A stretch of 64,000 bases of DNA from an uncultured Actinomycetota bacterium. Its GTDB lineage: Bacteria; Actinomycetota; Actinomycetes; JAFAQI01. The notes beneath the pieces are model-generated. The model was not told where the DNA came from. It worked only from the letters and a program-made list of their open reading frames with translations, and did not search any database. Below are positions 1-64,000 of the stretch, one piece after another; positions within the stretch are counted from its first letter, which is position 1, and each line of letters begins with the position of its first letter. Both the position numbers and the translations under genes were made by a program. The stretch is taken from the NCBI GenBank assembly GCA_963770565.1, contig CAVYQE010000011.1, forward strand, positions 1 to 64,000, in the 5' to 3' direction.

Positions 1-803
1 GAGCAACGCGATGTACATCGTGGGCACGCCCTCGAAGACGGTGACGTGGTCGCGCTGCATCACCTCGAGGACCTTAACCGGCTCGAACCGGGGGTCAGCG
101 ACATCGTCGCGCCGAACCGCACGCAGACATTCAGCTGGCTGCACAGCCCGAAGACATGGAACAGCGGCAGCGCGACCAGGACGACGTCGTCGTCCCGCAC
201 GCCGAACAACCGGCCCGGAGTTTCGGCGTTCATATAGAGCTGGAAGTGGGTCAGCTCGGCGCCCTTGGGCTGCCCGGTCGTCCCCGAGGTGTAGACCACT
301 GCGGCGACATCGCCGGGCTCGGTCTGATGCAGGATCGGGAGCTCGGGCTGTTCGCCGCCGAGGAGTTCCTCGAACGCCGCCGAGATCGTCGGCGGAGATC
401 CCGGGGGTGCCGAGGATGTAGATCCGGTCGAGCCCGGCGTCCGCCGCACCCTTCGCGGCCTCGCCCGCGACTCCGGCCCAGGTGATGAGTGCGCGCGCAC
501 CGACGTCGGCGAGCTGATAGGCGACCTCGGGCGCCTTCAGCAGCACGTTGAGCGGTACGACGACCGATCCGGCCTTGAGGATGCCGAAGTAGGTGATGAG
601 GAGCTGGGGAATGTTCGGCAGCTGAATCGCCACCGGGTCACCCGGCTCGACGCCGACCATCGAAGCCCGGCGGCGAACCGATCGGAGAGCGTGTCGAGCT
701 CGGCGTAGGTCATCACGCCCTCGTCGAACAATGCGGCCGGCTTGGTCGGGTAGCGGTGTGCGGACTCCCGCAGAATGGTGGCGAGGTTGAATGTCATGGC
801 CAT
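1..803 (-). pseudogene. Long-chain acyl-CoA ligase, 5' part, broken by three frameshifts (~660, ~390, ~92); runs off the window edge
   Basis: Joining frames gives MTFNLATILRES...VGVEPGDPVAIQLPNIPQLLITYFGILKAG...YTSGTTGQPKG (AMP-binding P-loop)...PRFEPVKVLEVMQRDHVTVFEGVPTMY. May be an intact gene with sequence errors. Confidence 0.75.
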
Positions 804-915
804 GTCCTCTCAATGACCGGCAGGTTATAACTGGTCACCCGGCGATACCAGAGGCGCAAGTCCGTCAGGTCGTGCTTTCCGACCACCGTCCGGAGGACCT
901 ACGGCTCTGGCAGCC

Positions 916-2385
916 GTGGCGCCGACCGTCGTACGGTCGCCTCGACTAGGGAGGCGTCCCACGGACCGACTCAATCCGCTCGACGTGCGCTTCATCGACG
1001 CGGAAGACCAGGATCGGCACACCTCGATGGCGATCGCGTCGATCGCGGTCTTCGAGGGCCCGCCGCCGACGTACGACGAGTTCCTCACCGCGCTCGAGGG
1101 CCGGCTGCCGCGCGTACCCCGCTATCGGCACAAGCTGCGCACGATGCCCTGGCGGATCGGTCCGCCGGTCTGGGTGGAGGACCCGGCGTTCGACCTTCGC
1201 TTCCACGTTCGTCGTACCGCGGTACCGGCCCCGGGCGGTGACGCCGAGTTGCGTCAGCTGATGGCCCGGGTGATGGCCCAGCGGCTCGACCGGGACCGGC
1301 CGTTGTGGGAGTACTGGTTCGTCGAGGGCCTGTCCGAGGGCCGCTGGGCGCTGATCTCGAAGGTGCACCACTGCATGGTCGACGGCGTGTCCGGGACCGA
1401 CCTGTACCGGGTGATCTTCGACCTCACCCCCGAGCCTTCCGCACCGATCGCCGACGAGTGGGAGCCGGCCGGCGAGCCATCGTCGGGGCGGCTGTTGGCC
1501 GGCGCGGCACTCGACACCGTGCTGATCCCGGTCCGTGAAGCGCGGGCGCTCGGGTCGGCGCTGCGCCACCCCCGGCGGCTGGCCGGACAGACCATCGACA
1601 CCGCCCGCGGGGTACGTCGGCTCGCGACCGCGCTGCCGCCGGCGAGCCCGTCGTCGTTGAGCGGGCCGGTCGGCCAGCAGCGCCGGTTCACCTGGCTGCG
1701 CGCTGATCTCGACGACGTCAAGGCGGTCAAGCGCGAGTTCGGCGGCACTGTGAACGACGTCATCCTCGCGGCGATCACGAGTGGCTTCCGCGCGCTGCTG
1801 CTCGCGCGCGGCGAGGTGCCGGATCCGAGCATGGTGCCGTCGCTGGTGCCGGTGTCGGTCCGTGCGCCGGGCGAGGAGGGCATCTACGAGAATCGGGTGT
1901 CAGCCTTGATCGCCCACCTCCCAGTCGACGTGGCCGATCCGGTCGAGCGGCTCGCCGCAATCCATCAGCAGCTCGACGAGCTGAAGCAGAGCAACGAAGC
2001 CGACGCCGGCGAGACGTTGGTGGCGCTCGCCCGGTTCGTGCCGTACTCGATCTCGTCGTTCGCGACCCGGCTGATGATGCGGCTGCCGCAGCGGGAGATC
2101 GTCACGGTCACCACGAATGTGCCGGGCCCGCGCCAGCCGCTCTACGGGTTAGGCCGCCAGCTGATCGCGATGATCCCCTACGTCCCGATCGCCACCACGC
2201 TGCGGACCGGGATCGCGATCATCAGCTACTGCCAGGACATCACGATCGGGATCACCGGCGACTACGACACCACAGGTGATCTCGAGGTGCTGGCCCGCGG
2301 AATCGAGACCGGTATCGCGGAGCTGGTTGCAGCAGCCGGCCAGGACGCGACGGCTGCAGTCACCGGCTCCCACCGAGCCGGCTAA
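916..2385 (+). CDS. Wax ester synthase/diacylglycerol acyltransferase (WS/DGAT); likely start near 961
   Basis: Catalytic KVHHCMVDGVSG motif, LDRDRPLWE, GTVNDVILA, TNVPGPR. Confidence 0.92.
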   Translation: MAPTVVRSPRLGRRPTDRLNPLDVRFIDAEDQDRHTSMAIASIAVFEGPPPTYDEFLTALEGRLPRVPRYRHKLRTMPWRIGPPVWVEDPAFDLRFHVRRTAVPAPGGDAELRQLMARVMAQRLDRDRPLWEYWFVEGLSEGRWALISKVHHCMVDGVSGTDLYRVIFDLTPEPSAPIADEWEPAGEPSSGRLLAGAALDTVLIPVREARALGSALRHPRRLAGQTIDTARGVRRLATALPPASPSSLSGPVGQQRRFTWLRADLDDVKAVKREFGGTVNDVILAAITSGFRALLLARGEVPDPSMVPSLVPVSVRAPGEEGIYENRVSALIAHLPVDVADPVERLAAIHQQLDELKQSNEADAGETLVALARFVPYSISSFATRLMMRLPQREIVTVTTNVPGPRQPLYGLGRQLIAMIPYVPIATTLRTGIAIISYCQDITIGITGDYDTTGDLEVLARGIETGIAELVAAAGQDATAAVTGSHRAG

Positions 2386-2986
2386 GGTAGTCGTCGCTGT
2401 CCCGCGGCGCGATGAACAAACCCTCGGCCTCGGACAGCAGCACGCCGTCGAGCGTGCAGCTGCCGCGAATCCACCGCTTCCGGCCCTCGACCCGGTCGAT
2501 CCAGCCGCGGAGGGCGAGCTCCCGGTTGAGCGGTGTCGGTGCGCGGTAGTCGACCTTGAGGTACGCCGTATAGCCCGGCGCGAGCTGCACGAACCCGAGC
2601 AGCTCGTCGAAGACCGCCGCGATCCAGCCACCGTGGCAGTGCCCGGGCGGCCCTTCGTACGCCGGCCCGAACGTGATCCTCCCCACAATGTGCTGCTCGC
2701 CGTCCGGGCCGGTGACCACCTCCATCGTGAGCGGCGGTGCGATCGGGTTGTTCGGGCCGCTGACCGGGCTGAACCGGACGAAGTCGCGTGGCAGCAGGCC
2801 GGCCTCGCTGACCTCCCACGACCGGGCGCGTTCCGGCAGGGCGTCGAGCTGCTCGGCGAAAGCGTTGGCCGCGTCGGCGGCGCGGGCGAGCTGGTCCGCG
2901 CGTGGTCGAACCACTGCGAGCCTGGCGATGATCCGGCGCAGCGCCTCCGCCAGCGCTCGCGACGCCTGCCGGGTGTCCTCGTCCAC
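2360..2986 (-). CDS. PaaI/hotdog-fold thioesterase
   Basis: GPAYEGPPGHCHGGWIAAVFDELLG, VDYRAPTP. Confidence 0.85.
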   Translation of the reverse strand: MDEDTRQASRALAEALRRIIARLAVVRPRADQLARAADAANAFAEQLDALPERARSWEVSEAGLLPRDFVRFSPVSGPNNPIAPPLTMEVVTGPDGEQHIVGRITFGPAYEGPPGHCHGGWIAAVFDELLGFVQLAPGYTAYLKVDYRAPTPLNRELALRGWIDRVEGRKRWIRGSCTLDGVLLSEAEGLFIAPRDSDDYLSRLGGSR

Positions 2987-3037
2987 GTGGTGCAGCTCCG
3001 TTTCTCCCGCCGGTCGGCGGTCAGTCCTTGAAGTGGT

Positions 3038-3844
3038 TCAGTCCTTGAAGTCCGGTGCCCGCTTCTCGCGGCGGGCGCTGACCGCTTCCTCGAAGTTCCG
3101 GGTGGTCAGCCGGACGTAGAGCTGCGCCAGCCCTTCGTGGTCCATGTGCGCGGTCAGGCTCGACGCGTCGAGGCTCGACGCCAGCATCCGCTTGGTCAAT
3201 TCGACGCCGGTCCGGCTGAACCCGATGATCCGCTCGGCGATCTCGAAGCACCGCTCGAGCAACGCCTCAGGTGGCACGACCTGCGAGACGAGGCCGATCC
3301 GCTCGGCCTCGACCGCGTCGACGTCGCGTCCGGTCAGCATGATCTCGGCCGCCCGGGCCGAGCCGATCGCGCGGGGGAGCAGGTAGCTGATGCCGAGCTC
3401 GCTCGCGGTCAGGCCGTTGGTGATGCCGGCCGCGCGAAAGTACGCCGGCTGCGCTGCCACCCGCAGGTCGCACGCCAGGGCCAGGCAGAACCCGCCCCCG
3501 ATCGCCGGGCCGTTGACCGCGGCGATCACCGGTTGGTGCATGCCGCGCACGGTGGTGACCACCTTCTCCAGCAGCTCCATCGAACGCAGCGCGACGGTGG
3601 CCAGGGTGAGCCCGTCGATATCGGGCACCCGGCCCGGGTCCTCGAGGTCCGCCCCCGAGCAGAAGGCCCGGCCGGCTCCGGTCAGGACAACCACGCGGAC
3701 GTCGTTGTCGCGGCTGACCGACTCGAGTGCCTCGCGCAGCGGGACCATCACGTCGAACGCCATCGAGTTCATCCGGTCGGGCCGGTTGAGGGTCACCGAC
3801 GCGACCTGCGGTTGCGGCCGTTCGATCTGTACGAACTCGCTCAC
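3038..3844 (-). CDS. Enoyl-CoA hydratase/isomerase
   Basis: LNRPDRMNSM, AFCSGADL, IAAVNGPAIGGG; GTG at 3844 overlaps the upstream stop (GTGA). Confidence 0.9.
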   Translation of the reverse strand: MSEFVQIERPQPQVASVTLNRPDRMNSMAFDVMVPLREALESVSRDNDVRVVVLTGAGRAFCSGADLEDPGRVPDIDGLTLATVALRSMELLEKVVTTVRGMHQPVIAAVNGPAIGGGFCLALACDLRVAAQPAYFRAAGITNGLTASELGISYLLPRAIGSARAAEIMLTGRDVDAVEAERIGLVSQVVPPEALLERCFEIAERIIGFSRTGVELTKRMLASSLDASSLTAHMDHEGLAQLYVRLTTRNFEEAVSARREKRAPDFKD

Positions 3845-4308
3845 GGCGCACCGAGGTCGGTGTCGGCGAGGCCGGTGATGGTGTAGCTGCGGATCTGCGT
3901 GCGGGCGCTGAACCGCCAGCCGTCGGGTGTTCGCGCGAATTCGTCGTCGTACCAGAGCCCGATCAGCCAGACTGACCTCTGGTTGCCGGGCCTGGTCGAC
4001 ACCATCGGGTTGCTGCAGGAGGTGCGCGCGGTGGCGGTGTCGCCGTGCACCTCGATGTATGGCAGGCCCATCATGTGCTGGCTGTGTGCGAACAACGGCA
4101 GCGACGCGGCGAGGAACGCCTTGATCTCCGCGAGACCGCCGACCGGTCCGTTGAACGTGGTGAAGTCGATCCGCGCGTCCGCGGTGAACATCGGGTCGAG
4201 CGCATCGAAGTCGCGGTTGTCGATCACGACCGCGTAGCGGGCGATGAGGTCCTGGATCGCGAGCCGGTCCGCGACCTCGGCCGCGCCGTAGCCGGTGGTG
4301 CTGGTCAT
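3841..4308 (-). CDS. NTF2/SnoaL-like protein
   Basis: DRLAIQDLIARYAVVID...WYDDEFARTPDGWRF; ATGA coupling to the ligase gene. Confidence 0.85.
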   Translation of the reverse strand: MTSTTGYGAAEVADRLAIQDLIARYAVVIDNRDFDALDPMFTADARIDFTTFNGPVGGLAEIKAFLAASLPLFAHSQHMMGLPYIEVHGDTATARTSCSNPMVSTRPGNQRSVWLIGLWYDDEFARTPDGWRFSARTQIRSYTITGLADTDLGAP

Positions 4309-5933
4309 GAGGCCGGGTGATGCGCCTCGGCGGTGGCGCGCGCCCACGCATAGTCGGCCTTGCCCGCCGGGGTGCGTTCGACCGTGTCGACCAGGACGAC
4401 TTCGCGCGGCAGCTTGTAGCTCGCGAGCGCGGTGGCGCCGTGCGCCCGCAGGGAGTCGAGGTCCGGCTCGGCGCCGGGTGCGGCGGCGACGACGGCGACG
4501 ATCCGTTGGCCCCAGCGCTCGTCCGGCAGGCCCACGACCACCACGTCGGCAACCTCCGGGCAGGTCATCAGGACCGTCTCGACCTCCTCCGGATAGACCT
4601 TCTCGCCGCCGGTGTTGATCGAGGTCGAGCCGCGGCCAAGCAGCACGACCGTTCCGTCGGCGTCGACGGTCGCATGGTCGCCCGGCATCACCCAGCGCTC
4701 GCCGTCGACCTCGAGGAAGGTCGCTGCGGTCTTCGACTCGTCGTTGTAGTAGCCGAGCGGCACGTGGCCCTTTCGGGCCAGCCGGCCGACCTCACCAGAA
4801 CCGGGGGTGACCGGCCGGCCGGCATCGTCCAACACCTGGGTCTGCGCATTTACGGTGAACCGCGGCGCGGTTGATGCGTCACCGGCTGCGTGCAGCTTGC
4901 TGCCGAGGATGCCGGTCTCCGATGACCCGAAGCCGTCGACCACCATGACCGACGGCAGTTGCTCGGTGAGCTTTGCCTTTGCGGCACTCGACAGGACCGC
5001 GCCGCCCGAGCCGATCACGATCAGCGACGACACGTCGTACGGCGATCCGGCTGCGGCTGCCTGCTCGATCGATTCGGCGAGTGGTACTGCCATCGCGTCG
5101 CCGACGATGGTGAGGATGTTGACCCCTTCGGCCGCCACCAGCGACCAGACCGCGTCGGCGTCGAACCGGCCGGGTGGCGGGAAGACGATCCGGCCACCGG
5201 CGAACATTGAGTGGAACACGCCCCATTGGGCGCTCACATGCATCAGCGGCGGGGTGGTGAGGATGGTGCCGCCCACCTCGGGCATCCGCTCGAGGAGCTC
5301 CTCGGGCGCGGCGATGAAGTTGCCGGACTGGAAGAGATCGCCACCGCCCATGGCGGCGAAGAAGATGTCCTCCTGCCGCCAGACGACGCCCTTCGGCATG
5401 CCGGTGGTGCCGCCGGTGTAGGCGACGTAGCGGTCATCACCTGATCGGTCGGCACCGTCGGGTCGAGCGGTCGGTGCGCCCGCGAGCGCGGCGTCGTAGT
5501 CGATCGCGCCGGCCGGCAGTTCTTCGTCGCTGCCGTCATCGACCGAGATCAGCGTCCGGACCGTGGTGGGGGCGGCCACCGCGGCGGCGACCCGCGACCC
5601 GAACTGCCGGTGGTGGATGACGACGACTAGGTCGGCGTCGTCGTAGAGGTGGCGCAGCTCGGCCGCGACGTACCGGAAGTTGATGTTGATCGGCACCGCG
5701 GAGAGCTTGAACGCGGCCAGCATGCCCTCGAGGTATTCCGACCCGTTGAGCAGCTGCAAGCCGACGTGATCACCGGCGCCGACCCCGCGCTCGGCGAGGA
5801 CGTGGGCCAGCGCGTTGGCCCGGCGATCGAGCTCGGCGTAGCTCAGCCGCCGGGCCGGGGAGACGATGACCTCGCGCTCCGGCGCAGCATCGACGACGCG
5901 TTCGAACAGGTCGGCGAGATTGAACCCGGGCAA
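4305..5933 (-). CDS. Acyl-CoA synthetase, FadD19-like paralogue
   Basis: FNLADLFE, YTGGTTGMPKGVVWRQED, HVPLGYYND, INTGGEKVYPEEVE; TTG start inferred. Confidence 0.88.
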   Translation of the reverse strand: MPGFNLADLFERVVDAAPEREVIVSPARRLSYAELDRRANALAHVLAERGVGAGDHVGLQLLNGSEYLEGMLAAFKLSAVPININFRYVAAELRHLYDDADLVVVIHHRQFGSRVAAAVAAPTTVRTLISVDDGSDEELPAGAIDYDAALAGAPTARPDGADRSGDDRYVAYTGGTTGMPKGVVWRQEDIFFAAMGGGDLFQSGNFIAAPEELLERMPEVGGTILTTPPLMHVSAQWGVFHSMFAGGRIVFPPPGRFDADAVWSLVAAEGVNILTIVGDAMAVPLAESIEQAAAAGSPYDVSSLIVIGSGGAVLSSAAKAKLTEQLPSVMVVDGFGSSETGILGSKLHAAGDASTAPRFTVNAQTQVLDDAGRPVTPGSGEVGRLARKGHVPLGYYNDESKTAATFLEVDGERWVMPGDHATVDADGTVVLLGRGSTSINTGGEKVYPEEVETVLMTCPEVADVVVVGLPDERWGQRIVAVVAAAPGAEPDLDSLRAHGATALASYKLPREVVLVDTVERTPAGKADYAWARATAEAHHPAS

Positions 5934-5943
5934 CGCGTCGGGA

Positions 5944-6471
5944 CTAGGACGGGCAGCCGGGGACGGGCTTGCCGCCCGCGCCGAGCACGACGAGCTGGCA
6001 GAAGGTGACCTTCGAGACCTTCCAGACGCCGCCGTCGAGGACCGCGGTGCCGTCGGCCTTCGGCAGCAGCTTGGTCTTCCCGCCGAACAGCGTGTAGACC
6101 ACTGCCGCACTCATCCCGTCGGAGCTGAAGGTGATCTTCCGGACGATCGCCGACTCCGAGACCTTCTCCTTCTTCGCGATCTTTGCCGCGAAGCTGACCG
6201 CCGGGCCGAGGCTCGCGCCGTCCTGCAGCAGGCTGACCGACACGGAATGCGGAGTGCTCGACTTGAAGAAGGTCGCCCAGTTCTTCTTCAGCTGCTTGGT
6301 CGCGGCCGCGATGCCGGCGGCGCCGGTAGCGACCGGGCCCGGCGCGGCGGACGTGGGGGGAGTGCTCGTGGTCGGGCTGGTGGTCGGCCCGCCGCCGCCG
6401 CTGCTGCTCGAGCTGCACCCGGCGAGCACGAAGAGCACGGACAGAACGAGCGCAACCGGAAGCTTCCGCAT
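5944..6471 (-). CDS. Lys-rich lipoprotein, function unknown
   Basis: MRKLPVALVLSVLFVLAGC lipobox, S/T/P linker, C-terminal WKVSKVTFC...C. Confidence 0.75.
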   Translation of the reverse strand: MRKLPVALVLSVLFVLAGCSSSSSGGGGPTTSPTTSTPPTSAAPGPVATGAAGIAAATKQLKKNWATFFKSSTPHSVSVSLLQDGASLGPAVSFAAKIAKKEKVSESAIVRKITFSSDGMSAAVVYTLFGGKTKLLPKADGTAVLDGGVWKVSKVTFCQLVVLGAGGKPVPGCPS

Positions 6472-6487
6472 GACCCGACCGTACCGT

Positions 6488-6506
6488 ATCTGACGGGTCG
6501 TCACAT
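6488..6506. promoter_or_regulatory. CTGAC-N5-GTCAG-type palindromic operator, copy 1
   Basis: ATCTGACGGGTCGTCACAT between the divergent lipoprotein/ligase operon and the ALDH gene. Confidence 0.65.
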
Positions 6507-6560
6507 AATGGTCCGACCGTGGTCAGACCGCGTCTCGCGGCGTTCGGCGAAGGGATCGCA

Positions 6561-8009
6561 GTGACCGATTTCGAGCAGCTTCTGATCGGTGGTGAGTGGG
6601 TTGCACCCGCCTCGAACAGCCGTTTCGAGGTGCATTCACCAGCGACGCTCGAACTCGTCGGTTCGACCCCGGAGGGAGCCGAGGCCGACATCGACGCGGC
6701 GGTCGCGGCGGCGCGACGGGCGTTCGACCATGGCCCGTGGCCGACCACTTCGCCGGTCGACCGGGCCAAGGTGATCGCGCGGTTCGGCGAGCTGCTCGCC
6801 GAGCGGCTGCCGGAGTTCAAGACTGTGCTGACCGAGGAGATGGGCGCGCCCGGCGCGACCGTCGAGATGATGATGTACACGCCGGCGAGCGCCGTACTCG
6901 GCGTGTTCAACGAGCTGGCGACCAGCTTTCCCTGGGAAGAGACCCGCACCGGGTTGTTCGGGCAGAGCGTGGTGCGGCGTGAGCCGGTCGGAGTGGTGGC
7001 CGCGATCATTCCGTGGAACGTGCCGCTGTTCATCGCCATCAACAAGCTCGTGCCGGCGCTGCTCGCCGGGTGCACGGTGATCCTCAAGCCGGCGCCCGAG
7101 ACCCCGATCGACGCGTTGATGCTCGGCGCGCTGTTCGTCGAAGCTGGTCTGCCGGAGGGCGTGTTGTCGGTGGTGCCGGCGGACCGCACCGTGAGTGAGT
7201 ACCTGGTCACCCACCCCGGGGTCGACAAGGTGTCGTTCACCGGGTCGACCGCGGCCGGTCGTCGAGTCGGATCGCTGGCGACCGAGCGGCTGAAGCGGGT
7301 GTCGCTCGAGCTGGGAGGGAAGTCCGCCGCGATCGTGTTGGACGACGTCGACCTGGCCTCGAGCGCGTTCATGATCGCGTTCTCCGGGTTGATGAACAGC
7401 GGCCAGGCATGTGTCGCGCAGACCCGAATCCTCGCGCCCCGCTCGCGTTACGACGAGATCACCGAGGCGATCGTGGCGTCGGCCGCGATGATGAGCGTCG
7501 GTGACCCGAGCGACCCGGCCACCCAGCTCGGCCCCTTGGTCGCCGAGCGGCAGCGCGACCGGGTCGAGGGCTACATCGAGGCGGGCAAGTCCGAGGGGGC
7601 TCGGCTCGTGCTCGACGGCACCCGTCCGGCCGGGCTCGACCGGGGCTGGTACGTCGGCCCGACCGTGTTCGCCGACGTCGACAACGCGATGACGATCGCA
7701 CGGGAGGAGATCTTCGGCCCGGTGCTGTCGCTGATTCCCTACGAGACTGAGGCCGAGGCGCTGGCGATCGCGAACGACAGCGACTATGGGCTGGCCGGCT
7801 CGGTGTGGACCGCCGATATCGACCACGGCTTCGAGATCGCGACCAAGGTCCGCACCGGTACCTACGGCATCAACTGGTACGCCTTCGACATGGGTTCGCC
7901 GTTCGGCGGCTACAAGTGTTCAGGCATCGGGCGCGAGGACGGGCCGGAAGGGCTGGCCGCGTTCTGCGAGCTCAAGTCGATCCTGATGCCGCTCGGCTAC
8001 ACTGGCTGA
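6561..8009 (+). CDS. Aldehyde dehydrogenase
   Basis: IIPWN, FTGSTAAG, LELGGKS, NSGQACVA, EEIFGPV; GAAGGGA RBS. Confidence 0.95.
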   Translation: MTDFEQLLIGGEWVAPASNSRFEVHSPATLELVGSTPEGAEADIDAAVAAARRAFDHGPWPTTSPVDRAKVIARFGELLAERLPEFKTVLTEEMGAPGATVEMMMYTPASAVLGVFNELATSFPWEETRTGLFGQSVVRREPVGVVAAIIPWNVPLFIAINKLVPALLAGCTVILKPAPETPIDALMLGALFVEAGLPEGVLSVVPADRTVSEYLVTHPGVDKVSFTGSTAAGRRVGSLATERLKRVSLELGGKSAAIVLDDVDLASSAFMIAFSGLMNSGQACVAQTRILAPRSRYDEITEAIVASAAMMSVGDPSDPATQLGPLVAERQRDRVEGYIEAGKSEGARLVLDGTRPAGLDRGWYVGPTVFADVDNAMTIAREEIFGPVLSLIPYETEAEALAIANDSDYGLAGSVWTADIDHGFEIATKVRTGTYGINWYAFDMGSPFGGYKCSGIGREDGPEGLAAFCELKSILMPLGYTG

Positions 8010-8198
8010 GCGCGGCTGAGTGGCCCGCCCTCGGCGAGGTCCAGACCGAGGACGGAGGTGCCACGGTGCCAAGGACTCGGCGGCTACTGCTCCGCCGATC
8101 CCGCTCACGGCACCTGTCATGAGGGCCCGCCGGTCCAGCCGGACGGCCGCTCACCTGTGTACGGTACCCAATCTCGGGCGGTTCATCCATCCCAATCG

Positions 8199-8212
8199 TG
8201 GAATCGGTTGCT
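8199..8212. promoter_or_regulatory. Possible LacI-family operator
   Basis: TGGAATCGGTTGCT resembles TGnnAnCGnTnnCA; lies upstream of a LacI gene. Confidence 0.35.
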
Positions 8213-8592
8213 AAGGGCTTGATCCGGAGTCCGCTGGCGTCGGAAGGGCTGCGGACCGGCCGGACGCAGGTTGATTGGAAAGGATTTCACGGAACCGGGT
8301 TCGGAAATCATTGTGCTGAATTCGATGGATGAGTCATGACGGATACGACGCGTCACCTAGCGCACAATGTGTGCCTCATCGATCAGTCAATCCGCTCGCT
8401 TTCAGCGGCGGCCGGGTGCGGATCTGACTAGTCAAAGTGGGCCGGAACAGATTGCAGGCGGCGTCGTACCTGGCTGCTATTGTCCGAACCGATACCGCCT
8501 GCAAGTGGCGGTCCGGGGACGAAGGCATCCAGTCATGCAGGCACCGATCCCTCAGGTTCGCCGGGCGTCCCGCCCGTGACGCGGGCCACGGA

Positions 8593-9624
8593 ATGAGCAC
8601 TCGGGACACCCGCCGGGTCGGCATGAGGGATGTCGCCGAGCGGGCCGGAGTGGCGATCTCCTCGGTCTCGAGGGTCCTGTCGGGCAATCCCGATGTGTCC
8701 ACCGTCATGCGCAACCGGGTCGAGGACGCGGTCGCAGCGCTGGGCTACGAGCGAGATCTCATCGCGCAGAGCATGCGCAGCGGTCGGACGATGTCGATCG
8801 GGTTCGTCGCGATCGACGTTGCCAACCCGGTGATCGCCGCGAACTCGGCCGGTGCGGTCAGCGAGCTGCGCAAGTCCGGCTACAGCCTGTTGATGAGCAA
8901 CTCGCGCGGTGACCCTGCGCTCGACGCCGAGCACATTCGGCACTTCGAGCTGCGCCGGGTCGACGGCCTGCTGCTCTCGTTGGCCGATGAGCGCGATTCG
9001 CGCACCCTCGACGCGCTACGCCGGTTCGACGGGCCGATCGTCTTGATCGACCGGACCGTTGCGCCGGACATCCCGGCCGGCGCCATTGTCCACGACTACG
9101 TCGAGGGCATGGTCCCGGCCGCCGAGCACCTGCTGTCGCTCGGGCACCGCCGGCTGGCCATGATCAACGGCGCGCCGAACGTCCGACCGTCCCGCGAACG
9201 GGCCAACGCGGTGCGGCGCGCGATCAAGGGCTGGCCCGGCGCGACCCTGGTCGCGCGGGCCGGCTCATATTCGGCCGAGCATGGCTACGACGCGACGATC
9301 GCGATCTTCCGGGAGACCCCGACCCCCACCGCGGTGATCGTCGGGGGCAACCAGATCCTGCAGGGTGTGATGCGCGCGCTGCGGCACCTGCACCTGCGCA
9401 TCCCCGACGACGTCAGCCTGGTCAGCTTCGACAGCGTCCCGCTCGCGGAGTTCCTCGAGCCGCCGCTGGCGCATGTCACCCGCGATCCAATCGAGGTCGG
9501 CCGGCAGGCCGCGGCCCAGCTGCTCGAGCAGATCCGTGGGGCCGCGCCGCGGACGGTGACCCTGCCCACCGAGTACGTGCCGGCCGGAAGCTGTGGCCCA
9601 CCGCGACCGGACCGCCGTTCTTGA
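8593..9624 (+). CDS. LacI-family transcriptional regulator
   Basis: MRDVAERAGVAISSVSRVLSG HTH; LGHRRLAMING; IPDDVSLVSFD. Confidence 0.93.
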   Translation: MSTRDTRRVGMRDVAERAGVAISSVSRVLSGNPDVSTVMRNRVEDAVAALGYERDLIAQSMRSGRTMSIGFVAIDVANPVIAANSAGAVSELRKSGYSLLMSNSRGDPALDAEHIRHFELRRVDGLLLSLADERDSRTLDALRRFDGPIVLIDRTVAPDIPAGAIVHDYVEGMVPAAEHLLSLGHRRLAMINGAPNVRPSRERANAVRRAIKGWPGATLVARAGSYSAEHGYDATIAIFRETPTPTAVIVGGNQILQGVMRALRHLHLRIPDDVSLVSFDSVPLAEFLEPPLAHVTRDPIEVGRQAAAQLLEQIRGAAPRTVTLPTEYVPAGSCGPPRPDRRS

Positions 9625-9667
9625 CCGCTCGAACGCGCCTTCCATTCCCTGGTGCACAATCCATCCG

Positions 9668-10849
9668 GTGACCGACGCCGAAGAGCCGGCCCGGAACGTC
9701 CGCCGACTCACCGCCCTGGTCTGCGTGTTGGTCCTGGTCGACACGATCTTCTATACGGCGCTCACCCCACTCGTGCCGCACTACTCCCACACCGCCGGGC
9801 TCGGCAAGGGTGGCGTCGGCGTACTGGTTGCGGGCTATCCGGCCGGCACCCTCATCGCGTCGATTCCCGCGGGAGTGCTGTACGACCGGTTCGGCGCGCG
9901 CAGGTTGCTGCTGCTCGCGATGGCGCTGATGAGTGTCTCGACGCTCACCTTCGGTTGGTCGCACACCGCGGTGGTGTTGGTCCTCGCCAGGTTCGTCCAG
10001 GGCATCGGCGGCGCCTGTGCGTGGACGGTCGGACCGGCGACGCTGGCTGCGGTGGTGCCGGCCGGCCGACGAGGGAGATACCTCGGCATCGCGTTCTCGG
10101 CCGCAGTTGTCGGTGCGATGGTCGGACCGGCCTTCGGCGCTCTCGCCGCCCATCTCGGCACCGGCCGGGTCTTTTCGGCCGCTGCTGTGCTGGCCGTCGT
10201 GATCACCGGGTTCCAGCGGCTGTTGCCGCCCGCGGGGGTGCCACAGGCGCCGAGCCTGCGGGCGTTCGCGGAGCTGGCCCGACATGCCGACATCGCCCGG
10301 GGGATGTGGCTGACCTTGCTGGCCGGCGTCGGGCTCGGGATGCTCAGCGTGCTCGGACCACTGCGGTTGGACCACCTCGGGGCGTCGGCCGGCTTGATCG
10401 CGGCCGCCTTCATCGTCAGTGGCCTGCTCGAAGCGGCCCTCTCGCCATTGATCGGCCGGCTCAGCGATCACCACGGCTCCAGCTACACCGTCACCCAGTC
10501 ATTGGTCCTGTGCATCCTGACCTTCGCGCTGCTTCCGCTGGTATCAGCGCGCGGTGCGGCGTTGGTCCTGGTGGCGCTCGGCTCGCTGGCGTTCGGCACG
10601 TTGTTCATCCCGGCGGCGGCGCTGATCAGCGACGAAAGCACCGAGCGCGGCCTGCAGCTCGGTCTGGTCTTCGGGCTGACCAACCTGCTGTGGGCGACCG
10701 GGCAGGGCCTGGCCGCCGCCGTCAGTGGCTACGTCGCGAACGCAACCAGTGACAGCGTCCCGTTCTTCGTCGCTGTTGCGCTGTGCGTCGTCAGTTTGGT
10801 CTCGACCCGCCGAGAGGCCCGCCGAGACGCCCGCCGAGCTCTGACCTGA
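9668..10849 (+). CDS. MFS transporter
   Basis: About 12 hydrophobic segments, GVLYDRFGARR motif A, ARFVQGIGG. Confidence 0.88.
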   Translation: MTDAEEPARNVRRLTALVCVLVLVDTIFYTALTPLVPHYSHTAGLGKGGVGVLVAGYPAGTLIASIPAGVLYDRFGARRLLLLAMALMSVSTLTFGWSHTAVVLVLARFVQGIGGACAWTVGPATLAAVVPAGRRGRYLGIAFSAAVVGAMVGPAFGALAAHLGTGRVFSAAAVLAVVITGFQRLLPPAGVPQAPSLRAFAELARHADIARGMWLTLLAGVGLGMLSVLGPLRLDHLGASAGLIAAAFIVSGLLEAALSPLIGRLSDHHGSSYTVTQSLVLCILTFALLPLVSARGAALVLVALGSLAFGTLFIPAAALISDESTERGLQLGLVFGLTNLLWATGQGLAAAVSGYVANATSDSVPFFVAVALCVVSLVSTRREARRDARRALT

Positions 10850-10862
10850 CCCGCCAGGTGAA

Positions 10863-10943
10863 AAGCAATGTCACATTGCCCCGCACTTCGTGGGGGCAAT
10901 GTGACCTCACCCCCCAGAATGCCCAGGCAATGTGACATTGCTT
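10863..10943. repeat. REP/MITE-like palindromic element between convergent genes
   Basis: Perfect 18-bp inverted repeats AAGCAATGTCACATTGCC (10863-10880) and GGCAATGTGACATTGCTT (10926-10943), plus an internal GGCAATGTGAC (10895-10905). Confidence 0.75.
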
Positions 10944-10945
10944 GG

Positions 10946-11965
10946 TCAGGGCGGGATCACGACGGCGCGGCCGTTGAGGGTGCCGGCCCGAAGCCGCTCG
11001 TACGCCTGCGGGGTCTGCGCGAAGTCGAAGACCTCGGTCTCGATCGTCAGGTCGCCGGACTGCGCGAGCTCGATGACCGCGGTGAGCTCGGCAACCGTTG
11101 CTCCCTGCGGGATGAAGACGTCGCAGTCGTGCGCAAGCTGACCGAAGCGAATCTGCGCCGTACCGAAGCCTTGCCCGACGATCGCGACCGACCCGAGCGT
11201 GGCCGCGTTCCGGATCGCCGCGTTCATCGTCTGGTCGGTCCCGACGAAGTCGAGGATCGCCTCGGCGCCATCGGGCCCGACTGCTTCACGAAGCCGCCGC
11301 GACAGCCCGTCTCCGCCGAGCAGGGTGTCGTGCGCACCCAACCCGGTCGCCGCGGTCAGCCGCTCGGCCCGCGCGTCGATCGCGACGATCCGGGCCGGCG
11401 AGAGTAGTCGCAGCCACTGAAGCGCATAGCTGCCGAGACCACCGACGCCGATCACCACGGCGCTGGAGCCCGGGCCGAGTTTCGGCAGCACGCGCTGAAC
11501 CGCGTGGTAGCTCGTTGCGCCGGCATCGGTGAGCGGCGCGGCCTGAGCGGGTGACAGCGCGCCGATCGGCACGATGTCGCGGCGGCGTACGACGAGGTGT
11601 GAGGCGAGCCCGCCGTCGAGACCGAACCCGCGACCGCGCCACGAGTTGACGCAGTAGTTGTCAGCGCCGCGCCGGCACCAGCGGCACTCGCCGCAGGTCG
11701 ACATGCAGGTGATCGCGACCGAAGTGTCGATCTCGACGTCGTCGACCCCGGCGCCGACCGCGTCCACCCAGCCGGCGATCTCGTGCCCCAACGTGAACGG
11801 GACGGCGTAAGGCAGGATGCCGGCCGGCGCGTCGAGGAACAACACGTCCGAGTGGCAAAGGCCGACCCCACCGACTCGGACCAAGATCTCGTCGGGCTGG
11901 GGAACCGGGACCACGACCTCGGCGAAGCCGGGCTGTTGCCAGTCGAGCAGCCTGTACGCGCGCAT
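10946..11965 (-). CDS. Zn-dependent alcohol dehydrogenase
   Basis: GLCHSD, GHEIAG, CGECRWCRRGADNYC, IGVGGLG. Confidence 0.93.
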   Translation of the reverse strand: MRAYRLLDWQQPGFAEVVVPVPQPDEILVRVGGVGLCHSDVLFLDAPAGILPYAVPFTLGHEIAGWVDAVGAGVDDVEIDTSVAITCMSTCGECRWCRRGADNYCVNSWRGRGFGLDGGLASHLVVRRRDIVPIGALSPAQAAPLTDAGATSYHAVQRVLPKLGPGSSAVVIGVGGLGSYALQWLRLLSPARIVAIDARAERLTAATGLGAHDTLLGGDGLSRRLREAVGPDGAEAILDFVGTDQTMNAAIRNAATLGSVAIVGQGFGTAQIRFGQLAHDCDVFIPQGATVAELTAVIELAQSGDLTIETEVFDFAQTPQAYERLRAGTLNGRAVVIPP

Positions 11966-11978
11966 CGTGGTCGGGCGG

Positions 11979-12731
11979 CTAGCTGTTCGCGGCGAGGTAC
12001 GCCGACGTGAACGACAGCAGGACGGGCGAGTGGGCGGGACCGAAGATCTCGATCAGCCGGCCGCCGCGCTGGTAGGCGATCGCCATGGACAGCGGCGACT
12101 TGGTCAGCGTCCGCACCTTCGTGCCCGACAGCACGTAGTCAGCGATCTTCGCGTCCGACCCGACGAAGGCTTCGGCGCCTCTGGCCGCGTTGCCGAGGAC
12201 CTGGCCGACCGGGGTCTTGTCCAATGTCCCGCCGATCGTCGGCGTGTATTGCAGGATCACGATGGCGAGGTCCACCTGGTTGCTGCCGGCTCGCTCGACG
12301 CCACGGCCGACCACGGCCGAGGTGAGCCCGGTCGCCTTGATCTCGGACACGATCGGCGCGACGTTTGCCGGCAACGCGGTGTAGGAGTAGCCCGGCACCG
12401 GGACGACGTTGATCGAGGCCGGCGCCGGGGAGGCGCTGTGGCCGATCGATGCGCTCGGCACGGACGTGGCGGAGCCGCCGGATGACGACGAGCCGTTCCT
12501 GACCGCGGCCACGATGCCGACCGCGATCCCGCCGACCGCCACCACGAGGGCCACGGCCAGCACGACCGTGAGCAGCGCGTGCCGCGCCGCCCAGCCCTTG
12601 ACCTCCGGGTAGAAGATCCAGCCGTCAGGCGGCGGACCCCACGAGGGGTCGGGTTGCCATCCCGGTGGCGGCGCCCACCCGGGGTTCGGGGGCGGCGGCC
12701 AGTTCGGCGGGGGAGTCCACTGCGTCGGCAT
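11979..12731 (-). CDS. Membrane-anchored protein with Pro/Trp-rich N-terminus
   Basis: PPPNWPPPPNPGWAPPPGWQPDPSWGPPPDGW, then one TM helix and a Ser-rich linker. Confidence 0.7.
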   Translation of the reverse strand: MPTQWTPPPNWPPPPNPGWAPPPGWQPDPSWGPPPDGWIFYPEVKGWAARHALLTVVLAVALVVAVGGIAVGIVAAVRNGSSSSGGSATSVPSASIGHSASPAPASINVVPVPGYSYTALPANVAPIVSEIKATGLTSAVVGRGVERAGSNQVDLAIVILQYTPTIGGTLDKTPVGQVLGNAARGAEAFVGSDAKIADYVLSGTKVRTLTKSPLSMAIAYQRGGRLIEIFGPAHSPVLLSFTSAYLAANS

Positions 12732-12807
12732 CAGGTGTTCGCCTCTGGATCGTCAAACCGTCACGACAGGCTCGCATATCCGCGCGGCCGGTCGACCGCC
12801 CCGGAGT

Positions 12808-12826
12808 TTCTGACGCCCTTTCAGAT
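12808..12826. promoter_or_regulatory. CTGAC-N5-GTCAG-type operator, copy 2
   Basis: TTCTGACGCCCTTTCAGAT upstream of the acyl-CoA synthetase at 12863. Confidence 0.6.
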
Positions 12827-12862
12827 ATGGTCGGTACCCGATCAAATGTGGAGGACCTGTCC

Positions 12863-14449
12863 ATGTCGTCGGCGCTCGATCCACCGTCCGATCTGCACAC
12901 CGCCGCGTTCATGCCCGACCTGCTGGTTGCGGCGCTGACCCGCCACGCGGACCGACCCGCGGTCTATCTCGGCGACGAAGTCCTGACCGCAGCGCAGGTC
13001 GCGGCCGAGATCAGCCGGTACGTCCAGGCCTACCGCAGTCTCGGCATCGGAGTGCAGCATCCGATTGCGATGCTGTCGAAGAACCGGCCGGAAGTGCTGT
13101 TCACGATGGGCGCCAACATGCTCTCGGCCTGCCGGAGTACGTCGCTGCACCCGATGGGCTCGGTCGACGACCAGGCCTACGTACTGGACGATGCCGGCGT
13201 CGAGACGCTGGTGTTCGACCCGTCGGCGTTCGACGAGCGGGCGGCAGAGCTGCGCGAGCGGGTCCCCGGCCTCAAGACCTTGCTGTCCTTCGGGCCGTCC
13301 GAGTCCGGCGTCGACCTGATGGCGCTCGCCGCGACCTTCGAGCCGCAGCCGCTGGTCGCACCGGTCGTCGACCCCGAGCAGGTCACCGGGCTCACCTACA
13401 CCGGCGGCACCACCGGGCAGTCGAAGGGCGTGATGCAGACCTATCGCAGCGGCGCCGCACTCACCCAGATCCAGCTCGCGGAGTGGGAGTGGCCGGCCGA
13501 CACCCGGTTCCTGATCGCTACCCCGCTGTCGCATGCCGGTGCGGCCTTCTTCGTGCCCACGTTGCTTCGCGGCGGCTGCATCGTCGTACTGCCCGGCTTC
13601 GACCCGACCGCGGTGCTCGAGGCGATCCAGAACTACCGGATCACCGCGACGATGCTTGTGCCGACCATGCTCTACATCCTGATGGACCACCCGAAGATCG
13701 ACGAGTACGACCTGTCGAGTCTGGAGACCGTGTACTACGGTGCGGCCGCGATCTCGCCGACCCGGCTCAAGGAGGCGATTGAGCGGTTCGGACCGATCTT
13801 CTTCCAGTTCTTCGGGCAGTCCGAGTGCGGGATGACGATCGCCGTCCTGAAGAAGGAGGAGCACGACACCGGCGACCTTGCCCGGCTCGCCTCCTGCGGC
13901 CGGCCGGTGCCATGGTTGAAGGTGGCATTGCTCGACGACGCGATGAACGACGTGCCCGATGGCGAGCCCGGCGAGATCTGCGTGCGCGGCCCGTTGGTGA
14001 TGAAGGGCTACTGGAACAAGCCCGAGCAGACCGCGGAAGCGTTGCAGGGTGGCTGGCTGCACACCGGTGACATCGCCAGGCGCGACACAGGCGGCTTCCT
14101 GACGATCGTCGATCGCAAGAAGGACATGATCGTCTCCGGCGGCTTCAACGTCTTCCCGCGCGAGGTCGAGGACGTCATCGGCACGCATCCTTCGGTCGCG
14201 CAGGTCGCGGTTATCGGCGTGCCGGACGAGAAGTGGGGTGAGGCGGTCAAGGCGGTCGTGGTGCTGCGGCCCGAGCAGGTGGTCTCGGCCGACGAGCTTG
14301 CCGACCTGGTGCGGGAGCACAAAGGGGCGATCCACGCGCCGAAGTCGGTCGACTTCGTCGACGCGATTCCGTTGTCAGCATTGGGAAAGCCCGACAAGAA
14401 GGCGCTTCGCGCGCAGTACTGGCAGGGCGCGGACCGGATGGTCAACTAG
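12863..14449 (+). CDS. Acyl-CoA synthetase (FadD8-like)
   Basis: YTGGTTGQSKG, QFFGQSE, WLHTGD, DRKKDMIVSGGFNVFPREVE; GGAGG RBS. Confidence 0.9.
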   Translation: MSSALDPPSDLHTAAFMPDLLVAALTRHADRPAVYLGDEVLTAAQVAAEISRYVQAYRSLGIGVQHPIAMLSKNRPEVLFTMGANMLSACRSTSLHPMGSVDDQAYVLDDAGVETLVFDPSAFDERAAELRERVPGLKTLLSFGPSESGVDLMALAATFEPQPLVAPVVDPEQVTGLTYTGGTTGQSKGVMQTYRSGAALTQIQLAEWEWPADTRFLIATPLSHAGAAFFVPTLLRGGCIVVLPGFDPTAVLEAIQNYRITATMLVPTMLYILMDHPKIDEYDLSSLETVYYGAAAISPTRLKEAIERFGPIFFQFFGQSECGMTIAVLKKEEHDTGDLARLASCGRPVPWLKVALLDDAMNDVPDGEPGEICVRGPLVMKGYWNKPEQTAEALQGGWLHTGDIARRDTGGFLTIVDRKKDMIVSGGFNVFPREVEDVIGTHPSVAQVAVIGVPDEKWGEAVKAVVVLRPEQVVSADELADLVREHKGAIHAPKSVDFVDAIPLSALGKPDKKALRAQYWQGADRMVN

Positions 14450-15291
14450 TGAGCTATCCGCGCGAGAACTACCCGCTCGAGCCCGGCGGGGTCGACGACT
14501 ACCCCGTCAAGGTCGGCTCGATGTTGCTCACCCTCGTCGACCCGCACAAGGGCTACGAGGTGGCCTACAACCGGTGGTACGAGCGCGACCACTACAACGC
14601 CGGTTGTCTCATCGGCCCGTGGAACTTCGCCGGCTCGCGATGGGTGGCGACCCGCGAGCTGAAGGATCTGCGCTGGGGTACGACGGCGGTCGCCGATCCG
14701 CTCGACGCCGGCTCCTACGTCGCGATCTATTGGGTCGAGGCCGGTCACCACACCGACTGGGACGAATGGGCACTGCCGCAGGTGCAGTCGTTGTACGGGA
14801 GCGGCCGTGGGTTCATCGAGCGCTCGCACGTGCACACCGCGACCTTCGACCATGTCGGCGCGGCCTACCGCGACCCCGACCCGGTGCCGGTGGAGTTGGC
14901 GCTCGACCACCACTACGACGGCATCGTCGGCGTATGGCTGGACGGCCGCGGCGGCCTCGACGCGGCCGCCCTGCATGAGCTGTTGGTCAGCGGCGGCGCC
15001 GTAGCCGATCTCACTGCGGGTTCGTCGATCGAAATCGTGTCCTCGTGGACGCCACGGTCGGAGTTCCGGAACTCCCGCGACAGCGCACCGATGGCGCTCG
15101 GCTCGCCGGGCGGCCAGGAGAACCGGCTGTGCCAGGTCTGTTTCGTCGGCGGGGACGTCCGTGCCAGCCTCGACCGGTTCCGCGTTTACACCGCTCGGCT
15201 GGCGGCCGACGGGATCGCCGACACCGCCCTGGTGGCGCCGTTCCTGCGCACGGTCGTCGGCACCGACACCTACGTCGACGAGATCTGGTGA
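14449..15291 (+). CDS. Hypothetical protein coupled to the acyl-CoA synthetase
   Basis: TAGTG overlap, GC3-rich codons, AYNRWYERDH motif reminiscent of EthD-like barrels. Confidence 0.75.
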   Translation: MSYPRENYPLEPGGVDDYPVKVGSMLLTLVDPHKGYEVAYNRWYERDHYNAGCLIGPWNFAGSRWVATRELKDLRWGTTAVADPLDAGSYVAIYWVEAGHHTDWDEWALPQVQSLYGSGRGFIERSHVHTATFDHVGAAYRDPDPVPVELALDHHYDGIVGVWLDGRGGLDAAALHELLVSGGAVADLTAGSSIEIVSSWTPRSEFRNSRDSAPMALGSPGGQENRLCQVCFVGGDVRASLDRFRVYTARLAADGIADTALVAPFLRTVVGTDTYVDEIW

Positions 15292-15294
15292 GCC

Positions 15295-15882
15295 TCAGAT
15301 GGTGTGGATCTTGTCCGTGCGGGTGTTCCACACCACCGAGTTGAACTTGCCGAGCTGGCCGCTGGCCGCGTCGATCGGCGCGTAGGAGTACGTGATCGTC
15401 TCGTAGGACAGGGTGAAGTGGTCGCTCGACGGCCCGTCCCCACTCGACGTAAAGCTGTACGAGCTGATGATCACGTTGGCGAGATCGATCTTGACGAACT
15501 TCGCGCTCGTCTGGACGTCCTGGAGCGTGATCTCGACCGTCTTGAACACCCTGCCCTCGGCCATGTCCAGGAAGTACGTCGGTGACTTGGGCGTTGACGG
15601 TGCGGTGAACTCGAGGTTGGACGGCCCGGGCTCGCGACTGCTCCTGCGGCCATGGACTGCGGGTTCACCGGCGCCGAAGCTCACGCTTGTGACCTGGACC
15701 GGGGCCGCCGAGTTGAACTGGACGAAGTATTCGACCGCGCCAGCGCGACCCACGAGGTTCGGGTTCTTTGCCGCGGCGCGGGCGGCAGCCGGCAAGCCAG
15801 CCGCGCCCAGCAGTGCCCCGGCGCCGATCGCACTTCCCTTGAGAATCGTCCGGCGGCTCGTATCGTGCTTCTCGCTGTCCAT
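15295..15882 (-). CDS. Tat-signal, Hcp-like (T6SS/phage tube fold) protein, 195 aa
   Basis: GGAGG RBS and ATG at 15882; SRRTILK...AARA Tat signal; VTSVSFG, LEFT...SPTYF...GRVFKTVEI, IDLANVIISSYSFTSSG, FTLSYETITYSY, VVWN match the Hcp pattern. Confidence 0.72.
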   Translation of the reverse strand: MDSEKHDTSRRTILKGSAIGAGALLGAAGLPAAARAAAKNPNLVGRAGAVEYFVQFNSAAPVQVTSVSFGAGEPAVHGRRSSREPGPSNLEFTAPSTPKSPTYFLDMAEGRVFKTVEITLQDVQTSAKFVKIDLANVIISSYSFTSSGDGPSSDHFTLSYETITYSYAPIDAASGQLGKFNSVVWNTRTDKIHTI

Positions 15883-16002
15883 GGACCGGCCTCCCCTGCT
15901 GACCCGACTTCGTGGATCGCGCGTGGCTTGACCGTACGCTGACCCACACGCAGCGGCAAGGAGCAGCGGGGTGAACACTCGAGTACGGCCGGTGAGCGAC
16001 TT

Positions 16003-17499
16003 GTGACACCTCACCTCGCCGCAGGGCCACAGGTCGTGCCCGGGCTGCGCACGGTGTCCGAGGCCTTCGCCGCCGCCGGCTACCGGCCCGACGGGATCGC
16101 GATGCTGCTCGGGGTCGAGCGCGACATCCCCACCACTCCGGCCGACCTGAGTCTCCACCGGCGACGGCTGGCTGGAGCGCCGGGTCCGCTCGCCGACCTC
16201 GTCACGCTGTTTGCGTTCGGCTGGCCGGTGGCGCTGGACCGAGCGGTCGCCGCAGTCGGCTCGGTCGGGGTCGACGCACTGGTGGCGAGTGGCGCCCTGG
16301 TCGAGCGCGACGGCTCGGTGTCGCCGATGGTGCGGATCGCGCCCCACGACGACGTCTGGATCGCGTCGGACCGTCCGGTGGAGGACGAGTCCGACGCAGA
16401 TCCGCAGCACGTGCCCGGGATCAACCCGCCGGCCACTTTGCTCGCTGCGCTCACCGTTCGCCACCAGGTCGGTTCGGCCCTCGATCTCGGCACCGGCAAC
16501 GGGATCCAGGCGTTGTTGCTCGCCCGGCACTGCGACCGGGTTGTCGCTACCGACGCCAACCCGCGTGCACTGGCGTTCGCAGCCTTCAATGCCGCGCTCA
16601 ACGATGTCGCGGCGATCGAGCTGCGTGCGGGGAGTTGGTTCGAGCCGGTTGCGGGAGAGCGCTTCGACCTGATTGTGAGCAACCCGCCGTACGTCATCTC
16701 TCCGGAGCACGAGTACATGTACCGCGACAGCGGACAGGAGCCCGGCGCGGTCTGCGCGACCGTCATCGGTGGACTGCCGGCGCACCTCACGGACGGTGGC
16801 TACGCCTCGGTGCTGGCAAGCTGGCCGGTCTACGGCGATCGGCACTGGTCCGAGCAACCACGCCAGTGGTTGACGTCCGGCGGTCGGGCCTGGCTGTTGC
16901 AGTTCAGCCTGGACGACCCGCTGTCGCATGCAGCCCGATGGAACCAGCCGCTCGCCTCGGTCGGGCAGCTCGATGCGTTCGAGGAGTCGGTGGGGCGATG
17001 GGTGCGATACACCGGCGAACGGGGGATCGAAGCGATCGGGTACGGCGCGGTGATCGTGCAGCAACACGACGGGGCGCCAATCGTGGTGCGCGCCGACCAT
17101 GTGCGGACCGGACACGGCGATATCACCACGCAGGTCGAACGAGTCTTTGCGGCGCACGAGCTCCTCGCCGGGCTGGACGACGATGCGGTGGCCGGGCTGG
17201 CTTGGCAGCCGGCACCGGAGCTGCGGGTACGACGGGGCTTGCGCCACATCTCGGGCGATTGGCAGCCGGGAGAGACGGTCGTGACCCTGGCCGACGGCGC
17301 GCTGGTCGAGGCGACGCTCGACCCGATGATGGGCGAGATCCTGCTTCGGTCGACCAGCGGCCAGTCGGTACGGGCGGCCGCAGAGCAGGTCGCCTCGCTT
17401 GCCGAGCTCGGGCCCGACCAGGTGCCTGAGCTGCTCGGCGCAGCGGTCGCGATGGTTCGCGAGTTGGTGACGCTGGGAGCGCTGGTCGCGGCCGGGTAG
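16003..17499 (+). CDS. Class I SAM-dependent methyltransferase (HemK-like NPPY), with N- and C-terminal extensions
   Basis: ALDLGTGNG, VVATDANPRA, FDLIVSNPPY. Confidence 0.85.
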   Translation: MTPHLAAGPQVVPGLRTVSEAFAAAGYRPDGIAMLLGVERDIPTTPADLSLHRRRLAGAPGPLADLVTLFAFGWPVALDRAVAAVGSVGVDALVASGALVERDGSVSPMVRIAPHDDVWIASDRPVEDESDADPQHVPGINPPATLLAALTVRHQVGSALDLGTGNGIQALLLARHCDRVVATDANPRALAFAAFNAALNDVAAIELRAGSWFEPVAGERFDLIVSNPPYVISPEHEYMYRDSGQEPGAVCATVIGGLPAHLTDGGYASVLASWPVYGDRHWSEQPRQWLTSGGRAWLLQFSLDDPLSHAARWNQPLASVGQLDAFEESVGRWVRYTGERGIEAIGYGAVIVQQHDGAPIVVRADHVRTGHGDITTQVERVFAAHELLAGLDDDAVAGLAWQPAPELRVRRGLRHISGDWQPGETVVTLADGALVEATLDPMMGEILLRSTSGQSVRAAAEQVASLAELGPDQVPELLGAAVAMVRELVTLGALVAAG

Positions 17500-17516
17500 T
17501 CGCGCGAGGAAAACCG

Positions 17517-18122
17517 TCAGCGCCAGGCGAACACGGGTTGTTCGAGCTCGTCGACTCTCGTGGTCCGGCCGTGGAGCGCGAGCTCGCGGAACTGGTAGAT
17601 CACCGCCGCGGTCGGCGCGTGGATCAAGGTGCGGAACATCAGCAGCTGGATCACCGGCGCTGGTGACTGGCGGATCCGCTTGAATCTCGGCTCGACGCTG
17701 AGCTCGGGCTCGTAGGCGATGTGGACCCGGGCGACCTCGCTCGGGTTCGGCGCGATCCGGTCAACGACCGGCCCGGCCCACACGACCACCGGGGTAAGCC
17801 GGTAGCCCGACCTGGTCGAGTAGTCGTCGAGGCGGCCCAGGATGGTGTCGGGGGACAGGGCGAGACCGATCTCTTCGTCGAGCTCGCGCAGCGCGGCCTG
17901 CTCCGGGCTTTCGCCCGGATCGATCCGGCCGCCGGGCAGCGCCCACTGCCCCGGGTGCGCGCGCATCGTGTCCGGCCGTTTGGTAACGATGATGCCCGGC
18001 CCGTTGGCGTCGACGACGACGGCCAGGACGACCGCTGCGGCCTTGCGCTCGCCCAGGTCCTGCGGTCGTCGCTCGAAGTCCGCGACCCGCGTCGACAGGG
18101 TCTCGCGATCGAATCCGGTCAT
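17517..18122 (-). CDS. Nudix CoA pyrophosphatase
   Basis: HPGQWALPGGRIDPGESPEQAALRELDEEIG, NPSEV. Confidence 0.88.
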   Translation of the reverse strand: MTGFDRETLSTRVADFERRPQDLGERKAAAVVLAVVVDANGPGIIVTKRPDTMRAHPGQWALPGGRIDPGESPEQAALRELDEEIGLALSPDTILGRLDDYSTRSGYRLTPVVVWAGPVVDRIAPNPSEVARVHIAYEPELSVEPRFKRIRQSPAPVIQLLMFRTLIHAPTAAVIYQFRELALHGRTTRVDELEQPVFAWR

Positions 18123-19027
18123 GCCGAGAGCAACGGACCGACGTGCTCGCCGAACGCGCTGACCTGGTCGACCAGCTCGCCGGCCGATCGACTGGCGAAG
18201 CGCACCTGCAAGTGGTTGACGCCGGTGTCGGTCCACGCCCGCAACGCGGCGGCGATCTGCTCGGGCGTGCCGGTCGTGGCCGGCCGGCCAAGATCCCAGG
18301 TGGGCGAACCGACGTACAGCCATTCGGTGATCGCCCCGATGTCGCCGGTGTCGTCGCCGCGTTCGCGCCGGTAGAGCTCGATCAGCGGGGGCAGGTCGGC
18401 GAGCGGGGTTCCCTGCGGCAACCACCCGTCCGCCAGCCGGGCGGCCCGCCGCACCGCAGGCGCCGCCGAGCCGCCGACCCACAGCGGGGGCCGTGGTTGT
18501 TGCACTGCGCGGGGCTCGATGTCCATGCCGTCGATGCTGCCCTCGCGCAGCGCCGCATCGAGCACCTGCAGGGCTTCGTCGCTCACCCGACCGCGGTTGG
18601 CGTAGTCGGCGCCGAGGGCGGCGAACTCCTTCTCGACGTGCCCGACCCCGACGCCGATGATCGCCCGCCCGGCCGAGAGCAGATCGAGAGTGGCAAAGGC
18701 CTTCGCGGTGACGAGCGGATGGCGGTAGGTGAGGTTGTAGACCGTGGACAGCAGCCGGGTCGTCGTCGTCTGGGCCGCCACCCAGGCCAGCGTCGCAATC
18801 GTGTCGTACCAGATCGCGCCCATCCGCGGGGAGAGCTCCGCGGGAATCGCCACGTGGTCGCAGACGCCGACATAGAAGAAGCCGCCTCGGTCGGCGGCGC
18901 GCGCGACGTCGGCGATCTCGGCCGGGCCGGCGGCGCGCTCCCAAGGCTCTACGAAGTAGGTGCTCTGCGCCTGGACCGGCAACTGCAGGCCGTAGACAAC
19001 GGTGCCGGGCGGCACGATCGGCGCCAT
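18119..19027 (-). CDS. LLM-class (probably F420-dependent) oxidoreductase
   Basis: CDHVAIP, RHPLVTAKAFATLDLLSAGR, PPLWVGG, ARLADGW. Confidence 0.88.
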   Translation of the reverse strand: MAPIVPPGTVVYGLQLPVQAQSTYFVEPWERAAGPAEIADVARAADRGGFFYVGVCDHVAIPAELSPRMGAIWYDTIATLAWVAAQTTTTRLLSTVYNLTYRHPLVTAKAFATLDLLSAGRAIIGVGVGHVEKEFAALGADYANRGRVSDEALQVLDAALREGSIDGMDIEPRAVQQPRPPLWVGGSAAPAVRRAARLADGWLPQGTPLADLPPLIELYRRERGDDTGDIGAITEWLYVGSPTWDLGRPATTGTPEQIAAALRAWTDTGVNHLQVRFASRSAGELVDQVSAFGEHVGPLLSA

Positions 19028-19039
19028 GGCCGGAGTGTA

Positions 19040-19058
19040 ATCTGACGGGGTGTCAGAT
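19040..19058. promoter_or_regulatory. CTGAC-N5-GTCAG-type operator, copy 3 (perfect arms)
   Basis: ATCTGACGGGGTGTCAGAT, lying in the 22-bp divergent gap and over the GTG at 19050. Confidence 0.72.
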
Positions 19059-19490
19059 CGGCGCGTGCCGGCGATCGAAGGCTGGTTCACGATCGACGCC
19101 GAGCCGGCTCTCCTGGGGAATCGGTGCACGAGCTGTTCGACCGTGTTCTTCCCGAAGGCGACGTTCTCCTGCCGAAATCCGGACTGCGAGGGCGCGGAGT
19201 TCGAGCCCGCCACGCTGTCGCGGCAGGGCCGGATCTGGTCGTTCACCGATGCGCAGTACCAACCGCCGCCGCCGTTTATCGCTCCGCCCGGTGACTTCCG
19301 GCCGTTTGCATTGGCCGCGGTGGAGCTCGAAGCCGAGCGGATCGTGGTGCTCGGTCAAGTGGCGACCGGATACGGCGTGGACGATCTCAGCGTCGGTCAA
19401 CCGGTGGAGTTGGTCGTCGAGGACCTGTACTCCGACGACGATCACGACTACGTCGTCTACAAGTGGCGCCCGATCGGTGCGTCCGCATGA
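19050..19490 (+). CDS. DUF35 Zn-ribbon/OB-fold protein (thiolase partner)
   Basis: CTSC...FFP...CRNPDC, GRIWSFT; ATGA coupling to the thiolase. Confidence 0.88.
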   Translation: MSDRRVPAIEGWFTIDAEPALLGNRCTSCSTVFFPKATFSCRNPDCEGAEFEPATLSRQGRIWSFTDAQYQPPPPFIAPPGDFRPFALAAVELEAERIVVLGQVATGYGVDDLSVGQPVELVVEDLYSDDDHDYVVYKWRPIGASA

Positions 19491-20674
19491 GCGACGTGGT
19501 CGTTGCGGGTGTCGGGATGCACCCGTGGGGCAAGTGGGGCCGCAACTTCGTTGAGTACGGCGTGGTCGCGATTCGCGCGGCGCTGGCCGATGCCGGGGTG
19601 TCGTGGCGAGACGTTCAGTTCGTGTCCGGCGCCGACACCGTGCGCAACGGCTACCCGGGCTACGTCAGCGGCGCGACCTTCGCCCAGGCAATGGGGTGGA
19701 CCGGCGCGCGAGTGGCCTCGTCGTACGCCGCCTGCGCCTCGGGCGCCACCGCCCTCGAGGTGGCCCGCGCGGAGATCCTTGCCGGTCATTGCGACGTCGC
19801 GATTGCGGTCGGCGCCGACACCACCGCGAAGGGCTTCCTCGCCCCCAATGCCGGCGAGCGGCCGGACGACCCGGACTGGCTGCGGTTCCGGTTGCTCGGC
19901 GCGACCAATCCGACCTACTTCGCGCTCTACGCCAGGCGCCGGATGGCGTTGTACGGCGCGACCGAGCACGACTTCGCGGCGGTGCGCGCCAAGAACGCCC
20001 GGCACGGGCTCGACAACCCGAACGCTAGGTATCGCAAGGACTTCAGCATCGAGGACGTCCTCGCCTCGGCCATGGTGGCCGACCCATTGCGCTTGCTCGA
20101 GATCTGCGCGACGAGCGACGGCGCCGCCGCGGTCATCGTCACGTCGGCGGACTGGGCCGAGCGCCACGGCATCGATCACGCGGTGTCGATCCGCGCGATC
20201 TCGACCGTCACTCCGACGTTCCCGCAGACGGTGATCGAGATGCCGAACTTCTCGACCGACTCTGCGGTGGCGGCAAGCGCTCCCGCCACGCCGTTCAAGG
20301 CCTCGATCGCGGCCGCTGCCTATGCGGAGTCCGGCCTCGGGCCCGACGAGCTGTCCCTCGCGGAGGTCTACGACCTGTCGAGTGCGCTCGAGCTCGACTG
20401 GTACGAGGACATCGGGCTGTGCAAGGCCGGGGAGGCGGAGCGCCTGCTGCACGACGGCGACACGACCATCGGCGGCCGGATCCCGGTGAACCCCTCCGGC
20501 GGGCTGGCCTGCTTCGGCGAGGCGGTGCCGGCGCAGGCGCTCGCGCAGGTGTGTGAGGTCACCTGGCAGCTTCGCGGCCAGGCGGGTAGTCGTCAGGTCG
20601 AGGGTGCGCGGGTCGGGATCACCGCCAACCAGGGCCTGTTCGGCCACGGCTCGGCGGTGCTGCTGTCGGCCTGA
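19487..20674 (+). CDS. SCP2-type thiolase / lipid-transfer protein
   Basis: ACASG, SDGAAA, AEVYD, VNPSGGL, QLRGQAG. Confidence 0.9.
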   Translation: MSDVVVAGVGMHPWGKWGRNFVEYGVVAIRAALADAGVSWRDVQFVSGADTVRNGYPGYVSGATFAQAMGWTGARVASSYAACASGATALEVARAEILAGHCDVAIAVGADTTAKGFLAPNAGERPDDPDWLRFRLLGATNPTYFALYARRRMALYGATEHDFAAVRAKNARHGLDNPNARYRKDFSIEDVLASAMVADPLRLLEICATSDGAAAVIVTSADWAERHGIDHAVSIRAISTVTPTFPQTVIEMPNFSTDSAVAASAPATPFKASIAAAAYAESGLGPDELSLAEVYDLSSALELDWYEDIGLCKAGEAERLLHDGDTTIGGRIPVNPSGGLACFGEAVPAQALAQVCEVTWQLRGQAGSRQVEGARVGITANQGLFGHGSAVLLSA

Positions 20675-20678
20675 GCGG

Positions 20679-21611
20679 CTACTTGATCGCAACCGGTGCA
20701 ACCGGCGCGCCGGCCGCATGCACCACCGGCTCGGGCGTGGCGCTCAGCAGGAAGCTGTAGCGGCCGTCGTCCGCACAGTCGCCGGCCAGCACCTCGAGGT
20801 CGAAGTTCTGCCCCTGCACGAGCCCCATCTCGACGATGTGCAGCATGTGCACCGGCAGCAAGAGGTCGGCGCGCTCACCCGGGAAGACCTCGAAGGACAG
20901 GTTGTCCGTCGCGACCGCCGCGACGTCGCGGTCCCGGAACCAGCGGACCGTCTGCATCGACGGACCCGCCGTACTGATGCTGTAGGCGAGCCTGTCGCCG
21001 GCCAGCAGGTGCTGGATCTGGCCGGTCCGCAGCAGCACGATGTCGCCGCTGCCGACCCGCACCCCGGCGAGCTCCTCGGCCCGGTCGAGATCGGCCGCGG
21101 TCAGCGGGTAACCGCCCTCGAGTCGATCGACCCCGGCTGAGCGGGCCAGGTCGAGCAGCACGCCGCGGGACACGATCGCGCCGAGCTTCTCGGCGCCGAG
21201 CCGGGTCGCGCCGGTGTCGTCGACGATCGACGGCGGATAGCCGTTGTACAGCCGGCCGTCGTAGCTGACGTGCGCCAACGCATCCCAGTGCGTCGCGGCC
21301 TGCACGCCCATCGACAGCGCGTCGTCGTTGAACCGCACGCCGTGCTCGTCGTCGCCCAGCAACTCGTGCCGGGCGATCGTCGTACGGATCGGGTTGGTGC
21401 GGCCTTTGACGAACCCGAGCTGCGGCCCGGCTTCCGACATCGGCAGGGCCAGGCTGATGCGCTTGCCGTCCCGGACCAGCTCGACGGCTGCGCGGACGGT
21501 GTCAGCGGTGATGAGGTTGAGCGTGCCGCGCTCGTCGTCGCTTCCCCAGCGGCCCCAGTTGTTGACCTCGGCCGCGAGCTCCGCGAACTCGGCGATGTCC
21601 GGGCCGCTCAC
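20679..21611 (-). CDS. Cyclase-family (kynurenine formamidase-like) metallohydrolase
   Basis: NWGRWGSDDERGTLN, THWDALAH, GDIVLLRTG, VATDN. Confidence 0.88.
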   Translation of the reverse strand: MSGPDIAEFAELAAEVNNWGRWGSDDERGTLNLITADTVRAAVELVRDGKRISLALPMSEAGPQLGFVKGRTNPIRTTIARHELLGDDEHGVRFNDDALSMGVQAATHWDALAHVSYDGRLYNGYPPSIVDDTGATRLGAEKLGAIVSRGVLLDLARSAGVDRLEGGYPLTAADLDRAEELAGVRVGSGDIVLLRTGQIQHLLAGDRLAYSISTAGPSMQTVRWFRDRDVAAVATDNLSFEVFPGERADLLLPVHMLHIVEMGLVQGQNFDLEVLAGDCADDGRYSFLLSATPEPVVHAAGAPVAPVAIK

Positions 21612-21618
21612 GCCGCGG

Positions 21619-22164
21619 TCACGCCCGGTCGGGCGGGGTGCAGATCCGGCACGCATTGAGCGTCGTGAGGGTGAGCTCGACCTCGCTGAGATCGTCCCGC
21701 CCGGCCACCACGGTGCAGTCGAGCCGGTGATAGATCGTGCCGTCCGCGGTAGCGACGTAGCGTTCTTCGACCGCCTCGATGCCGGTGATCTCGCCGGCGG
21801 CGCCGGCCGCCAGCAGCGCTTCGATCCGCCCGATCGCGCGGGCCAGGCTGACCGCTTGTGACCGGGCCTCGCGGATCCGCACGGTTTGCCAGTACGCGAA
21901 GTACGCGAAGCCACCGGCCACGACCACCGCGAGCCCGAGGATGCCGCCCGAGATGATGTAGTCGTCCTGCTCGTAGACCAGCGTGGTGTGCGCCGCGTTC
22001 GCCCAGCCGAGCACGATCAGGACGATGCCGAGCGGGATGAGCACTGCACCCGCCACCAGCAGCCAGCGGTCGAGGCTTCCGGCCGATGCCCGCCGGCGCA
22101 GCCGGCCGATCCGGTCGGACAGCCCGTTGATCCGGTCGTCGGCGGACTCGGTCGAGGTCGTCAT
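21619..22164 (-). CDS. Two-TM membrane protein with C-terminal Cys/His motif
   Basis: TM helices; C-terminal YVATADGTIYHRLDC...CRIC, Ada-like metal-binding pattern. Confidence 0.75.
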   Translation of the reverse strand: MTTSTESADDRINGLSDRIGRLRRRASAGSLDRWLLVAGAVLIPLGIVLIVLGWANAAHTTLVYEQDDYIISGGILGLAVVVAGGFAYFAYWQTVRIREARSQAVSLARAIGRIEALLAAGAAGEITGIEAVEERYVATADGTIYHRLDCTVVAGRDDLSEVELTLTTLNACRICTPPDRA

Positions 22165-22288
22165 CGTTCCCCTTCGAGGTGGCAGTCGTCGCCCTTGCTC
22201 AGCAACACCTGGTCCGCGAGTCGTATCAATCCGGATCCGACCACGATCGCCGCGATCACCGCGACCACGTCCCAACCGGCGGACAACG

Positions 22289-22292
<4 letters not shown>
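22161..22292 (-). CDS. 43-aa single-TM small protein, absent from the ORF track
   Basis: MTLSAGWDVVAVIAAIVVGSGLIRLADQVLLSKGDDCHLEGER; ATGA overlaps with both neighbours. Confidence 0.7.
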
Positions 22293-22992
<700 letters not shown>

Positions 22993-22996
<4 letters not shown>

Positions 22997-23787
22997 GGCG
23001 CCGGCTCCTCGACCCCGAGGTACGCCGCCTGCACCACCGGGTCGGTGCGGATCGCGCCCGGAGGCCCTTCGGCGATGACCCGGCCGAAGTCCAGCACGTA
23101 GATCTGGCTGCAGACTCGCATGACGAGTTCCATGTGGTGCTCCACCAGCAGGATCGCCATCCCGCTCGCCGCGAGGTCGAGCATGAGGTCGCCGAGGGCC
23201 TCGGTCTCGGTATGGCTGAGGCCTGACCCGGCCTCGTCGAGCAGCAACAGGCGGGGCCTGGTGGCGAGCGCGCGACCAAGCTCCACCAGCCGGGCCAGGC
23301 CGGTCGGCAGCGAGTCGACCCGCGCATCGACCACGCTCCCCAGGCCCACCTGCGCGATGATCTCGGCGGCAATCTCCCGCGGGGACCGGCGCTCGCTCGA
23401 CCACGACCGGTGGAACTCGGCGGCCGCCAGGATGTTCTCGTACGCCGTCAACGAGCCGAAGACCTCGAGGCGTTGGAAGGTCCGTGCCACGCCGAGCCGG
23501 GCCCGCTTGTGCGGGGGGAGCCGGCTGACGTCGTGGCTGTCGATCACGACCCGCCCCTTGGTCGGTCGCTGCAGGCCGGTGATCACGTTGAAGGTGGTGG
23601 TCTTGCCGGCGCCGTTCGGCCCGATCATTCCGGTGACGTGACCGGCAAGCGCGGCGAAGGAGACGTCGGATACCGCGTCGATGCCCCCGAACCGGACCGA
23701 CACGCCATTCACCTCGAGCACGGGCGTCGCGCCGGGCGGCGTCGAGGCGGGCGCTGGCTCAGTGAGCTGGGCTGGCAAGCCGATCAC
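22993..23787 (-). CDS. Liv-type ABC ATPase (LivG-like)
   Basis: GPNGAGKTT, ARTFQ, LLLDE, VEHHM, AYLG; start approximate. Confidence 0.9.
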
Positions 23788-25690
23788 CCTCCTCCGCGAT
23801 GAAGGCGGCGGCCGGTGTGCCGGCCAGGTAGCTGCCTGGCCCGCGCCGCGGGCCGGCGGCCCGGAACAGCTCGATCACGTTGGCGATCCGCCCGCTGATG
23901 CCGTTGGGGTCGCGCCCGACGCTGATCGCGGCCAGGCCGGTCAGCAGGTATTGCAGCTCGCCGAGCCGTGGAAAGTGCGGCGCGGCGACGTTGAACGCGG
24001 TCAGCGTGGCCGCACCCAGGAGTGCGCCGGTCGCGGTGTTGATCCCGCCGACCCGGGCCAGCAGCAGGACGGTCAGGCTGACCAGCGAGGCGAAGTCGGC
24101 GGAGCTGACCGCGCCCGGGCTGCCGCCGTACAGCACTCCAGCGAGCCCGGCCATCCCGGCCGAGATCGTGAAGGCGATCAGCTTGGTGCTGTTGATGTTG
24201 ACCCCGAGCGTCGCGCAGGCGGCGGGGGAGTCGTTGGCCGCGACCAACCGGCGGCCGAACGGGCCGCGACGCAACGCGAGGACGCCGATCGCGCAGGCCA
24301 CGAACACCACGCAGGTCAGCACGAAGAAGGACTGGTCCGACTGGGTCGGGATGCCTGGGATCCGCACCCGCCGGATGAACAGGCTCCCGCCGGTTCCGAG
24401 TGACTCGTTGAAGAAGGCGGAGTCCATGATCGCGGCGAACGCGAAGGTCGCCAGCGCGAGATAAAGCCCGCGCAGCCTCAAGGTGGGCATCGCGACGAGT
24501 GCGCCGACCGCCGCCGACAGCCCGATCGCGGCGAGCACCCCGAGCCACGAACCGCCGTGTGCCACGTGTCCCATCGCGTAGGCGCCGAGACCGACGAAGG
24601 TCATCTGGCACAGCGACGCCATCCCGCCGTACCCGGTCAGCAGGACGAGCGAAAGCAGGACGAGGGCGAGCGCGAAGCCCTGCGCGCCGATCCGCAGGTT
24701 GTTGCCGGACAGACCGGTCGAGACCACGGCCGCGGCAGCGATCAGCGCGGCGCCTACCGCAAGCGAGCCGCGCAGGCTGGCGACCCGTGGCGGTACGACG
24801 CCGGTGAAGGACGCGGTCCGCAGCCGGCTCTGCGGGAGCAGGATCAGGACCATGAAGAGGACGACGATCGGGATGATGTTCTGGATCCGGTCGGTCCACC
24901 CGGTCTGCGGCAGGTAACCGAACAACACGCTCTGGCCGACCGCGATCCCGATCGCGCCGGCAATCGCCATCGGCACGCTCCGCAGCCGACCGATGATCGC
25001 GGCGGCATACCCGTCGACGACCAGCAGGGTCAGGTCCAGGACGCTGAGCTCGTTGATCGCCGCGAGCAGTATGCCGGCCAGCGCGGCGAGCGAGCACGAC
25101 AGCGCCCACGACATCTGCTTGACCCGGATCGGCCGGCCACCGGCCATCGCGAGCAGGTCGGCGTTGTCGACCACGGCTCGCATCGCGATGCCGGCGCGAG
25201 CCCTGGTGAGCAGCAGGCGGAGCCCCACGGCGACGACGACCAGCGACACCGCGGCCACCACCTGCTCGTAGCTGATCAGCAGTCCGGTCACTTCGAATCC
25301 GTTGCCGTGGAAGAACTCCGGCAGCGAGCGGCCGACCTGCTGGTTCCAGACCAGGTTGCTCAGGCCGACGAGGAACAGCAGGAGCCCGAGGGTGACCACG
25401 AGGGTGAGGTCCACCGGTGCGCCTTCGAGCGGCCGCATCAGGATCCGTTCGACGATCAGGCCGAACAGTGGTGCGAGCACGACCAGCACGAGCGCCACCG
25501 CCAGCACGACGTTGAGGTGCCAGCCCTGCCACAGCTGCCAGAACGTGTATGCCGCGATCATCGCGATCGCGCCGTGGGCGAAGTTGAAGATACCGGTCGT
25601 GGTGTAGGTGACCACCAGACCGGTGGAGATCAACGCGTAGACGCAGCCGGTCACCAGCCCGAGGACGACGTAGCTGAGGAAGAGCGTCAC
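23759..25690 (-). CDS. Fused LivH-LivM-type ABC permease
   Basis: GIFNFAHG (LivH half), GYGGMASL and RLRGLYLALAT (LivM half). Confidence 0.9.
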   Translation of the reverse strand: MTLFLSYVVLGLVTGCVYALISTGLVVTYTTTGIFNFAHGAIAMIAAYTFWQLWQGWHLNVVLAVALVLVVLAPLFGLIVERILMRPLEGAPVDLTLVVTLGLLLFLVGLSNLVWNQQVGRSLPEFFHGNGFEVTGLLISYEQVVAAVSLVVVAVGLRLLLTRARAGIAMRAVVDNADLLAMAGGRPIRVKQMSWALSCSLAALAGILLAAINELSVLDLTLLVVDGYAAAIIGRLRSVPMAIAGAIGIAVGQSVLFGYLPQTGWTDRIQNIIPIVVLFMVLILLPQSRLRTASFTGVVPPRVASLRGSLAVGAALIAAAAVVSTGLSGNNLRIGAQGFALALVLLSLVLLTGYGGMASLCQMTFVGLGAYAMGHVAHGGSWLGVLAAIGLSAAVGALVAMPTLRLRGLYLALATFAFAAIMDSAFFNESLGTGGSLFIRRVRIPGIPTQSDQSFFVLTCVVFVACAIGVLALRRGPFGRRLVAANDSPAACATLGVNINSTKLIAFTISAGMAGLAGVLYGGSPGAVSSADFASLVSLTVLLLARVGGINTATGALLGAATLTAFNVAAPHFPRLGELQYLLTGLAAISVGRDPNGISGRIANVIELFRAAGPRRGPGSYLAGTPAAAFIAEEGDRLASPAH

Positions 25691-25703
25691 GGTGGTGAGT
25701 GTC

Positions 25704-27053
25704 CTACGGCGTGTACGGCAGGAAGCTGCCGTCGCACCGATAACCCACCTTTGGATCGCTCATTCGCTGGAACTGGCCGTTCTGCAGCTGCCACAGGATG
25801 TAGCAGTGGTTGCCGGTGGTCTTCGAGCTCGGGTCGGTGGGTGCGATCAGGCCTTGGTCGCTGAAGTTCCTGATCTTCGCCAGCGCCGCAAGCACTGATT
25901 GGCGGTTCGCGGTCGGGCCGGCGTTCTCGAACGCCTGTTGCAGCATTCGGCCGTCCGCCCACGCGAACATCGCATACAGGTTGAGCGGCGCCTTGCCGTT
26001 CGTGTTCTTGAACCAGGTCTGCAACAGCTTTACCTCGGGGATGTTCGTTGCCTCCGAAGAGTTGAAGAACAGCGAATACTCGCTCCATCCCTCGATTCCG
26101 TTGAGCGCGGAGACCTTGCCCTGGAAATCCGGGATGAACGCCGAGTCGTAGGCGATCGGGATGATGTTGATCACCCCTTTGCAGGCCGCGATCGAGTGCT
26201 CGTTCTGGATCATGGTCGCCGCGTTCTGCGCGTTCTCCGCCGAGGTGTAGAAGACCTGGATGTGGTCCTTGCCGCAGGCGGTCTGGAAATTGCTGGTGAA
26301 GTTGCTGTCAGTAGCCGCCGCGGTGTTCTGGTAGGTGAACTTCCAGCCCTGGCTCTCGGCCGCGTGCACCATCGCGGCCTGCTTGGCAAGTGCCGACGGT
26401 ACGTCGGGGGCGATCGTGCCGACGTGTTGGACCTTCGAGCCGTACTTCTGCGCGAAGTACTTGAACATGCCGGTCGCGTAGCCGGCCGACCCCGGTTCGA
26501 GGTCGAAGTGGTTGCTCAGCGGCTCGGCGGTCGGATCGAGGGCGACGTGGATGTCCGGCACGGTCGGGTGGGCTTGCAACACCGTCGCACCGCATCCGTT
26601 GCCGTCGTACAGCGAGAACGAACCGACGAACGCGAAGACCTTGTCGATCAGGCTGGTGGTGTCGTTCTGGTTCATCGTGCAACTCGTGCCCGAGTCGAGG
26701 AAGTCGATGACGACCTTGTGGCCGCACAGCCCGCCGGTCGAGTTGATGTAGTTGGCGAAGGCGTTCGCGCCCTGCTGCGCCCCGGCGAACAGACCGCTGA
26801 CCGGGCCGGTGCGATCCGCGACGGTGCCGAGCGTGATCGTCGAACTGGTCAGGCCCACGTCGGTCCCGCTCGTGGGGCACTTCGGGTTGAGCGCCACGCC
26901 CGAGGTGCTCGGGCTCGGTGCGCCGATCGCCGGCGGGGTGCTCTGGGAACTGCTCGCAGAGGTCTGTGGCGACGGTGAGACCCGCGCGCCGCAGGCCGCT
27001 GCGCCGAGCGCGGCCACCAGAAGGAGGGCGGCAAGAGCACGAGACCTACGCAT
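25704..27053 (-). CDS. ABC substrate-binding lipoprotein (Liv/PBP1 type)
   Basis: AAAC lipobox; YINSTGGLCGHKV motif; several Cys. Confidence 0.88.
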   Translation of the reverse strand: MRRSRALAALLLVAALGAAACGARVSPSPQTSASSSQSTPPAIGAPSPSTSGVALNPKCPTSGTDVGLTSSTITLGTVADRTGPVSGLFAGAQQGANAFANYINSTGGLCGHKVVIDFLDSGTSCTMNQNDTTSLIDKVFAFVGSFSLYDGNGCGATVLQAHPTVPDIHVALDPTAEPLSNHFDLEPGSAGYATGMFKYFAQKYGSKVQHVGTIAPDVPSALAKQAAMVHAAESQGWKFTYQNTAAATDSNFTSNFQTACGKDHIQVFYTSAENAQNAATMIQNEHSIAACKGVINIIPIAYDSAFIPDFQGKVSALNGIEGWSEYSLFFNSSEATNIPEVKLLQTWFKNTNGKAPLNLYAMFAWADGRMLQQAFENAGPTANRQSVLAALAKIRNFSDQGLIAPTDPSSKTTGNHCYILWQLQNGQFQRMSDPKVGYRCDGSFLPYTP

Positions 27054-27083
27054 CCGAGTCCCTTCGGTCGGCTGGCTCCGTTG

Positions 27084-27599
27084 TCATCTGGCTCGGCGCC
27101 CGGTTACCGACATGGTCGAGCCGGCCGGTGCGCCGGTCGGAGGCATCCCCAGCTTCCGGTGGTCCCACGATCGCACCCTGCTCGCTTTGACCCGGATCGC
27201 CACCCGCTTGTTGAGCATTGCCTCGACGATCGGCTTGAGGTCGTCGGTGTAGGGGCCGTAGTAGCGCTCGAAGATGTTGACGCCGATCGCCCACAGCAGG
27301 TCGGCGTCATCGCTGACCTCGGCGACGCCCTCGATCTCGACCCCGCGCAGGTCTTCGTAGACGATGCCGTCCTCGACCAGGCAGCTGACCCGCGGGTCGC
27401 GGCGCAGGTTGATCGCCTTCTGGGACTTGGTCTTGGTCTCGAAGCAGATGTCGCCGTCGAGCACCGCGAACCACATCGCGACCAGGTGCGGCTGCCCGTC
27501 CGCTCCGAGGCTGGCCAGCGTCATCGACCTGGTGCCGTCGAGCAGCTCCTTGATCTCGGTCTCGGACAGCACGATCTCGGCCCGCCGGTTGACGCCCAC
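27084..27599 (-). CDS. PPOX-class F420-dependent split-barrel oxidoreductase
   Basis: GQPHLVAMWF, KSQKAINLRRDPRV, SWDHRK. Confidence 0.85.
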   Translation of the reverse strand: MGVNRRAEIVLSETEIKELLDGTRSMTLASLGADGQPHLVAMWFAVLDGDICFETKTKSQKAINLRRDPRVSCLVEDGIVYEDLRGVEIEGVAEVSDDADLLWAIGVNIFERYYGPYTDDLKPIVEAMLNKRVAIRVKASRVRSWDHRKLGMPPTGAPAGSTMSVTGRRAR

Positions 27600-27604
27600 G
27601 TCGC

Positions 27605-28729
27605 TCAGCTCGCGGCGGACTGCGCGAGCAGCTCCGCCATCCGTTCGGTCGTGGCGATCCATTCCTCGACCAGCTCGAACATCACTTCCTGAGTCGGCCG
27701 CACCCGGTTCATCCGGCCCACGATCTGTCCGACCGGGAAGCCGGCGAGCTCGCGGTTGTGCGCCCGGCTCACCCGTCTCGCCATCTCGCCGAACAGGATG
27801 CCCTGCAGTGGCATCGGCAATGTCTTCGGCGCGTCCTCGCGCTCCCACGCCTCGGTCCAGGCGGTGCGCAGCTGGCGGGCCGGCTTGCCGGTCATCGCGC
27901 GCGACCGGACGGTGCTCCGCGAGTCGGCGGCGAGGATGTTGTCCAGCGCCTCGGGCGGGGTGTTGGCCTCGGTCACCGACAGCCAGATGGATCCGGTCCA
28001 CGCGCCCTGCGCCCCGAGCGCCAGGCTCGCGGCGATCTGCCGCCCGGTGCCGATGCCGCCGGCGGCAAGGACGGGTACGTCGGGACCGACCACGTCGACC
28101 ACCTCGGGGACCAGCACCATGGTCGAGATGTCACCGGTGTGCCCGCCCGCCTCGGTGCCCTGGGCGACGATGACGTCGACGCCCTGCTCGACCTGCTTCT
28201 CGGCGTGCCGCTTGCTGCCGACGAGCGCGGCGACCAGCACGCCATGGTCGTGCGCAGTGTCGACGACCTCCTTGGGTGGCGGTCCGAGCGCGTTGACGAG
28301 CAGCTTGGTGGGGTGCGCGAGGGCCACCTCGACCGCCCGGGTGGCCTGGTCGTCGACGCCGAGGCCGGCCGCGCGGGCCCGCTCGTTGTAGTCGGCCGGC
28401 AGCTGGGGGATGTCGTACTCGGCCAGGATCGCGTCGACGTAGTCCCAATACTGCTGGGGGATCATCGCGCGGAGCTCGTGCTCGTCGGGTTGCTTCCCGC
28501 CTTTGCCGACGTAGTTGGCTGGCATCACGAGGTCGACGCCGTACGGCAGGCCGTCGACGTGGTCGTCGATCCAGGCCAGCTCGACCTCGAGCTCTTCGGG
28601 GGTGAAGGCCAGTGCGCCGAGGACGCCGAAGCCGCCGGCGCGGCTGACCGCGGCGACGACATCGCGGCAGTGCGAGAAGGCGAAGATAGGGAACTCGATC
28701 CCGAACTTGTCACAGACCGCGGTGCGCAC
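27605..28729 (-). CDS. Nitronate monooxygenase / FabK-like flavin oxidoreductase
   Basis: AFSHCRDVV, QGTEAGGHTG, LAAGGIG, WTGS. Confidence 0.88.
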   Translation of the reverse strand: MRTAVCDKFGIEFPIFAFSHCRDVVAAVSRAGGFGVLGALAFTPEELEVELAWIDDHVDGLPYGVDLVMPANYVGKGGKQPDEHELRAMIPQQYWDYVDAILAEYDIPQLPADYNERARAAGLGVDDQATRAVEVALAHPTKLLVNALGPPPKEVVDTAHDHGVLVAALVGSKRHAEKQVEQGVDVIVAQGTEAGGHTGDISTMVLVPEVVDVVGPDVPVLAAGGIGTGRQIAASLALGAQGAWTGSIWLSVTEANTPPEALDNILAADSRSTVRSRAMTGKPARQLRTAWTEAWEREDAPKTLPMPLQGILFGEMARRVSRAHNRELAGFPVGQIVGRMNRVRPTQEVMFELVEEWIATTERMAELLAQSAAS

Positions 28730-28746
28730 GTGTCCTCCGAAACCGA

Positions 28747-28765
28747 ATCTGACGCCTCGTCAGGT
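28747..28765. promoter_or_regulatory. CTGAC-N5-GTCAG-type operator, copy 4
   Basis: ATCTGACGCCTCGTCAGGT in the divergent gap between NMO and Ddn genes. Confidence 0.7.
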
Positions 28766-28785
28766 TGCAGAGTACGGTGCTTCGG

Positions 28786-29256
28786 GTGACCTCACAACGA
28801 TCCTCGGAATTCGCTACACCGAGTCGTGACGACATCGTTGCGATCAGCAAGAAGCACGTGTCGAAGATGGAGTCCTCCGACGCCGACGAGGTCTGGATCT
28901 GGGTCGGGATGCACCATCTGCTGTTGCGCACGATCGGGCGGCGTACCGGCAAGGAGCACAAGGTGGCGCTGCCGTTCTGGCGCGATCCGGACGGGCACCG
29001 GATCGTGGTCGCGTCGTTCGCCGGCGCCGCGGCCGATCCGGCGTGGTACCTCAACCTGGCCGATCGGGAGGTGAACCCGACCGTCAGAGTTGCCGTGCAG
29101 GGCGGTTCCTTCTGGTCGGAACCCGAACTGCTCGACGATGATGAGCGCCGGCGGATCTGGGACCTGCTCGTCGTCGATCGCCCGCACTACACGGAGTACC
29201 AGCGCACCATTGAGCGCACGATCCCCCTCGTCCGTCTTCGCGAACCTGCGGGCTGA
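28786..29256 (+). CDS. Ddn-family F420-dependent nitroreductase/quinone reductase
   Basis: LRTIGRRTG, VASFAG...PAWYLNL, YQRTIERTIP; start uncertain (28765 or 28786). Confidence 0.85.
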   Translation: MTSQRSSEFATPSRDDIVAISKKHVSKMESSDADEVWIWVGMHHLLLRTIGRRTGKEHKVALPFWRDPDGHRIVVASFAGAAADPAWYLNLADREVNPTVRVAVQGGSFWSEPELLDDDERRRIWDLLVVDRPHYTEYQRTIERTIPLVRLREPAG

Positions 29257-29263
29257 TTGCGGT

Positions 29264-29282
29264 TCCTGACGGGTCGTCAGGT
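29264..29282. promoter_or_regulatory. CTGAC-N5-GTCAG-type operator, copy 5
   Basis: TCCTGACGGGTCGTCAGGT just upstream of TAGGGT (-10) and GTG 29301. Confidence 0.7.
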
Positions 29283-29300
29283 TTGGGTTAGGGTTGGCGC

Positions 29301-30519
29301 GTGGCCGAGTTCCCGAAGATCGTCTCGGTCGACGATCACGTCGTCGAACCGCCGAATCTCTGGCAGGACCGGCTGCCCGCCGCGATGAAGGACATCGGCC
29401 CGAAAGTCGTCTTTGCGCCCAAGGGCGATGTCGAGTTTCGTCGGCGGCAAGCTGACCGTGTCGATGGGCGAGCCGGGCAGCGGACCGGACGTCGCGTGGT
29501 GGATATATGAGGACCTGAAGCGCCCGCTGATGCGGCTCGACGCGTCCGTCGGCTTCGATCGCGACGAGGTCGACCTCCGGCTCGTCAGCTACGACGACAT
29601 GCGGCCGGGTGCCTACACGGTCGTCGATCGGCTCGCCGACATGGACATCAACTGGACCGACTCGCAGATGTGCTTCCCCACCTTCCCGCGGTTCTGCGGC
29701 CAGACCTTCCTGGAGGCAAAGGACAAGGCGGTCGCGCTCGAGTGCGTAAAGGCCTACAACGACTTCCAGGTCGAGGAGTGGGCCGGGCCGGCCGGCGGCC
29801 GGTTGATCCCATTGATCATCGTGCCCTTGTGGGACGCCGGGCTCGCCGCCGCCGAGGTACGCCGAAATGCCGCCAGGGGAGTGCGCGCGACCTGTTTCAG
29901 CGAGATCCCGCCGTTCCTCAACTTGCCGAGCCTGCACGACAAGGACCGCTACTGGGACCCGTTCTTCGCGGCCTGCGAGGAGACCGGCACGGTCATCAAC
30001 ATGCACATCGGCTCGTCATCGAAGATGCCCTCGACGTCGAAGGACGCGCCGGCCGCGGTGGGTTCGACCCTGACCTTCGCCAACTCCTGCTACTCGCTCG
30101 TGGACTGGCTGATGAGCGGGACGTTCGTCCGCTTCCCGAAGCTTCAGGTCGCGTTCTCCGAAGGGTCGATCGGCTGGATCCCCTACGTCCTGCACCGCGC
30201 CGACGTGGTCTGGGAGGAGAACCGCGGCTGGGGCGGCGTCGCCGACACGGTGACCCAGCCGCCGAGTGAGCTGTATTTCCAGCACGTCCTCGGCTGCTTC
30301 TTCGACGACCCGCACGGACTGCTCAACCTCGAGCACATCGGCGTGGACAACGTCGCGTACGAGAGCGACTACCCGCACTCGGACTCCACCTGGCCGAACA
30401 CCCGCGCGGTCGCCGAGCAGCAGATGAAGCATCTCGAGGCCGACGTGGTCGAGAAGATCGTCCGCGGCAACGCGATCCGGATCTACGACCTGACCCCCGA
30501 AGGCCGCTGGAAGGGCTAG
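29301..30519 (+). CDS. Amidohydrolase-2 family protein with an apparent +1 T frameshift at 29436-29438
   Basis: SVDDHVVEP in one frame joins CFPTFPRF, YND, MHIGS, ESDYPHSDSTWP in another when one T is removed from GAGTTTCGTC. Confidence 0.82.
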
Positions 30520-30527
30520 CGCAACCG

Positions 30528-32252
30528 ATGCTCGACTACCTCGTCAAGGGCGGCACGATCGTTGACGGCAGCGGTTCTCCGTCGTACGTCGGTGACATCG
30601 GTGTGCGGGACGGGCGGATCGTTGCGCTCGGCATGGTCGACGAGGAGGCCGCGGAGACCGTCGACGCGACCGGCCTCGTCGTGACGCCTGGCTTCATCGA
30701 CAACCACACCCACTACGACGCGCAGTTGTTCTGGGACCCGTGGGTCACGCCGTCGAACGAACACGGGGTCACGACCGTTCTCGGTGGCAACTGCGGGTTC
30801 ACCCTTGCGCCTCTGCGGCCGGAGGACGCCGACTACACCCGCCGGATGATGCAGAAGGTCGAAGGCATGCCGCTCGAGGCGCTGGAGACCGGCGTGCGCT
30901 GGGGGTGGGAGACCTTCGCGGACTACCTCGCCGCCGTCGAAGAGGCCGAGCTCGCAGTCAACGCCGGCTTCCTGGTCGGCCACTGTGCGATCCGTCGCTA
31001 CGTCATGGGCGCCGAGGCCACCGATCGCGAGGCGACCGAGGCGGAGATCGCGCAGATCGTGGCGCTGCTGCACGAGTCGATCGCCGCCGGGGGCCTGGGG
31101 CTCTCGACCACGCTGTCGAACACCCACTCCGACGGCGACGGCAAGCCGGTGGCCTCGCGCAAGGCCGGCAAGGACGAGCTGATCGCGCTGTGTACGGCGG
31201 TCGGCGAGCACGAGGGCACCTTCATCGAGGGCATCGTGCCTGGCTGCCTCGACAAGTTCACCGACGACGAGATCGAACTGCTCGCGCAGATGACCGCTGC
31301 CGCGAAGCGATCCATCAACTGGAACCTGCTGACGATCGACTCCCGCGAACCGGACCGGATCCCTCGCCAGCTGGAGGCATCGGCCCGCGCACGCGAGCTG
31401 GGCGGGCGGATCATTGCGCTGACCATGCCGGTCCTGGTGCCCATGAACATGAGCCTGCTCAACTTCTGCGGCCTGTGGCTGATCCCCGGCTGGAACGCCG
31501 TACTCAACTGCCCGGTGCCGGAACGGATCGAGAAGCTGCGCGACCCCGAGGTGCGGGCGCACATGATCGAGCGGGTCAACAGCAAGGAGGCCGGGGTGTT
31601 CCGCCGGCTCGGCAGCTTCGGCCGCTACGTCATCGGCGACACCTACAGCGCGGCCAACGAAGGGTTGAAGGGCCGGGTGGTCCGCGACATCGCCACCGAG
31701 CGCGGTCAGGCCGACTTCGACACGCTGATCGAGATCTGCATCAACGACGACCTCCGGACCATCCTGTGGCCGATGCCGAACGACAACGACCCGGACACCT
31801 GGGCGTTGCGCCGGCAGGCCTGGGCCGAGGAGGACATCATGCTCGGCGGGTCGGATGCCGGCGCGCACCTTGACCGGATGGCGGGCGCACCGTTCCCGAC
31901 CCGGTTCCTCGGCGACATGATCCGCGGCCGGCAGCTCGTGCCGCTCGAACGCGCGGTGCAGATGATCACCGGGGCGCAGGCTGACGTCTTCGGGATCATC
32001 GACCGTGGCTATCTCCGCGAGGGTCATCACGCCGACGTCGTCGTGTTCGATCCGGTCGAGATCGCCTCGGAGGACGCCTCGCTGCACTTCGACCTGCCCG
32101 GCAACGCGCCCCGGCTGACCGCGGGCGCGATCGGGATCAAGCGGGTCCTGGTCAACGGCGTCGAGACGATCCGCGACGGTCAGGTCACCGGCGCGCGGCC
32201 GGGCAAGTTGCTGCGATCCGGCCGCGACACCGTGACGGTCGCGACCAGCTGA
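30528..32252 (+). CDS. N-acyl-D-amino-acid deacylase family amidohydrolase
   Basis: PGFIDNHTHYD, GNCG, SDAGAH, ADVVVFDP. Confidence 0.9.
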   Translation: MLDYLVKGGTIVDGSGSPSYVGDIGVRDGRIVALGMVDEEAAETVDATGLVVTPGFIDNHTHYDAQLFWDPWVTPSNEHGVTTVLGGNCGFTLAPLRPEDADYTRRMMQKVEGMPLEALETGVRWGWETFADYLAAVEEAELAVNAGFLVGHCAIRRYVMGAEATDREATEAEIAQIVALLHESIAAGGLGLSTTLSNTHSDGDGKPVASRKAGKDELIALCTAVGEHEGTFIEGIVPGCLDKFTDDEIELLAQMTAAAKRSINWNLLTIDSREPDRIPRQLEASARARELGGRIIALTMPVLVPMNMSLLNFCGLWLIPGWNAVLNCPVPERIEKLRDPEVRAHMIERVNSKEAGVFRRLGSFGRYVIGDTYSAANEGLKGRVVRDIATERGQADFDTLIEICINDDLRTILWPMPNDNDPDTWALRRQAWAEEDIMLGGSDAGAHLDRMAGAPFPTRFLGDMIRGRQLVPLERAVQMITGAQADVFGIIDRGYLREGHHADVVVFDPVEIASEDASLHFDLPGNAPRLTAGAIGIKRVLVNGVETIRDGQVTGARPGKLLRSGRDTVTVATS

Positions 32253-32272
32253 AGACCCCGGTTCGCCGTAAG

Positions 32273-32336
32273 TGTTGATCATGGCGAAGCGAGCGAAAAA
32301 TCGACACGAAAATGACGCCTTTCGTCATGATCAACA
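32273..32336. repeat. REP-like inverted repeat element between convergent genes
   Basis: TGTTGATCATGGCGAA ... TTCGTCATGATCAACA (15 of 16 complementary) around an A-rich spacer. Confidence 0.7.
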
Positions 32337-32357
32337 GTGGCGGCCGCTGAGTCCGGG

Positions 32358-33299
32358 TCAGCGGGTCAGGAAGTCGAGCAGGCCCTGCATGTAGGTCGCC
32401 TGGTCGTCGATCTGGGCGAGGTGGCTGCCGTTCGGGCAGTGCCAGTAGGAGCCGTTCGGCATCTGCTCGGCCATCCAGCGCAGGTACGCCGGATCCATCG
32501 TGTCGTGCTCGGCACCGATGACCAGCGTGGGTGTCTCGATCCGATGCAGGTCGGCGCTGCGGTCCCACACGGCCAGCTTCCCCGAGGCCCCGAGCTCGCT
32601 CGGGCCCTGCATCGAGACGTAGACCTCCTCGTTCATGTGTTTGAACGTTCGGTGGACCGGATCCGGCCAGTCGGCGGACGGCATCCGCAGGACGTGGTGC
32701 ACGTAGTGCTGCTCGATGAGTAGCTGCATGTACGCCGGATCGGAGGTCTCGCCGGCCGCCTCCAGCCGCTTGATCTCGGCCAGCGCGACCGGGTCCATCT
32801 GCGGCATCAGGACCTCCTCGGCGTACCGGTTGTACGCCGGGATGCTCGACATCATGTTGGAGATGACGAGGCCCTTCAGCGCATCCCGGTGCGCGAGGGC
32901 GTACTCGATCGCGAGGATCCCGCCCCACGACTGGCCCAGCAGGTAGAAGTTCGACGCGTCGAGACCGAGGGCCAGCCGCACCTGCTCGACCTCATCGACG
33001 AATCGCGGGAGCTCCCACAGGTCCGGCTCGTCCGGTTGGTCGCTGTAGGCCGACCCGAGCTGGTCGTAGTAGTAGTACTCGACGCCGGCGCCCGGCAGGA
33101 AGCAGTCGAACTGCTCGAACTGCTCGTGCGTGCACCCCGGACCGCCGTGCAGCAACAGCAACTTGATCGTTGGGTTGTTGCCGACCCGCTTCGTCCAGAC
33201 CCGGAACTCGCCCTTGGCGGTCTGGATCGGAATCATTCGTACGCCGCCCGAGTGCAGGTCGTCGCGCCCGGTGTTGTCGAAGTAGCTCGCGTCCGCCAT
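32358..33299 (-). CDS. Proline iminopeptidase-family alpha/beta hydrolase
   Basis: LLHGGPG, YDQLGS, GQSWGG, CPNGSH. Confidence 0.9.
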   Translation of the reverse strand: MADASYFDNTGRDDLHSGGVRMIPIQTAKGEFRVWTKRVGNNPTIKLLLLHGGPGCTHEQFEQFDCFLPGAGVEYYYYDQLGSAYSDQPDEPDLWELPRFVDEVEQVRLALGLDASNFYLLGQSWGGILAIEYALAHRDALKGLVISNMMSSIPAYNRYAEEVLMPQMDPVALAEIKRLEAAGETSDPAYMQLLIEQHYVHHVLRMPSADWPDPVHRTFKHMNEEVYVSMQGPSELGASGKLAVWDRSADLHRIETPTLVIGAEHDTMDPAYLRWMAEQMPNGSYWHCPNGSHLAQIDDQATYMQGLLDFLTR

Positions 33300-33354
33300 A
33301 ACCGGGAGTCCTATCATCCGCGCACGGACTGGGACAGTGGTCGAAGGAGCTTCG

Positions 33355-33792
33355 ATGGCAACGCCATGGACCATCACGTTCGATTGCACGGAGCCGGCCC
33401 GGATGGCCGAGTTCTGGGGCATCGCGCTCGGCTACGTCGAGGAACCGCCCCCCACCGGGTTCGCGAGCTGGGACCAGTGGCTCGCCGACATGGGGGTGCC
33501 GCCCGAGGAGTGGGAGGACGGCGCGTCGGTGTGCGACCCGGATGGGGTCGGCCCGAGGATGTCGTTTCTCAAGGTGCCGGAACCCAAACAGGCGAAGAAC
33601 CGCATGCACATCGACATCCAGGCCGGCGGTGGCCGCGCGACGCCGTTGGAGGTGCGCTGGCCGCGAGTGACCGCCGCGGTCGAGCGGCTGGTCACGGTCG
33701 GCGCGGTGGTGATCGCGCAGTCCGACCTGGACGGCCATCCCGACCACATGGTCATGGCCGATCCGGAGGGCAACGAGTTCTGCGTGGTCTAG
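33355..33792 (+). CDS. VOC/glyoxalase-like protein
   Basis: TFDC, VPEPKQAKNRMHID, DPEGNEFC. Confidence 0.88.
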   Translation: MATPWTITFDCTEPARMAEFWGIALGYVEEPPPTGFASWDQWLADMGVPPEEWEDGASVCDPDGVGPRMSFLKVPEPKQAKNRMHIDIQAGGGRATPLEVRWPRVTAAVERLVTVGAVVIAQSDLDGHPDHMVMADPEGNEFCVV

Positions 33793-33833
33793 ACGGTCGC
33801 GCCACAGTACGTGCATCGACATAGTGTCGGCGG

Positions 33834-35108
33834 GTGGCTCCCGCGGTTGCGTTGCGTCGGAATCGCGACTTCGTACTCCTCCAGCTCGGCCAGTTGCTGT
33901 CCGACGCCGGCGGCGGGTCGACCACGATTGCTTATCCGCTGCTCGTGCTCGCGCTGACACACTCGCCGGCCAAGGCCGGTGTGGTGACGTTTGCCCGCAT
34001 GCTGCCGCTCGCCCTGCTCGCTTTGCCGGCCGGTTTGCTGGCCGATCGCTGGAACCGCAAGTGGCTGATGATCGGCGCAGACAGCGCTCGGGCGATCGGC
34101 GTCGGAGTGCTGGCCGTGCTGATCGTGACCGGCCACCTTGATTACTGGGTGTTACCGGTGGTCGCGGTGGTCGAGGGCAGCGGCACCGCACTGTTCAACG
34201 CCGCGCAGGCGGGTGCTCTGCGCAACGTCGTACCGCTCGAGCAGCTGCCCGCCGCGGTCGGCGTCCAGAGCGGACGTACCGCTGTGGTGGAGCTCGCCGG
34301 CTCGCCACTCGGGGGCGTGTTGTTCGCGGTTGCGCGCGCCGTTCCGTTCGTCGTCGACGCGGCGTCGTACGTGTTCTCCACCGGGTCGTTGCTGGCGATG
34401 CGCACACCGTTTCAGCAGGCCCGCGAGCCGGATCGCTCGTCGGTGCGGCAACGGCTGGCCGAAGGCCTGCGCTACCTCTGGGGGGAACCCTTCCTGCGGA
34501 CCTGCGCGCTGCTGTTCGGCGTGGCCAACTTCATCATCCCAGGCCTGCTGCTCGCGCTCGTCGTGCTTGCTGACCGCCGCGGTCTGTCCGGCGGCGAGGT
34601 CGGGTTGCTCGTCGCGGTCTTCGGCGCGTCCCTGCTGGTCGGCTCGTTCCTCTCGTCACTGGTCCGCCGGAAGTTCGGCGCCCGGCAGGTGATGCTGCTC
34701 GAGCTATGGACCTACCTCGGTTGTGTGGTCTTCCTCGCGTGGCCGAACGTCTTCGTCCTCGCCGCCTGCCTGGTGCCGACCGGCTTGGCGATCGCCCCGA
34801 ACGACTCGGTGGTCCACGGATACCGGCTCGCGATGACCCCGGACCGGTTGATCGGCAGGGCCGAGTCGGTGCGCAGCATGATCTCGTTGGTGCTGGCTCC
34901 GCTCGGGCCGCTGGTGGCCGGGGTGCTGCTCAGCGTCAGCTCTCCGCGGGTCACGATCGGCGTGTTCTTCGGGATCGGTGTCGTGCTCGCGGCGTGGGGA
35001 ACGCTCAGCCCGTCGATCCGAGCGGCACCGAGCCTCGACGAGATCGTCGCGGCCGCTACCCGGTCGGCCGCGGTCGCGACAGCAGATCCTCCACCGGCAG
35101 GGTGTTGA
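33834..35108 (+). CDS. MFS transporter (DHA3-like)
   Basis: LRRNRDF, GLLADRWNRK, multiple TM segments. Confidence 0.87.
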   Translation: MAPAVALRRNRDFVLLQLGQLLSDAGGGSTTIAYPLLVLALTHSPAKAGVVTFARMLPLALLALPAGLLADRWNRKWLMIGADSARAIGVGVLAVLIVTGHLDYWVLPVVAVVEGSGTALFNAAQAGALRNVVPLEQLPAAVGVQSGRTAVVELAGSPLGGVLFAVARAVPFVVDAASYVFSTGSLLAMRTPFQQAREPDRSSVRQRLAEGLRYLWGEPFLRTCALLFGVANFIIPGLLLALVVLADRRGLSGGEVGLLVAVFGASLLVGSFLSSLVRRKFGARQVMLLELWTYLGCVVFLAWPNVFVLAACLVPTGLAIAPNDSVVHGYRLAMTPDRLIGRAESVRSMISLVLAPLGPLVAGVLLSVSSPRVTIGVFFGIGVVLAAWGTLSPSIRAAPSLDEIVAAATRSAAVATADPPPAGC

Positions 35109-36084
35109 TCACCCGGCTCGGGTCGAGGTCGCATTCCTCCGCGCGCACACAGCCGTTCACCTGCCACTCGAGCTGGCCCGGCGCATGCGCATCGGTGTCG
35201 ATCGAGAACACGCAACCGGTGTCGATCGCCTGTCGCAGGAGCCGACGGGGTGGGTCGAGTCGCTCCGGCCGCGAGTTGATCTCGACCGCGACGCCGAACT
35301 GGCGGCAGGCCTCGAACACGATCGCGGCGTCGAACTCGGACTCCGCCCGGCCACGGCCGGACAGCAGGCGGCCGGTGCAGTGGCCGAGGATGTCGGTGTG
35401 CGGGTTGGCGATCGCCAGGACCATCCGGCGGGTCATCGCGGCAGCATCCATCCGCAGCTTCGAGTGCACCGAGGCGACCACGATGTCGAGCTCCGCGAGC
35501 AGTTCCTCCGCCTGGTCCAGCCCGCCGTCGTCGAGGATGTCGACCTCGATCCCGGTCAGGATCCGGAACGGCGCCATCTCCTCGTTCAGTCGCCGCACGA
35601 TCGCCAGCTGCTCGCGCAACCGGTCAGGTGAGAGGCCGCGCGCGACGGTGAGGCGCGGCGAGTGGTCGGTGAGGGCGACGTACTCGTGTCCGAGGTCGCG
35701 GGCCGCCCGGACCATCTCCTCGATCGGCGAGCCGCCGTCGCTCCAGTCGCTGTGGGTGTGCAGGTCGCCCCGCAAGGCCCGGCGCATCGGGCCGGGTGGG
35801 CCGGCGGCCGGCAGGTCGGCCTCGACCTTGGCGAAGTACGCCGGACGCCGCCCGGCCAGGGAGTCGGTGATCACCGCCGCGGTCGAGTCGCCGATCCCGG
35901 GCAGCTTGGTCAAAGTGCGATTGGCGATCCGGGCGTTCATCTCCTTGACCCCGATCGACTCGGCCAGCGCCGCGGCGGTGCGGAACGCCTTCACGCGCGG
36001 GGTGGCGGCGTTGGATTGCTCGAGCAGGTAGGCGATCTCGCGAAGGTCGGCGACCGGATCGCGCGGCGGCGAGGCGTCACTCAC
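35056..36084 (-). CDS. HhH + PHP domain protein (PolX-related, no polymerase core)
   Basis: LPGIG HhH; DLHTHSDWSDG, TDHS, SVHS, HCTGR, EINS, DTDAH. Confidence 0.88.
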   Translation of the reverse strand: MSDASPPRDPVADLREIAYLLEQSNAATPRVKAFRTAAALAESIGVKEMNARIANRTLTKLPGIGDSTAAVITDSLAGRRPAYFAKVEADLPAAGPPGPMRRALRGDLHTHSDWSDGGSPIEEMVRAARDLGHEYVALTDHSPRLTVARGLSPDRLREQLAIVRRLNEEMAPFRILTGIEVDILDDGGLDQAEELLAELDIVVASVHSKLRMDAAAMTRRMVLAIANPHTDILGHCTGRLLSGRGRAESEFDAAIVFEACRQFGVAVEINSRPERLDPPRRLLRQAIDTGCVFSIDTDAHAPGQLEWQVNGCVRAEECDLDPSRVINTLPVEDLLSRPRPTG

Positions 36085-36143
36085 CCCCGCAGTCTCGCAA
36101 GTCGGCTGACGGTCGGCGGTCCGGCCCACTTGTCGGCCGAAAA

Positions 36144-36157
36144 GGGAACGTGTTCTA
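36144..36157. promoter_or_regulatory. KstR-type box upstream of the ferredoxin gene
   Basis: GGGAACGTGTTCTA versus TnnAACnnGTTnnA, one mismatch. Confidence 0.6.
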
Positions 36158-36165
36158 CTTTTGCG

Positions 36166-36375
36166 GTGAGCGATGCGGAGATCGTGGTCGACTGGGACGA
36201 GTGCGAGGCCAACGCGGTATGCGAGAGCATCCTGCCCCAGGTCTTCCAGGTCGATGAGAACGACATGTTGAACGTCCTGATCGAGCATCCGCCGGCCGAG
36301 CTGCTCGACCAGGTCCAGCAGGCGGTCGACATGTGCCCGAAACGCGCGCTGTCGCTGAAGCGGAGTTCCACGTGA
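36166..36375 (+). CDS. [3Fe-4S] ferredoxin
   Basis: CEANAVC...CPKRAL, 69 aa; GTGA coupling to ADH. Confidence 0.9.
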   Translation: MSDAEIVVDWDECEANAVCESILPQVFQVDENDMLNVLIEHPPAELLDQVQQAVDMCPKRALSLKRSST

Positions 36376-37454
36376 GGGCAGCGGTCCTCCACGAGGTCGG
36401 CAACGAGGCGCTCGACGTCCGCGACGACATCGAGTCGACGCCGGTCACCGACGGTAAGGTCCGGATCAAGATCAAGGCCACCGGCGTCTGCCACTCCGAC
36501 CTATCGGCGATGAACGGCACCATCCCGTGCGCGGTGCCCGCTGTACTCGGACACGAGGGCGCCGGGGAGATCGTCGAGGTCGGCGCCGGGGTCGAGGGCT
36601 TGCAGGTCGGCGACCACGCCGTCATCTGCTGGTCGCCGCAATGCGGCCGTTGCACGGACTGCGTCAACGGCAAGCCGCACCTGTGCATGACGTACATGCT
36701 CGACGCCTTCATGGACGCGCACTTCACGATGGGCGGTACCCCGATCTACGGGATGGCCGGCGCCGGCACCTTCGCCGAGGAGCTGATCGTCCCGGCCGCC
36801 GGCGCGATCAAGATCGACACCGACGTTCCGTACGACATCGCCTCCCTGGTCGGGTGCGGTGTCATGACCGGCGTCGGAGCGGTCGTCAACGCCGCCGAGG
36901 TCAAGCCCGGCTCGTCGGTGCTGATCATCGGCTGTGGTGGCGTCGGGATCAGCGCGATCCAGGGCGCGCGGCTGTCTGGGGCGGCGACGATCGTCGCCGT
37001 CGACATGGTCGAGCACAAGCTGGAGTGGGCGAAGCAGTTCGGTGCGACCCACGCGGTCACGCCGGCCGATCTTCCGGCCGCGCTGCTCGAGCTGACCGCA
37101 GGCGCCGGGTTCGACTATGCCTTCGAGGTGGTCGGGCGGGGAGACACGATCCGCACCGCGTACGACTCGACCCGCCGAGGCGGGATGACGACCGTGGTCG
37201 GCGTCGGGCGGGCCGAGGACATGGTCACGTTCAGCGCCTTCGAGCTGTTCTACAACGAGAAGAACCTGCGCGGGACCTACTACGGCAGCGCCAACATCCG
37301 GCGCGACTTCCCGCGGTTGCTTAACCTGTGGCGGGCCGGCCGGATCGACCTCGAGGGCATGATCACCAAACGGCTGACGATCGACGACATCAACGACGCG
37401 TTCGGCGCGATGCAGGCCGGCGAGGTCATCCGCCAGGTCATCACCTTCGACTGA
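36372..37454 (+). CDS. Zn-dependent alcohol dehydrogenase (class III-like)
   Basis: GVCHSD, GHEGAG, CGRCTDC...C, GCGVMTG, GCGGVG. Confidence 0.93.
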   Translation: MRAAVLHEVGNEALDVRDDIESTPVTDGKVRIKIKATGVCHSDLSAMNGTIPCAVPAVLGHEGAGEIVEVGAGVEGLQVGDHAVICWSPQCGRCTDCVNGKPHLCMTYMLDAFMDAHFTMGGTPIYGMAGAGTFAEELIVPAAGAIKIDTDVPYDIASLVGCGVMTGVGAVVNAAEVKPGSSVLIIGCGGVGISAIQGARLSGAATIVAVDMVEHKLEWAKQFGATHAVTPADLPAALLELTAGAGFDYAFEVVGRGDTIRTAYDSTRRGGMTTVVGVGRAEDMVTFSAFELFYNEKNLRGTYYGSANIRRDFPRLLNLWRAGRIDLEGMITKRLTIDDINDAFGAMQAGEVIRQVITFD

Positions 37455-37483
37455 CCCTTCGCCACCAACCCGGGGAGTCCTTG

Positions 37484-38314
37484 ATGCAGGTCGGGCTCGC
37501 GCTGTTTTCCACCGACCGGACCACCGACATCCGCGATGTCGCGCGCGCCGCAGAGGACGCCGGGTTCGAGAGCCTGTTCGTCGCCGAGCACACCCACATC
37601 CCGGTCTCGCGTGACTCGGCGTACCCACTCGGCGACGAGCTGCCCGAGGAGTACTCGCACACCCTTGATCCATTCGTTGCGCTGTCGGCCGCTGCCGCGG
37701 TGACCGAGCGGATCAGGCTGGGCACCGGGATCTGCCTGGTCAACCAGCGCGACCCAGTCGTCCTGGCCAAGGAGGTGTCCTCGCTCGACCTGCTCTCCGG
37801 CGGCCGGGTGCTGTTCGGCGTCGGCGCGGGATGGAACGCCGAGGAAATGGCTACCCACGGCATTGCCTTCGACCAGCGGTGGGACGTGCTGCGCGATCGG
37901 GTGAAGCTGATGCAGGCGCTGTGGGCGTCGGAGGTTGCGTCGTACGACGGGGAGTTCGTGCGGGTTGCGCCGTCATGGCAATGGCCGAAGCCGGTCCAGA
38001 ATCCGGTGCCCGTGCTGGTCGGTGGAGGCGGCGCCAGGCCGATGCGACACGCGGTGGAGTACGGGACCGGCTGGATGCCGATGCCGTCGCGCCAGAAGTT
38101 CGGTGAGCGACTGGCGAGGCTGGCCGAGATCGCCGCCGAGGCGGGTCGGCCGGTGCCCTCGGTGACGTTGCATGCCGCACGGCCGGATGCCGCGGTGCTC
38201 GGCCACTACGCAGCGATGGGGATCGAGCGGGCCGTACTGATCCTTCCGCCGATGGCCGACGCGCTCCCGGTCGTCCGCGAGTGGTCGGCCCTGACCGACG
38301 TCGCTCGTGGCTGA
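37484..38314 (+). CDS. LLM-class F420-dependent oxidoreductase
   Basis: AEHTHIP, DPFVAL, LDLLSGGR, WPKPVQ. Confidence 0.88.
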   Translation: MQVGLALFSTDRTTDIRDVARAAEDAGFESLFVAEHTHIPVSRDSAYPLGDELPEEYSHTLDPFVALSAAAAVTERIRLGTGICLVNQRDPVVLAKEVSSLDLLSGGRVLFGVGAGWNAEEMATHGIAFDQRWDVLRDRVKLMQALWASEVASYDGEFVRVAPSWQWPKPVQNPVPVLVGGGGARPMRHAVEYGTGWMPMPSRQKFGERLARLAEIAAEAGRPVPSVTLHAARPDAAVLGHYAAMGIERAVLILPPMADALPVVREWSALTDVARG

Positions 38315-39287
38315 CCTGCGGATCGGCATCCTCGGCGCGGCGCGAATCGCGCCGTCCGCGCTGATCAAACCGGCCGGGGCCGTGCCCGGTGTCGAGGTCG
38401 CGGCGATCGCCGCCCGCGATCCGGCCCGAGCCGCGGCCTTCGCTCGCAAGCACGGGGTCGCCACCGTGCATCAGTCCTACGGCGACCTGATCGCCGATCC
38501 GGCCATCGATGCGGTCTACAACCCGCTGCCCAACGCGCTTCATGCCGAATGGACCCTGAAGGCGCTGGCCGCCGGCAAGCACGTCCTGTGCGAGAAGCCC
38601 TTCACTTCCAACGAGGCCGAGGCGCGAGAGGTGGCCGAAGCGGCCGAGCGATCCGGCTTGGTCGTGATGGAGGCCTATCACTACCGCTACCACCTGATGG
38701 CGTCGATGATCGACACGATCGCGCATGACGGCCGGCTGGGTGAGACCGAGTCGGTCCGGACCTGGATGTGTTTCCCGCTGCCGAAGTTCTCCGACATCCG
38801 GTATTCGTATCCACTCGGTGGCGGGACCACGATGGACTGCTGCTATGCGGTGCACGCGTTGCGGCTGGCCGGACCCGGCGAACCGACCGTCGTGTCGGCG
38901 CGGCCGACGCTGCATACGCCGGACATCGACCGGGCGATGCAGGTGTCGTACGCATTCCCCAATGGTGCGGTCGGCCGATCGGTGGCTTCGATGTGGTCGC
39001 ACCGACTGCTCCGCTTCTCGCTCCGGGTGACCGGGTCGAAGGGCGAGCTGCGAGTTACGAACTTCATCGCCCCGCAGTTCTGGAACCGGCTCTCCTTGAC
39101 CATCGATGGCCGGAGACGACACGAGCGGGTCCGCGGTGAACCGACGTACGACGCTCAGCTGCGGGCGTTTGTCGCGGCGATCCGCGATGGCGGGCCGGTG
39201 CTCACCACTCCGCAGGATGCGATCGTCACGATGCGGTTGATCGACGACATCTACCGTGCGGCCGGGATGCGCTTGCGGGGTCACTGA
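38307..39287 (+). CDS. Gfo/Idh/MocA oxidoreductase
   Basis: GILGAARIA, YNPLPNALH, KHVLCEKP. Confidence 0.9.
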   Translation: MADLRIGILGAARIAPSALIKPAGAVPGVEVAAIAARDPARAAAFARKHGVATVHQSYGDLIADPAIDAVYNPLPNALHAEWTLKALAAGKHVLCEKPFTSNEAEAREVAEAAERSGLVVMEAYHYRYHLMASMIDTIAHDGRLGETESVRTWMCFPLPKFSDIRYSYPLGGGTTMDCCYAVHALRLAGPGEPTVVSARPTLHTPDIDRAMQVSYAFPNGAVGRSVASMWSHRLLRFSLRVTGSKGELRVTNFIAPQFWNRLSLTIDGRRRHERVRGEPTYDAQLRAFVAAIRDGGPVLTTPQDAIVTMRLIDDIYRAAGMRLRGH

Positions 39288-39330
39288 CCGGCGATGTGGC
39301 GGTGATTCGCCGCCCGCAGCGGTAGCTGCT

Positions 39331-40314
39331 TCACCTCAACGCAGGCAGCACCCGTTCGACGTACAGGTTGACCGTGTCCCAGGCCCGATCGACCGGGATC
39401 CCGCCGCAGAGCGGGTGAAGCACCATTGTCGCGAAGTCGCCCTGCTCGCGGCATCGGCTGATCGCCTGGTCGGGGCTGAGGATCTCGTAGATGCCTTCGG
39501 CACGGAGCTCCTCGACCGTGGTTGCGGTCGACGCCACCGCGGAGTGGACGTCAGGCGTCTGCCAGCTCTGATAACGCTGCGCTTCGTGAAGCAGGTGGTG
39601 GCCGAGGTCGGCCCACGCCGCGTCGGGGTCCTTGGCGAGCAGGGTGAGCGAGGTGCGCTTGGGCGGCAGGATCACGAAGCCGTTCGTGCCGTGCTCGGCG
39701 CACTGGGCCAGGTAGTACGCCTCGAGCTCGGGTAGGTGGGCGGCCGGCAGGAGCGGGAGGCCAAGCCGGGCCGCCCGGCGGGCGGCCGGACGGCCGCTGC
39801 CGCCGACGAACAGGATCGCGTTGGCCGGGCTCTTCGGCGACGGCGTGATCCGTAGGGTGCGGCCGCGATAGGTGACCTCCTCGCCTCGCCAGGCGGCGAG
39901 GATCGCGTCAAGCGACTCGTCCATCGTTGCGCCGCGGGTCGCCCAGTCGACGCCCGCGTCGGCGTACTCCTCGGGTCGGTATCCGAGCCCGGCCACCACA
40001 TTGAGGCGACCGCCGCTGGCCAGGTCGAGGACCGCGACCGCCTCGGCTACCCGCAGCGGATCGTTGAGCGGGAGGAGCAGAGCCTGCACCATCACCCGCA
40101 GCTTCGTGGTGCGCCCAAGAATCAGCGCAGCGGTGGTGAGCGGTGCAGGGCTCCACCCGTCGTCGACCCCGTGATGCTCCTCAACGGTGACGGCCAGGAA
40201 GCCGTTCCGGTCCGCGACTTCAGCCATCTCGAGGCCGGCCTGGTACATCGACGCCAGCGTCGCCGGGTCGGCGCCCGGCAGGACGAAGTTGAATCGGAGG
40301 AGCGACAACGGCAT
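39331..40314 (-). CDS. LLM-class flavin-dependent oxidoreductase
   Basis: EEHHG, DPLRVAE, LDLASGGR, GLGYRPEEY. Confidence 0.87.
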   Translation of the reverse strand: MPLSLLRFNFVLPGADPATLASMYQAGLEMAEVADRNGFLAVTVEEHHGVDDGWSPAPLTTAALILGRTTKLRVMVQALLLPLNDPLRVAEAVAVLDLASGGRLNVVAGLGYRPEEYADAGVDWATRGATMDESLDAILAAWRGEEVTYRGRTLRITPSPKSPANAILFVGGSGRPAARRAARLGLPLLPAAHLPELEAYYLAQCAEHGTNGFVILPPKRTSLTLLAKDPDAAWADLGHHLLHEAQRYQSWQTPDVHSAVASTATTVEELRAEGIYEILSPDQAISRCREQGDFATMVLHPLCGGIPVDRAWDTVNLYVERVLPALR

Positions 40315-40337
40315 GGCGCGAAGCGTGCCACAACCCC

Positions 40338-41051
40338 TCAGCGGTCGACGATGTCGATACCTGCCTCGCGGGCCAGCGACACCGCTAGCGATGGCAGGTC
40401 GCTGGCGTCGAGCTGGGCGCCCTTGAGGCTGAGCGCACCGGTGACCCCGCTCAGGTCACAGTCCGTAATCGTGAGACACCCGACCGTCGCGCCGTCGAAG
40501 TTCGCCCGCCGCAAGTCGCAGTGGTCGATCGTGACGTGATCGAAGCCGGACCGGTAGAAGTCAATGCCGGACAGGTCGCAGTTCCGGAAGACCACTCGGC
40601 GCAGCCGGCTGAACCGCAGCGACAGCTCGCTGGTGGTGCAGTCCTCGAACCGCCCGTCGTCGTACTGGCCGTTGGCGAACGTCACGCCGCGCAGCCGGGT
40701 GTTGCGCAGCTCGACCCGGCGGGCGATGAAGTCTCTTGCCAGGACTCCGGAGACATCGCAGTCCTCGAGGCGTACGTCGACCAGCTCCGGCCGGTCGAGG
40801 TCGAGCTCGAGGACTCGCGCACTTTGCAGCCACAGGTCGCCGACATCGGACTCGCAGTCGCTCGCCAGCAACGTGGCCGGTGCTCCGTGGCTGATCTGGG
40901 CCGGTGCGGGCTCGTGGGACTTGCCACACCCGGTCTCCGCCACCGCCCGAGTATTACAGGGCTTTGGAGCATGGACACCGCCATGAGTGATGTCCGATAG
41001 TCCGGAAACAGCAACGATCGGGACGCGCGGTACGCGCCGGCCATACCTCAC
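40338..41051 (-). CDS. Pentapeptide-repeat protein (start uncertain)
   Basis: Five-residue periodicity, e.g. CDLSGIDFYRSGFDHVTIDHCDLRRANFDG. Confidence 0.7.
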   Translation of the reverse strand: MRYGRRVPRVPIVAVSGLSDITHGGVHAPKPCNTRAVAETGCGKSHEPAPAQISHGAPATLLASDCESDVGDLWLQSARVLELDLDRPELVDVRLEDCDVSGVLARDFIARRVELRNTRLRGVTFANGQYDDGRFEDCTTSELSLRFSRLRRVVFRNCDLSGIDFYRSGFDHVTIDHCDLRRANFDGATVGCLTITDCDLSGVTGALSLKGAQLDASDLPSLAVSLAREAGIDIVDR

Positions 41052-41090
41052 GAGAGGTGTTGGTCGCCACTGAGGAAGGACTCGCCCGCC

Positions 41091-41486
41091 ATGGCAGAAA
41101 GCGATCTGTTCGAGAGGGGTCTCCAGGAGCGTCGAGATGTGCTGGGTGCCGAGTACGTCGACGCGAACCTGGCTGACACCGACGAGTTCATGATGGCATT
41201 TCAGCGCGTCGTGACCGAGTGGGCGTGGGGATACGCCTGGAGCAGGCCAGGTCTGGATCGCAGGACCCGCAGCATGCTGAATCTTGCGATCCTGACGGCG
41301 CTAGGTCGGCCTGACGAGCTGGCGATCTATGTGAAGGGCGCGCTTGCTACCGGTGTATCGGTCGACGAGATCAAGGAGGTGCTGATTCACGCCACCGTGT
41401 ACTGCGGCACGCCGGCCGGGCGTCAGGCGTTCCGGGCCGCGCATGAGGCTCTCCTGGCAGAGGGCGCGTTGCCTCGTTCCGGCTGA
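41091..41486 (+). CDS. Carboxymuconolactone decarboxylase family
   Basis: RRDVLGAEYV, WSRPGLDRRTRSM, EIKEVLIHATVYCG. Confidence 0.9.
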   Translation: MAESDLFERGLQERRDVLGAEYVDANLADTDEFMMAFQRVVTEWAWGYAWSRPGLDRRTRSMLNLAILTALGRPDELAIYVKGALATGVSVDEIKEVLIHATVYCGTPAGRQAFRAAHEALLAEGALPRSG

Positions 41487-41508
41487 GTGGGCTCAGCCTC
41501 ACGGCCAC

Positions 41509-41943
41509 TCAGTCGAGGCAGAACTCGTTGCCCTCGATGTCCTGCATCACGATGCACGACTCGTTGACGTCATCGGCAGGCAGTAGCCGCTCGCGTACCG
41601 CGCCTAGCGCGACCAGTCGTGTGCATTCAGCCTCAAGGACGGCCAGGCGTTCTGCACCAACGAGCCCGCTGCCGACCCGCACGTCGAGATGCAGCCGGTT
41701 CTTGACGACCTTGCCCTCGGGAACCCGCTGGAAGAACAGTCGCGGGCCCACGCCCGAGGGATCAACGCATGCGAACGCTGAACCCTGATCCTCGGCCGGC
41801 AGCTCGCGATCGAAATCGTCCCAAGTCGCGAAGCCTTCCGGCGGCGGCGGTACGACGTACCCCAACACGTCGCACCAGAATCGAGCGACGCGCTCAGGTT
41901 CTGCGCAGTCGAAGGTGACTTGGACCTGCCTGACCAACGCCAT
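41509..41943 (-). CDS. VOC/glyoxalase-like protein
   Basis: TFDC, FQRVPEGKVVKNRLHLD, DIEGNEFC. Confidence 0.88.
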   Translation of the reverse strand: MALVRQVQVTFDCAEPERVARFWCDVLGYVVPPPPEGFATWDDFDRELPAEDQGSAFACVDPSGVGPRLFFQRVPEGKVVKNRLHLDVRVGSGLVGAERLAVLEAECTRLVALGAVRERLLPADDVNESCIVMQDIEGNEFCLD

Positions 41944-42008
41944 TGGTTCACGATAGTGGCGCGCAGAAAGCGTTGGCCTTGGTTAGCCGTTAGTGCAACA
42001 GTTCAGTC

Positions 42009-42737
42009 GTGCCGACGGATCACTTTGGACCGGAGGTCGCAGCGCGCTACGACGAGGACGAGGCTGCGATGTTCGGGGCGGCGGCGCTCCAGCCCGCGGT
42101 CGAGTTCCTCGTGGCGATGGCCGGCGACCAACCGGTGCTCGAGCTCGGCATCGGGACCGGGCGGGTTGCCTTGCCGCTGCACGACCGCGGAGTCGTCGTA
42201 CACGGCATCGACCTGTCGGTGGCTATGGTCGAGCGGTTGCGCGCCAAGCCCGGTGGGGCGGACATCCCGGTCGTGATCGGCGACTTCGCCACCGCCACCG
42301 CGGACGGCGCTTTCGGCCTTGCCTATCTGGTGTTCAACACGATCGGCAACCTCACCACTCAGGCGGAGCAAGTTGCCTGCTTCCGCAATGTCGCTCGCCA
42401 CCTCGTGTCGGGCGGTCACTTCGTGATCGAGGTTGGCGTGCCGGGTGTGCTCGGTCTTTCGGCCGGCGAGACAGTCCGGCCGTTCGAAGTGACCGAGGAC
42501 CACGTCGGGTTCGACGAGTACGACGTCGTCACCCAGTCGCTGGTCTCGCACCACTTGTATCGCGACGGTGACGACTGGCGTCGAGGCTTCACGCCGTTGC
42601 GTTATGTCTGGCCGGCTGAGTTGGACCTGATGGCGCAACTCGCCGGCTTGACCCTCGTCGAGCGTTGGGGTGACTGGGATCGATCGGCGTACGACCAGGC
42701 GAGCACGAAGCACGTCTCCGTGTGGCGGAAGACGTAG
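42009..42737 (+). CDS. Class I SAM-dependent methyltransferase
   Basis: LELGIGTGR, GIDLS, YVWPAELDLMA. Confidence 0.88.
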   Translation: MPTDHFGPEVAARYDEDEAAMFGAAALQPAVEFLVAMAGDQPVLELGIGTGRVALPLHDRGVVVHGIDLSVAMVERLRAKPGGADIPVVIGDFATATADGAFGLAYLVFNTIGNLTTQAEQVACFRNVARHLVSGGHFVIEVGVPGVLGLSAGETVRPFEVTEDHVGFDEYDVVTQSLVSHHLYRDGDDWRRGFTPLRYVWPAELDLMAQLAGLTLVERWGDWDRSAYDQASTKHVSVWRKT

Positions 42738-42796
42738 TCGCATCAACAGGCTGTGGACGAAGTGGTTGTGCACAACCGTTGGTAGGTAAGAGAAAC

Positions 42797-42818
42797 TGTC
42801 GTAGCCAATTCGTAGGTT
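42797..42818 (+). promoter_or_regulatory. PafBC/RecA-NDp-type DNA-damage promoter
   Basis: TGTCGT-N10-TA-GGT-T versus TGTCGG-N10-TA-N3-T; ATG 7 nt after it (leaderless). Confidence 0.55.
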
Positions 42819-42825
42819 GGCGGAC

Positions 42826-44022
42826 ATGGGCAACCTGGCATCTGCGATCGACGAGCTGTTCGCCGTCGATGCTCGTGCGTTGCCTGATGCGGCGCTCGTC
42901 GACGAGGTGGTCGAGATCGATCGAGCGATCAACCGGCTCAAGGCGGCCTTTCTGGCCCGGGTTGAGGTGCTTGACCGTCGCGGTGCGTTGTCGGCCGAGC
43001 ACGGCTCGACGGCGGCGTGGCTGCGCGGCGAGCTGCGGTTCTCGCCGAGTGCGGCGAGCCGCCACGTGCACCTGGCGCGCGATCTCGCCGATGTGCTGCC
43101 GAGCGTTGCGGCGGCGATGGCCGACGGCGCGCTCAGCGTCGAGCACGCCCAGCAGTTGGCCGGATTGCGCAAGGACTTGTCGGACGAGGCGGTCCGGTCC
43201 GCGGATCCGCACCTTGCGGACGGCGCCCGGGTTCGCAACCCGCTCGAGCTTCGGCAGTTCGTCACCGCGGTGCGGCACTCGTACGCGCCGGCACGGGTCG
43301 TTCGCGCTGAGCAAGAGGCGTTCCAGGAGCGCGCGCTGCATGCGTCGTCCACGATCTTCGGCACCGGAGTCGGCAACTGGATCTGCGATCCGGTCAGTCA
43401 CGAGACGATCATGACCGCGATCCATGCCGCGTCCGGGCCTGAGGCGTGGGACCTGCGTACACCGGCCCAGCGCCGCTTCGACGCATTGGTCACCGTCTGT
43501 GAGATTGCGATGCGGTCCGGCGAGCTGCCCGAGACCGGCGGGGTCAAGCCGCACGTCACGGTCGTGGTCGATCTCGACACGTTGCTCGGGTTGCCGGGTG
43601 CGGCTGCGGCCCGGCTCGGCTTCGGTACGGCGATCAGCGGTGAAGCTGCCCGCCAGATCGCCTGCGATGCCGAGATCTCCCGGGTCATCACCGGTCCTCG
43701 AGGAGAGGTGCTCGACTCGGGCCGGTCGTCCCGGACCTTCACGGCCGCGCAACGCCGGGCGATCGTCGCCCGCGACAAACACTGCCGCTGGGACGGCTGC
43801 GATCGGCCGGCGTCGTGGTGCGACGCTCACCACCGGGTGGACTGGATCTTTGGCGGGCCGACCTCGGTCGACAGCGGGGTGCTGCTCTGCGGCCGACATC
43901 ACACCCGGGTACATCGCGACGACCTCGCCGTGCTGATCGAGCCAGATGGCACTCGTACGGTTTCCAGAATTCTTGGCAGCGGCCGCAGGCAGCGGAACGC
44001 GGCACAGCGGGCCGGGCCATGA
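42826..44022 (+). CDS. DUF222 + HNH endonuclease (REP13E12-like)
   Basis: STAAWL, RTPAQRRFDAL, RQIACDA, RDKHCRWDGC...CDAHH...LLCGRHH. Confidence 0.9.
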   Translation: MGNLASAIDELFAVDARALPDAALVDEVVEIDRAINRLKAAFLARVEVLDRRGALSAEHGSTAAWLRGELRFSPSAASRHVHLARDLADVLPSVAAAMADGALSVEHAQQLAGLRKDLSDEAVRSADPHLADGARVRNPLELRQFVTAVRHSYAPARVVRAEQEAFQERALHASSTIFGTGVGNWICDPVSHETIMTAIHAASGPEAWDLRTPAQRRFDALVTVCEIAMRSGELPETGGVKPHVTVVVDLDTLLGLPGAAAARLGFGTAISGEAARQIACDAEISRVITGPRGEVLDSGRSSRTFTAAQRRAIVARDKHCRWDGCDRPASWCDAHHRVDWIFGGPTSVDSGVLLCGRHHTRVHRDDLAVLIEPDGTRTVSRILGSGRRQRNAAQRAGP

Positions 44023-44076
44023 CAGCGCCGGACGGGCCGTGGGGGCGTTGTTGGGCGTCGATGGCGGCGAAATACG

Positions 44077-44853
44077 GTGGATCCCGTGGCAACTCGGGCT
44101 GAGCGGGCGCTGTCGTTCGGGTCGGTCGCCCCGGACTATGACCGGCTGCGACCGCCGCCGGTGGCCGAGGCGGTGGACTGGTTGGTGCCGGACGGCTGCG
44201 AGGTCGCCGTCGACGTGGCCGCGGGAACGGGGCTGTTCACCCGGCCGCTCGCCGAGCGGGTGGCCCGGGTGGTGGCGGTCGAGCCGGATCCGAAGATGCG
44301 CAACGTGCTCGCCGATCGCTCGCCCGGGGTCGAGGTGCTCGAGGGAACGGGGGAGTCGATCCCGATGCCCGACGCAAGCGCCGATGCCGTCTTCGTGTCG
44401 TCGGCCTGGCACTGGCTGGATCCAGCTCGTGCGCTCACCGAGATGGCCAGGGTGCTTCGTGACGGTGGCCGGCTCGGAGTGCTGTGGACCAGCCGCGACC
44501 GCGACATCGAGTGGGTGCGTGATCTCGATCGGCTGCCGGGCGAGCCGCCGTGGGACGGCGAGTCCGAGGGCCGGCACCGGCGCAATCGGGACGTCGACCT
44601 CGCGGTGGTCGACGGCCAGTTCTTCGGGCAGGTCGAGCGGATGTCGTTCGCGACCACGCGGCCGATGCGGATCGATGAGATCGTCGAGCTGGCTGGCACC
44701 TACAGCGCGGTCATCACGGCCGAGCCCGACGTTCGGGCGGTTGTGCTCGACAACGCGCAGGCGACATTGCACCAGCGATTTCCCGGGACGGACGTCGTCG
44801 ACTTCCCGATCAGGTCGTGGTGCTGGCGGGCCGACCGGCTCGCTCGCAACTGA
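44077..44853 (+). CDS. Class I SAM-dependent methyltransferase
   Basis: SFG..YDRLRP, DVAAGTG, AVEP, AWHW. Confidence 0.87.
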   Translation: MDPVATRAERALSFGSVAPDYDRLRPPPVAEAVDWLVPDGCEVAVDVAAGTGLFTRPLAERVARVVAVEPDPKMRNVLADRSPGVEVLEGTGESIPMPDASADAVFVSSAWHWLDPARALTEMARVLRDGGRLGVLWTSRDRDIEWVRDLDRLPGEPPWDGESEGRHRRNRDVDLAVVDGQFFGQVERMSFATTRPMRIDEIVELAGTYSAVITAEPDVRAVVLDNAQATLHQRFPGTDVVDFPIRSWCWRADRLARN

Positions 44854-44870
44854 CCAGCGCGGGCAACGCG

Positions 44871-45428
44871 TTACTTCTTGTTGAATCCGAAGTTGAGCGA
44901 GCAGCTTCCGCCGAGGCTCTTCGGGCCGCGATAGGTGATGGTCCCGATCGACGGCCTCTTCTTGGTGCCGCCCCGCGGGCCGGCGAAGTTCATCTCGAGG
45001 CCGCCCTTGAAGGTCTTGCCGGCTCGCCGCAGGTTCACCTTGTCCGTCGTGAACGGGGGATCTCCGCCCACGACGGATCTTCCGACGATCCACTCCTTGA
45101 AGGTGGTGCCGGAGACGGTCTCACCCTTGAGCAGGTGGATCGCGTGTTTGCCGAGGACCCGCACCGTGCCGGTCCCGCACGCGGTCTCGGCGTCAGGTCC
45201 GATGATCACGGTCAGACCGCTGACGTCGCGGTGCCCCTTGGTCACGGTGAACGAGCCGCCCGAGTTCTCCATGATTCCCGGCTCGTCCTCGTTGTTGTTC
45301 AGCACCCAATGGCCGCTCTCGGGCGGCCGGGGACCCTTCGAGTGACCGGCCCCCGCTGACGCCGCCGGGCCGACCAGGACGAGCGTCAGCGGCAACGGAA
45401 GGAGGGCAGCAAGCAGGAGGCGTCTCAT
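44871..45428 (-). CDS. Secreted hypothetical protein
   Basis: MRRLLLAALL...ASA signal peptide; basic, two Cys. Confidence 0.65.
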   Translation of the reverse strand: MRRLLLAALLPLPLTLVLVGPAASAGAGHSKGPRPPESGHWVLNNNEDEPGIMENSGGSFTVTKGHRDVSGLTVIIGPDAETACGTGTVRVLGKHAIHLLKGETVSGTTFKEWIVGRSVVGGDPPFTTDKVNLRRAGKTFKGGLEMNFAGPRGGTKKRPSIGTITYRGPKSLGGSCSLNFGFNKK

Positions 45429-45493
45429 CGGGACAGCATGGCCCTTGGTCCAGCGGCAGGCAGCGGAACCCCGAACTCGGGCCGGCCCGGTGA

Positions 45494-45679
45494 TCAGGCC
45501 AGGCCGGTCACCGAGTCGGCGTTGAGCACGCAGAACTCGTTGCCTTCGGGGTCGAGCATGACCGCCAACGTGTCAGGGTTCGCGTACGCGGGCGGATCCA
45601 CCCGCATCTCAACGAGGGTTCCGCCGGCGCCGACCAGTCTCGCCACCTCGTCCTCGATCGGCCCGTTCCTTCGCGCCAT
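45494..45679 (-). pseudogene. C-terminal remnant of a VOC gene
   Basis: EDEVARLVGAGG...MLDPEGNEFC, without the N-terminal half. Confidence 0.6.
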
Positions 45680-45710
45680 TGGGCCCTCCCCGACCAATCG
45701 GCTTCTCGAG

Positions 45711-46499
45711 CTATCGACCCTCGTAGCGTGGCGGGCGCTTCTCCTTGAACGCGAGCGTGCCTTCCCGCGCATCCGCCGTACCGAAGATCGGTAGGCCGAT
45801 CTCGAGCTCGATCTTCAGCGCCTCGGCCTCGGGCAAGCCCTCGGTCTCCTGGACCGAGCGCTTGATCGCTTGTACGGCGAGCGGGCCGTTCGCCGCAATG
45901 CGTTCGGCGATCTGCATCGCGGTCGGCAGCGCCTCGCCGTCGGCGACGACTCGGCCGATGAGACCGATCCGCTCGGCCTCCTCGGCCGAGATCGTGTCGC
46001 CGGTGAGCAGGAGCTCCATCGCCTTCGTGTAGCCGATCTGGCGGCGCAGCCGGACGGTCGAGCCGCCGACCGGGAAAAGCGCCCGGGTGACCTCGACCAC
46101 GCCGAACTTCGCGCTGGCGCCCGCGACCCGGATGTCGGTGGCCTGCAGGATCTCGGTGCCGCCGGCCACCGCGTACCCCTCGACCGCTGCGATCAACGGC
46201 TTGGTCAGCCGGTGGTTGCGCAGCAGCGCCTTCCACGCGATCCCGGTGTCGGATCGCAGCCGCTGCGCGGCGTCGGAGGTGTTCTGGGCGTCGTTCATCG
46301 CTTTGAGATCGGCGCCCGCGCAGAAGACCCCGTCGGTGCCGGTGAGGATCGCGACCCGGATCTCCTCGTCGCTGTCGACCCGGTCCCAGGCATCGGCGAG
46401 ACCGACGATCATCTCGGGGGACAGCGCGTTCTTCGCCTCGGGGCGGTTCATGGTGAGGACGAGGACGTGCCCGCGCTGCTCGGTCTCGAGGTGCGCCAT
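45711..46499 (-). CDS. echA19: Enoyl-CoA hydratase, EchA19-like
   Basis: [34 protein letters not shown]; sits in the sterol cluster. Confidence 0.82.
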
Positions 46500-46507
46500 C
46501 GCGGCCC

Positions 46508-47716
<1,209 letters not shown>

Positions 47717-47753
47717 CTAGGAGTGTTGACGCCCCCTGGAATTGCGGGAAGAT

Positions 47754-47767
47754 TAGAACACGTTCTC
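47754..47767. promoter_or_regulatory. KstR box
   Basis: TAGAACACGTTCTC, one mismatch. Confidence 0.72.
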
Positions 47768-47804
47768 GTCTTGGTGATCCGGTGCCGCGGACCGGCTATG
47801 AGAG

Positions 47805-49042
<1,238 letters not shown>

Positions 49043-49046
<4 letters not shown>

Positions 49047-49480
49047 CCGAGGCCCTGAGCGCACCGCACGCGATCGACTACACCTACACCCGATCGACCG
49101 GACCGATCATCGGCGCGTTCCTCACCGGGTTACGCGATCGGCGGATCCTCGGGGTACGCGGCTCCGATGGCCGGGTGATCGTGCCCGCGATCGACTACGA
49201 CCCGGTCACCAGTGACGATCTTGAGGAGCTCGTGGTCGTCGCCGACACCGGCGTCGTGACGACCTGGTCATGGAACTCCCAGCCGCTGCCCGGGCAGCCT
49301 CTGGATCATCCGTTCGCCTGGGCGCTGGTCAAGCTCGACGGCGCCGACACCGCGATGCTCGCAGCGGTCGACGCCGGCGATCCGGGCGCGATCGAGACCG
49401 GGGTGCGGGTGGGCGCACGCTGGGCCGAGCATCGGGTCGGCTCGATCCGCGACCTGGTCTGCTTCGAGTTGCTGCCATGA
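49043..49480 (+). CDS. DUF35/OB-fold protein without Zn cysteines
   Basis: YTRSTGPIIGAFLTGL, FAWALVKLDGADT; ATGA coupling. Confidence 0.8.
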
Positions 49481-49959
49481 CCGAGCCGGTCACGATGGTC
49501 GAGACGCCGATTCACCTCGACTACAGCTACACGCCGGGCGTTGCGGCGTCGCGCTTCCTGCGCTCGCTCGAGCGCGGCGAGATCGTCGGTCAGCGCTGCC
49601 CGACCTGTGGCAAGGTCTACGTGCCGCCCCGCGGCGCATGCTCGATGTGTGGGGTCGCGACCGATGAGGAGCTGGTCCTCACCGGCAAGGGCACGATTAC
49701 GACGTTCTGCGTGACCAGTGTGCCGAGCCCCGGCCTCGAGCCGCCGTACGTCACTGCCTGGATCCGGCTCGACGGCGCGGACATCACCTCGATGTTCCTC
49801 GTGCAGGAGTGCGACCCGGCCGAGGTGCGACTCGGCATGCGGGTCGAGCCGGTGTGGGTGGCGGCCGACGCGCGCGAGGCGAACCTCGGCAACATCCGCT
49901 ACTTCCGGCCGAGCGGTGAGCCGGACGCCGAGTACGAGACGTACAAGGAGTACGTGTGA
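49477..49959 (+). CDS. DUF35 Zn-ribbon/OB-fold protein
   Basis: CPTCGKVYVPPRGACSMC, RLGMRVEPVW. Confidence 0.85.
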   Translation: MTEPVTMVETPIHLDYSYTPGVAASRFLRSLERGEIVGQRCPTCGKVYVPPRGACSMCGVATDEELVLTGKGTITTFCVTSVPSPGLEPPYVTAWIRLDGADITSMFLVQECDPAEVRLGMRVEPVWVAADAREANLGNIRYFRPSGEPDAEYETYKEYV

Positions 49960-50897
49960 CCACCGGGATGCGGCCCGTGGCGATCGTCGCCTCGGCGTCG
50001 TTCGAGACCCCGTCGGAGCCGGCCCGCAACGAGGTCGAGATGCTGCTGCCGGTCATTCACGACGCGCTCGGATCGGTCGGTCTGACCCAGCGCGACATCG
50101 GTTTCACCGTCTCCGGGTCGAGCGACTACCTGCAGGGATTCCCGTTCGCGTTCGTGGGTGCGCTCGACGCGGTCGGCGCCTGGCCGCCGATCCGGGAGTC
50201 GCACGTGGAGATGGACGGCGCGTTCGCGCTCGCCGAGGCGGTGGCGGTGTTGCAGCACGACACCGCGATCGGGCCGGCCTGCGATACGGCGCTGGTCTAC
50301 GCCTTTGCCCGCCCGTCGCGCGGCCACCTCGACCGCACGTTGGCGCTCCAGCTCGATCCCTACACGGTCGCCCCGCTTTGGCCGGACGCCCGCAGCCTGG
50401 CCGGACTGCAGGCCCGGGCGATGCGCGACTGCGGCCGGTTCGCCGACGTACCCGACGTCACGCCGACCGTGGTCGCGGATGGCGCGACCGCTGTCGTCCT
50501 CGCGGTCGGCGATCGCGCCCGCGAGCTCACCGAGCATCCGGTCTGGATCCGCGGCATCGACCACCGGATCGAGGCGCCGGCGCTCGGTGCCCGCGACCTG
50601 ACCGTGTCGGCGTCGACCCGGCTCGCTGCCGAGCACGCCGGTGCGACCGACATCGATGCCGCCTGGCTGCACGTGCTCTACCCGCACCAGCGGCTGTTGC
50701 TTGCCGACGCGCTCGGCCTGGCCGAGCAGCCGGTCGACGCGGCGGCCGGCCCGATGATGGTGGGCGGCCTGCAGCGGCTCGCCGCTGCGGCCGCGGGAGT
50801 CGCGGCCGGCCGGGCGAGGCGGGCGGTCGCGCACGCCACCAGCGGGCCGTGCCTGCAGCAGAACCTGGTCGCCGTCCTCGAGCGGGATGCCGCATGA
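49956..50897 (+). CDS. ltp4: Thiolase-like aldolase subunit Ltp4
   Basis: NEVEML, SGSSDYL, ESHVEMDGA, SGPCLQQNLV. Confidence 0.8.
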   Translation: MTTGMRPVAIVASASFETPSEPARNEVEMLLPVIHDALGSVGLTQRDIGFTVSGSSDYLQGFPFAFVGALDAVGAWPPIRESHVEMDGAFALAEAVAVLQHDTAIGPACDTALVYAFARPSRGHLDRTLALQLDPYTVAPLWPDARSLAGLQARAMRDCGRFADVPDVTPTVVADGATAVVLAVGDRARELTEHPVWIRGIDHRIEAPALGARDLTVSASTRLAAEHAGATDIDAAWLHVLYPHQRLLLADALGLAEQPVDAAAGPMMVGGLQRLAAAAAGVAAGRARRAVAHATSGPCLQQNLVAVLERDAA

Positions 50898-52057
50898 GCG
50901 AGTACCGCGTAGCAGTCGTGGGGGTCGGCCAGACCAAGTACGCCTCGAAGCGCCAGGACGTCTCGATCGCGGGCCTGGTCCGCGAGGCGGCGAAGCGCGC
51001 GCTCGACGACGCGGGGATGGGCTGGTCGGACATCGACGCGGTCGTGATCGGCAAGGCGCCCGACATGTTCGAGGGCGTGATGATGCCTGAGCTCTACCTT
51101 GCCGATGCGCTCGGCGCGGTCGGCAAGCCGATGCTGCGGGTGCACACCGCGGGCAGCGTTGGCGGCTCGACCGGCGTGATGGCGACTCACCTGGTGTCGA
51201 GCGGGACCCACCGACGGGTGCTGGTGGTGTGCTTCGAGAAGCAGAGCGAGTCGAACGCGACCTGGGCGCTGTCGATCCGGCTGCCGTTCACCGGCGGCAT
51301 CGTGACCGGCGCCGGTGGCTACTTCGCGCCGGTCATCCGGGCCTACATCCGGCGCGCGAACGCACCCGACCACATCGGGATCAAGGTCGCGGTCAAGGAC
51401 CGGCAGAACGCGTTGAAGAACCCGTACGCGCACCTGCAGATCCCCGACATCAGCGAGGAAATGGTGCGCGAGTCGCCGATGCTGTGGGACCCGATCCGCT
51501 ATCTCGAGACCTGCCCGTCCTCCGACGGTGCGTGCGCGGTCGTGCTGGCCGACGCGGACACCGCCCTGGGCACCCCGAACCCGCCGGCCTGGATTCACGG
51601 CACCGCCGTACGCAGCGAGCCGACGATGGGCGCCGGGCGCGACGTCGTCAACCCGCACGCCGGTCGTGACTGTGCCGCCGATGTCTACGCGCAGGCCGGG
51701 ATCACCGACCCGCGGCGCGAGATCGACTGCGCGGAGATCTACGTGCCGTTCTCCTGGTACGAGCCGATGTGGATGGAGAACCTCGGCTTCGCCGATGTCG
51801 GTGCCGGCTGGAAGATGGTGGACGACGACAGCACGTCGCTGACCGGCGATCTGCCGGTCAACCCCTCCGGCGGGGTGCTGTCGTCCAACCCGATCGGCGC
51901 CTCAGGGATGTGCCGGTTCGCCGAGGCAGCGTTGCAGGTGCGCGGGATGGCCGGCGCACATCAGGTTGACGGCGCGCGCCGCGCACTGGGGCACGCCTAC
52001 GGTGGCGGGGCCCAGTTCTTCGCCATGTGGATCGTCGGAAGTGAGAGGCCAGCATGA
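50894..52057 (+). CDS. ltp3: Thiolase-like aldolase subunit Ltp3
   Basis: GKAPDMFEGVMMPELY, RVHTAGSVGG, EIYVPFSW, GHAYGGG. Confidence 0.85.
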   Translation: MSEYRVAVVGVGQTKYASKRQDVSIAGLVREAAKRALDDAGMGWSDIDAVVIGKAPDMFEGVMMPELYLADALGAVGKPMLRVHTAGSVGGSTGVMATHLVSSGTHRRVLVVCFEKQSESNATWALSIRLPFTGGIVTGAGGYFAPVIRAYIRRANAPDHIGIKVAVKDRQNALKNPYAHLQIPDISEEMVRESPMLWDPIRYLETCPSSDGACAVVLADADTALGTPNPPAWIHGTAVRSEPTMGAGRDVVNPHAGRDCAADVYAQAGITDPRREIDCAEIYVPFSWYEPMWMENLGFADVGAGWKMVDDDSTSLTGDLPVNPSGGVLSSNPIGASGMCRFAEAALQVRGMAGAHQVDGARRALGHAYGGGAQFFAMWIVGSERPA

Positions 52058-52821
52058 CCACGCTCGACGGCAAGGTTGCCCTGGTCACTGGCGGTGCCCG
52101 CGGGATGGGTGCGGCGCATGTCCGCCGGCTGCACGACGCCGGCGCGACCGTGGTCGCGGCCGACCTCCTCGACGACGAGGGCAAGGCCCTGGTCGACTCC
52201 CTCGGCACCAACTCGGCCGGCGCGCAGGCCAGGTACGCCCACCTCGACGTCACCTCCGAGGACGGCTGGCGGACGGTGGTCGAGGGGATCGAGCGCGGGT
52301 TCGGTCACCTCGACGTCTTGGTCAACAACGCGGGCATCCTGACCTTCAACGCGATCGCCGACATCCCGCTCGAGGAGTTCCGGCGGGTGATCGACGTCAA
52401 TCTGGTCGGCACGTTCCTCGGGATGAAGACGGTGATCCCGGCGATGAAGCGGGCCGGTGGCGGGTCGATTGTCAACATCTCCTCGACCGAAGGCCTGGGT
52501 GGCACGGTCTTCTGCGGCGCCTACACGGCGAGCAAGTTCGGTGTGCGCGGCATCACCAAGGTCGCGGCGATCGAGTACGGCGCCGACAAGATCCGGGTCA
52601 ACTCGGTGCATCCGGGCGGGATCGACACCCCGATGACCCGTGCGGTGATGGACGATGCCGCCCGCGCCTGGGTCGGCAAGAAGGTGTCCGGTCTCAAGCG
52701 GATGGGTGAGGCGGACGAGGTGGCCGGCGTGGTGCTGTTCCTCGCCGGCGACGACTCGTCGTACTGCACCGGTGCGGAGTTCGTGGTCGACGGCGGGGTC
52801 ACCGCTTCGGCCGGCTTCTAG
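52054..52821 (+). CDS. SDR oxidoreductase (hydroxysteroid dehydrogenase-like)
   Basis: TGGARGMG, NNAG, YTASK, NSVHPG. Confidence 0.9.
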   Translation: MTTLDGKVALVTGGARGMGAAHVRRLHDAGATVVAADLLDDEGKALVDSLGTNSAGAQARYAHLDVTSEDGWRTVVEGIERGFGHLDVLVNNAGILTFNAIADIPLEEFRRVIDVNLVGTFLGMKTVIPAMKRAGGGSIVNISSTEGLGGTVFCGAYTASKFGVRGITKVAAIEYGADKIRVNSVHPGGIDTPMTRAVMDDAARAWVGKKVSGLKRMGEADEVAGVVLFLAGDDSSYCTGAEFVVDGGVTASAGF

Positions 52822-52858
52822 GCAACGGCTTCTAGGCAACGGCGAGGGAGGGCCAGTC

Positions 52859-54034
52859 ATGCGGATCGCGTACACCGACGAGCAGATCTTGCTGCGCGAC
52901 GAGCTGCGGGCGTACTTCAAGGACATCGTCACGCCCGAGGTAGCGGAGGAGATGGCCCAGGGCGAGATGGGCGGCACGCGCTGCCTCGAAGCGGTCGCCC
53001 GGATGGGAGCGGACGGCTGGCTCGGGGTCGGCTGGCCGGTCGACCTCGGCGGCCGAGGCTTCGGGCCGATGGAGCAGTTCATCTTCTACGACGAGGCCCA
53101 GCGGGCCGGCGCACCGGTCCCGTTCCTGTCGATCAACACGGTCGGCCCCGCGTTGATGCAGTTCGGGTCGGAGGAGCTCAAGCGCGACATCCTGCCGCGG
53201 ATCCTGACCGGCCGGTGCTTCGTGTCGATCGGCTACTCCGAGCCTGGCGCGGGCACCGATCTCGCCTCCCTGACGACCCGCGCGGTCCGCGACGGCGACG
53301 AGTGGGTGATCAACGGCCAGAAGATCTACACCAGCCTGACCGACCACGCCGACTACATCTGGCTGGCCTGTCGGACCGATCCCGATGCCGCCAAGCACAA
53401 GGGAATCAGCATCGTCATGGTGCCGACCACCTCACCGGGCTTCTCGTTCACGCCGATCCACACCATCGGCGACGCGACGACGTACGCGACGTACTACCAA
53501 GACGTCCGGGTGCCGGTCGCCAACACGGTCGGCGAGATCAACGGCGGCTGGACCGTCATCACGACGCAGCTGAACTACGAGCGGATCTCGCTCGCGGTGC
53601 CGGCGCACCTCGAGCGCAACTACCTCGAGACCCGGCGGTGGGCTCAGCAGACCAAACTGCCCGACGGCCGCCGGGTGATCGACCAGGAGTGGGTGCAGAC
53701 GCACCTGGCGACCGTGCATGCCCGGCTGGAAGCGTTGCGGCTGCTCAACTGGAAGAACATCTGGCAGGACAGTGTCGGCAAGGTCAGCATCGCCGACTCC
53801 TCGGCGGTGAAGGTCTACGGCACCACCACCTACTGCGAGTGCTACGGCATGTTGCTCGAGGTGCTCGGCGCGGCCGGAGTGCTGAAGCGGAGCTCGCCCG
53901 GTGCCGTGCTGGCCGGCCGGCTCGAGCGCTCCTATCGCGGCACCTTGATCCTGACCTTCGGTGGAGGCACCAACGAGATCCAGCGAGATCTCATCGCCAT
54001 CTTCGGCCTCGGCATGCCGAGATCGTTGCGGTAG
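52859..54034 (+). CDS. fadE26: Acyl-CoA dehydrogenase FadE26/ChsE4
   Basis: MRIAYTDEQ, GYSEPGAGTDLASL, LILTFGGGTNEIQRD. Confidence 0.83.
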   Translation: MRIAYTDEQILLRDELRAYFKDIVTPEVAEEMAQGEMGGTRCLEAVARMGADGWLGVGWPVDLGGRGFGPMEQFIFYDEAQRAGAPVPFLSINTVGPALMQFGSEELKRDILPRILTGRCFVSIGYSEPGAGTDLASLTTRAVRDGDEWVINGQKIYTSLTDHADYIWLACRTDPDAAKHKGISIVMVPTTSPGFSFTPIHTIGDATTYATYYQDVRVPVANTVGEINGGWTVITTQLNYERISLAVPAHLERNYLETRRWAQQTKLPDGRRVIDQEWVQTHLATVHARLEALRLLNWKNIWQDSVGKVSIADSSAVKVYGTTTYCECYGMLLEVLGAAGVLKRSSPGAVLAGRLERSYRGTLILTFGGGTNEIQRDLIAIFGLGMPRSLR

Positions 54035-54043
54035 GGGGACCCG

Positions 54044-55147
54044 ATGGACTTCGCACTCACCGACGACCAGCTGGCCTTGCAGCAGCTGGCCCGGGAGATC
54101 CTGACCGAACAGGTCACCAATGCCCACCTGCAGGCCCTGGAGGCGGCGAGTACAGAGTCGGTCTTCGACCGGGCGTTGTGGAAGCAGCTTGCCGCGGCCG
54201 GGCTCACGGGCATCGCGGTGCCCGAGCAGTACGGCGGCGCCGGCCTCGGCTTCCTCGAGCTCGCGATCGTCTTCGAAGCGGTCGGCCGCTCGGTCGCCCC
54301 GGTGCCGGCGGTTGCGACCCTTGCGACCGCTTACGTCCTGCATCGCGATGCTGCTGACTCGCTTGCCGAGGCGCTCGCGGGGGTGCTGCCGGGGGTGGCG
54401 GCCGGCGACGTCGTCCTCACGACCGCATTCGGCGATCCCGGCGACACGGTCGCCAAGCGCGACGGGGACGGGTGGATTTTGAGCGGCACCAAGGGGTTCG
54501 TGCCGTACGGCGCTGAGGCCGACGTCATCGTCGTACCGGCGCACAGCGATGACGGGGTGGTCGTCGCGTTGGTCGGCAAGGGCGCCGCGGGGCTGACCGT
54601 CACCGAGCTGCACACGACGAACCGTGAGCCGCAGGCGATGCTTGAGCTCACTGACATCCGGGTCGATCCGGCCGATGCTGTGCGTGACGCGGGCGACCTC
54701 GTCGCCGATCTCGTCCGCCACCACACCTCTGCACTGGCGATGGTCGTCGCCGGGGTCTGCGAGGCCGCGCTGGCGATGACCGCGAAGCACACCTCGACGC
54801 GCGAGCAGTTCGGCAAACCGATCGCGTCGTTCCAAGCTGTCGGCCAGCGCGCCGCCGACGCCTACATCGACACCGAGCTGATCCGGCTCACCGCGCTGCA
54901 AGCGGCCTGGCGGCTCTCGGCGGGGTGGGACGCCGACGAGGAGATCGCGGTCGCGAAGTTCTGGGCCGGCGACGGCGGGATGCGCGCGATGCATGCCTGC
55001 CTGCACTTGCACGGCGGGCTCGGTGTCGACGTCGAGTATCCGTTGCATCGCTATTTCTTGTGGTGCAAGCAGATCGAGCACGAGCTCGGCACGCCGACCA
55101 GGCAGCTGATCGAGCTCGGCGCGCACCTCGCTGCGACGCCGGTGTAA
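54044..55147 (+). CDS. fadE27: Acyl-CoA dehydrogenase FadE27/ChsE5
   Basis: REQFGKPIASFQAV, HLHGGLGVD..YPLHRYF; heterotetramer partner position. Confidence 0.8.
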   Translation: MDFALTDDQLALQQLAREILTEQVTNAHLQALEAASTESVFDRALWKQLAAAGLTGIAVPEQYGGAGLGFLELAIVFEAVGRSVAPVPAVATLATAYVLHRDAADSLAEALAGVLPGVAAGDVVLTTAFGDPGDTVAKRDGDGWILSGTKGFVPYGAEADVIVVPAHSDDGVVVALVGKGAAGLTVTELHTTNREPQAMLELTDIRVDPADAVRDAGDLVADLVRHHTSALAMVVAGVCEAALAMTAKHTSTREQFGKPIASFQAVGQRAADAYIDTELIRLTALQAAWRLSAGWDADEEIAVAKFWAGDGGMRAMHACLHLHGGLGVDVEYPLHRYFLWCKQIEHELGTPTRQLIELGAHLAATPV

Positions 55148-55157
55148 CGGGGCCGAC

Positions 55158-56759
55158 GTGGACTACAACCTCGCGGACATCTTCGAGTCGCTCGTCGACG
55201 TGGTCGGCGATCGAGAGGCGTTGGTGTGCGGCGATCGCCGGCTGACCTACGCCGAGCTCGACGCCCGGGCCAATCGGCTCGCCCACTACCTGCTGAGCAT
55301 CGGGATCGTGCCGGGCGACCACGTCGGCGTCCAGCTCTACAACTGCACGGAGTACGTCGAGACGATGATCGCCTGCTTCAAGGTGCGGGCGGTGCCGGTC
55401 AACGTCAACTACCGGTACGTCGAGGACGAGCTGCTCTATCTCTACAACGACGCCGACCTGGTCGCGCTCGTGCACGACACCGAGTTCACGCCCCGGGTTG
55501 CCGCGGTTCGTGCGCAGGCGCCGACGCTCCGGGCGCTGATCGCGGTCGGCGACGGCGAGGTGCCCGACGGCGCGGTCCGCTTCGACGACGCGGTGTTCGG
55601 TCAGCCGGGCACTCGCGGCTTCGGCCCGCGTTCGGCGGACGACCTCTACATCATCTACACCGGCGGCACCACCGGCATGCCGAAGGGCGTGATGTGGCGG
55701 CAGGAGGACCTGTTCTTTGCCGGGATGGGTGGTGCGGACCCGGTCGGCACCCCGGTGACCTATCCCGAGGAGGTGGCCGAGCGGGCGGTCAACCGTGGCG
55801 AGCTCACGATGTTCCCGGTCGCGCCGCTGATGCACGGGGCGGCCCAGCTCGGGACCTGGATCGGATTCCTCCAGGCCGCCCGGGTGGTGCTGGTCCGCAA
55901 GTTCGACCCGGTCGACGTCCTCGAGACCGCGTCGCGCGAGCGGGCAAACTCGCTGTCGATCGTCGGCGACGCGATGGCCCGGCCGATCGCCGAGACGTTG
56001 GCCGGTCCGTTACAGGGCCTCGACTTGTCGTCGGTGTTCGCGATCAGCTCGGCCGGCGCGATCCTGTCCAAGAGCGTCCGCGACACCCTCCAGGGGCTGC
56101 TGCCCAACGTGATGCTGCTCGACAACTACGGGGCGTCCGAGACCGGGTTCCAGGGCACCGGAACGGCCGGCTCGAGTCCCGATGCCGGGCTGAAGTTCAC
56201 CGTCAATGCCCGGTCGAGCGTGCTCGGCGACGACCTCCGGCCGATCAAGCCGGGTTCCGGAGCGATCGGCCGGGTCGCGCAGCGCGGGCACGTGCCGCTC
56301 GGCTACTACAAGGACGAGGTCAAGACCAAACAGAGCTTCGTGACGATCGACGGCGAGCGCTGGGTCCTGCTCGGTGACGCGGCGACGATCGAGGCCGACG
56401 GCACGATCGCGGTGCTGGGCCGGCACTCGGTCTGCATCAACACCGGCGGCGAGAAGGTCTATCCGGAGGAGGTCGAGGCCGCGCTCAAGGCGCACCCCGC
56501 GGTGTACGACGCGATCGTGACCGGGGTGCCGGACGACCGCTACGGGCAGCGGGTGGCCGCGCTCGTCCAGGTGCGGCCGGGCATGGCCGTGCCAAGCAAG
56601 GACGAGCTCGCGGAGCACTGCCGGACCCGAGTGGCCGGATACAAGGTGCCGCGGGTGCTCGTCGTCGTACCGGAGATCCGGCGCTCGCCGAGCGGTAAGG
56701 CGGACTATCCGTGGGCCGCCGCGGTCGCGAGCGAGTCGACCACGTTGGGGATCGCATGA
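55158..56759 (+). CDS. fadD19: Steroid acyl-CoA synthetase FadD19
   Basis: YNLADIFE, YTGGTTGMPKGVMWRQED, RSPSGKADY. Confidence 0.82.
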   Translation: MDYNLADIFESLVDVVGDREALVCGDRRLTYAELDARANRLAHYLLSIGIVPGDHVGVQLYNCTEYVETMIACFKVRAVPVNVNYRYVEDELLYLYNDADLVALVHDTEFTPRVAAVRAQAPTLRALIAVGDGEVPDGAVRFDDAVFGQPGTRGFGPRSADDLYIIYTGGTTGMPKGVMWRQEDLFFAGMGGADPVGTPVTYPEEVAERAVNRGELTMFPVAPLMHGAAQLGTWIGFLQAARVVLVRKFDPVDVLETASRERANSLSIVGDAMARPIAETLAGPLQGLDLSSVFAISSAGAILSKSVRDTLQGLLPNVMLLDNYGASETGFQGTGTAGSSPDAGLKFTVNARSSVLGDDLRPIKPGSGAIGRVAQRGHVPLGYYKDEVKTKQSFVTIDGERWVLLGDAATIEADGTIAVLGRHSVCINTGGEKVYPEEVEAALKAHPAVYDAIVTGVPDDRYGQRVAALVQVRPGMAVPSKDELAEHCRTRVAGYKVPRVLVVVPEIRRSPSGKADYPWAAAVASESTTLGIA

Positions 56760-57367
56760 CCGTCACCTCGGACCCGACCAGCCAGCGGCTTCCCCCCGCG
56801 TCACAGCGGGCTCGCCGCGAACGCATCCTCGACGCCGCGGTGGAGCTGGCGACCGAAGGCGGGTACGACGCGGTGCAGATGCGCGAGGTGGCCGAGCGCG
56901 CTGATGTGGCGCTTGGCACGCTCTACCGCTACTTCCCGTCAAAGGTGCACCTGCTGGTCTCGGCGATGGGCCGGACCTTCCAAGCGCTGCAGGACAGCGT
57001 TGCGGTCAGCGACGATGCCGGCAGTACGCCGGAGGAGCGGGTGTATCGGGTGGTTGCGGTCGTCACCCGCTACCTCGCCCGGCACCGACGGTTGTCGGGC
57101 GCGATGATCCGGGCGTTGATGATCGCCGACGCCGATGCGGGCCGCGAGGTCGATGCCGTGAGCGACCTGATGGTCGGGTTCATCACCTCGGCCAGCCATG
57201 ACCCGGGCTCGACCCCGACCGATCGCGACGCGCTGATCGCGCACATCATCGGCAAGGTCTGGCTCACCGACGTGCTGACGCTGCTCTCCCGCCGGATGAC
57301 GGTGTCGGCGGTGCTCGACGACCTCGAGGCCACCATCGCGCTCGTGATGTCGCGCGCGGCGGAGTAG
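56756..57367 (+). CDS. kstR: TetR-family sterol regulator KstR
   Basis: QRARRERILDA...GGYDAVQMREVAERADVALGTLYRYFPSKVHLLVS; cognate boxes in the cluster. Confidence 0.85.
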   Translation: MTVTSDPTSQRLPPASQRARRERILDAAVELATEGGYDAVQMREVAERADVALGTLYRYFPSKVHLLVSAMGRTFQALQDSVAVSDDAGSTPEERVYRVVAVVTRYLARHRRLSGAMIRALMIADADAGREVDAVSDLMVGFITSASHDPGSTPTDRDALIAHIIGKVWLTDVLTLLSRRMTVSAVLDDLEATIALVMSRAAE

Positions 57368-57368
57368 T

Positions 57369-58121
57369 TCAGTCGGTCCGCGGTCCGGGGATCCCGCGGA
57401 AGCGGAACACTTCGCCCGGCCGGCCCGGCTGGATGTACCAGCACTCGCCGGACCGCCCGCTGGTCGCGGCGGAGATGACCGCGTCGACGACCATCTCGAC
57501 CGGGATCAGCGGGATCCCGCTCTCGGTCAGGATCTCGCGCAGCGGGTCGACGATCGCGGTGTTGGAGAAGCCGGGACAGATCGCGTTGACCCGGATGCCG
57601 AACTGCGGCCACTCGTCGCCGATCGCCCGGACCAGCCCGACCACGCCGTGCTTGTTGGCGCCGTAGATCGGGTCGAAGCCGGTGCCGGTCAGCCCGGCGA
57701 GGCTCGCGGTGGCCACGATGTCGCCGCCGCCCGCGGCCTTCATCGCCCCGAAGACCGAGTGCGCCCCGAAGACGACACCGTCGAGGTTCACGCCCATCGC
57801 CCGGCGGTAGACCGCGAGGTCGAAGTCATCGCCGACCCCGCAGCCGGTCGCGATGCCGGCGTTGAGGAAGGCGATGTCGACCCGGCCGAAGTGCTCGAGC
57901 ACGGTCGCGACCGCGGCCTGGCACTGCTCGAGGCTCGAGACGTCGCAGGGCGCGGCGAGGCCGCCGATCTCTTCCGCGACCGACGCGGCCGACTCGCGGT
58001 TGATGTCGGACACGACGACCGTGGCACCGAGCGAGGCGAACCGCCGCGCCGCACCGGCGCCGAAGCCCTGCCCGCCGCCTGTCACCCAGGCAACCTTGCC
58101 GGTGAGGTCCGGGGACATCAT
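57369..58121 (-). CDS. SDR oxidoreductase
   Basis: TGGGQGFG, LNAG, YGANK, AICPG. Confidence 0.88.
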   Translation of the reverse strand: MMSPDLTGKVAWVTGGGQGFGAGAARRFASLGATVVVSDINRESAASVAEEIGGLAAPCDVSSLEQCQAAVATVLEHFGRVDIAFLNAGIATGCGVGDDFDLAVYRRAMGVNLDGVVFGAHSVFGAMKAAGGGDIVATASLAGLTGTGFDPIYGANKHGVVGLVRAIGDEWPQFGIRVNAICPGFSNTAIVDPLREILTESGIPLIPVEMVVDAVISAATSGRSGECWYIQPGRPGEVFRFRGIPGPRTD

Positions 58122-58990
58122 GCCGGGGCGCCGAAGAGTGAGCCGCTGATCGCTCTCGACCACGGCCGGGCCAGCTCGCGCAGCCGCTCGGTGCGATCGG
58201 CACCGAGATGCAGGTACGGCCGGGCGTCGGCCGCGTCGGTCCGGGCTTCGACCGTGGCGCGTAGCGCGATGCATTCGTCAGTTGGCGCACCGGCGGCGTC
58301 GAGCAGTCCGCGGTCGCGTAGCCGGTCGGCGGCCTGGGTCCACGCCTCGTCCGGCCACCCCCGGGTCGCGCGCAGCATCGCCTCGAACCCGTTCTGCCCG
58401 AGCGGGTCGTAGCTGACCATCGCCTCGACCGCGTCGAGGCCGGCGACGACGAGTGCGGCGATGTGGCTGTCCCCGCGGTGCTCGCGGAGCAGCGTCTGCG
58501 CGTGGAACAGCTGCAGGTGGGCCGGCTCCGGCCAGTCGAGAGCGGCATGTGCGGCGTACAGCGGGCGGCCTTCGGTGGCCAGCACGGTGGTTGCCTCCCG
58601 GGCCAACGCGGCCGCCTCGGCCATCTCGTCGGAGGCCAGCACCTGCTCGCCCAGCACTCGGCGGTAGGCCTGGTCGGTGCCGGCGTACCGGGCCGCGATC
58701 ACCGCCTCCGGCGTCGTCACCTCCCAGACCGACGGGATCGCCTTGCGGATCGAAGTCGGCGCGAAGTTGTAGAAGGTCGCGATCACGACTTCCGCGGGCA
58801 CCCGGCCGAGCGGTGCGCTCCGGGAGGCGAAGTAGCCCCTCATCCCGCCCTTGATGCCGAGGTCGACGTAGTGCTGCGCGGGCTCGGCGGCGAAGTAGCA
58901 CAGGATGTGCAGCGGCTCGAGGGTCCGGTGCGCCTTGTGCGCCAGGGCGGAGCCGTCCACAAGGACCTCGTCGGGGCCGGGTGCAGTCAT
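58118..58990 (-). CDS. SCO6745/SalK-like conserved actinobacterial protein
   Basis: EPLH..YFA, YFASRSAPLG, FYNF, LREHRGDSH, RGWPDEAW. Confidence 0.78.
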   Translation of the reverse strand: MTAPGPDEVLVDGSALAHKAHRTLEPLHILCYFAAEPAQHYVDLGIKGGMRGYFASRSAPLGRVPAEVVIATFYNFAPTSIRKAIPSVWEVTTPEAVIAARYAGTDQAYRRVLGEQVLASDEMAEAAALAREATTVLATEGRPLYAAHAALDWPEPAHLQLFHAQTLLREHRGDSHIAALVVAGLDAVEAMVSYDPLGQNGFEAMLRATRGWPDEAWTQAADRLRDRGLLDAAGAPTDECIALRATVEARTDAADARPYLHLGADRTERLRELARPWSRAISGSLFGAPA

Positions 58991-59078
58991 GGCCGAACCT
59001 TATTCGGTGGCCGACGTGAGGCGCCGTTGCGGGTCTCGGGAGCCGCTCGGATCGGGTCGGGCGACGGCAATTTCTGAA

Positions 59079-59097
59079 ATCTGACGCCGCATCAGAA
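59079..59097. promoter_or_regulatory. CTGAC-N5-GTCAG-type operator, copy 6 (imperfect)
   Basis: ATCTGACGCCGCATCAGAA in the divergent SCO6745-like/rpf gap. Confidence 0.5.
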
Positions 59098-59213
59098 ACA
59101 GTTGTCACACCCGTAACAGGTTTTCCGCAAACGATTGCAGGGACCCCTGGTCAAGATCCACTTCGGGCGCTAATGTGCGCCGCAGGCCGCCATTTCGGGC
59201 GGCTCAGCAGCGT

Positions 59214-59380
59214 GGACGCCAAATCCCGCCACCACGGTGCCTGGACTGACCGAACGTGGGCGGGAGCGGAGGACCCACCGTCCTCGGGCATCAGATCCCC
59301 CTGATGCCCTTGGGGTGAAGCCGCGCAAGCGGCCGGGCGATTCTCGCGTCCGAACCCGACAGCTAACTTCGCCGGCGTCC
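59214..59380 (+). ncRNA. c-di-AMP (ydaO/yuaA) riboswitch
   Basis: GGACGCCAAATCC...GGAGGACCCA...TGGGGTGAAGCC...CCGAACCCGACAGCTAAC...GGCGTCC with paired ends, upstream of an rpf gene. Confidence 0.88.
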
Positions 59381-59395
59381 GAGGAAGAACACCCG

Positions 59396-59734
59396 GTGCG
59401 GTTGTGCAGTCCCCGGCTAGGCGGCGCTGTCGTTGCGCTTGGCCTGTTCGTGTCGGCGGTCGCGACCGCGGCCCCGGTCGGCGCGTCCGAGCCGCTCAAG
59501 GTCGAGCTCCACAAGCTGCGGATCTGCGAGTCCGGCGACAACTACCGGGCCGACACCGGGAACGGTTACTACGGCGCGTACCAATTCGCGCTGGCCACCT
59601 GGCACGGCCTCGGCATGCACGGTCGCCCCGATCACGCCCGGCCGATCGTCCAGAACCGCGCGGCCCGGATGTTGCACGCGCGCGACGGTTGGAAGGCCTG
59701 GCCGGGCTGCGCCCGGACCGAACACCTTCGCTAG
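59396..59734 (+). CDS. Resuscitation-promoting factor (Rpf-type transglycosylase), minimal form
   Basis: Signal peptide; CESGDNY..DTGNGYYGAYQF...TW...Q...W..WPGC. Confidence 0.9.
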   Translation: MRLCSPRLGGAVVALGLFVSAVATAAPVGASEPLKVELHKLRICESGDNYRADTGNGYYGAYQFALATWHGLGMHGRPDHARPIVQNRAARMLHARDGWKAWPGCARTEHLR

Positions 59735-59755
59735 CAGCTCACTGCAGGACTCAGC

Positions 59756-60547
59756 TCACTGCACGTCGCGGTGCCGCAGGAGGTACCAGCCGGTTCCGAT
59801 CGCCACCGCCACCCAGATCGCGAACACCCCGAGCCCGGTCCACGGACCGAGGGAGTTCGTCGGGTCGCGGACGACGCTCGTGATCGCGCCGCCCGCGTTC
59901 GCGGGAAAGTAGCGGGCCAGGTCGTGCTGCCAGTTCTTCGGCAGCGCGTTGCTCACCGCGGGCAGGATGAATACCAGCCCGACCAGCGTCGTGATCGCAC
60001 CGGCGGTGTGCCGGATGATGATCGCCAGGCCCATCGCGAACAACATCAGCCCGGCCATGTAGAGCCCGACCCCGATCACGGCCCGCAGCACACCCGGATC
60101 GCTCAGCGTCACGTTGAGGTGCCGGCCGCTGAAGATGGCCTGGCCGATGAAGAACGCCCCGAACCCGGTGGCCAACGCGACCACCATCCCGGTCAGCCCG
60201 ACGATCACCGACTTGGCAGCCAGGACGTATCCGCGCTGCGGCACCGCGCACAACGTCGTACGGATCGTGCCGGAGCTGTACTCCGAGCTGATCGCCATGA
60301 TCGCCAGCACGCCGAGTGCGAGCTGCGAGAAGAACAGCCCGGCCGTACTCAGCGAGGTCGGATCGAAGGTCAGCCGGTCCTGTGCCGAGAACTTGGGATA
60401 GGCGTGCTCGTTGGCGGCCGCGATCGCCGCGCTGAGCCCGATCCCGAGCACGACGGCGATCAGGATCGACCAGTACGTCGAGCGCACTGTTCGCAGTTTG
60501 GTCCACTCCGAGGTGAGGACGTCGCGGAAGAGTCCGAGATCGATCAT
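59756..60547 (-). CDS. ABC-2 type permease
   Basis: SEWTKLRTVRST, EYSSGTIRTT...VP.R; about six TMs. Confidence 0.87.
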   Translation of the reverse strand: MIDLGLFRDVLTSEWTKLRTVRSTYWSILIAVVLGIGLSAAIAAANEHAYPKFSAQDRLTFDPTSLSTAGLFFSQLALGVLAIMAISSEYSSGTIRTTLCAVPQRGYVLAAKSVIVGLTGMVVALATGFGAFFIGQAIFSGRHLNVTLSDPGVLRAVIGVGLYMAGLMLFAMGLAIIIRHTAGAITTLVGLVFILPAVSNALPKNWQHDLARYFPANAGGAITSVVRDPTNSLGPWTGLGVFAIWVAVAIGTGWYLLRHRDVQ

Positions 60548-61482
60548 GCCGGCATCCCTTCGGTGGTGGCCGCGGGTTGGCCGGGTGCGCGGAAGTCGGC
60601 GGAGTCCTCGGTGAGCTCGATGAAGGCCTCTTCGAGCGACGCCTGCGCGAGCACCAGCTCGTGCAGCGTGATCCCGTTGGCCGCGGCCAGGTCACCGATC
60701 GCTTCCTGCGTCATGCCCGTGATCGCGAGGGTCGAGTCACCGCCCGGTTCGACCTGGCCGCCGCCGGCCTTGACCAGCTCCGCGAGCGCGGTCGCCTGCG
60801 GCGAGCGCACCCGGACGTGCGCGGCCGAGCTCATCCGGATGACCTCTTCGGTCGACGCATCGGCGATCAGCTTGCCCCGGCCGATGACGAGGAGGTGATC
60901 GGCAGTGAGCGACATCTCGGTCATCAGATGGCTTGAGACGAACACCGTCTTGCCCTGGCTGGCGACGTGCTTGAGCAGGTTGCGGACCCACAGGATGCCC
61001 TCGGGGTCGAGGCCGTTGACCGGCTCGTCGAGGATCAGGATCGACGGGTCGCCGAGCAACGCGGTCGCGATCCCGAGCCGCTGGCCCATGCCGAGCGAGA
61101 AGCCGCCGGCCCGCTTGTGGGCCACCGTGTCGAGGCCGACCAGCGCAAGGACTTCGTCGATCCGCTTGCGGGGGATGTGGTTGGTCTGGGCGATCGCGAG
61201 CAGGTGGTTGTAGGCGGTCCGCCCGTTGTGGATCGCCTTCGCCTCGAGCAGCGCACCCACCTCGAAGAGCGGCCGGCGGTGGCCGGCGTACGGAGACCCG
61301 TTGACCGTGACCGAGCCCTTGCTCGCCCGGTCGAGGCCGAGGATGAGCCGCATCGTCGTCGACTTCCCGGCCCCGTTGGGCCCGAGGAACCCGGTCACCA
61401 GGCCGGGCTGGATGGTGAAGCTGAGGTCGTCGACGGCGAGGGTGTCGCCGTAGCGCTTGCTGAGCCCTTTGGCTTCGATCAT
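60544..61482 (-). CDS. ABC ATPase (BcrA-like exporter)
   Basis: GPNGAGKST, FSLGMGQR, ILDEP, SSH. Confidence 0.92.
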   Translation of the reverse strand: MIEAKGLSKRYGDTLAVDDLSFTIQPGLVTGFLGPNGAGKSTTMRLILGLDRASKGSVTVNGSPYAGHRRPLFEVGALLEAKAIHNGRTAYNHLLAIAQTNHIPRKRIDEVLALVGLDTVAHKRAGGFSLGMGQRLGIATALLGDPSILILDEPVNGLDPEGILWVRNLLKHVASQGKTVFVSSHLMTEMSLTADHLLVIGRGKLIADASTEEVIRMSSAAHVRVRSPQATALAELVKAGGGQVEPGGDSTLAITGMTQEAIGDLAAANGITLHELVLAQASLEEAFIELTEDSADFRAPGQPAATTEGMPA

Positions 61483-61655
61483 GAGCTGGCCAGAACCTCC
61501 AGACGGTGATGCGGACAATCTGCACGTTACCGGCATCGTCCGGCCCGACGTCGAATGGTTTGGCGTGAACCGCCGCGGCGCGTCGCTCGTACAACCGGCT
61601 AGAACCAGCCGCGGGTGCGCTCGCCCCGCGCTGAGATGACGCTCTAGGAGATGAC

Positions 61656-62111
61656 GTGGCTGCTCGAACTCGGATCGCACTCGTGACGTCGGTGGGGGCC
61701 CTGCTGGTCAGCGGGTTCGGCCTGGCCGGGGTCAGCTCTGGTGCGGCCGCGCCGGCGGCCAAGCCGGTCGGTTCGACGATCTCGCTGCGGCACACCAAGG
61801 ACGGCAAGGTCCTGGTCGGGGCCAACGGGCACTCGCTCTACACGTTCAGCTCGGACACCAAGAACCACTCCAACTGCGGCCCGGCCTGCCGCAAGCAGTG
61901 GCCGCCGGTGACCGCCACCGGCAAGCCGCACGCCGGCGCCGGGGTGAGCGCCAAGCACCTGGCCGTGATCAAGGGCCACCAGGTCACCTACTACGGCCAC
62001 CCGCTCTACACCTATTACAAGGACACCAAGGCCGGTCAGGTGAAGGGCGAAGGGCTGTTCAAGTTCGAGGGCTACTGGTACCTCACCAGCGCCAAAGGCG
62101 GCCTGCTCTAG
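61656..62111 (+). CDS. Secreted Yx(F/W/Y)xxD-repeat protein (COG4315-like)
   Basis: SLYTFSSD, CGPACRKQWPP, QVTYYGHPLYTYYKD. Confidence 0.83.
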   Translation: MAARTRIALVTSVGALLVSGFGLAGVSSGAAAPAAKPVGSTISLRHTKDGKVLVGANGHSLYTFSSDTKNHSNCGPACRKQWPPVTATGKPHAGAGVSAKHLAVIKGHQVTYYGHPLYTYYKDTKAGQVKGEGLFKFEGYWYLTSAKGGLL

Positions 62112-63055
62112 CTCTGCCCGTTCTCGCCGTGGCCGAGCTCGGCCGGCGCGAGGCAGCGGTTGCGGGCCTCGACCTGGAACCGCGGCTCGCCGAGGCTCCA
62201 ACGCAGCGTGCCGAGCAGAACCCGCGCGGACTGTTGCGTCAACGTGCGCTCGAGCAGATGTGGCACGGTCCCGGCCAGGCGGGGGCGGCTGCCGTAGAGC
62301 CGGCGGGCCCAGCCGGGCATGGTGTCGAACGCGGCGCGGGTGATCACCAGGCTGGCCGCCTTCGACACCGGGTCCGGGCCGAACGGCCGGCGGAAGAAGT
62401 CCGCGAGATCGGCGGTCTCCTCGGCGAAGGTCAGCAGTGGCCGCATCCCGGTGAAGTAGTCCTCGACCTCGGCCCTGCTGCTCGGTACCTCGCCGGTCGC
62501 CCCCAACTCGGTCGCGAACCTGGAGTACTGCGCGTAGTACTCGTCGATCCGCGTCCCTGACACCGGTCGCGGGTGGTAGCGCAGGTGGGCGCTCATCACG
62601 CAATGCGCCTGGGTCATCGCGGTCCAGATCAGCTGGTCGGAGTCGTCGGCGGCGTACGGGCGGCCGTCCGGCATCGTGCCGCGCACCTGCCGGTGCAGCT
62701 TGCGGACCAGATCGCAGGTGCGCTCGACGACTGGGGTCGATCCCCAGGTCATCGCGTTGACGAACGACGCGGTGCGGCCGAGCCGGGCGAGCGGGTCATC
62801 GCTGTACGACGAGTGCTGGTTGGTGCCGTACATGGTCGGCTGGTGCAACGCGCCGAGGAGCAGGCCGGATAGGCCGCCGACCAGTCCGGCGACATCGGCA
62901 TGGACGTACCAGATCGCGCTGTCCGGCCCGAACAGCCCGGGGTCGCCGGCCGGCTCGCTGAACTGCACGCCGGGCAGTCCGTCGGCGCCGACGGTGCGGA
63001 ACCAGCCATGCCGGATGACCGACTTCGGGGCGCCGACCAGGGTGGCCAGGTCCAT
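62108..63055 (-). CDS. MpaB/rubber-oxygenase-like (DUF2236) protein
   Basis: DPGLFGPDSAIWYVH, RLGRT, LHRQVRGTMPDGRPYAADD. Confidence 0.83.
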   Translation of the reverse strand: MDLATLVGAPKSVIRHGWFRTVGADGLPGVQFSEPAGDPGLFGPDSAIWYVHADVAGLVGGLSGLLLGALHQPTMYGTNQHSSYSDDPLARLGRTASFVNAMTWGSTPVVERTCDLVRKLHRQVRGTMPDGRPYAADDSDQLIWTAMTQAHCVMSAHLRYHPRPVSGTRIDEYYAQYSRFATELGATGEVPSSRAEVEDYFTGMRPLLTFAEETADLADFFRRPFGPDPVSKAASLVITRAAFDTMPGWARRLYGSRPRLAGTVPHLLERTLTQQSARVLLGTLRWSLGEPRFQVEARNRCLAPAELGHGENGQS

Positions 63056-63139
63056 CACATGACAGTACGGTGTGGACAACCGAGCGCGATCGTCGAGCGT
63101 CTACTGGACGACCACGCATCGAGACGGTTAGGCGGCCGG

Positions 63140-64000
63140 GTGAGCATCGGGGCAGCGTCCGGCTCGCGTTGGCGCGGCCTCGACGGGCTCCGCGCTCTCG
63201 CGGTCATCGCCGTTGTCATCTATCACTTCTCGCCGCTGACGCTGCCGGGCGGCTTTCTCGGGGTCGACGTCTTCTTCGGGATCAGCGGTTATCTGATCAC
63301 CCGGTTGCTCACCGAGGAGTTCCTTCGCAGGGGCCGGATCGACGTCCCGCAGTTCTACCGGCGGCGGGCGCGCCGGCTGCTTCCGGCGCTCGCCGTGGTG
63401 CTCGCGGCGGTCAGCGTCGCCGCGCTGGTGTGGCGCGACCAGCTGGCCACGGTCCGCGGCGGAGTGCTGGCGGCGGGGGCGTTCGTCGCGAACTGGTGGC
63501 TGGCGTTCGATCATCAGCCCTACTTCGTCTCCACCGGGCGCCCGAGCATGCTCCAGCATCTGTGGTCACTCGGCGTCGAGGAGCAGTTCTACTTGCTATG
63601 GCCGCTGCTTACCGCGGCGATGCTCGCCGCCGGCCGCCGCCGTGCCGCCCTGCGAGGCGGATCCCGGCGCCGGGTGGTGCTGCGGCTGTGCGGGCTCGCC
63701 GTGCTGGCCGCGTTCGCCTCGACCGCGTTGACCTGGTGGCTCGCCGACCTGCACAACGTGCCGTACGGCGACGATGGATCGTTGCTTTACTACGGCACCG
63801 ACACGCACTGCATGGGCCTACTGCTCGGCGCCGCGCTCGGCGCGTGGGCAGCGGCCGGCGGGATCGCCTCGGCGCACCGGCTCGCCTGGCAGCGGCGTAC
63901 CGAGCAGGCTGCGGGCTGGCTCGCCCTCGCCGGCCTCGCAGTCTTGATGTGGCGGCTGGCGGACTACTCCCACTCGCTGTATCGCGGCGACTTCCTGCTG
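63140..64000 (+). CDS. Acyltransferase-3 (OatA/OafA-like), truncated by the window end; absent from the ORF track
   Basis: LDGLRALAV, GGFLGVDVFFGISGYLIT, FYRRRARRL, HLWSLGVEEQFY. Confidence 0.9.
   Translation, partial: MSIGAASGSRWRGLDGLRALAVIAVVIYHFSPLTLPGGFLGVDVFFGISGYLITRLLTEEFLRRGRIDVPQFYRRRARRLLPALAVVLAAVSVAALVWRDQLATVRGGVLAAGAFVANWWLAFDHQPYFVSTGRPSMLQHLWSLGVEEQFYLLWPLLTAAMLAAGRRRAALRGGSRRRVVLRLCGLAVLAAFASTALTWWLADLHNVPYGDDGSLLYYGTDTHCMGLLLGAALGAWAAAGGIASAHRLAWQRRTEQAAGWLALAGLAVLMWRLADYSHSLYRGDFLL

What the first reader, a model, noticed from the sequence alone, without database searches (positions are those of the whole stretch)
6488..29282. Uncharacterised regulon marked by an ATCTGAC-N5-GTCAGAT operator
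Seen: copies at 6488, 12808, 19040, 28747, 29264 and 59079, all in intergenic or start regions with identical 5-bp spacing, five of six between divergent genes. Several abut -10 hexamers of apparently leaderless genes (TACACT before 19027, TACGGT before 28786, TAGGGT before 29301). Known: it matches neither the KstR box (TnnAACnnGTTnnA), the KstR2 box nor a LacI-type box. Inference: a repressor, probably encoded elsewhere, co-controls ALDH, two CoA ligases, ECH, thioesterase, LLM, Nudix, DUF35-thiolase, NMO, PPOX, an ABC importer, cyclase, Ddn and two amidohydrolases, i.e. a whole catabolic pathway for an unidentified substrate.
Basis: partly seen in the sequence, partly recalled or inferred. 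Interest (0 to 1): 0.8.

Follow-up and report, generated by a model that had tools for sequence, protein, structure and literature searches.

The report
TetR operator of a lipid/steroid-ring regulon
The repeated palindrome is very probably the docking site of one TetR-type repressor, encoded on another contig, that switches about twenty breakdown operons on and off in uncultured soil actinobacteria; this is a familiar kind of switch whose regulator family appears undescribed.

Summary
All six sites exist at the stated coordinates. The real motif is the longer palindrome TCTGACG-N3-CGTCAGA. With at most 1 mismatch to the core CTGACG-N3-CGTCAG, the window has 5 matches against 0.58 expected, and 0 of 100 shuffles reach 5.

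The genome has 20 distinct high-scoring sites, all at gene 5' ends. Thirteen of them lie in one supercluster of about 112 kb that joins contigs C2, C9 and the window.

The best candidate regulator is the genome's only TetR_C_38 (PF19352) protein, at G000:C1:1080401-1081120. It sits beside echA20-like and ipdAB genes and carries two sites of its own.
- Sixteen of 16 orthologous loci keep the sites.
- Genomes with the TetR have 8-14 exact sites; 21 of 24 genomes without it have 0-1.
- Fifty-eight of 63 homologue loci across Actinomycetota carry the motif, against 1 of 63 for a reversed control.
- The recognition helix is invariant down to 33% identity.

Sites abut or overlap -10 boxes of mostly leaderless genes, which fits repression. 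Targets include the steroid ring C/D (HIP) gene set, but the regulator and its box are not KstR2's.

I found no description in print. An earlier scan note (e1-3873423) describes a probably related regulon on other DNA. This is a new member of a known kind.

The parts
6488..6506 (.). Operator 1, ATCTGACGGGTCGTCACAT, between a lipoprotein-like gene (minus strand, ATG at 6471) and the ALDH gene (plus strand, GTG at 6519).
   Evidence: A -10 box TACGGT (6478-6483, minus strand) is followed by 6 nt and the ATG. An orthologous site precedes the FadD19-like gene in G009.
2360..6471 (-). Leftward unit of operator 1: lipoprotein-like gene, acyl-CoA synthetase (PRK07798), SnoaL_4 protein, enoyl-CoA hydratase (PRK05864) and an unknown gene.
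   Evidence: Own gene calls, Pfam, NCBIfam. The extent of the operon is inferred from spacing only.
6519..8009 (+). Aldehyde dehydrogenase, the rightward target of operator 1.
   Evidence: Pfam Aldedh, E 4e-154.
12808..12826 (.). Operator 2, TTCTGACGCCCTTTCAGAT, between an unknown 250-aa gene plus ADH (minus strand) and a FadD8-like ligase (plus strand).
   Evidence: A -10-like TATGGT at 12826-12831 overlaps the site's end. GGAGGA lies at 12850-12855 and an ATG at 12863, so this gene has a leader. An orthologous site exists in G009.
10946..15291 (.). Divergent units of operator 2: ADH and an unknown gene (10946-12731, minus strand); FadD8-like ligase and an unknown 280-aa gene (12848-15291, plus strand).
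19040..19058 (.). Operator 3, ATCTGACGGGGTGTCAGAT.
   Evidence: Leftward: TACACT (19034-19039), 6 nt, then ATG at 19027. Rightward: TAATCT (19038-19043), 6 nt, then GTG at 19050. Both genes look leaderless. An orthologous site exists in G009.
17517..20674 (.). Divergent units of operator 3: F420-type LLM oxidoreductase and a Nudix (CoA pyrophosphatase-like) gene on the minus strand; DUF35/ChsH2-type OB protein and a thiolase-like lipid-transfer protein (PRK06059) on the plus strand.
28747..28765 (.). Operator 4, ATCTGACGCCTCGTCAGGT, between the NMO-family gene (minus strand) and the Ddn-like gene (plus strand).
   Evidence: TACGGT (28773-28778), 7 nt, then GTG at 28786. Orthologous sites occur in 4 of 4 other genera examined.
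20679..29256 (.). Units around operator 4. Minus strand: NMO-family reductase (IpdC-like by family only), F420 PPOX-class protein, and possibly the co-directional ABC importer and cyclase genes further down. Plus strand: deazaflavin-dependent reductase (28786-29256).
   Evidence: Co-transcription past the 187-nt gap at 26897-27084 is inference.
29264..29282 (.). Operator 5, TCCTGACGGGTCGTCAGGT.
   Evidence: TAGGGT (29289-29294), 6 nt, then GTG at 29301. Orthologous sites with the same geometry occur in 4 of 4 other genera.
29301..32252 (+). Amidohydrolase_2 gene, which starts at GTG 29301 and has a reading-frame break near 29440 in this assembly, followed by an Amidohydrolase_3 gene.
59079..59097 (.). 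Operator 6, ATCTGACGCCGCATCAGAA, 89 bp before the SCO6745-family HTH gene. It is lineage-specific.
   Evidence: A site is present only in G000 and G003 among 30 orthologous loci.
57369..58990 (-). SCO6745-family (HTH_67) gene and an SDR gene, the probable target unit of operator 6.

Best explanation
The palindrome TCTGACG-N3-CGTCAGA is the operator of one TetR-family repressor, encoded outside the window at G000:C1:1080401-1081120 (minus strand). It has a TetR_N HTH and a TetR_C_38 (PF19352) domain and is 228-239 aa long.

A dimer binds each 17-19-bp site. The sites lie on or just upstream of the -10 hexamers of mostly leaderless and often divergent promoters, so binding blocks RNA polymerase. 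The repressor also sits on its own gene: one site at +7 to +25 of its internal promoter, and one in the divergent SDR-tetR / echA20-ipdAB promoter region.

An intermediate of the pathway, most likely a CoA thioester, is inferred to release it. About 20 operators are controlled in this way. They cover CoA ligases, paired acyl-CoA dehydrogenases, hydratases, thiolase-like enzymes, F420 enzymes, amidohydrolases and an importer, and they include the steroid ring C/D (HIP) gene set.

Shown: the sites, their positions, their conservation, and their co-occurrence with the TetR. Inferred: binding, repression and the ligand.
For: 1. Sites. G000 has 20 distinct PWM hits of 20 bits or more, and the next hit scores 18.7. 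All lie at gene 5' ends. Of the three that my gene calls place inside a CDS, two reflect over-long ORF calls and one lies within an operon, just upstream of the next gene.

2. Autoregulation. The only PF19352 gene in G000 has sites at C1 1081061 and C1 1081914. Sixteen of 16 orthologous loci in relatives carry at least one site, and 14 of 16 carry at least two.

3. Phyletic pattern. The 16 genomes with the TetR have 8-14 exact core sites. G007, with 12 sites, has a TetR fragment cut by a contig end. Of the other 24 genomes, 21 have 0-1 sites. The reversed control gives 0-2.

4. Wide conservation. Fifty-eight of 63 homologue loci carry a core site with at most 1 mismatch within about 4 kb: 24 of 24 at 73% identity or more, 17 of 20 at 50-62%, and 17 of 19 at 33-47%. 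The reversed control hits 1 of 63.

5. DNA-reading residues. The G[TS]S[PA]ATFYQYFVD recognition helix is invariant apart from these two positions (P78 is Ala in one Parafrankia homologue), and a DGRxxGxR arm is invariant, in 24 sequences down to 33% identity.

6. Regulon conservation. In four other genera, sites precede orthologues (64-89% identity) of the same genes. Distant TetR homologues sit among orthologues of the same target genes.

7. Geometry. In 16 of 40 site orientations, a TANNNT hexamer lies within -1 to +15 nt of the site's outer end (2 more lie under or before the site) and is followed by 5-8 nt and a start codon. Site centres lie from about -22 to -39.

8. Fold. The AF2 model is all-helical (pLDDT 89). 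Its nearest folds are EthR, followed by the acyl-CoA-binding TetRs DesT, FasR and FadR.
Against: There is no binding or expression data.

Three genomes have sites but no TetR was found: G011 (10 sites), G020 (3 sites) and G040 (9 sites). All are only 57-75% complete, and the G040 counts rest on an unpublished genome.

The PWM was trained on 19 of the 20 sites it ranks, so its scores are circular. Only the exact-core counts are independent.

Gene coordinates come from my own crude caller.

The site at the TetR gene lies inside the N-terminal coding region if the start is M1 or V12, so coding constraint could add to its conservation. However, its distance from the conserved DGR codon varies from -60 to -300 nt between clades.

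Cultured Frankia, Pseudofrankia and Parafrankia homologues (57-62% identity) have only one-mismatch sites, and no regulon gene lies within 4 kb of them.
Confidence: 0.8

Rival explanations
1. The sites are bound by a different regulator that I did not identify. The PF19352 TetR would then be only a regulated member of the cluster.
For: Three genomes have sites but no detected TetR. I made no systematic search for other co-occurring DNA-binding proteins.
Against: The recognition helix is invariant across homologues of 33-98% identity, all of which keep the same motif nearby. The three exceptional genomes are only 57-75% complete. The two regulators in the window are poor candidates: orthologues of the SCO6745-family gene carry a site in 2 of 30 loci, and the KstR-like TetR has its own canonical KstR box at 47693.
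Confidence: 0.08
2. The TetR binds the sites but acts as an activator at some or all promoters, as was reported for Ms6564.
For: Some site centres fall at -30 to -39 and overlap the -35 region. Ms6564, whose operator shares the GACG-N3-CGTC core, was reported to regulate its targets positively (PMC3273814, passages read).
Against: The centres vary from -22 to -39 and are not fixed. Many sites touch or overlap the -10 box. At the TetR's own promoter and at the DUF35 gene, the site lies downstream of or across the start. The protein is not close to Ms6564: chains 4JKZ and 4JL3 (entry codes taken from scan note e1-7746245) are not among the best 60 PDB matches at E up to 10.
Confidence: 0.08
3. 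The palindromes act at the RNA level, as hairpins, terminators or REP-like repeats, and are not protein-binding DNA sites.
For: A 6-8-bp stem with a 3-nt loop could form. One site (C2 10728) lies at the 3' end of a gene.
Against: The arm sequence itself is conserved across classes, with no compensatory changes, while the 3-nt centre varies. The sites lie upstream of apparent transcription starts of leaderless genes, most between divergent genes. No T-tract follows them.
Confidence: 0.03

Closest known systems
KstR2 (Rv3557c) and its HIP / steroid ring C-D regulon in Mycobacterium and Rhodococcus
   Same: A TetR-family repressor with a palindromic operator in divergent promoter regions. One KstR2 box lies in the Rv3549c (SDR) / Rv3550 (echA20)-ipdAB intergenic region (PMC3068626, passages read). 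Here the new motif occupies the equivalent SDR / ECH-ipdA-ipdB region. The targets share IpdB, a FadD3-family ligase, a thiolase and IpdE2-like dehydrogenases.
   Different: The operator is TCTGACG-N3-CGTCAGA and not AnCAAGnnCTTGnT, and G000 has no intergenic KstR2 box. No chain named KstR2 is among the 60 best PDB sequence matches. The regulon is far larger: about 20 operators here against 3 for KstR2. It reaches genes that in mycobacteria belong, from recall, to the KstR regulon or to no steroid regulon.
EthR (Rv3855) of M. tuberculosis
   Same: It is the nearest solved fold (TM 0.83-0.86 normalised to the target, 19% identity) and among the nearest PDB sequence matches (E about 2e-6). The protein atlas places EthR_C clusters next to PF19352 clusters.
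   Different: Identity is low, the targets differ, and the operators are unrelated. EthR's long multi-dimer operator is recalled and was not checked here.
Ms6564 of M. smegmatis (operator ACGAGACG-GTA-CGTCTCGT)
   Same: A 19-bp palindrome built from 8-nt arms around a 3-nt centre, with the same inner GACG-N3-CGTC core (PMC3273814, passages read).
   Different: The outer three arm positions differ (CGA against TCT). The proteins are not specifically related. Ms6564 was described as a broad regulator that activates DNA-repair genes.
KstR3 of Mycolicibacterium neoaurum and SRTF1 of Nocardioides (Pimelobacter) simplex
   Same: Both are additional TetR-family regulators of steroid-related genes beyond KstR and KstR2. 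KstR3 controls a DUF35 / thiolase-like aldolase operon (PMC10398937, passages read). SRTF1 binds a 22-bp palindrome beside kstD (PMC7062782 and PMC7807495, passages read).
   Different: Both are small local regulons. No operator sequence appears in the KstR3 passages I read. Neither protein sequence was available to me, so membership in PF19352 could not be tested.

Membership tests
TetR-family repressor with palindromic operator | N-terminal TetR HTH followed by an all-helical ligand-binding and dimerisation domain. | tested here: met
   Pfam gives TetR_C_38 at 2.4e-43 and TetR_N at 6e-7. The AF2 model has nine helices and pLDDT 89. EthR, DesT and FasR are the top folds.
TetR-family repressor with palindromic operator | An inverted-repeat operator of about 15-20 bp in the promoter regions of the targets. 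| tested here: met
TetR-family repressor with palindromic operator | An operator at the regulator's own gene or its divergent neighbour. | tested here: met
   Sixteen of 16 orthologous loci and 58 of 63 wider homologue loci carry a site. Positions are given.
TetR-family repressor with palindromic operator | The protein binds the operator and is released by a small ligand. | not testable with these tools
   This needs a gel shift or footprint and a ligand titration.
KstR2 regulon | The regulator is orthologous to KstR2. | tested here: not met
   No chain named KstR2 is among the 60 best of 84 PDB matches at E up to 10. That KstR2 structures exist in the PDB is recalled. The C-terminal domain is PF19352.
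KstR2 regulon | Operator AnCAAGnnCTTGnT. | tested here: not met
   The motif was taken from PMC3068626. G000 has 2 matches, both inside CDS, and none near the ipdAB locus.
KstR2 regulon | Targets are the HIP-catabolic genes ipdAB, echA20, fadD3, fadA6 and the ipdE / fadE30-33 set. | tested here: met
   IpdB matches PDB 6co6_B at 3.4e-74 and 6con_B at 2.2e-68. The FadD3-family model NF005801 scores 745 bits against a cut-off of 657, and thiolase PRK07801 scores 703 against 591. ECH PRK07938 scores 406 against 260. The IpdE2 model scores 130-224 bits, below its cut-off of 450. That PRK07938 corresponds to EchA20 and PRK07801 to FadA6 is recalled and not shown.
KstR regulon | Operator TnnAACnnGTTnnA and a KstR orthologue. 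| tested here: not met
   None of the six sites fits this box. A separate KstR-like TetR (56756-57367; 200 bits against a cut-off of 280) and a KstR box at 47693-47706 exist in the window.
Ms6564-type operator | Arm ACGAGACG, 3-nt centre, and a protein related to Ms6564. | tested here: not met
   Only the inner GACG core and the spacing are shared. The protein is not among the best PDB matches.

The most novel reading that the evidence does not exclude
PF19352 (TetR_C_38) proteins are a phylum-wide master regulator of a conserved CoA-dependent pathway for alicyclic or steroid-ring-like compounds, with an unchanged recognition helix and operator. The lineages span uncultured Frankiales-like soil bacteria and freshwater Acidimicrobiia.

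In these lineages the family takes the place of KstR2 at the echA20-ipdAB locus and absorbs about 20 operons. It does so in genomes where no KshA was found, which suggests organisms that live on ring C/D-type fragments, or a related non-steroid substrate, and not on whole steroids.
Probability: 0.35. Interest if true: 0.6.

Novelty: new member of a known kind. Interest (0 to 1): 0.4.

Why it matters
The finding names the regulator, the operator and the core target set for a large, conserved and unstudied catabolic regulon of abundant uncultured soil and freshwater Actinomycetota.

It shows that the ring C/D (ipdAB, fadD3) genes can be wired to a regulator other than KstR2.

It gives a directly testable pair: one protein and a 19-bp site, with cultured Frankia, Pseudofrankia and Parafrankia homologues available. 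Such a pair could help to find the pathway's inducer and substrate, and could serve as a biosensor part.

The mechanism itself is ordinary.

Tried and rejected
- **SCO6745-family HTH gene (58118-58990) as the regulator.** Rejected. A site with 2 or fewer mismatches occurs in only 2 of 30 orthologous loci.
- **KstR-like TetR (56756-57367).** Rejected. It has its own KstR box at 47693.
- **KstR2.** No intergenic box in G000.
- **Ms6564.** This lead came from scan note e1-7746245. The motif is only partly alike and the protein is unrelated.
- **SRTF1 and KstR3.** I read passages only. No sequences or matching operator were available, so this stays open. Supplements were not opened and may hold the SRTF1 (Acin1) motif.
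- **Literature searches.** (CTGACG, TetR, palindrom, operator; TetR_C_38, PF19352: 0 papers) gave no description of this pair.
- **Site C1 242754.** It has a core mismatch and lies in a roughly 60% GC stretch. It has no Rfam match and lies 54 nt inside a 295-aa ORF. I left it as doubtful.
- **KshA_C (PF19298).** Not found in G000, which is 94.9% complete. I therefore do not claim whole-steroid degradation.
- **The 14 control genomes.** They do not ring for PF19352. The controls named include no Mycobacterium, and one of the 14 was never named, so this says nothing about mycobacteria.


Full report
**Observation**

The pattern ATCTGAC-N5-GTCAGAT has one exact match in the window, at 19040. At that setting the excess is weak: the shuffles average 1.72 matches, and 1 of 100 reached 6.

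The six sequences share a longer palindrome, TCTGACG-N3-CGTCAGA. The core CTGACG-N3-CGTCAG with at most 1 mismatch gives 5 window matches against 0.58 expected, and 0 of 100 shuffles reached 5. Site 12808 has two core mismatches and is missed by that test.

Across the whole genome (4.43 Mb, 11 contigs, 69% G+C), the loose pattern matches 113 times. Of the 84 matches with 3 mismatches, 64 lie inside CDS, so most of these are chance. Of the 12 matches with 0-1 mismatch, 11 are intergenic or at a gene edge.

**The sites in the genome**

A PWM built from 19 sites separates 20 distinct hits of 20 bits or more from the next hit at 18.7. This ranking is circular, because the PWM was trained on 19 of those 20 sites. 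The independent figure is the exact core count: 13 occurrences in G000 against 0 for the reversed control. Three of the 13 are copies in contig C9.

C9 overlaps the start of C2 (99.6% identity, reversed) and the start of the window's contig (97.7% identity). C2:38402-1, C9:12203-27288 and the window therefore form one stretch of about 112 kb, which holds 13 of the sites.

All 20 sites sit at gene 5' ends. My gene calls place three of them inside a CDS. Two of these reflect over-long ORF calls: the Pfam domains start about 100 residues into the ORF. The third lies 27 nt before a stop codon, just upstream of the next gene.

**Regulator**

The window holds two regulators next to relevant DNA.
- The SCO6745-family HTH gene lies behind site 59079. 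Among 30 orthologous loci, only G000 and its nearest relative have a site with 2 or fewer mismatches.
- The KstR-like TetR at 56756-57367 scores 200 bits against a cut-off of 280. It has a canonical KstR box at 47693-47706 beside its own cluster.

On contig C1, two sites flank an SDR gene whose stop codon overlaps the ATG of a TetR gene. This is the only PF19352 (TetR_C_38) gene in G000.

Sixteen of 41 related genomes, G000 included, have an orthologue. All 16 loci carry at least one site, and 14 carry at least two.

Exact core counts follow the gene:
- The 16 genomes with the TetR have 8-14 sites.
- G007, with 12 sites, has a TetR fragment cut by a contig end.
- Of the remaining 24 genomes, 21 have 0-1 sites. 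This includes G001, which is in the same genus and 96% complete.
- Three genomes have sites but no detected TetR: G011 (10 sites), G020 (3 sites) and G040 (9 sites). They are 57-75% complete. The G040 figures rest on an unpublished genome.

**Wider conservation**

A scan of species-representative genomes gave 63 loci with a real homologue. A core site with at most 1 mismatch lies within about 4 kb in 24 of 24 loci at 73% identity or more, in 17 of 20 at 50-62%, and in 17 of 19 at 33-47%. The reversed control hits 0, 0 and 1 loci.

The record titles name uncultured Frankiaceae, Mycobacteriales, Actinomycetota and Acidimicrobiia MAGs, and also cultured Frankia, Pseudofrankia and Parafrankia strains.

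The helix-turn-helix stretch G[TS]S[PA]ATFYQYFVD is invariant apart from those two positions, and an N-terminal DGRxxGxR arm is invariant, in 24 aligned sequences. This fits an unchanged DNA specificity.

The site upstream of the DNA-binding domain lies from -60 to -300 nt from the DGR codon, depending on the clade. That variation argues for an operator and against a coding constraint.

**Regulon content and its conservation**

In four other genera, exact sites precede orthologues (64-89% identity) of the same genes:
- 4 of 4 genera: amidohydrolase_2, the NMO and Ddn-like pair, a thiolase / acyl-CoA dehydrogenase pair, an SDR, a DUF35-thiolase fusion, and a large-subunit dehydrogenase.
- 3 of 4 genera: the dehydrogenase pair on C1.
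- G009 only: LLM / DUF35-ltp, the FadD8-like ligase and the FadD19-like ligase.

Distant TetR homologues also sit among orthologues of these genes.

At the TetR locus, the divergent operon encodes three products:
- An enoyl-CoA hydratase (PRK07938, 406 bits against a cut-off of 260).
- A split CoA-transferase alpha gene.
- A beta subunit that matches IpdB of Rhodococcus and M. tuberculosis over its full length (3.4e-74 and 2.2e-68).

The C9 site heads an operon with a FadD3-family ligase (745 bits against 657), a thiolase (703 against 591), and a large plus an IpdE2-like small dehydrogenase.

The regulon therefore covers the HIP (steroid ring C/D) gene set. However, KshA_C was not found in G000, so I do not claim that whole steroids are degraded.

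**Mechanism**

The geometry fits repression.
- Site 19040 lies between ATG 19027 and GTG 19050, each of which is preceded by a TANNNT hexamer and 6 nt.
- Sites 28747 and 29264 end 7 and 6 nt before TACGGT and TAGGGT, which are followed by GTG 28786 and GTG 29301.
- Orthologues of the amidohydrolase keep the arrangement of operator, -10 box, 6-7 nt, then start codon.
- In 16 of 40 site orientations genome-wide, such a hexamer and start codon are found at the site, in 14 of them beginning -1 to +15 nt from its outer end.
- The TetR gene has TACGAT, 7 nt and a GTG (V12), with the operator at +7 to +25.

Site centres vary from about -22 to -39. This variation argues for steric repression and against fixed-position activation.

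The model of the protein is all-helical (pLDDT 89). Its nearest folds are EthR, followed by the acyl-CoA-binding TetRs DesT, FasR and FadR. A CoA-ester ligand is inferred from this and from the CoA-dependent targets. It is not shown.

**Comparison with what is known**

KstR2 has a box in the equivalent SDR / echA20-ipdAB region of M. tuberculosis (PMC3068626, passages read). Its motif is absent from intergenic DNA here, and no chain named KstR2 is among the 60 best PDB matches to this protein.

Ms6564 has a 19-bp operator with the same GACG-N3-CGTC core but different outer bases (PMC3273814, passages read). It is also an unrelated protein.

KstR3 and SRTF1 are further steroid-related TetRs (passages read). 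I could not test whether they belong to PF19352.

Searches for the family name returned no paper, and searches for the motif and for related terms returned none that describes this pair.

The scan has logged many TetR-operator regulons of acyl-CoA clusters. One note, e1-3873423, concerns a protein that shares words with an Acidimicrobiia homologue of this TetR. The same family was therefore probably seen before on other DNA.

**Verdict**

The regulator is now named with about 0.8 confidence. The kind of system is ordinary, but this regulator family and its operator appear undescribed, and their wide, unchanged conservation is notable.

Noticed in passing
47693-47706; 46508-57367: A canonical KstR box (TAAAACACGTTCTA) lies between a thiolase gene (minus strand) and a P450 gene (plus strand). 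It heads a sterol-side-chain-like cluster of P450, two ChsH2-type OB proteins, a thiolase-like protein, an SDR, two acyl-CoA dehydrogenases and a CoA ligase. The cluster ends in a KstR-like TetR (200 bits against a cut-off of 280). This is a second, separate regulon in the window.
   Followed up: partly
29301-29445: The amidohydrolase_2 gene starts at GTG 29301 but changes reading frame near 29440 relative to its orthologues. This is either an assembly indel or a real frameshift. The ipdA-like gene on C1 (L001 about 17284-17315) is split in the same way.
   Followed up: partly
window 1-7998; G000 C9 and C2: Contig C9 overlaps the window's first 8 kb at 97.7% identity and the start of C2 at 99.6% identity. 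The three contigs are therefore neighbours, and the overlaps look like strain variants kept by the assembler.
   Followed up: partly
59079-59097 and G000:C1:1081914-1081932: Both sites share the weaker half-site CATCAGAA. At the TetR locus this variant is kept across genera, as GAATCTGACGCCNCATCAGAAAG. It may be a tuned low-affinity autoregulatory site.
   Followed up: no
15295-15882 (-): A 195-aa ORF matches the type VI secretion Hcp family (PF05638) at E 7.7e-10, which is unexpected in an actinobacterium.
   Followed up: no
L006:7160-8335 (G000 C9): An HsaB-like flavin reductase (196 bits against a cut-off of 230) is fused to an IclR C-terminal ligand-binding domain. It lies in the operon that holds the FadD3-family ligase.
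   Followed up: no
L006:10074-11255 and L003:9373-10707: An HMG-CoA reductase gene and an HMG-CoA-synthase-like domain fused to a DUF35 OB domain lie inside the supercluster. The fusion gene is preceded by an operator in 4 of 4 other genera examined.
   Followed up: no
42826-44022 and L005:15022-16194: Two DUF222 (HNH-endonuclease-associated) genes lie inside the supercluster.
   Followed up: no
G000:C1:236001-250000 (L008): A stretch of about 10 kb has roughly 60% G+C, against 69% for the genome. My codon model calls few genes there. It holds a doubtful operator-like site at C1 242754.
   Followed up: partly

What the first reader, a model, noticed from the sequence alone, without database searches (positions are those of the whole stretch)
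15295..15882. Orphan Hcp-like tube protein with a Tat signal peptide in a monoderm
Seen: hidden at the end of a spurious 650-aa ORF is a 195-aa gene with its own RBS, an SRRTILK twin-arginine leader and a mature region that follows the Hcp pattern. No TssB/C, VgrG, PAAR, baseplate or phage genes occur in these 64 kb. Known: canonical Hcp has no signal peptide, is exported by the T6SS of diderms and forms hexameric rings; Tat exports folded, even oligomeric, cargo. Inference: a repurposed tube protein exported on its own, possibly forming extracellular rings or filaments or carrying cargo.
Basis: partly seen in the sequence, partly recalled or inferred. Interest (0 to 1): 0.78.

Follow-up and report, generated by a model that had tools for sequence, protein, structure and literature searches.

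The report
Exported Hcp-like protein with partner methyltransferase
A soil actinobacterium with no injection machinery makes a protein shaped like the tube subunit of a bacterial injection system but fitted with an export signal, and its gene repeatedly sits beside a dedicated methyltransferase gene.

Summary
Window 15298..15882 (-) is a real 195-aa gene at the end of a spurious 650-aa ORF. Third-codon-position GC (GC3) is 0.88, and dN/dS against orthologues is 0.16-0.40. It passes Pfam T6SS_HCP (39.6 bits, cut-off 23.5), and its model matches solved Hcp structures (Foldseek E about 1e-11 to 1e-12). Residues 1-36 read as a twin-arginine (Tat) leader: SRRTILK, a Gly/Ala-rich core and ARA before the cleavage site. 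The generic Tat HMMs score below their cut-offs. TatC and TatA are present. No sheath, VgrG, gp25 or eCIS-tube match was found in this 94.9%-complete genome, PAAR and gp25 gave only sub-threshold noise, and no sheath match was found in five other carriers.

New points:
1. Most close single-domain relatives carry Tat-like or Sec-like leaders, and many long relatives hold six Hcp domains in one chain.
2. The gene is paired with a distinct clade of DUF7059/HemK-like N-methyltransferases in five lineages, and no other neighbour is shared.
3. The leader is far more conserved than the mature domain (80% against 41% identity).

A four-copy model predicts head-to-tail self-association, which may reflect memory of solved Hcp rings. 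Ring formation, cargo and the methyltransferase's target remain inferred. I rate this a new variant of a known kind, of moderately high interest.

The parts
15295..15882 (-). Gene for the 195-aa Hcp-like pre-protein (stop codon 15295-15297, CDS 15298-15882)
   Evidence: Translation. GC3 0.88. PF05638 39.6 bits against cut-off 23.5. dN/dS 0.16-0.40 against three orthologues.
15890..15896 (-). Ribosome-binding site GGGGAGG, 7 nt upstream of the ATG
   Evidence: Read directly from the sequence.
15775..15882 (-). Twin-arginine-type signal peptide, residues 1-36. SRRTILK is residues 9-15 (15838-15858). The uncharged Gly/Ala-rich core is residues 16-34. A34-R35-A36 precedes the predicted cleavage site.
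   Evidence: Sequence. R10, R11, L14, A18, G20, G22 and L24 are at least 90% conserved in 31 relatives. A at -1 in 12 of 12 relatives, A at -3 in 11 of 12, a basic residue at -2 in 12 of 12. Leader identity 0.80 against domain 0.41. The Tat HMMs are below cut-off.
15298..15735 (-). Hcp-fold domain, residues 50-195
   Evidence: AF2 model: every 10-residue block mean from residue 91 onward is 86-98, and blocks 71-90 are 60-76. Foldseek hits to Hcp1 4w64, 1y12, 5xhh and 3eaa at E 6e-12 to 7e-11. Predicted self-interface residues.
15883..16002 (.). 120-bp divergent intergenic region shared with the methyltransferase gene
   Evidence: Coordinates. Conserved only within the genus. No Rfam family over threshold. 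One weak sigma-70-like match on + at 15839-15866.
16003..17499 (+). Partner gene: 498-aa SAM-dependent N-methyltransferase (DUF7059 + MTS domain, NPPY motif). It belongs to a clade found only next to Hcp-like genes.
   Evidence: Pfam MTS 52.2 bits and DUF7059 36.1 bits. Nearest NCBIfam models are PrmC/HemK, all below cut-off. Nearest PDB sequence is the gentamicin N-methyltransferase 5u1i, E 3e-22. Adjacency. Clade with SH-aLRT 100.

Best explanation
Shown: window 15298..15882 (-) encodes a 195-aa pre-protein made of a twin-arginine-type signal peptide (about 36 residues), a short linker and an Hcp-fold beta-barrel domain. The genome has TatA and TatC. No sheath, VgrG or eCIS-tube gene was detected, and PAAR and gp25 gave only sub-threshold matches.

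Inferred mechanism: the protein folds in the cytoplasm, is exported by Tat, and is cut after Ala36. The roughly 159-aa mature protein then self-associates head to tail, most likely into Hcp-like rings, in the wall zone or the medium. There it would act without any contractile machine, as a scaffold or a binder.

Shown: in five lineages the gene is coupled to a dedicated paralogue clade of DUF7059/HemK-GenN-like N-methyltransferases.

Inferred: the two genes work together. The simplest version is that the cytoplasmic enzyme modifies the Hcp-like protein, or something it carries, before export. That would also give a reason for using the folded-protein Tat route.

The protein belongs to a wider, mostly leader-bearing branch of the Hcp family. 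That branch includes single chains with six Hcp domains.
For: Gene reality: GC3 0.88, RBS, dN/dS 0.16-0.40 in 6 of 6 pairs among 4 orthologues.

Fold: PF05638 is over its cut-off, phmmer's best PDB hit is Hcp1 1y12 at E 0.01, and Foldseek gives probability 1.00 with TM up to 0.85 on the target.

Leader: SRRTILK is followed by a 19-residue uncharged core and ARA. All 8 word-search relatives carry SRRT[IV]LKG. RR is at least 90% conserved in 31 relatives. TatC and two TatA genes are present. On a tree built without the leader columns, the protein sits in a 17-row clade that is entirely Tat-leader (SH-aLRT 95).

No injection system: for the own genome. 0 of 5 other carriers have VipB or Phage_sheath_1.

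Self-association: four copies of residues 46-195 score ipSAE 0.78 (median of 3 runs) against a best control of 0.00. The runs share at least 94% of contacts and the partner pLDDT is at least 83. That mark was reached by 20 of 30 solved pairs and 1 of 23 single chains. Each copy uses two different faces.

Six-domain relatives: 19 of 28 listed relatives of 900 aa or more have 6 matched stretches. 7 of 7 tested have 6 PF05638 domains. The P0016 model has pTM 0.78 over 1048 residues.

Methyltransferase link: the gene is adjacent in the own genus, G017/L045, L012, G508/G557 and G531. In 401 genomes of the class, the five best methyltransferase hits (E 1e-133 or lower) are exactly the Hcp-adjacent ones, and the next best is 2e-66. 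The 9 adjacent methyltransferases form one clade against 31 others (SH-aLRT 100; 1 change against a shuffled mean of 8.3). No other gene is shared between the five contexts.
Against: The Tat HMMs are below cut-off, and no dedicated Tat predictor was available.

The complex job had four copies and used my own alignment, unlike its calibration. Hcp hexamers are solved, so the pass may be memory. I saw no coordinates, so 'ring' was not observed.

The window's subclade lacks about 11 residues of the usual first hairpin, and the loop at residues 70-89 is modelled with low confidence.

One carrier, G001 (96% complete), has the Hcp-like gene but no methyltransferase at E 1e-20 or lower. The second copy in G017 also lacks it.

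The 9 adjacent rows represent only about 5 lineages, all actinobacterial, so shared descent inflates the tree statistic.

No conserved Gln or Lys that could serve as a methylation site stood out.

The strong conservation of the leader could mean it is retained as an anchor rather than cleaved.
Confidence: 0.6

Rival explanations
1. The conserved leader is not cleaved, and the Hcp-like domain stays tethered to the outer face of the cytoplasmic membrane by an N-terminal signal-anchor, rather than being released.
For: The leader is twice as conserved as the mature domain (0.80 against 0.41 mean pairwise identity, 55 pairs), which is unusual for a disposable signal peptide. There is no lipobox cysteine and no sortase motif that would suggest another way of anchoring.
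Against: A-x-A at -3/-1 is kept in 11 of 12 relatives, and A at -1 in 12 of 12. The 19-residue Gly/Ala-rich core is weakly hydrophobic: maximum 12-residue Kyte-Doolittle mean 1.79, against mostly 2-3.7 for the Sec-like leaders of relatives.
Confidence: 0.15
2. It is an exported Hcp-fold domain that no longer oligomerises. It would act as a monomeric binding or adhesin-like module, and the predicted interface only echoes solved Hcp rings.
For: About 11 residues of the canonical first hairpin are deleted in this subclade. The loop at residues 70-89 has low confidence. The complex tool warns that families with solved complexes pass from memory. In other Actinomycetota, Hcp-like domains occur as C-terminal modules after Gly-X-Y (collagen-like) repeats.
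Against: ipSAE 0.78 against 0.00 for the controls, with two distinct faces used per copy. P101 and G110, both nearly invariant, lie at or within the predicted interface. Relatives with exactly six domains per chain argue that ring formation persists among exported forms.
Confidence: 0.2
3. It is a leftover or a detached part of a T6SS or eCIS. Either the rest of that system lies in the unassembled 5% of the genome, or the gene is decaying.
For: The genome is 94.9% complete in 11 contigs, so absence cannot be proven. One public source names the 64%-identical relative P0004 'type VI secretion system tube protein Hcp'.
Against: Seven hallmark families gave no match, or only noise, in the own genome. 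0 of 5 other carriers have either sheath family. There is purifying selection. A conserved export leader does not fit loading into a cytoplasmic sheath.
Confidence: 0.04
4. The pairing with the methyltransferase is only inherited gene order or shared regulation, with no biochemical link between the two proteins.
For: All paired loci are from one class. G001 keeps the Hcp-like gene without the enzyme. No candidate target residue was found. The broader DUF7059 methyltransferase family is common and mostly unlinked: 216 of 401 genomes.
Against: The pair persists while the Hcp-like protein drops to 27-37% identity and every other neighbour changes. The orientation changes from divergent to co-directional in G531, yet adjacency is kept. 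The adjacent enzymes form their own clade, and G508, G557 and G531 each have a second match to the methyltransferase elsewhere in the genome (35-37% identity).
Confidence: 0.3

Closest known systems
Hcp/TssD, the T6SS tube protein (for example Hcp1 PA0085, PDB 1y12; A. baumannii Hcp1, 4w64)
   Same: Same Pfam family, above the cut-off, and the same fold. A head-to-tail self-interface is predicted.
   Different: It has a conserved Tat-type leader. No T6SS genes were detected in six carrier genomes. About 11 residues of the first hairpin are missing in this subclade. It is only 14-20% identical to solved Hcps in the structural alignments. That canonical Hcp has no signal peptide is recalled knowledge.
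Tube proteins of extracellular contractile injection systems and phage tails (Pfam Phage_T4_gp19), the kind known from Streptomyces (recalled)
   Same: The tube-protein fold class is distantly related. One ESM Atlas look-alike cluster at 0.86 carries PF06841, which is a lead only.
   Different: PF06841 has no match in the own genome, and no sheath was found. The protein matches Hcp, not gp19.
Tat-exported, cofactor-less secreted proteins of high-GC actinobacteria (recalled from work on Streptomyces)
   Same: The leader is of the S-R-R-x-[FILV]-L-K type, with a Gly/Ala-rich core, a basic residue before A-x-A and Tat genes present. Other Tat-style leaders occur in the same genome.
   Different: As far as my searches show, no Hcp-fold cargo has been described. 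The leader is unusually conserved.
HemK/PrmC protein glutamine N5-methyltransferases and the gentamicin N-methyltransferase GenN (for the partner enzyme)
   Same: It has the MTS domain and the NPPY motif. The best NCBIfam hits are PrmC/HemK. The best PDB sequence hit is 5u1i, a putative gentamicin methyltransferase, E 3e-22.
   Different: All NCBIfam scores are far below their cut-offs, for example PrmC 68 bits against 199. It has an added N-terminal DUF7059 and a C-terminal part of about 200 residues. It forms its own Hcp-linked clade. Its substrate is unknown.

Membership tests
Hcp/TssD (T6SS tube protein) | Sequence match to the family model above the curated cut-off | tested here: met
   PF05638 scores 39.6 bits against a cut-off of 23.5, residues 62-167. 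The genome scan gives 40.1 bits. PF17642 TssD scores only 14.2 against 25.8.
Hcp/TssD (T6SS tube protein) | Hcp beta-barrel fold | tested here: met
   AF2 mean pLDDT 80.8. Foldseek hits to 4w64, 1y12, 5xhh, 3eaa and 4tv4 with probability 1.00 and target TM 0.72-0.85.
Hcp/TssD (T6SS tube protein) | No N-terminal signal peptide; leaves the cell through the T6SS (recalled definition) | tested here: not met
   A Tat-type leader occupies residues 1-36 and is conserved in relatives.
Hcp/TssD (T6SS tube protein) | Encoded in a genome that has T6SS core genes (TssB/C, VgrG, TssE, PAAR) | tested here: not met
   No match for VipB, VipA or Phage_GPD. gp25 scores E 0.5 and PAAR E 0.7 in the 94.9%-complete genome. 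0 of 5 other carriers have VipB.
Hcp/TssD (T6SS tube protein) | Homohexameric ring that stacks into a tube | tested here: inconclusive
   Four copies score ipSAE 0.78 against a control of 0.00, with two faces used per copy. The model had only four copies, the geometry was not seen, and the result may be memory of solved rings. Stacking is not testable here.
Tat (twin-arginine) substrates | S/T-R-R-x-F-L-K-type motif, weakly hydrophobic core, A-x-A cleavage site | tested here: met
   SRRTILK, the uncharged core G16-A34 and A34-R35-A36 were read. Core hydrophobicity is 1.79. The consensus itself is recalled.
Tat (twin-arginine) substrates | Match to curated Tat-signal models | tested here: inconclusive
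   Pfam TAT_signal scores 11.1 against 22.7, and TIGR01409 scores 13.4 against 16.7. SignalP and TatP were not available.
Tat (twin-arginine) substrates | Tat translocase present in the genome | tested here: met
   TatC 224.5 bits. Two TatA/B/E genes, one about 240 bp from tatC on contig C10.
Tat (twin-arginine) substrates | Export depends on Tat and on the RR pair | not testable with these tools
   This needs a secretion assay with an RR-to-KK variant and a tatC mutant host.
eCIS or phage tail tube (Phage_T4_gp19) | Match to PF06841 and a sheath gene in the genome | tested here: not met
   No PF06841 match and no Phage_sheath_1 match. P0001 has no Pfam hit to gp19.
HemK/PrmC-type N-methyltransferases (partner gene) | MTS-type SAM fold with the NPPY motif, and an equivalog-level score | tested here: inconclusive
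   MTS scores 52.2 bits over its cut-off, and NPPY is present. PrmC scores 68.1 against 199.1, HemK family 58.3 against 115.5 and L3 Gln methyltransferase 52.6 against 229.7, all below cut-off.

The most novel reading that the evidence does not exclude
Exported Hcp rings are a widespread extracellular protein class that works without any T6SS. It includes Tat-leader forms in Actinomycetota, Sec-leader forms elsewhere, and single chains with six Hcp domains that carry a Planctomycete extracellular motif. In the actinobacterial branch, a dedicated cytoplasmic N-methyltransferase modifies the folded subunit before Tat carries it out. The very highly conserved leader could double as the recognition handle for that enzyme.
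Probability: 0.2. Interest if true: 0.8.

Novelty: new variant of a known kind. Interest (0 to 1): 0.62.

Why it matters
[quoted passage not shown] Here the same fold carries a conserved export leader and is under selection. It occurs in six genomes where no contractile machinery was detected, and it is tied to its own methyltransferase. If the rings form outside the cell, this is an independent second use of a phage-tail-derived building block. It would also warn against inferring T6SS from Hcp hits in genome surveys. It gives a tractable two-gene system for asking why a cofactor-less protein uses the Tat route. The six-domain single-chain relatives would be natural 'pre-assembled' rings, which would interest protein engineers, since Hcp1 is already used as a hexamerising fusion partner (entry names 4ksr, 6ap1 and 7o42).

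Tried and rejected
Literature. Five full-text searches found no paper on Hcp-family proteins with signal peptides, in Gram-positives, or with six tandem domains. The terms were Hcp + twin-arginine + signal peptide, Hcp-like + Actinobacteria, Hcp domains + tandem + Planctomycetes + hexamer, orphan Hcp / Hcp homolog / Tat signal and PF05638 + signal peptide. I saw only listings and the starts of abstracts and read no paper. DUF7059 appears in 0 papers. Subscription journals and supplements were not searched.

Mobile elements. tblastn of the protein found no match in 72,556 plasmid records or 50,697 phage records.

Regulatory RNA and promoter. Rfam gave only a sub-threshold snoRNA hit at E 0.09. 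One weak sigma-70-like site and no terminator-like site were found. The intergenic region aligns only within the genus.

Expression. One 160-nt contig of a metatranscriptome run (X9) lies at 15592-15751 with no differences. One contig of a run guessed to be RNA (X11) lies at 15239-15406. RNA libraries can hold DNA, so I do not count this as evidence of transcription.

Methylation site. An alignment of 8 Hcp-like proteins (7 methyltransferase-linked and one unlinked) showed no invariant Gln or Lys in the mature part.

Third partner. No further gene is shared among the five contexts. A LacI-like gene at about 30% identity, lying at different distances in the window and in G508/G557, was judged coincidental.

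Own-genome Tat-leader scan. My crude rule listed 50 candidates among 3452 coding-like ORFs, some with clear Tat-style leaders. It missed the gene in question, because that gene lies in the long spurious ORF, and it includes false positives. I use it only as an illustration.

Ring geometry of the six-domain model. Foldseek aligns single domains only, so the ring is inferred from pTM 0.78 alone.

Monoderm status was not tested. It rests on record titles of relatives: 'uncultured Frankiaceae', 'Jatrophihabitantaceae', 'Mycobacteriales bacterium'.

Rows dropped or relabelled.
- One search used 105 of the 157 proteins held. It took lengths of 140-260 aa only and dropped P0002 and P0005 as a near-duplicate and a fragment.
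- In one search I relabelled P0021 and P0097 from Sec-like to Tat-like by hand, because they are N-terminally truncated copies of Tat-type leaders.
- One search dropped L034 because its match was short.
- One search dropped P0021.

Unpublished genomes. The tally of 14 of 401 and the L018 sequence read include G061. The methyltransferase tallies include G043 and G465, and L037 (from G043) is one of the 31 unlinked rows. No conclusion depends on these genomes alone.
Full report
THE GENE. The ORF listing reports a 650-aa ORF at 15295..17247 on the minus strand. Only its last 195 codons look coding. GC by codon position is 0.55/0.52/0.88 for 15295..15882. For 15883..17247 it is 0.82/0.53/0.75, and that stretch is the mirror image of a real plus-strand gene at 16003..17499 (0.77/0.51/0.85). 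The ATG at 15880-15882 is preceded by GGGGAGG with a 7-nt spacer. The product (P0001) starts MDSEKHDTSRRTILKGSAIGAGALLGAAGLPAAARAAAKNPN.... Against orthologues in G003, in a metagenome contig (L043) and in G001 (92%, 73-74% and 64% identity), dN/dS is 0.16-0.40 in all six pairs. The gene is therefore real and under purifying selection.

THE FOLD. Pfam T6SS_HCP matches residues 62-167 at 39.6 bits, against a cut-off of 23.5. phmmer against PDB sequences finds only Hcp proteins, the best being Hcp1 PA0085 at E 0.01. An AlphaFold2 model built on 43 relatives has mean pLDDT 80.8. The leader and the loop at residues 70-89 are poorly defined, and every 10-residue block mean from residue 91 onward is 86-98. 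Foldseek ranks Hcp1 of A. baumannii, P. aeruginosa, Salmonella and Edwardsiella first (E 5.6e-12 to 7e-11, probability 1.00, target TM 0.72-0.85, 14-20% identity). Relative to most Hcps, the window's subclade lacks about 11 residues after the first strand, the 'DGIxGES...' hairpin.

THE LEADER. Residues 9-15, SRRTILK, fit the twin-arginine consensus (recalled: S/T-R-R-x-F-L-K). A 19-residue uncharged Gly/Ala-rich core follows, then A34-R35-A36. All eight relatives from the word-based search carry SRRT[IV]LKG. In 31 Tat-type relatives, R10, R11, L14, A18, G22 and L24 are at least 90% conserved and G20 is invariant. In the 12 closest relatives the -1 position is Ala in 12 of 12, -3 is Ala in 11 of 12, and -2 is Arg, His or Lys in 12 of 12. 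The core is weakly hydrophobic: its maximum 12-residue Kyte-Doolittle mean is 1.79, while the Sec-like leaders of other relatives are mostly 2-3.7. The genome encodes TatC (224.5 bits) and two TatA-family proteins, one about 240 bp from tatC on contig C10. Against this, the generic Tat HMMs fall short: Pfam 11.1 against 22.7, TIGR01409 13.4 against 16.7. I had no SignalP or TatP. I conclude that a Tat leader is very likely but not proven. The mature part has no cysteine, hence no lipobox, and has no sortase motif.

AN ODD FEATURE. Among the 11 closest full-length relatives, the leader (residues 6-36) is 80% identical on average, the linker 35% and the Hcp domain 41% (55 pairs). Signal peptides usually drift faster than their cargo. 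This hints that the leader does more than target the protein, for example by being recognised by a partner or being retained. I cannot distinguish between these.

NO INJECTION MACHINE. In the whole assembly (4.43 Mb, 11 contigs, 94.9% complete) PF05638 hits only this gene. VipB/TssC, VipA/TssB, Phage_sheath_1, Phage_GPD (VgrG) and Phage_T4_gp19 (eCIS tube) give nothing at E up to 1. PAAR and gp25 give only noise, at E 0.7 and 0.5. Five other carriers of the gene (G001, G003, G017, G508, G557; 91-96% complete) have neither sheath family. The neighbours in the window are ordinary metabolic genes: LacI, MFS, an alcohol dehydrogenase, an acyl-CoA synthetase, a Nudix hydrolase, a luciferase-like oxidoreductase, a thiolase and a cyclase. 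Absence cannot be proven in draft genomes, but six out of six is consistent.

WHERE IT OCCURS. The gene is patchy:
- 4 of 61 relatives, the own genome included.
- 5 of the 38 genomes of its small uncultured order.
- 22 of 401 genomes (14 of 173 genera) of the class with the Tat-type profile at E 1e-8 or lower.
- Any PF05638 match in 14 of 401 genomes of the phylum.

Titles of related records read 'uncultured Frankiaceae', 'Jatrophihabitantaceae' and 'Mycobacteriales bacterium'. 'Monoderm' is thus plausible but untested. Soil and rhizosphere metagenome runs hold the stretch.

THE WIDER FAMILY. An exhaustive phmmer search of 1.84 billion representatives gave 205 hits at E 1e-3 or lower. I classed 105 single-domain proteins (140-260 aa) among those held with a simple rule of my own. 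It gave 33 Tat-like leaders, 50 Sec-like leaders and 22 without a leader. After hand-correcting two truncated rows, the counts were 35, 48 and 22. A tree of the domain alone, with the leader columns removed, puts P0001 in a 17-row clade in which every row has a Tat-type leader (SH-aLRT 95). Leader type is clustered on that tree: 21 changes against a shuffled mean of 46.5. The query's own leader biases the search somewhat toward Tat-type hits, but the Sec-type hits match through the domain only. ESM Atlas look-alikes are two clusters of about 200-aa 'Hcp family' proteins with 62 and 70 members, commonest in Actinomycetota. So this gene is a member of a sizeable, unremarked branch of exported Hcp-like proteins. 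One public source labels the 64%-identical relative P0004 simply 'type VI secretion system tube protein Hcp'.

SIX DOMAINS IN ONE CHAIN. Among the 150 listed hits, 28 are 900 aa or longer. Of these, 19 show exactly six matched stretches, and the rest show 4, 5 or 7. Pfam finds six T6SS_HCP domains in 7 of 7 that I tested, and one also shows the 'Planctomycete extracellular' N-terminal motif just under its cut-off. An AF2 model of one (P0016, 1048 aa) has mean pLDDT 79.6 and pTM 0.78. That pTM is too high for six independently tumbling domains, so a fixed arrangement is predicted. Six is the subunit number of Hcp rings, so a single-chain ring is the obvious reading. I could not inspect coordinates, and Foldseek aligns single domains only. 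This supports the idea that exported members of the family still make rings.

SELF-ASSOCIATION OF THE WINDOW'S PROTEIN. Four copies of residues 46-195, each with the 43-row alignment, scored ipSAE 0.78 (median of three runs: 0.77, 0.78, 0.80). The three controls with unrelated proteins scored 0.00. The runs share at least 94% of contacts, and the partner pLDDT is at least 83. The tool's mark was reached by 20 of 30 solved pairs and by 1 of 23 single chains. Each copy uses two different faces. One is formed by residues 96-112, 136-148, 159-161 and 187-188. The other is formed by 49-52, 65-88, 93, 120, 130, 165-169, 181-185 and 192-194. This is what a cyclic or helical head-to-tail assembly needs. 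There are caveats: the job had four copies and used my own alignment, unlike the calibration; Hcp hexamers are in the PDB, so the pass may reflect likeness; and the score says nothing about what happens in a cell.

THE PARTNER GENE. The Hcp-like gene is divergently transcribed, 120 bp away, from a 498-aa methyltransferase at 16003..17499 (+). This enzyme has DUF7059 at its N-terminus, an MTS-type SAM domain with the NPPY motif, and a further part of about 200 residues. Its nearest named relatives are PrmC/HemK protein-glutamine methyltransferases, all far below their cut-offs. Its nearest solved relative is the gentamicin N-methyltransferase (5u1i, E 3e-22). It is therefore probably an N-methyltransferase of unknown substrate.

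The same pair recurs in:
- the own genus, namely G003 and the metagenome contigs L041-L044;
- G017, which equals L045 (Hcp-like 37% identical, enzyme 53%);
- a Jatrophihabitantaceae MAG, L012 (32% and 53%), and L014, where the enzyme looks frameshifted;
- G508 and G557, of another family (27-30% and 49%);
- G531, where a leaderless Hcp-like gene is followed on the same strand by the enzyme.

Nothing else is shared among these five contexts.

The DUF7059 methyltransferase family as a whole is common: 216 of 401 genomes of the class at E 1e-30 or lower. However, the five best hits (E 1e-133 or lower; 48-100% identity) are exactly the Hcp-adjacent ones, and the next best is 2e-66. G508, G557 and G531 each have a second match to the methyltransferase elsewhere in the genome, at 35-37% identity. 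On a tree of 40 enzymes, the 9 adjacent ones form one clade with SH-aLRT 100 against 31 unlinked ones. That is 1 change against a shuffled mean of 8.3, reached by 0 of 500 shuffles. Nine of the unlinked enzymes were also checked directly and have no Hcp-like gene within 1.5 kb.

There are exceptions. G001 keeps the Hcp-like gene (64% identical) and the flanking Nudix gene, but has no such enzyme at E 1e-20 or lower. The second, 30%-identical copy in G017 stands alone. The nine rows amount to about five lineages of one class, so the statistics overstate independence. Even so, adjacency that survives this much divergence, rearranged flanks and a flipped orientation argues for a functional two-gene module. 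I found no conserved Gln or Lys that would mark a methylation site.

MOST LIKELY MECHANISM. Shown: a real gene, an Hcp fold, a conserved Tat-type leader, the Tat machinery present, no detectable contractile system, and a conserved partner enzyme clade. Inferred: folding in the cytoplasm, Tat export, cleavage after Ala36, and head-to-tail assembly into rings outside the membrane. Also inferred is a role for the methyltransferase before export, either modifying the protein or loading or modifying something it binds. Tat is a general secretion route in high-GC actinobacteria (recalled), so the leader alone does not require a special explanation. A cytoplasmic modifying enzyme would, however, make the folded-protein route meaningful. 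What the ring does is open. It could be a scaffold, a carrier or a surface structure.

VERDICT. It is not an ordinary T6SS Hcp, because two defining features were tested and not met. It is also not unique. I rate it a new variant of a known kind. The added findings are the leader-bearing branch, the six-domain chains and the methyltransferase module. None of the six literature searches turned these up.

Noticed in passing
Proteins P0011-P0013, P0015-P0020, P0022, P0025-P0027, P0029, P0032-P0034, P0040, P0050 and P0064: Long relatives (about 950-2200 aa) each hold exactly six Hcp domains in one chain. Among listed hits of 900 aa or more, 19 of 28 have six matched stretches. Pfam finds six domains in 7 of 7 tested, and one also shows a 'Planctomycete extracellular' N-terminal motif just under its cut-off. 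The P0016 model has pTM 0.78. These look like single-chain Hcp hexamers. I found no paper on them.
   Followed up: partly
L097 9285-11616 (G531 contig C93): A three-gene string on one strand. The first gene encodes a 158-aa protein with a Tat-like leader (DRRALLVGVGA) and no Pfam family. The second, starting right after the first gene's stop codon, encodes a leaderless 155-aa Hcp-like protein. The third encodes the Hcp-linked methyltransferase. A leader-bearing neighbour of a leaderless Hcp-like protein raises the possibility of Tat 'hitchhiker' co-export. This is untested.
   Followed up: partly
L023 (G203), L060 (G648), L064 (G598), L065 (G539), L067 (G632), L068 (G586): Other Actinomycetota carry Hcp-like domains at the C-terminus of proteins that have long Gly-X-Y (collagen-like) repeats upstream. 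This is another architecture incompatible with T6SS.
   Followed up: no
window 15775-15882 (-), with alignment A3: The signal peptide is about twice as conserved as the mature domain: 80% against 41% mean pairwise identity. This is unexplained.
   Followed up: partly
window 15413-15931 (+): A 172-aa ORF antisense to the Hcp-like gene has GC3 0.83, because it shares third-codon positions with the true gene. Together with the 650-aa ORF, it could mislead gene callers.
   Followed up: yes
window 14449-15291 (+): A 280-aa ORF with strong coding signal (GC3 0.90) has no Pfam or NCBIfam family. Its GTG start overlaps the last base of the stop codon of the acyl-CoA synthetase gene, and its own stop lies 3 bp from the convergent Hcp-like stop. 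Among the loci compared it was found only beside the own-genus-type copies (G003 and metagenome contigs L041-L043), not in G001.
   Followed up: partly
L014 about 6400-7850: The Hcp-linked methyltransferase in this uncultured Actinomycetota MAG aligns as two overlapping pieces, which suggests a frameshift or an assembly error. The adjacent Hcp-like match is partial.
   Followed up: no
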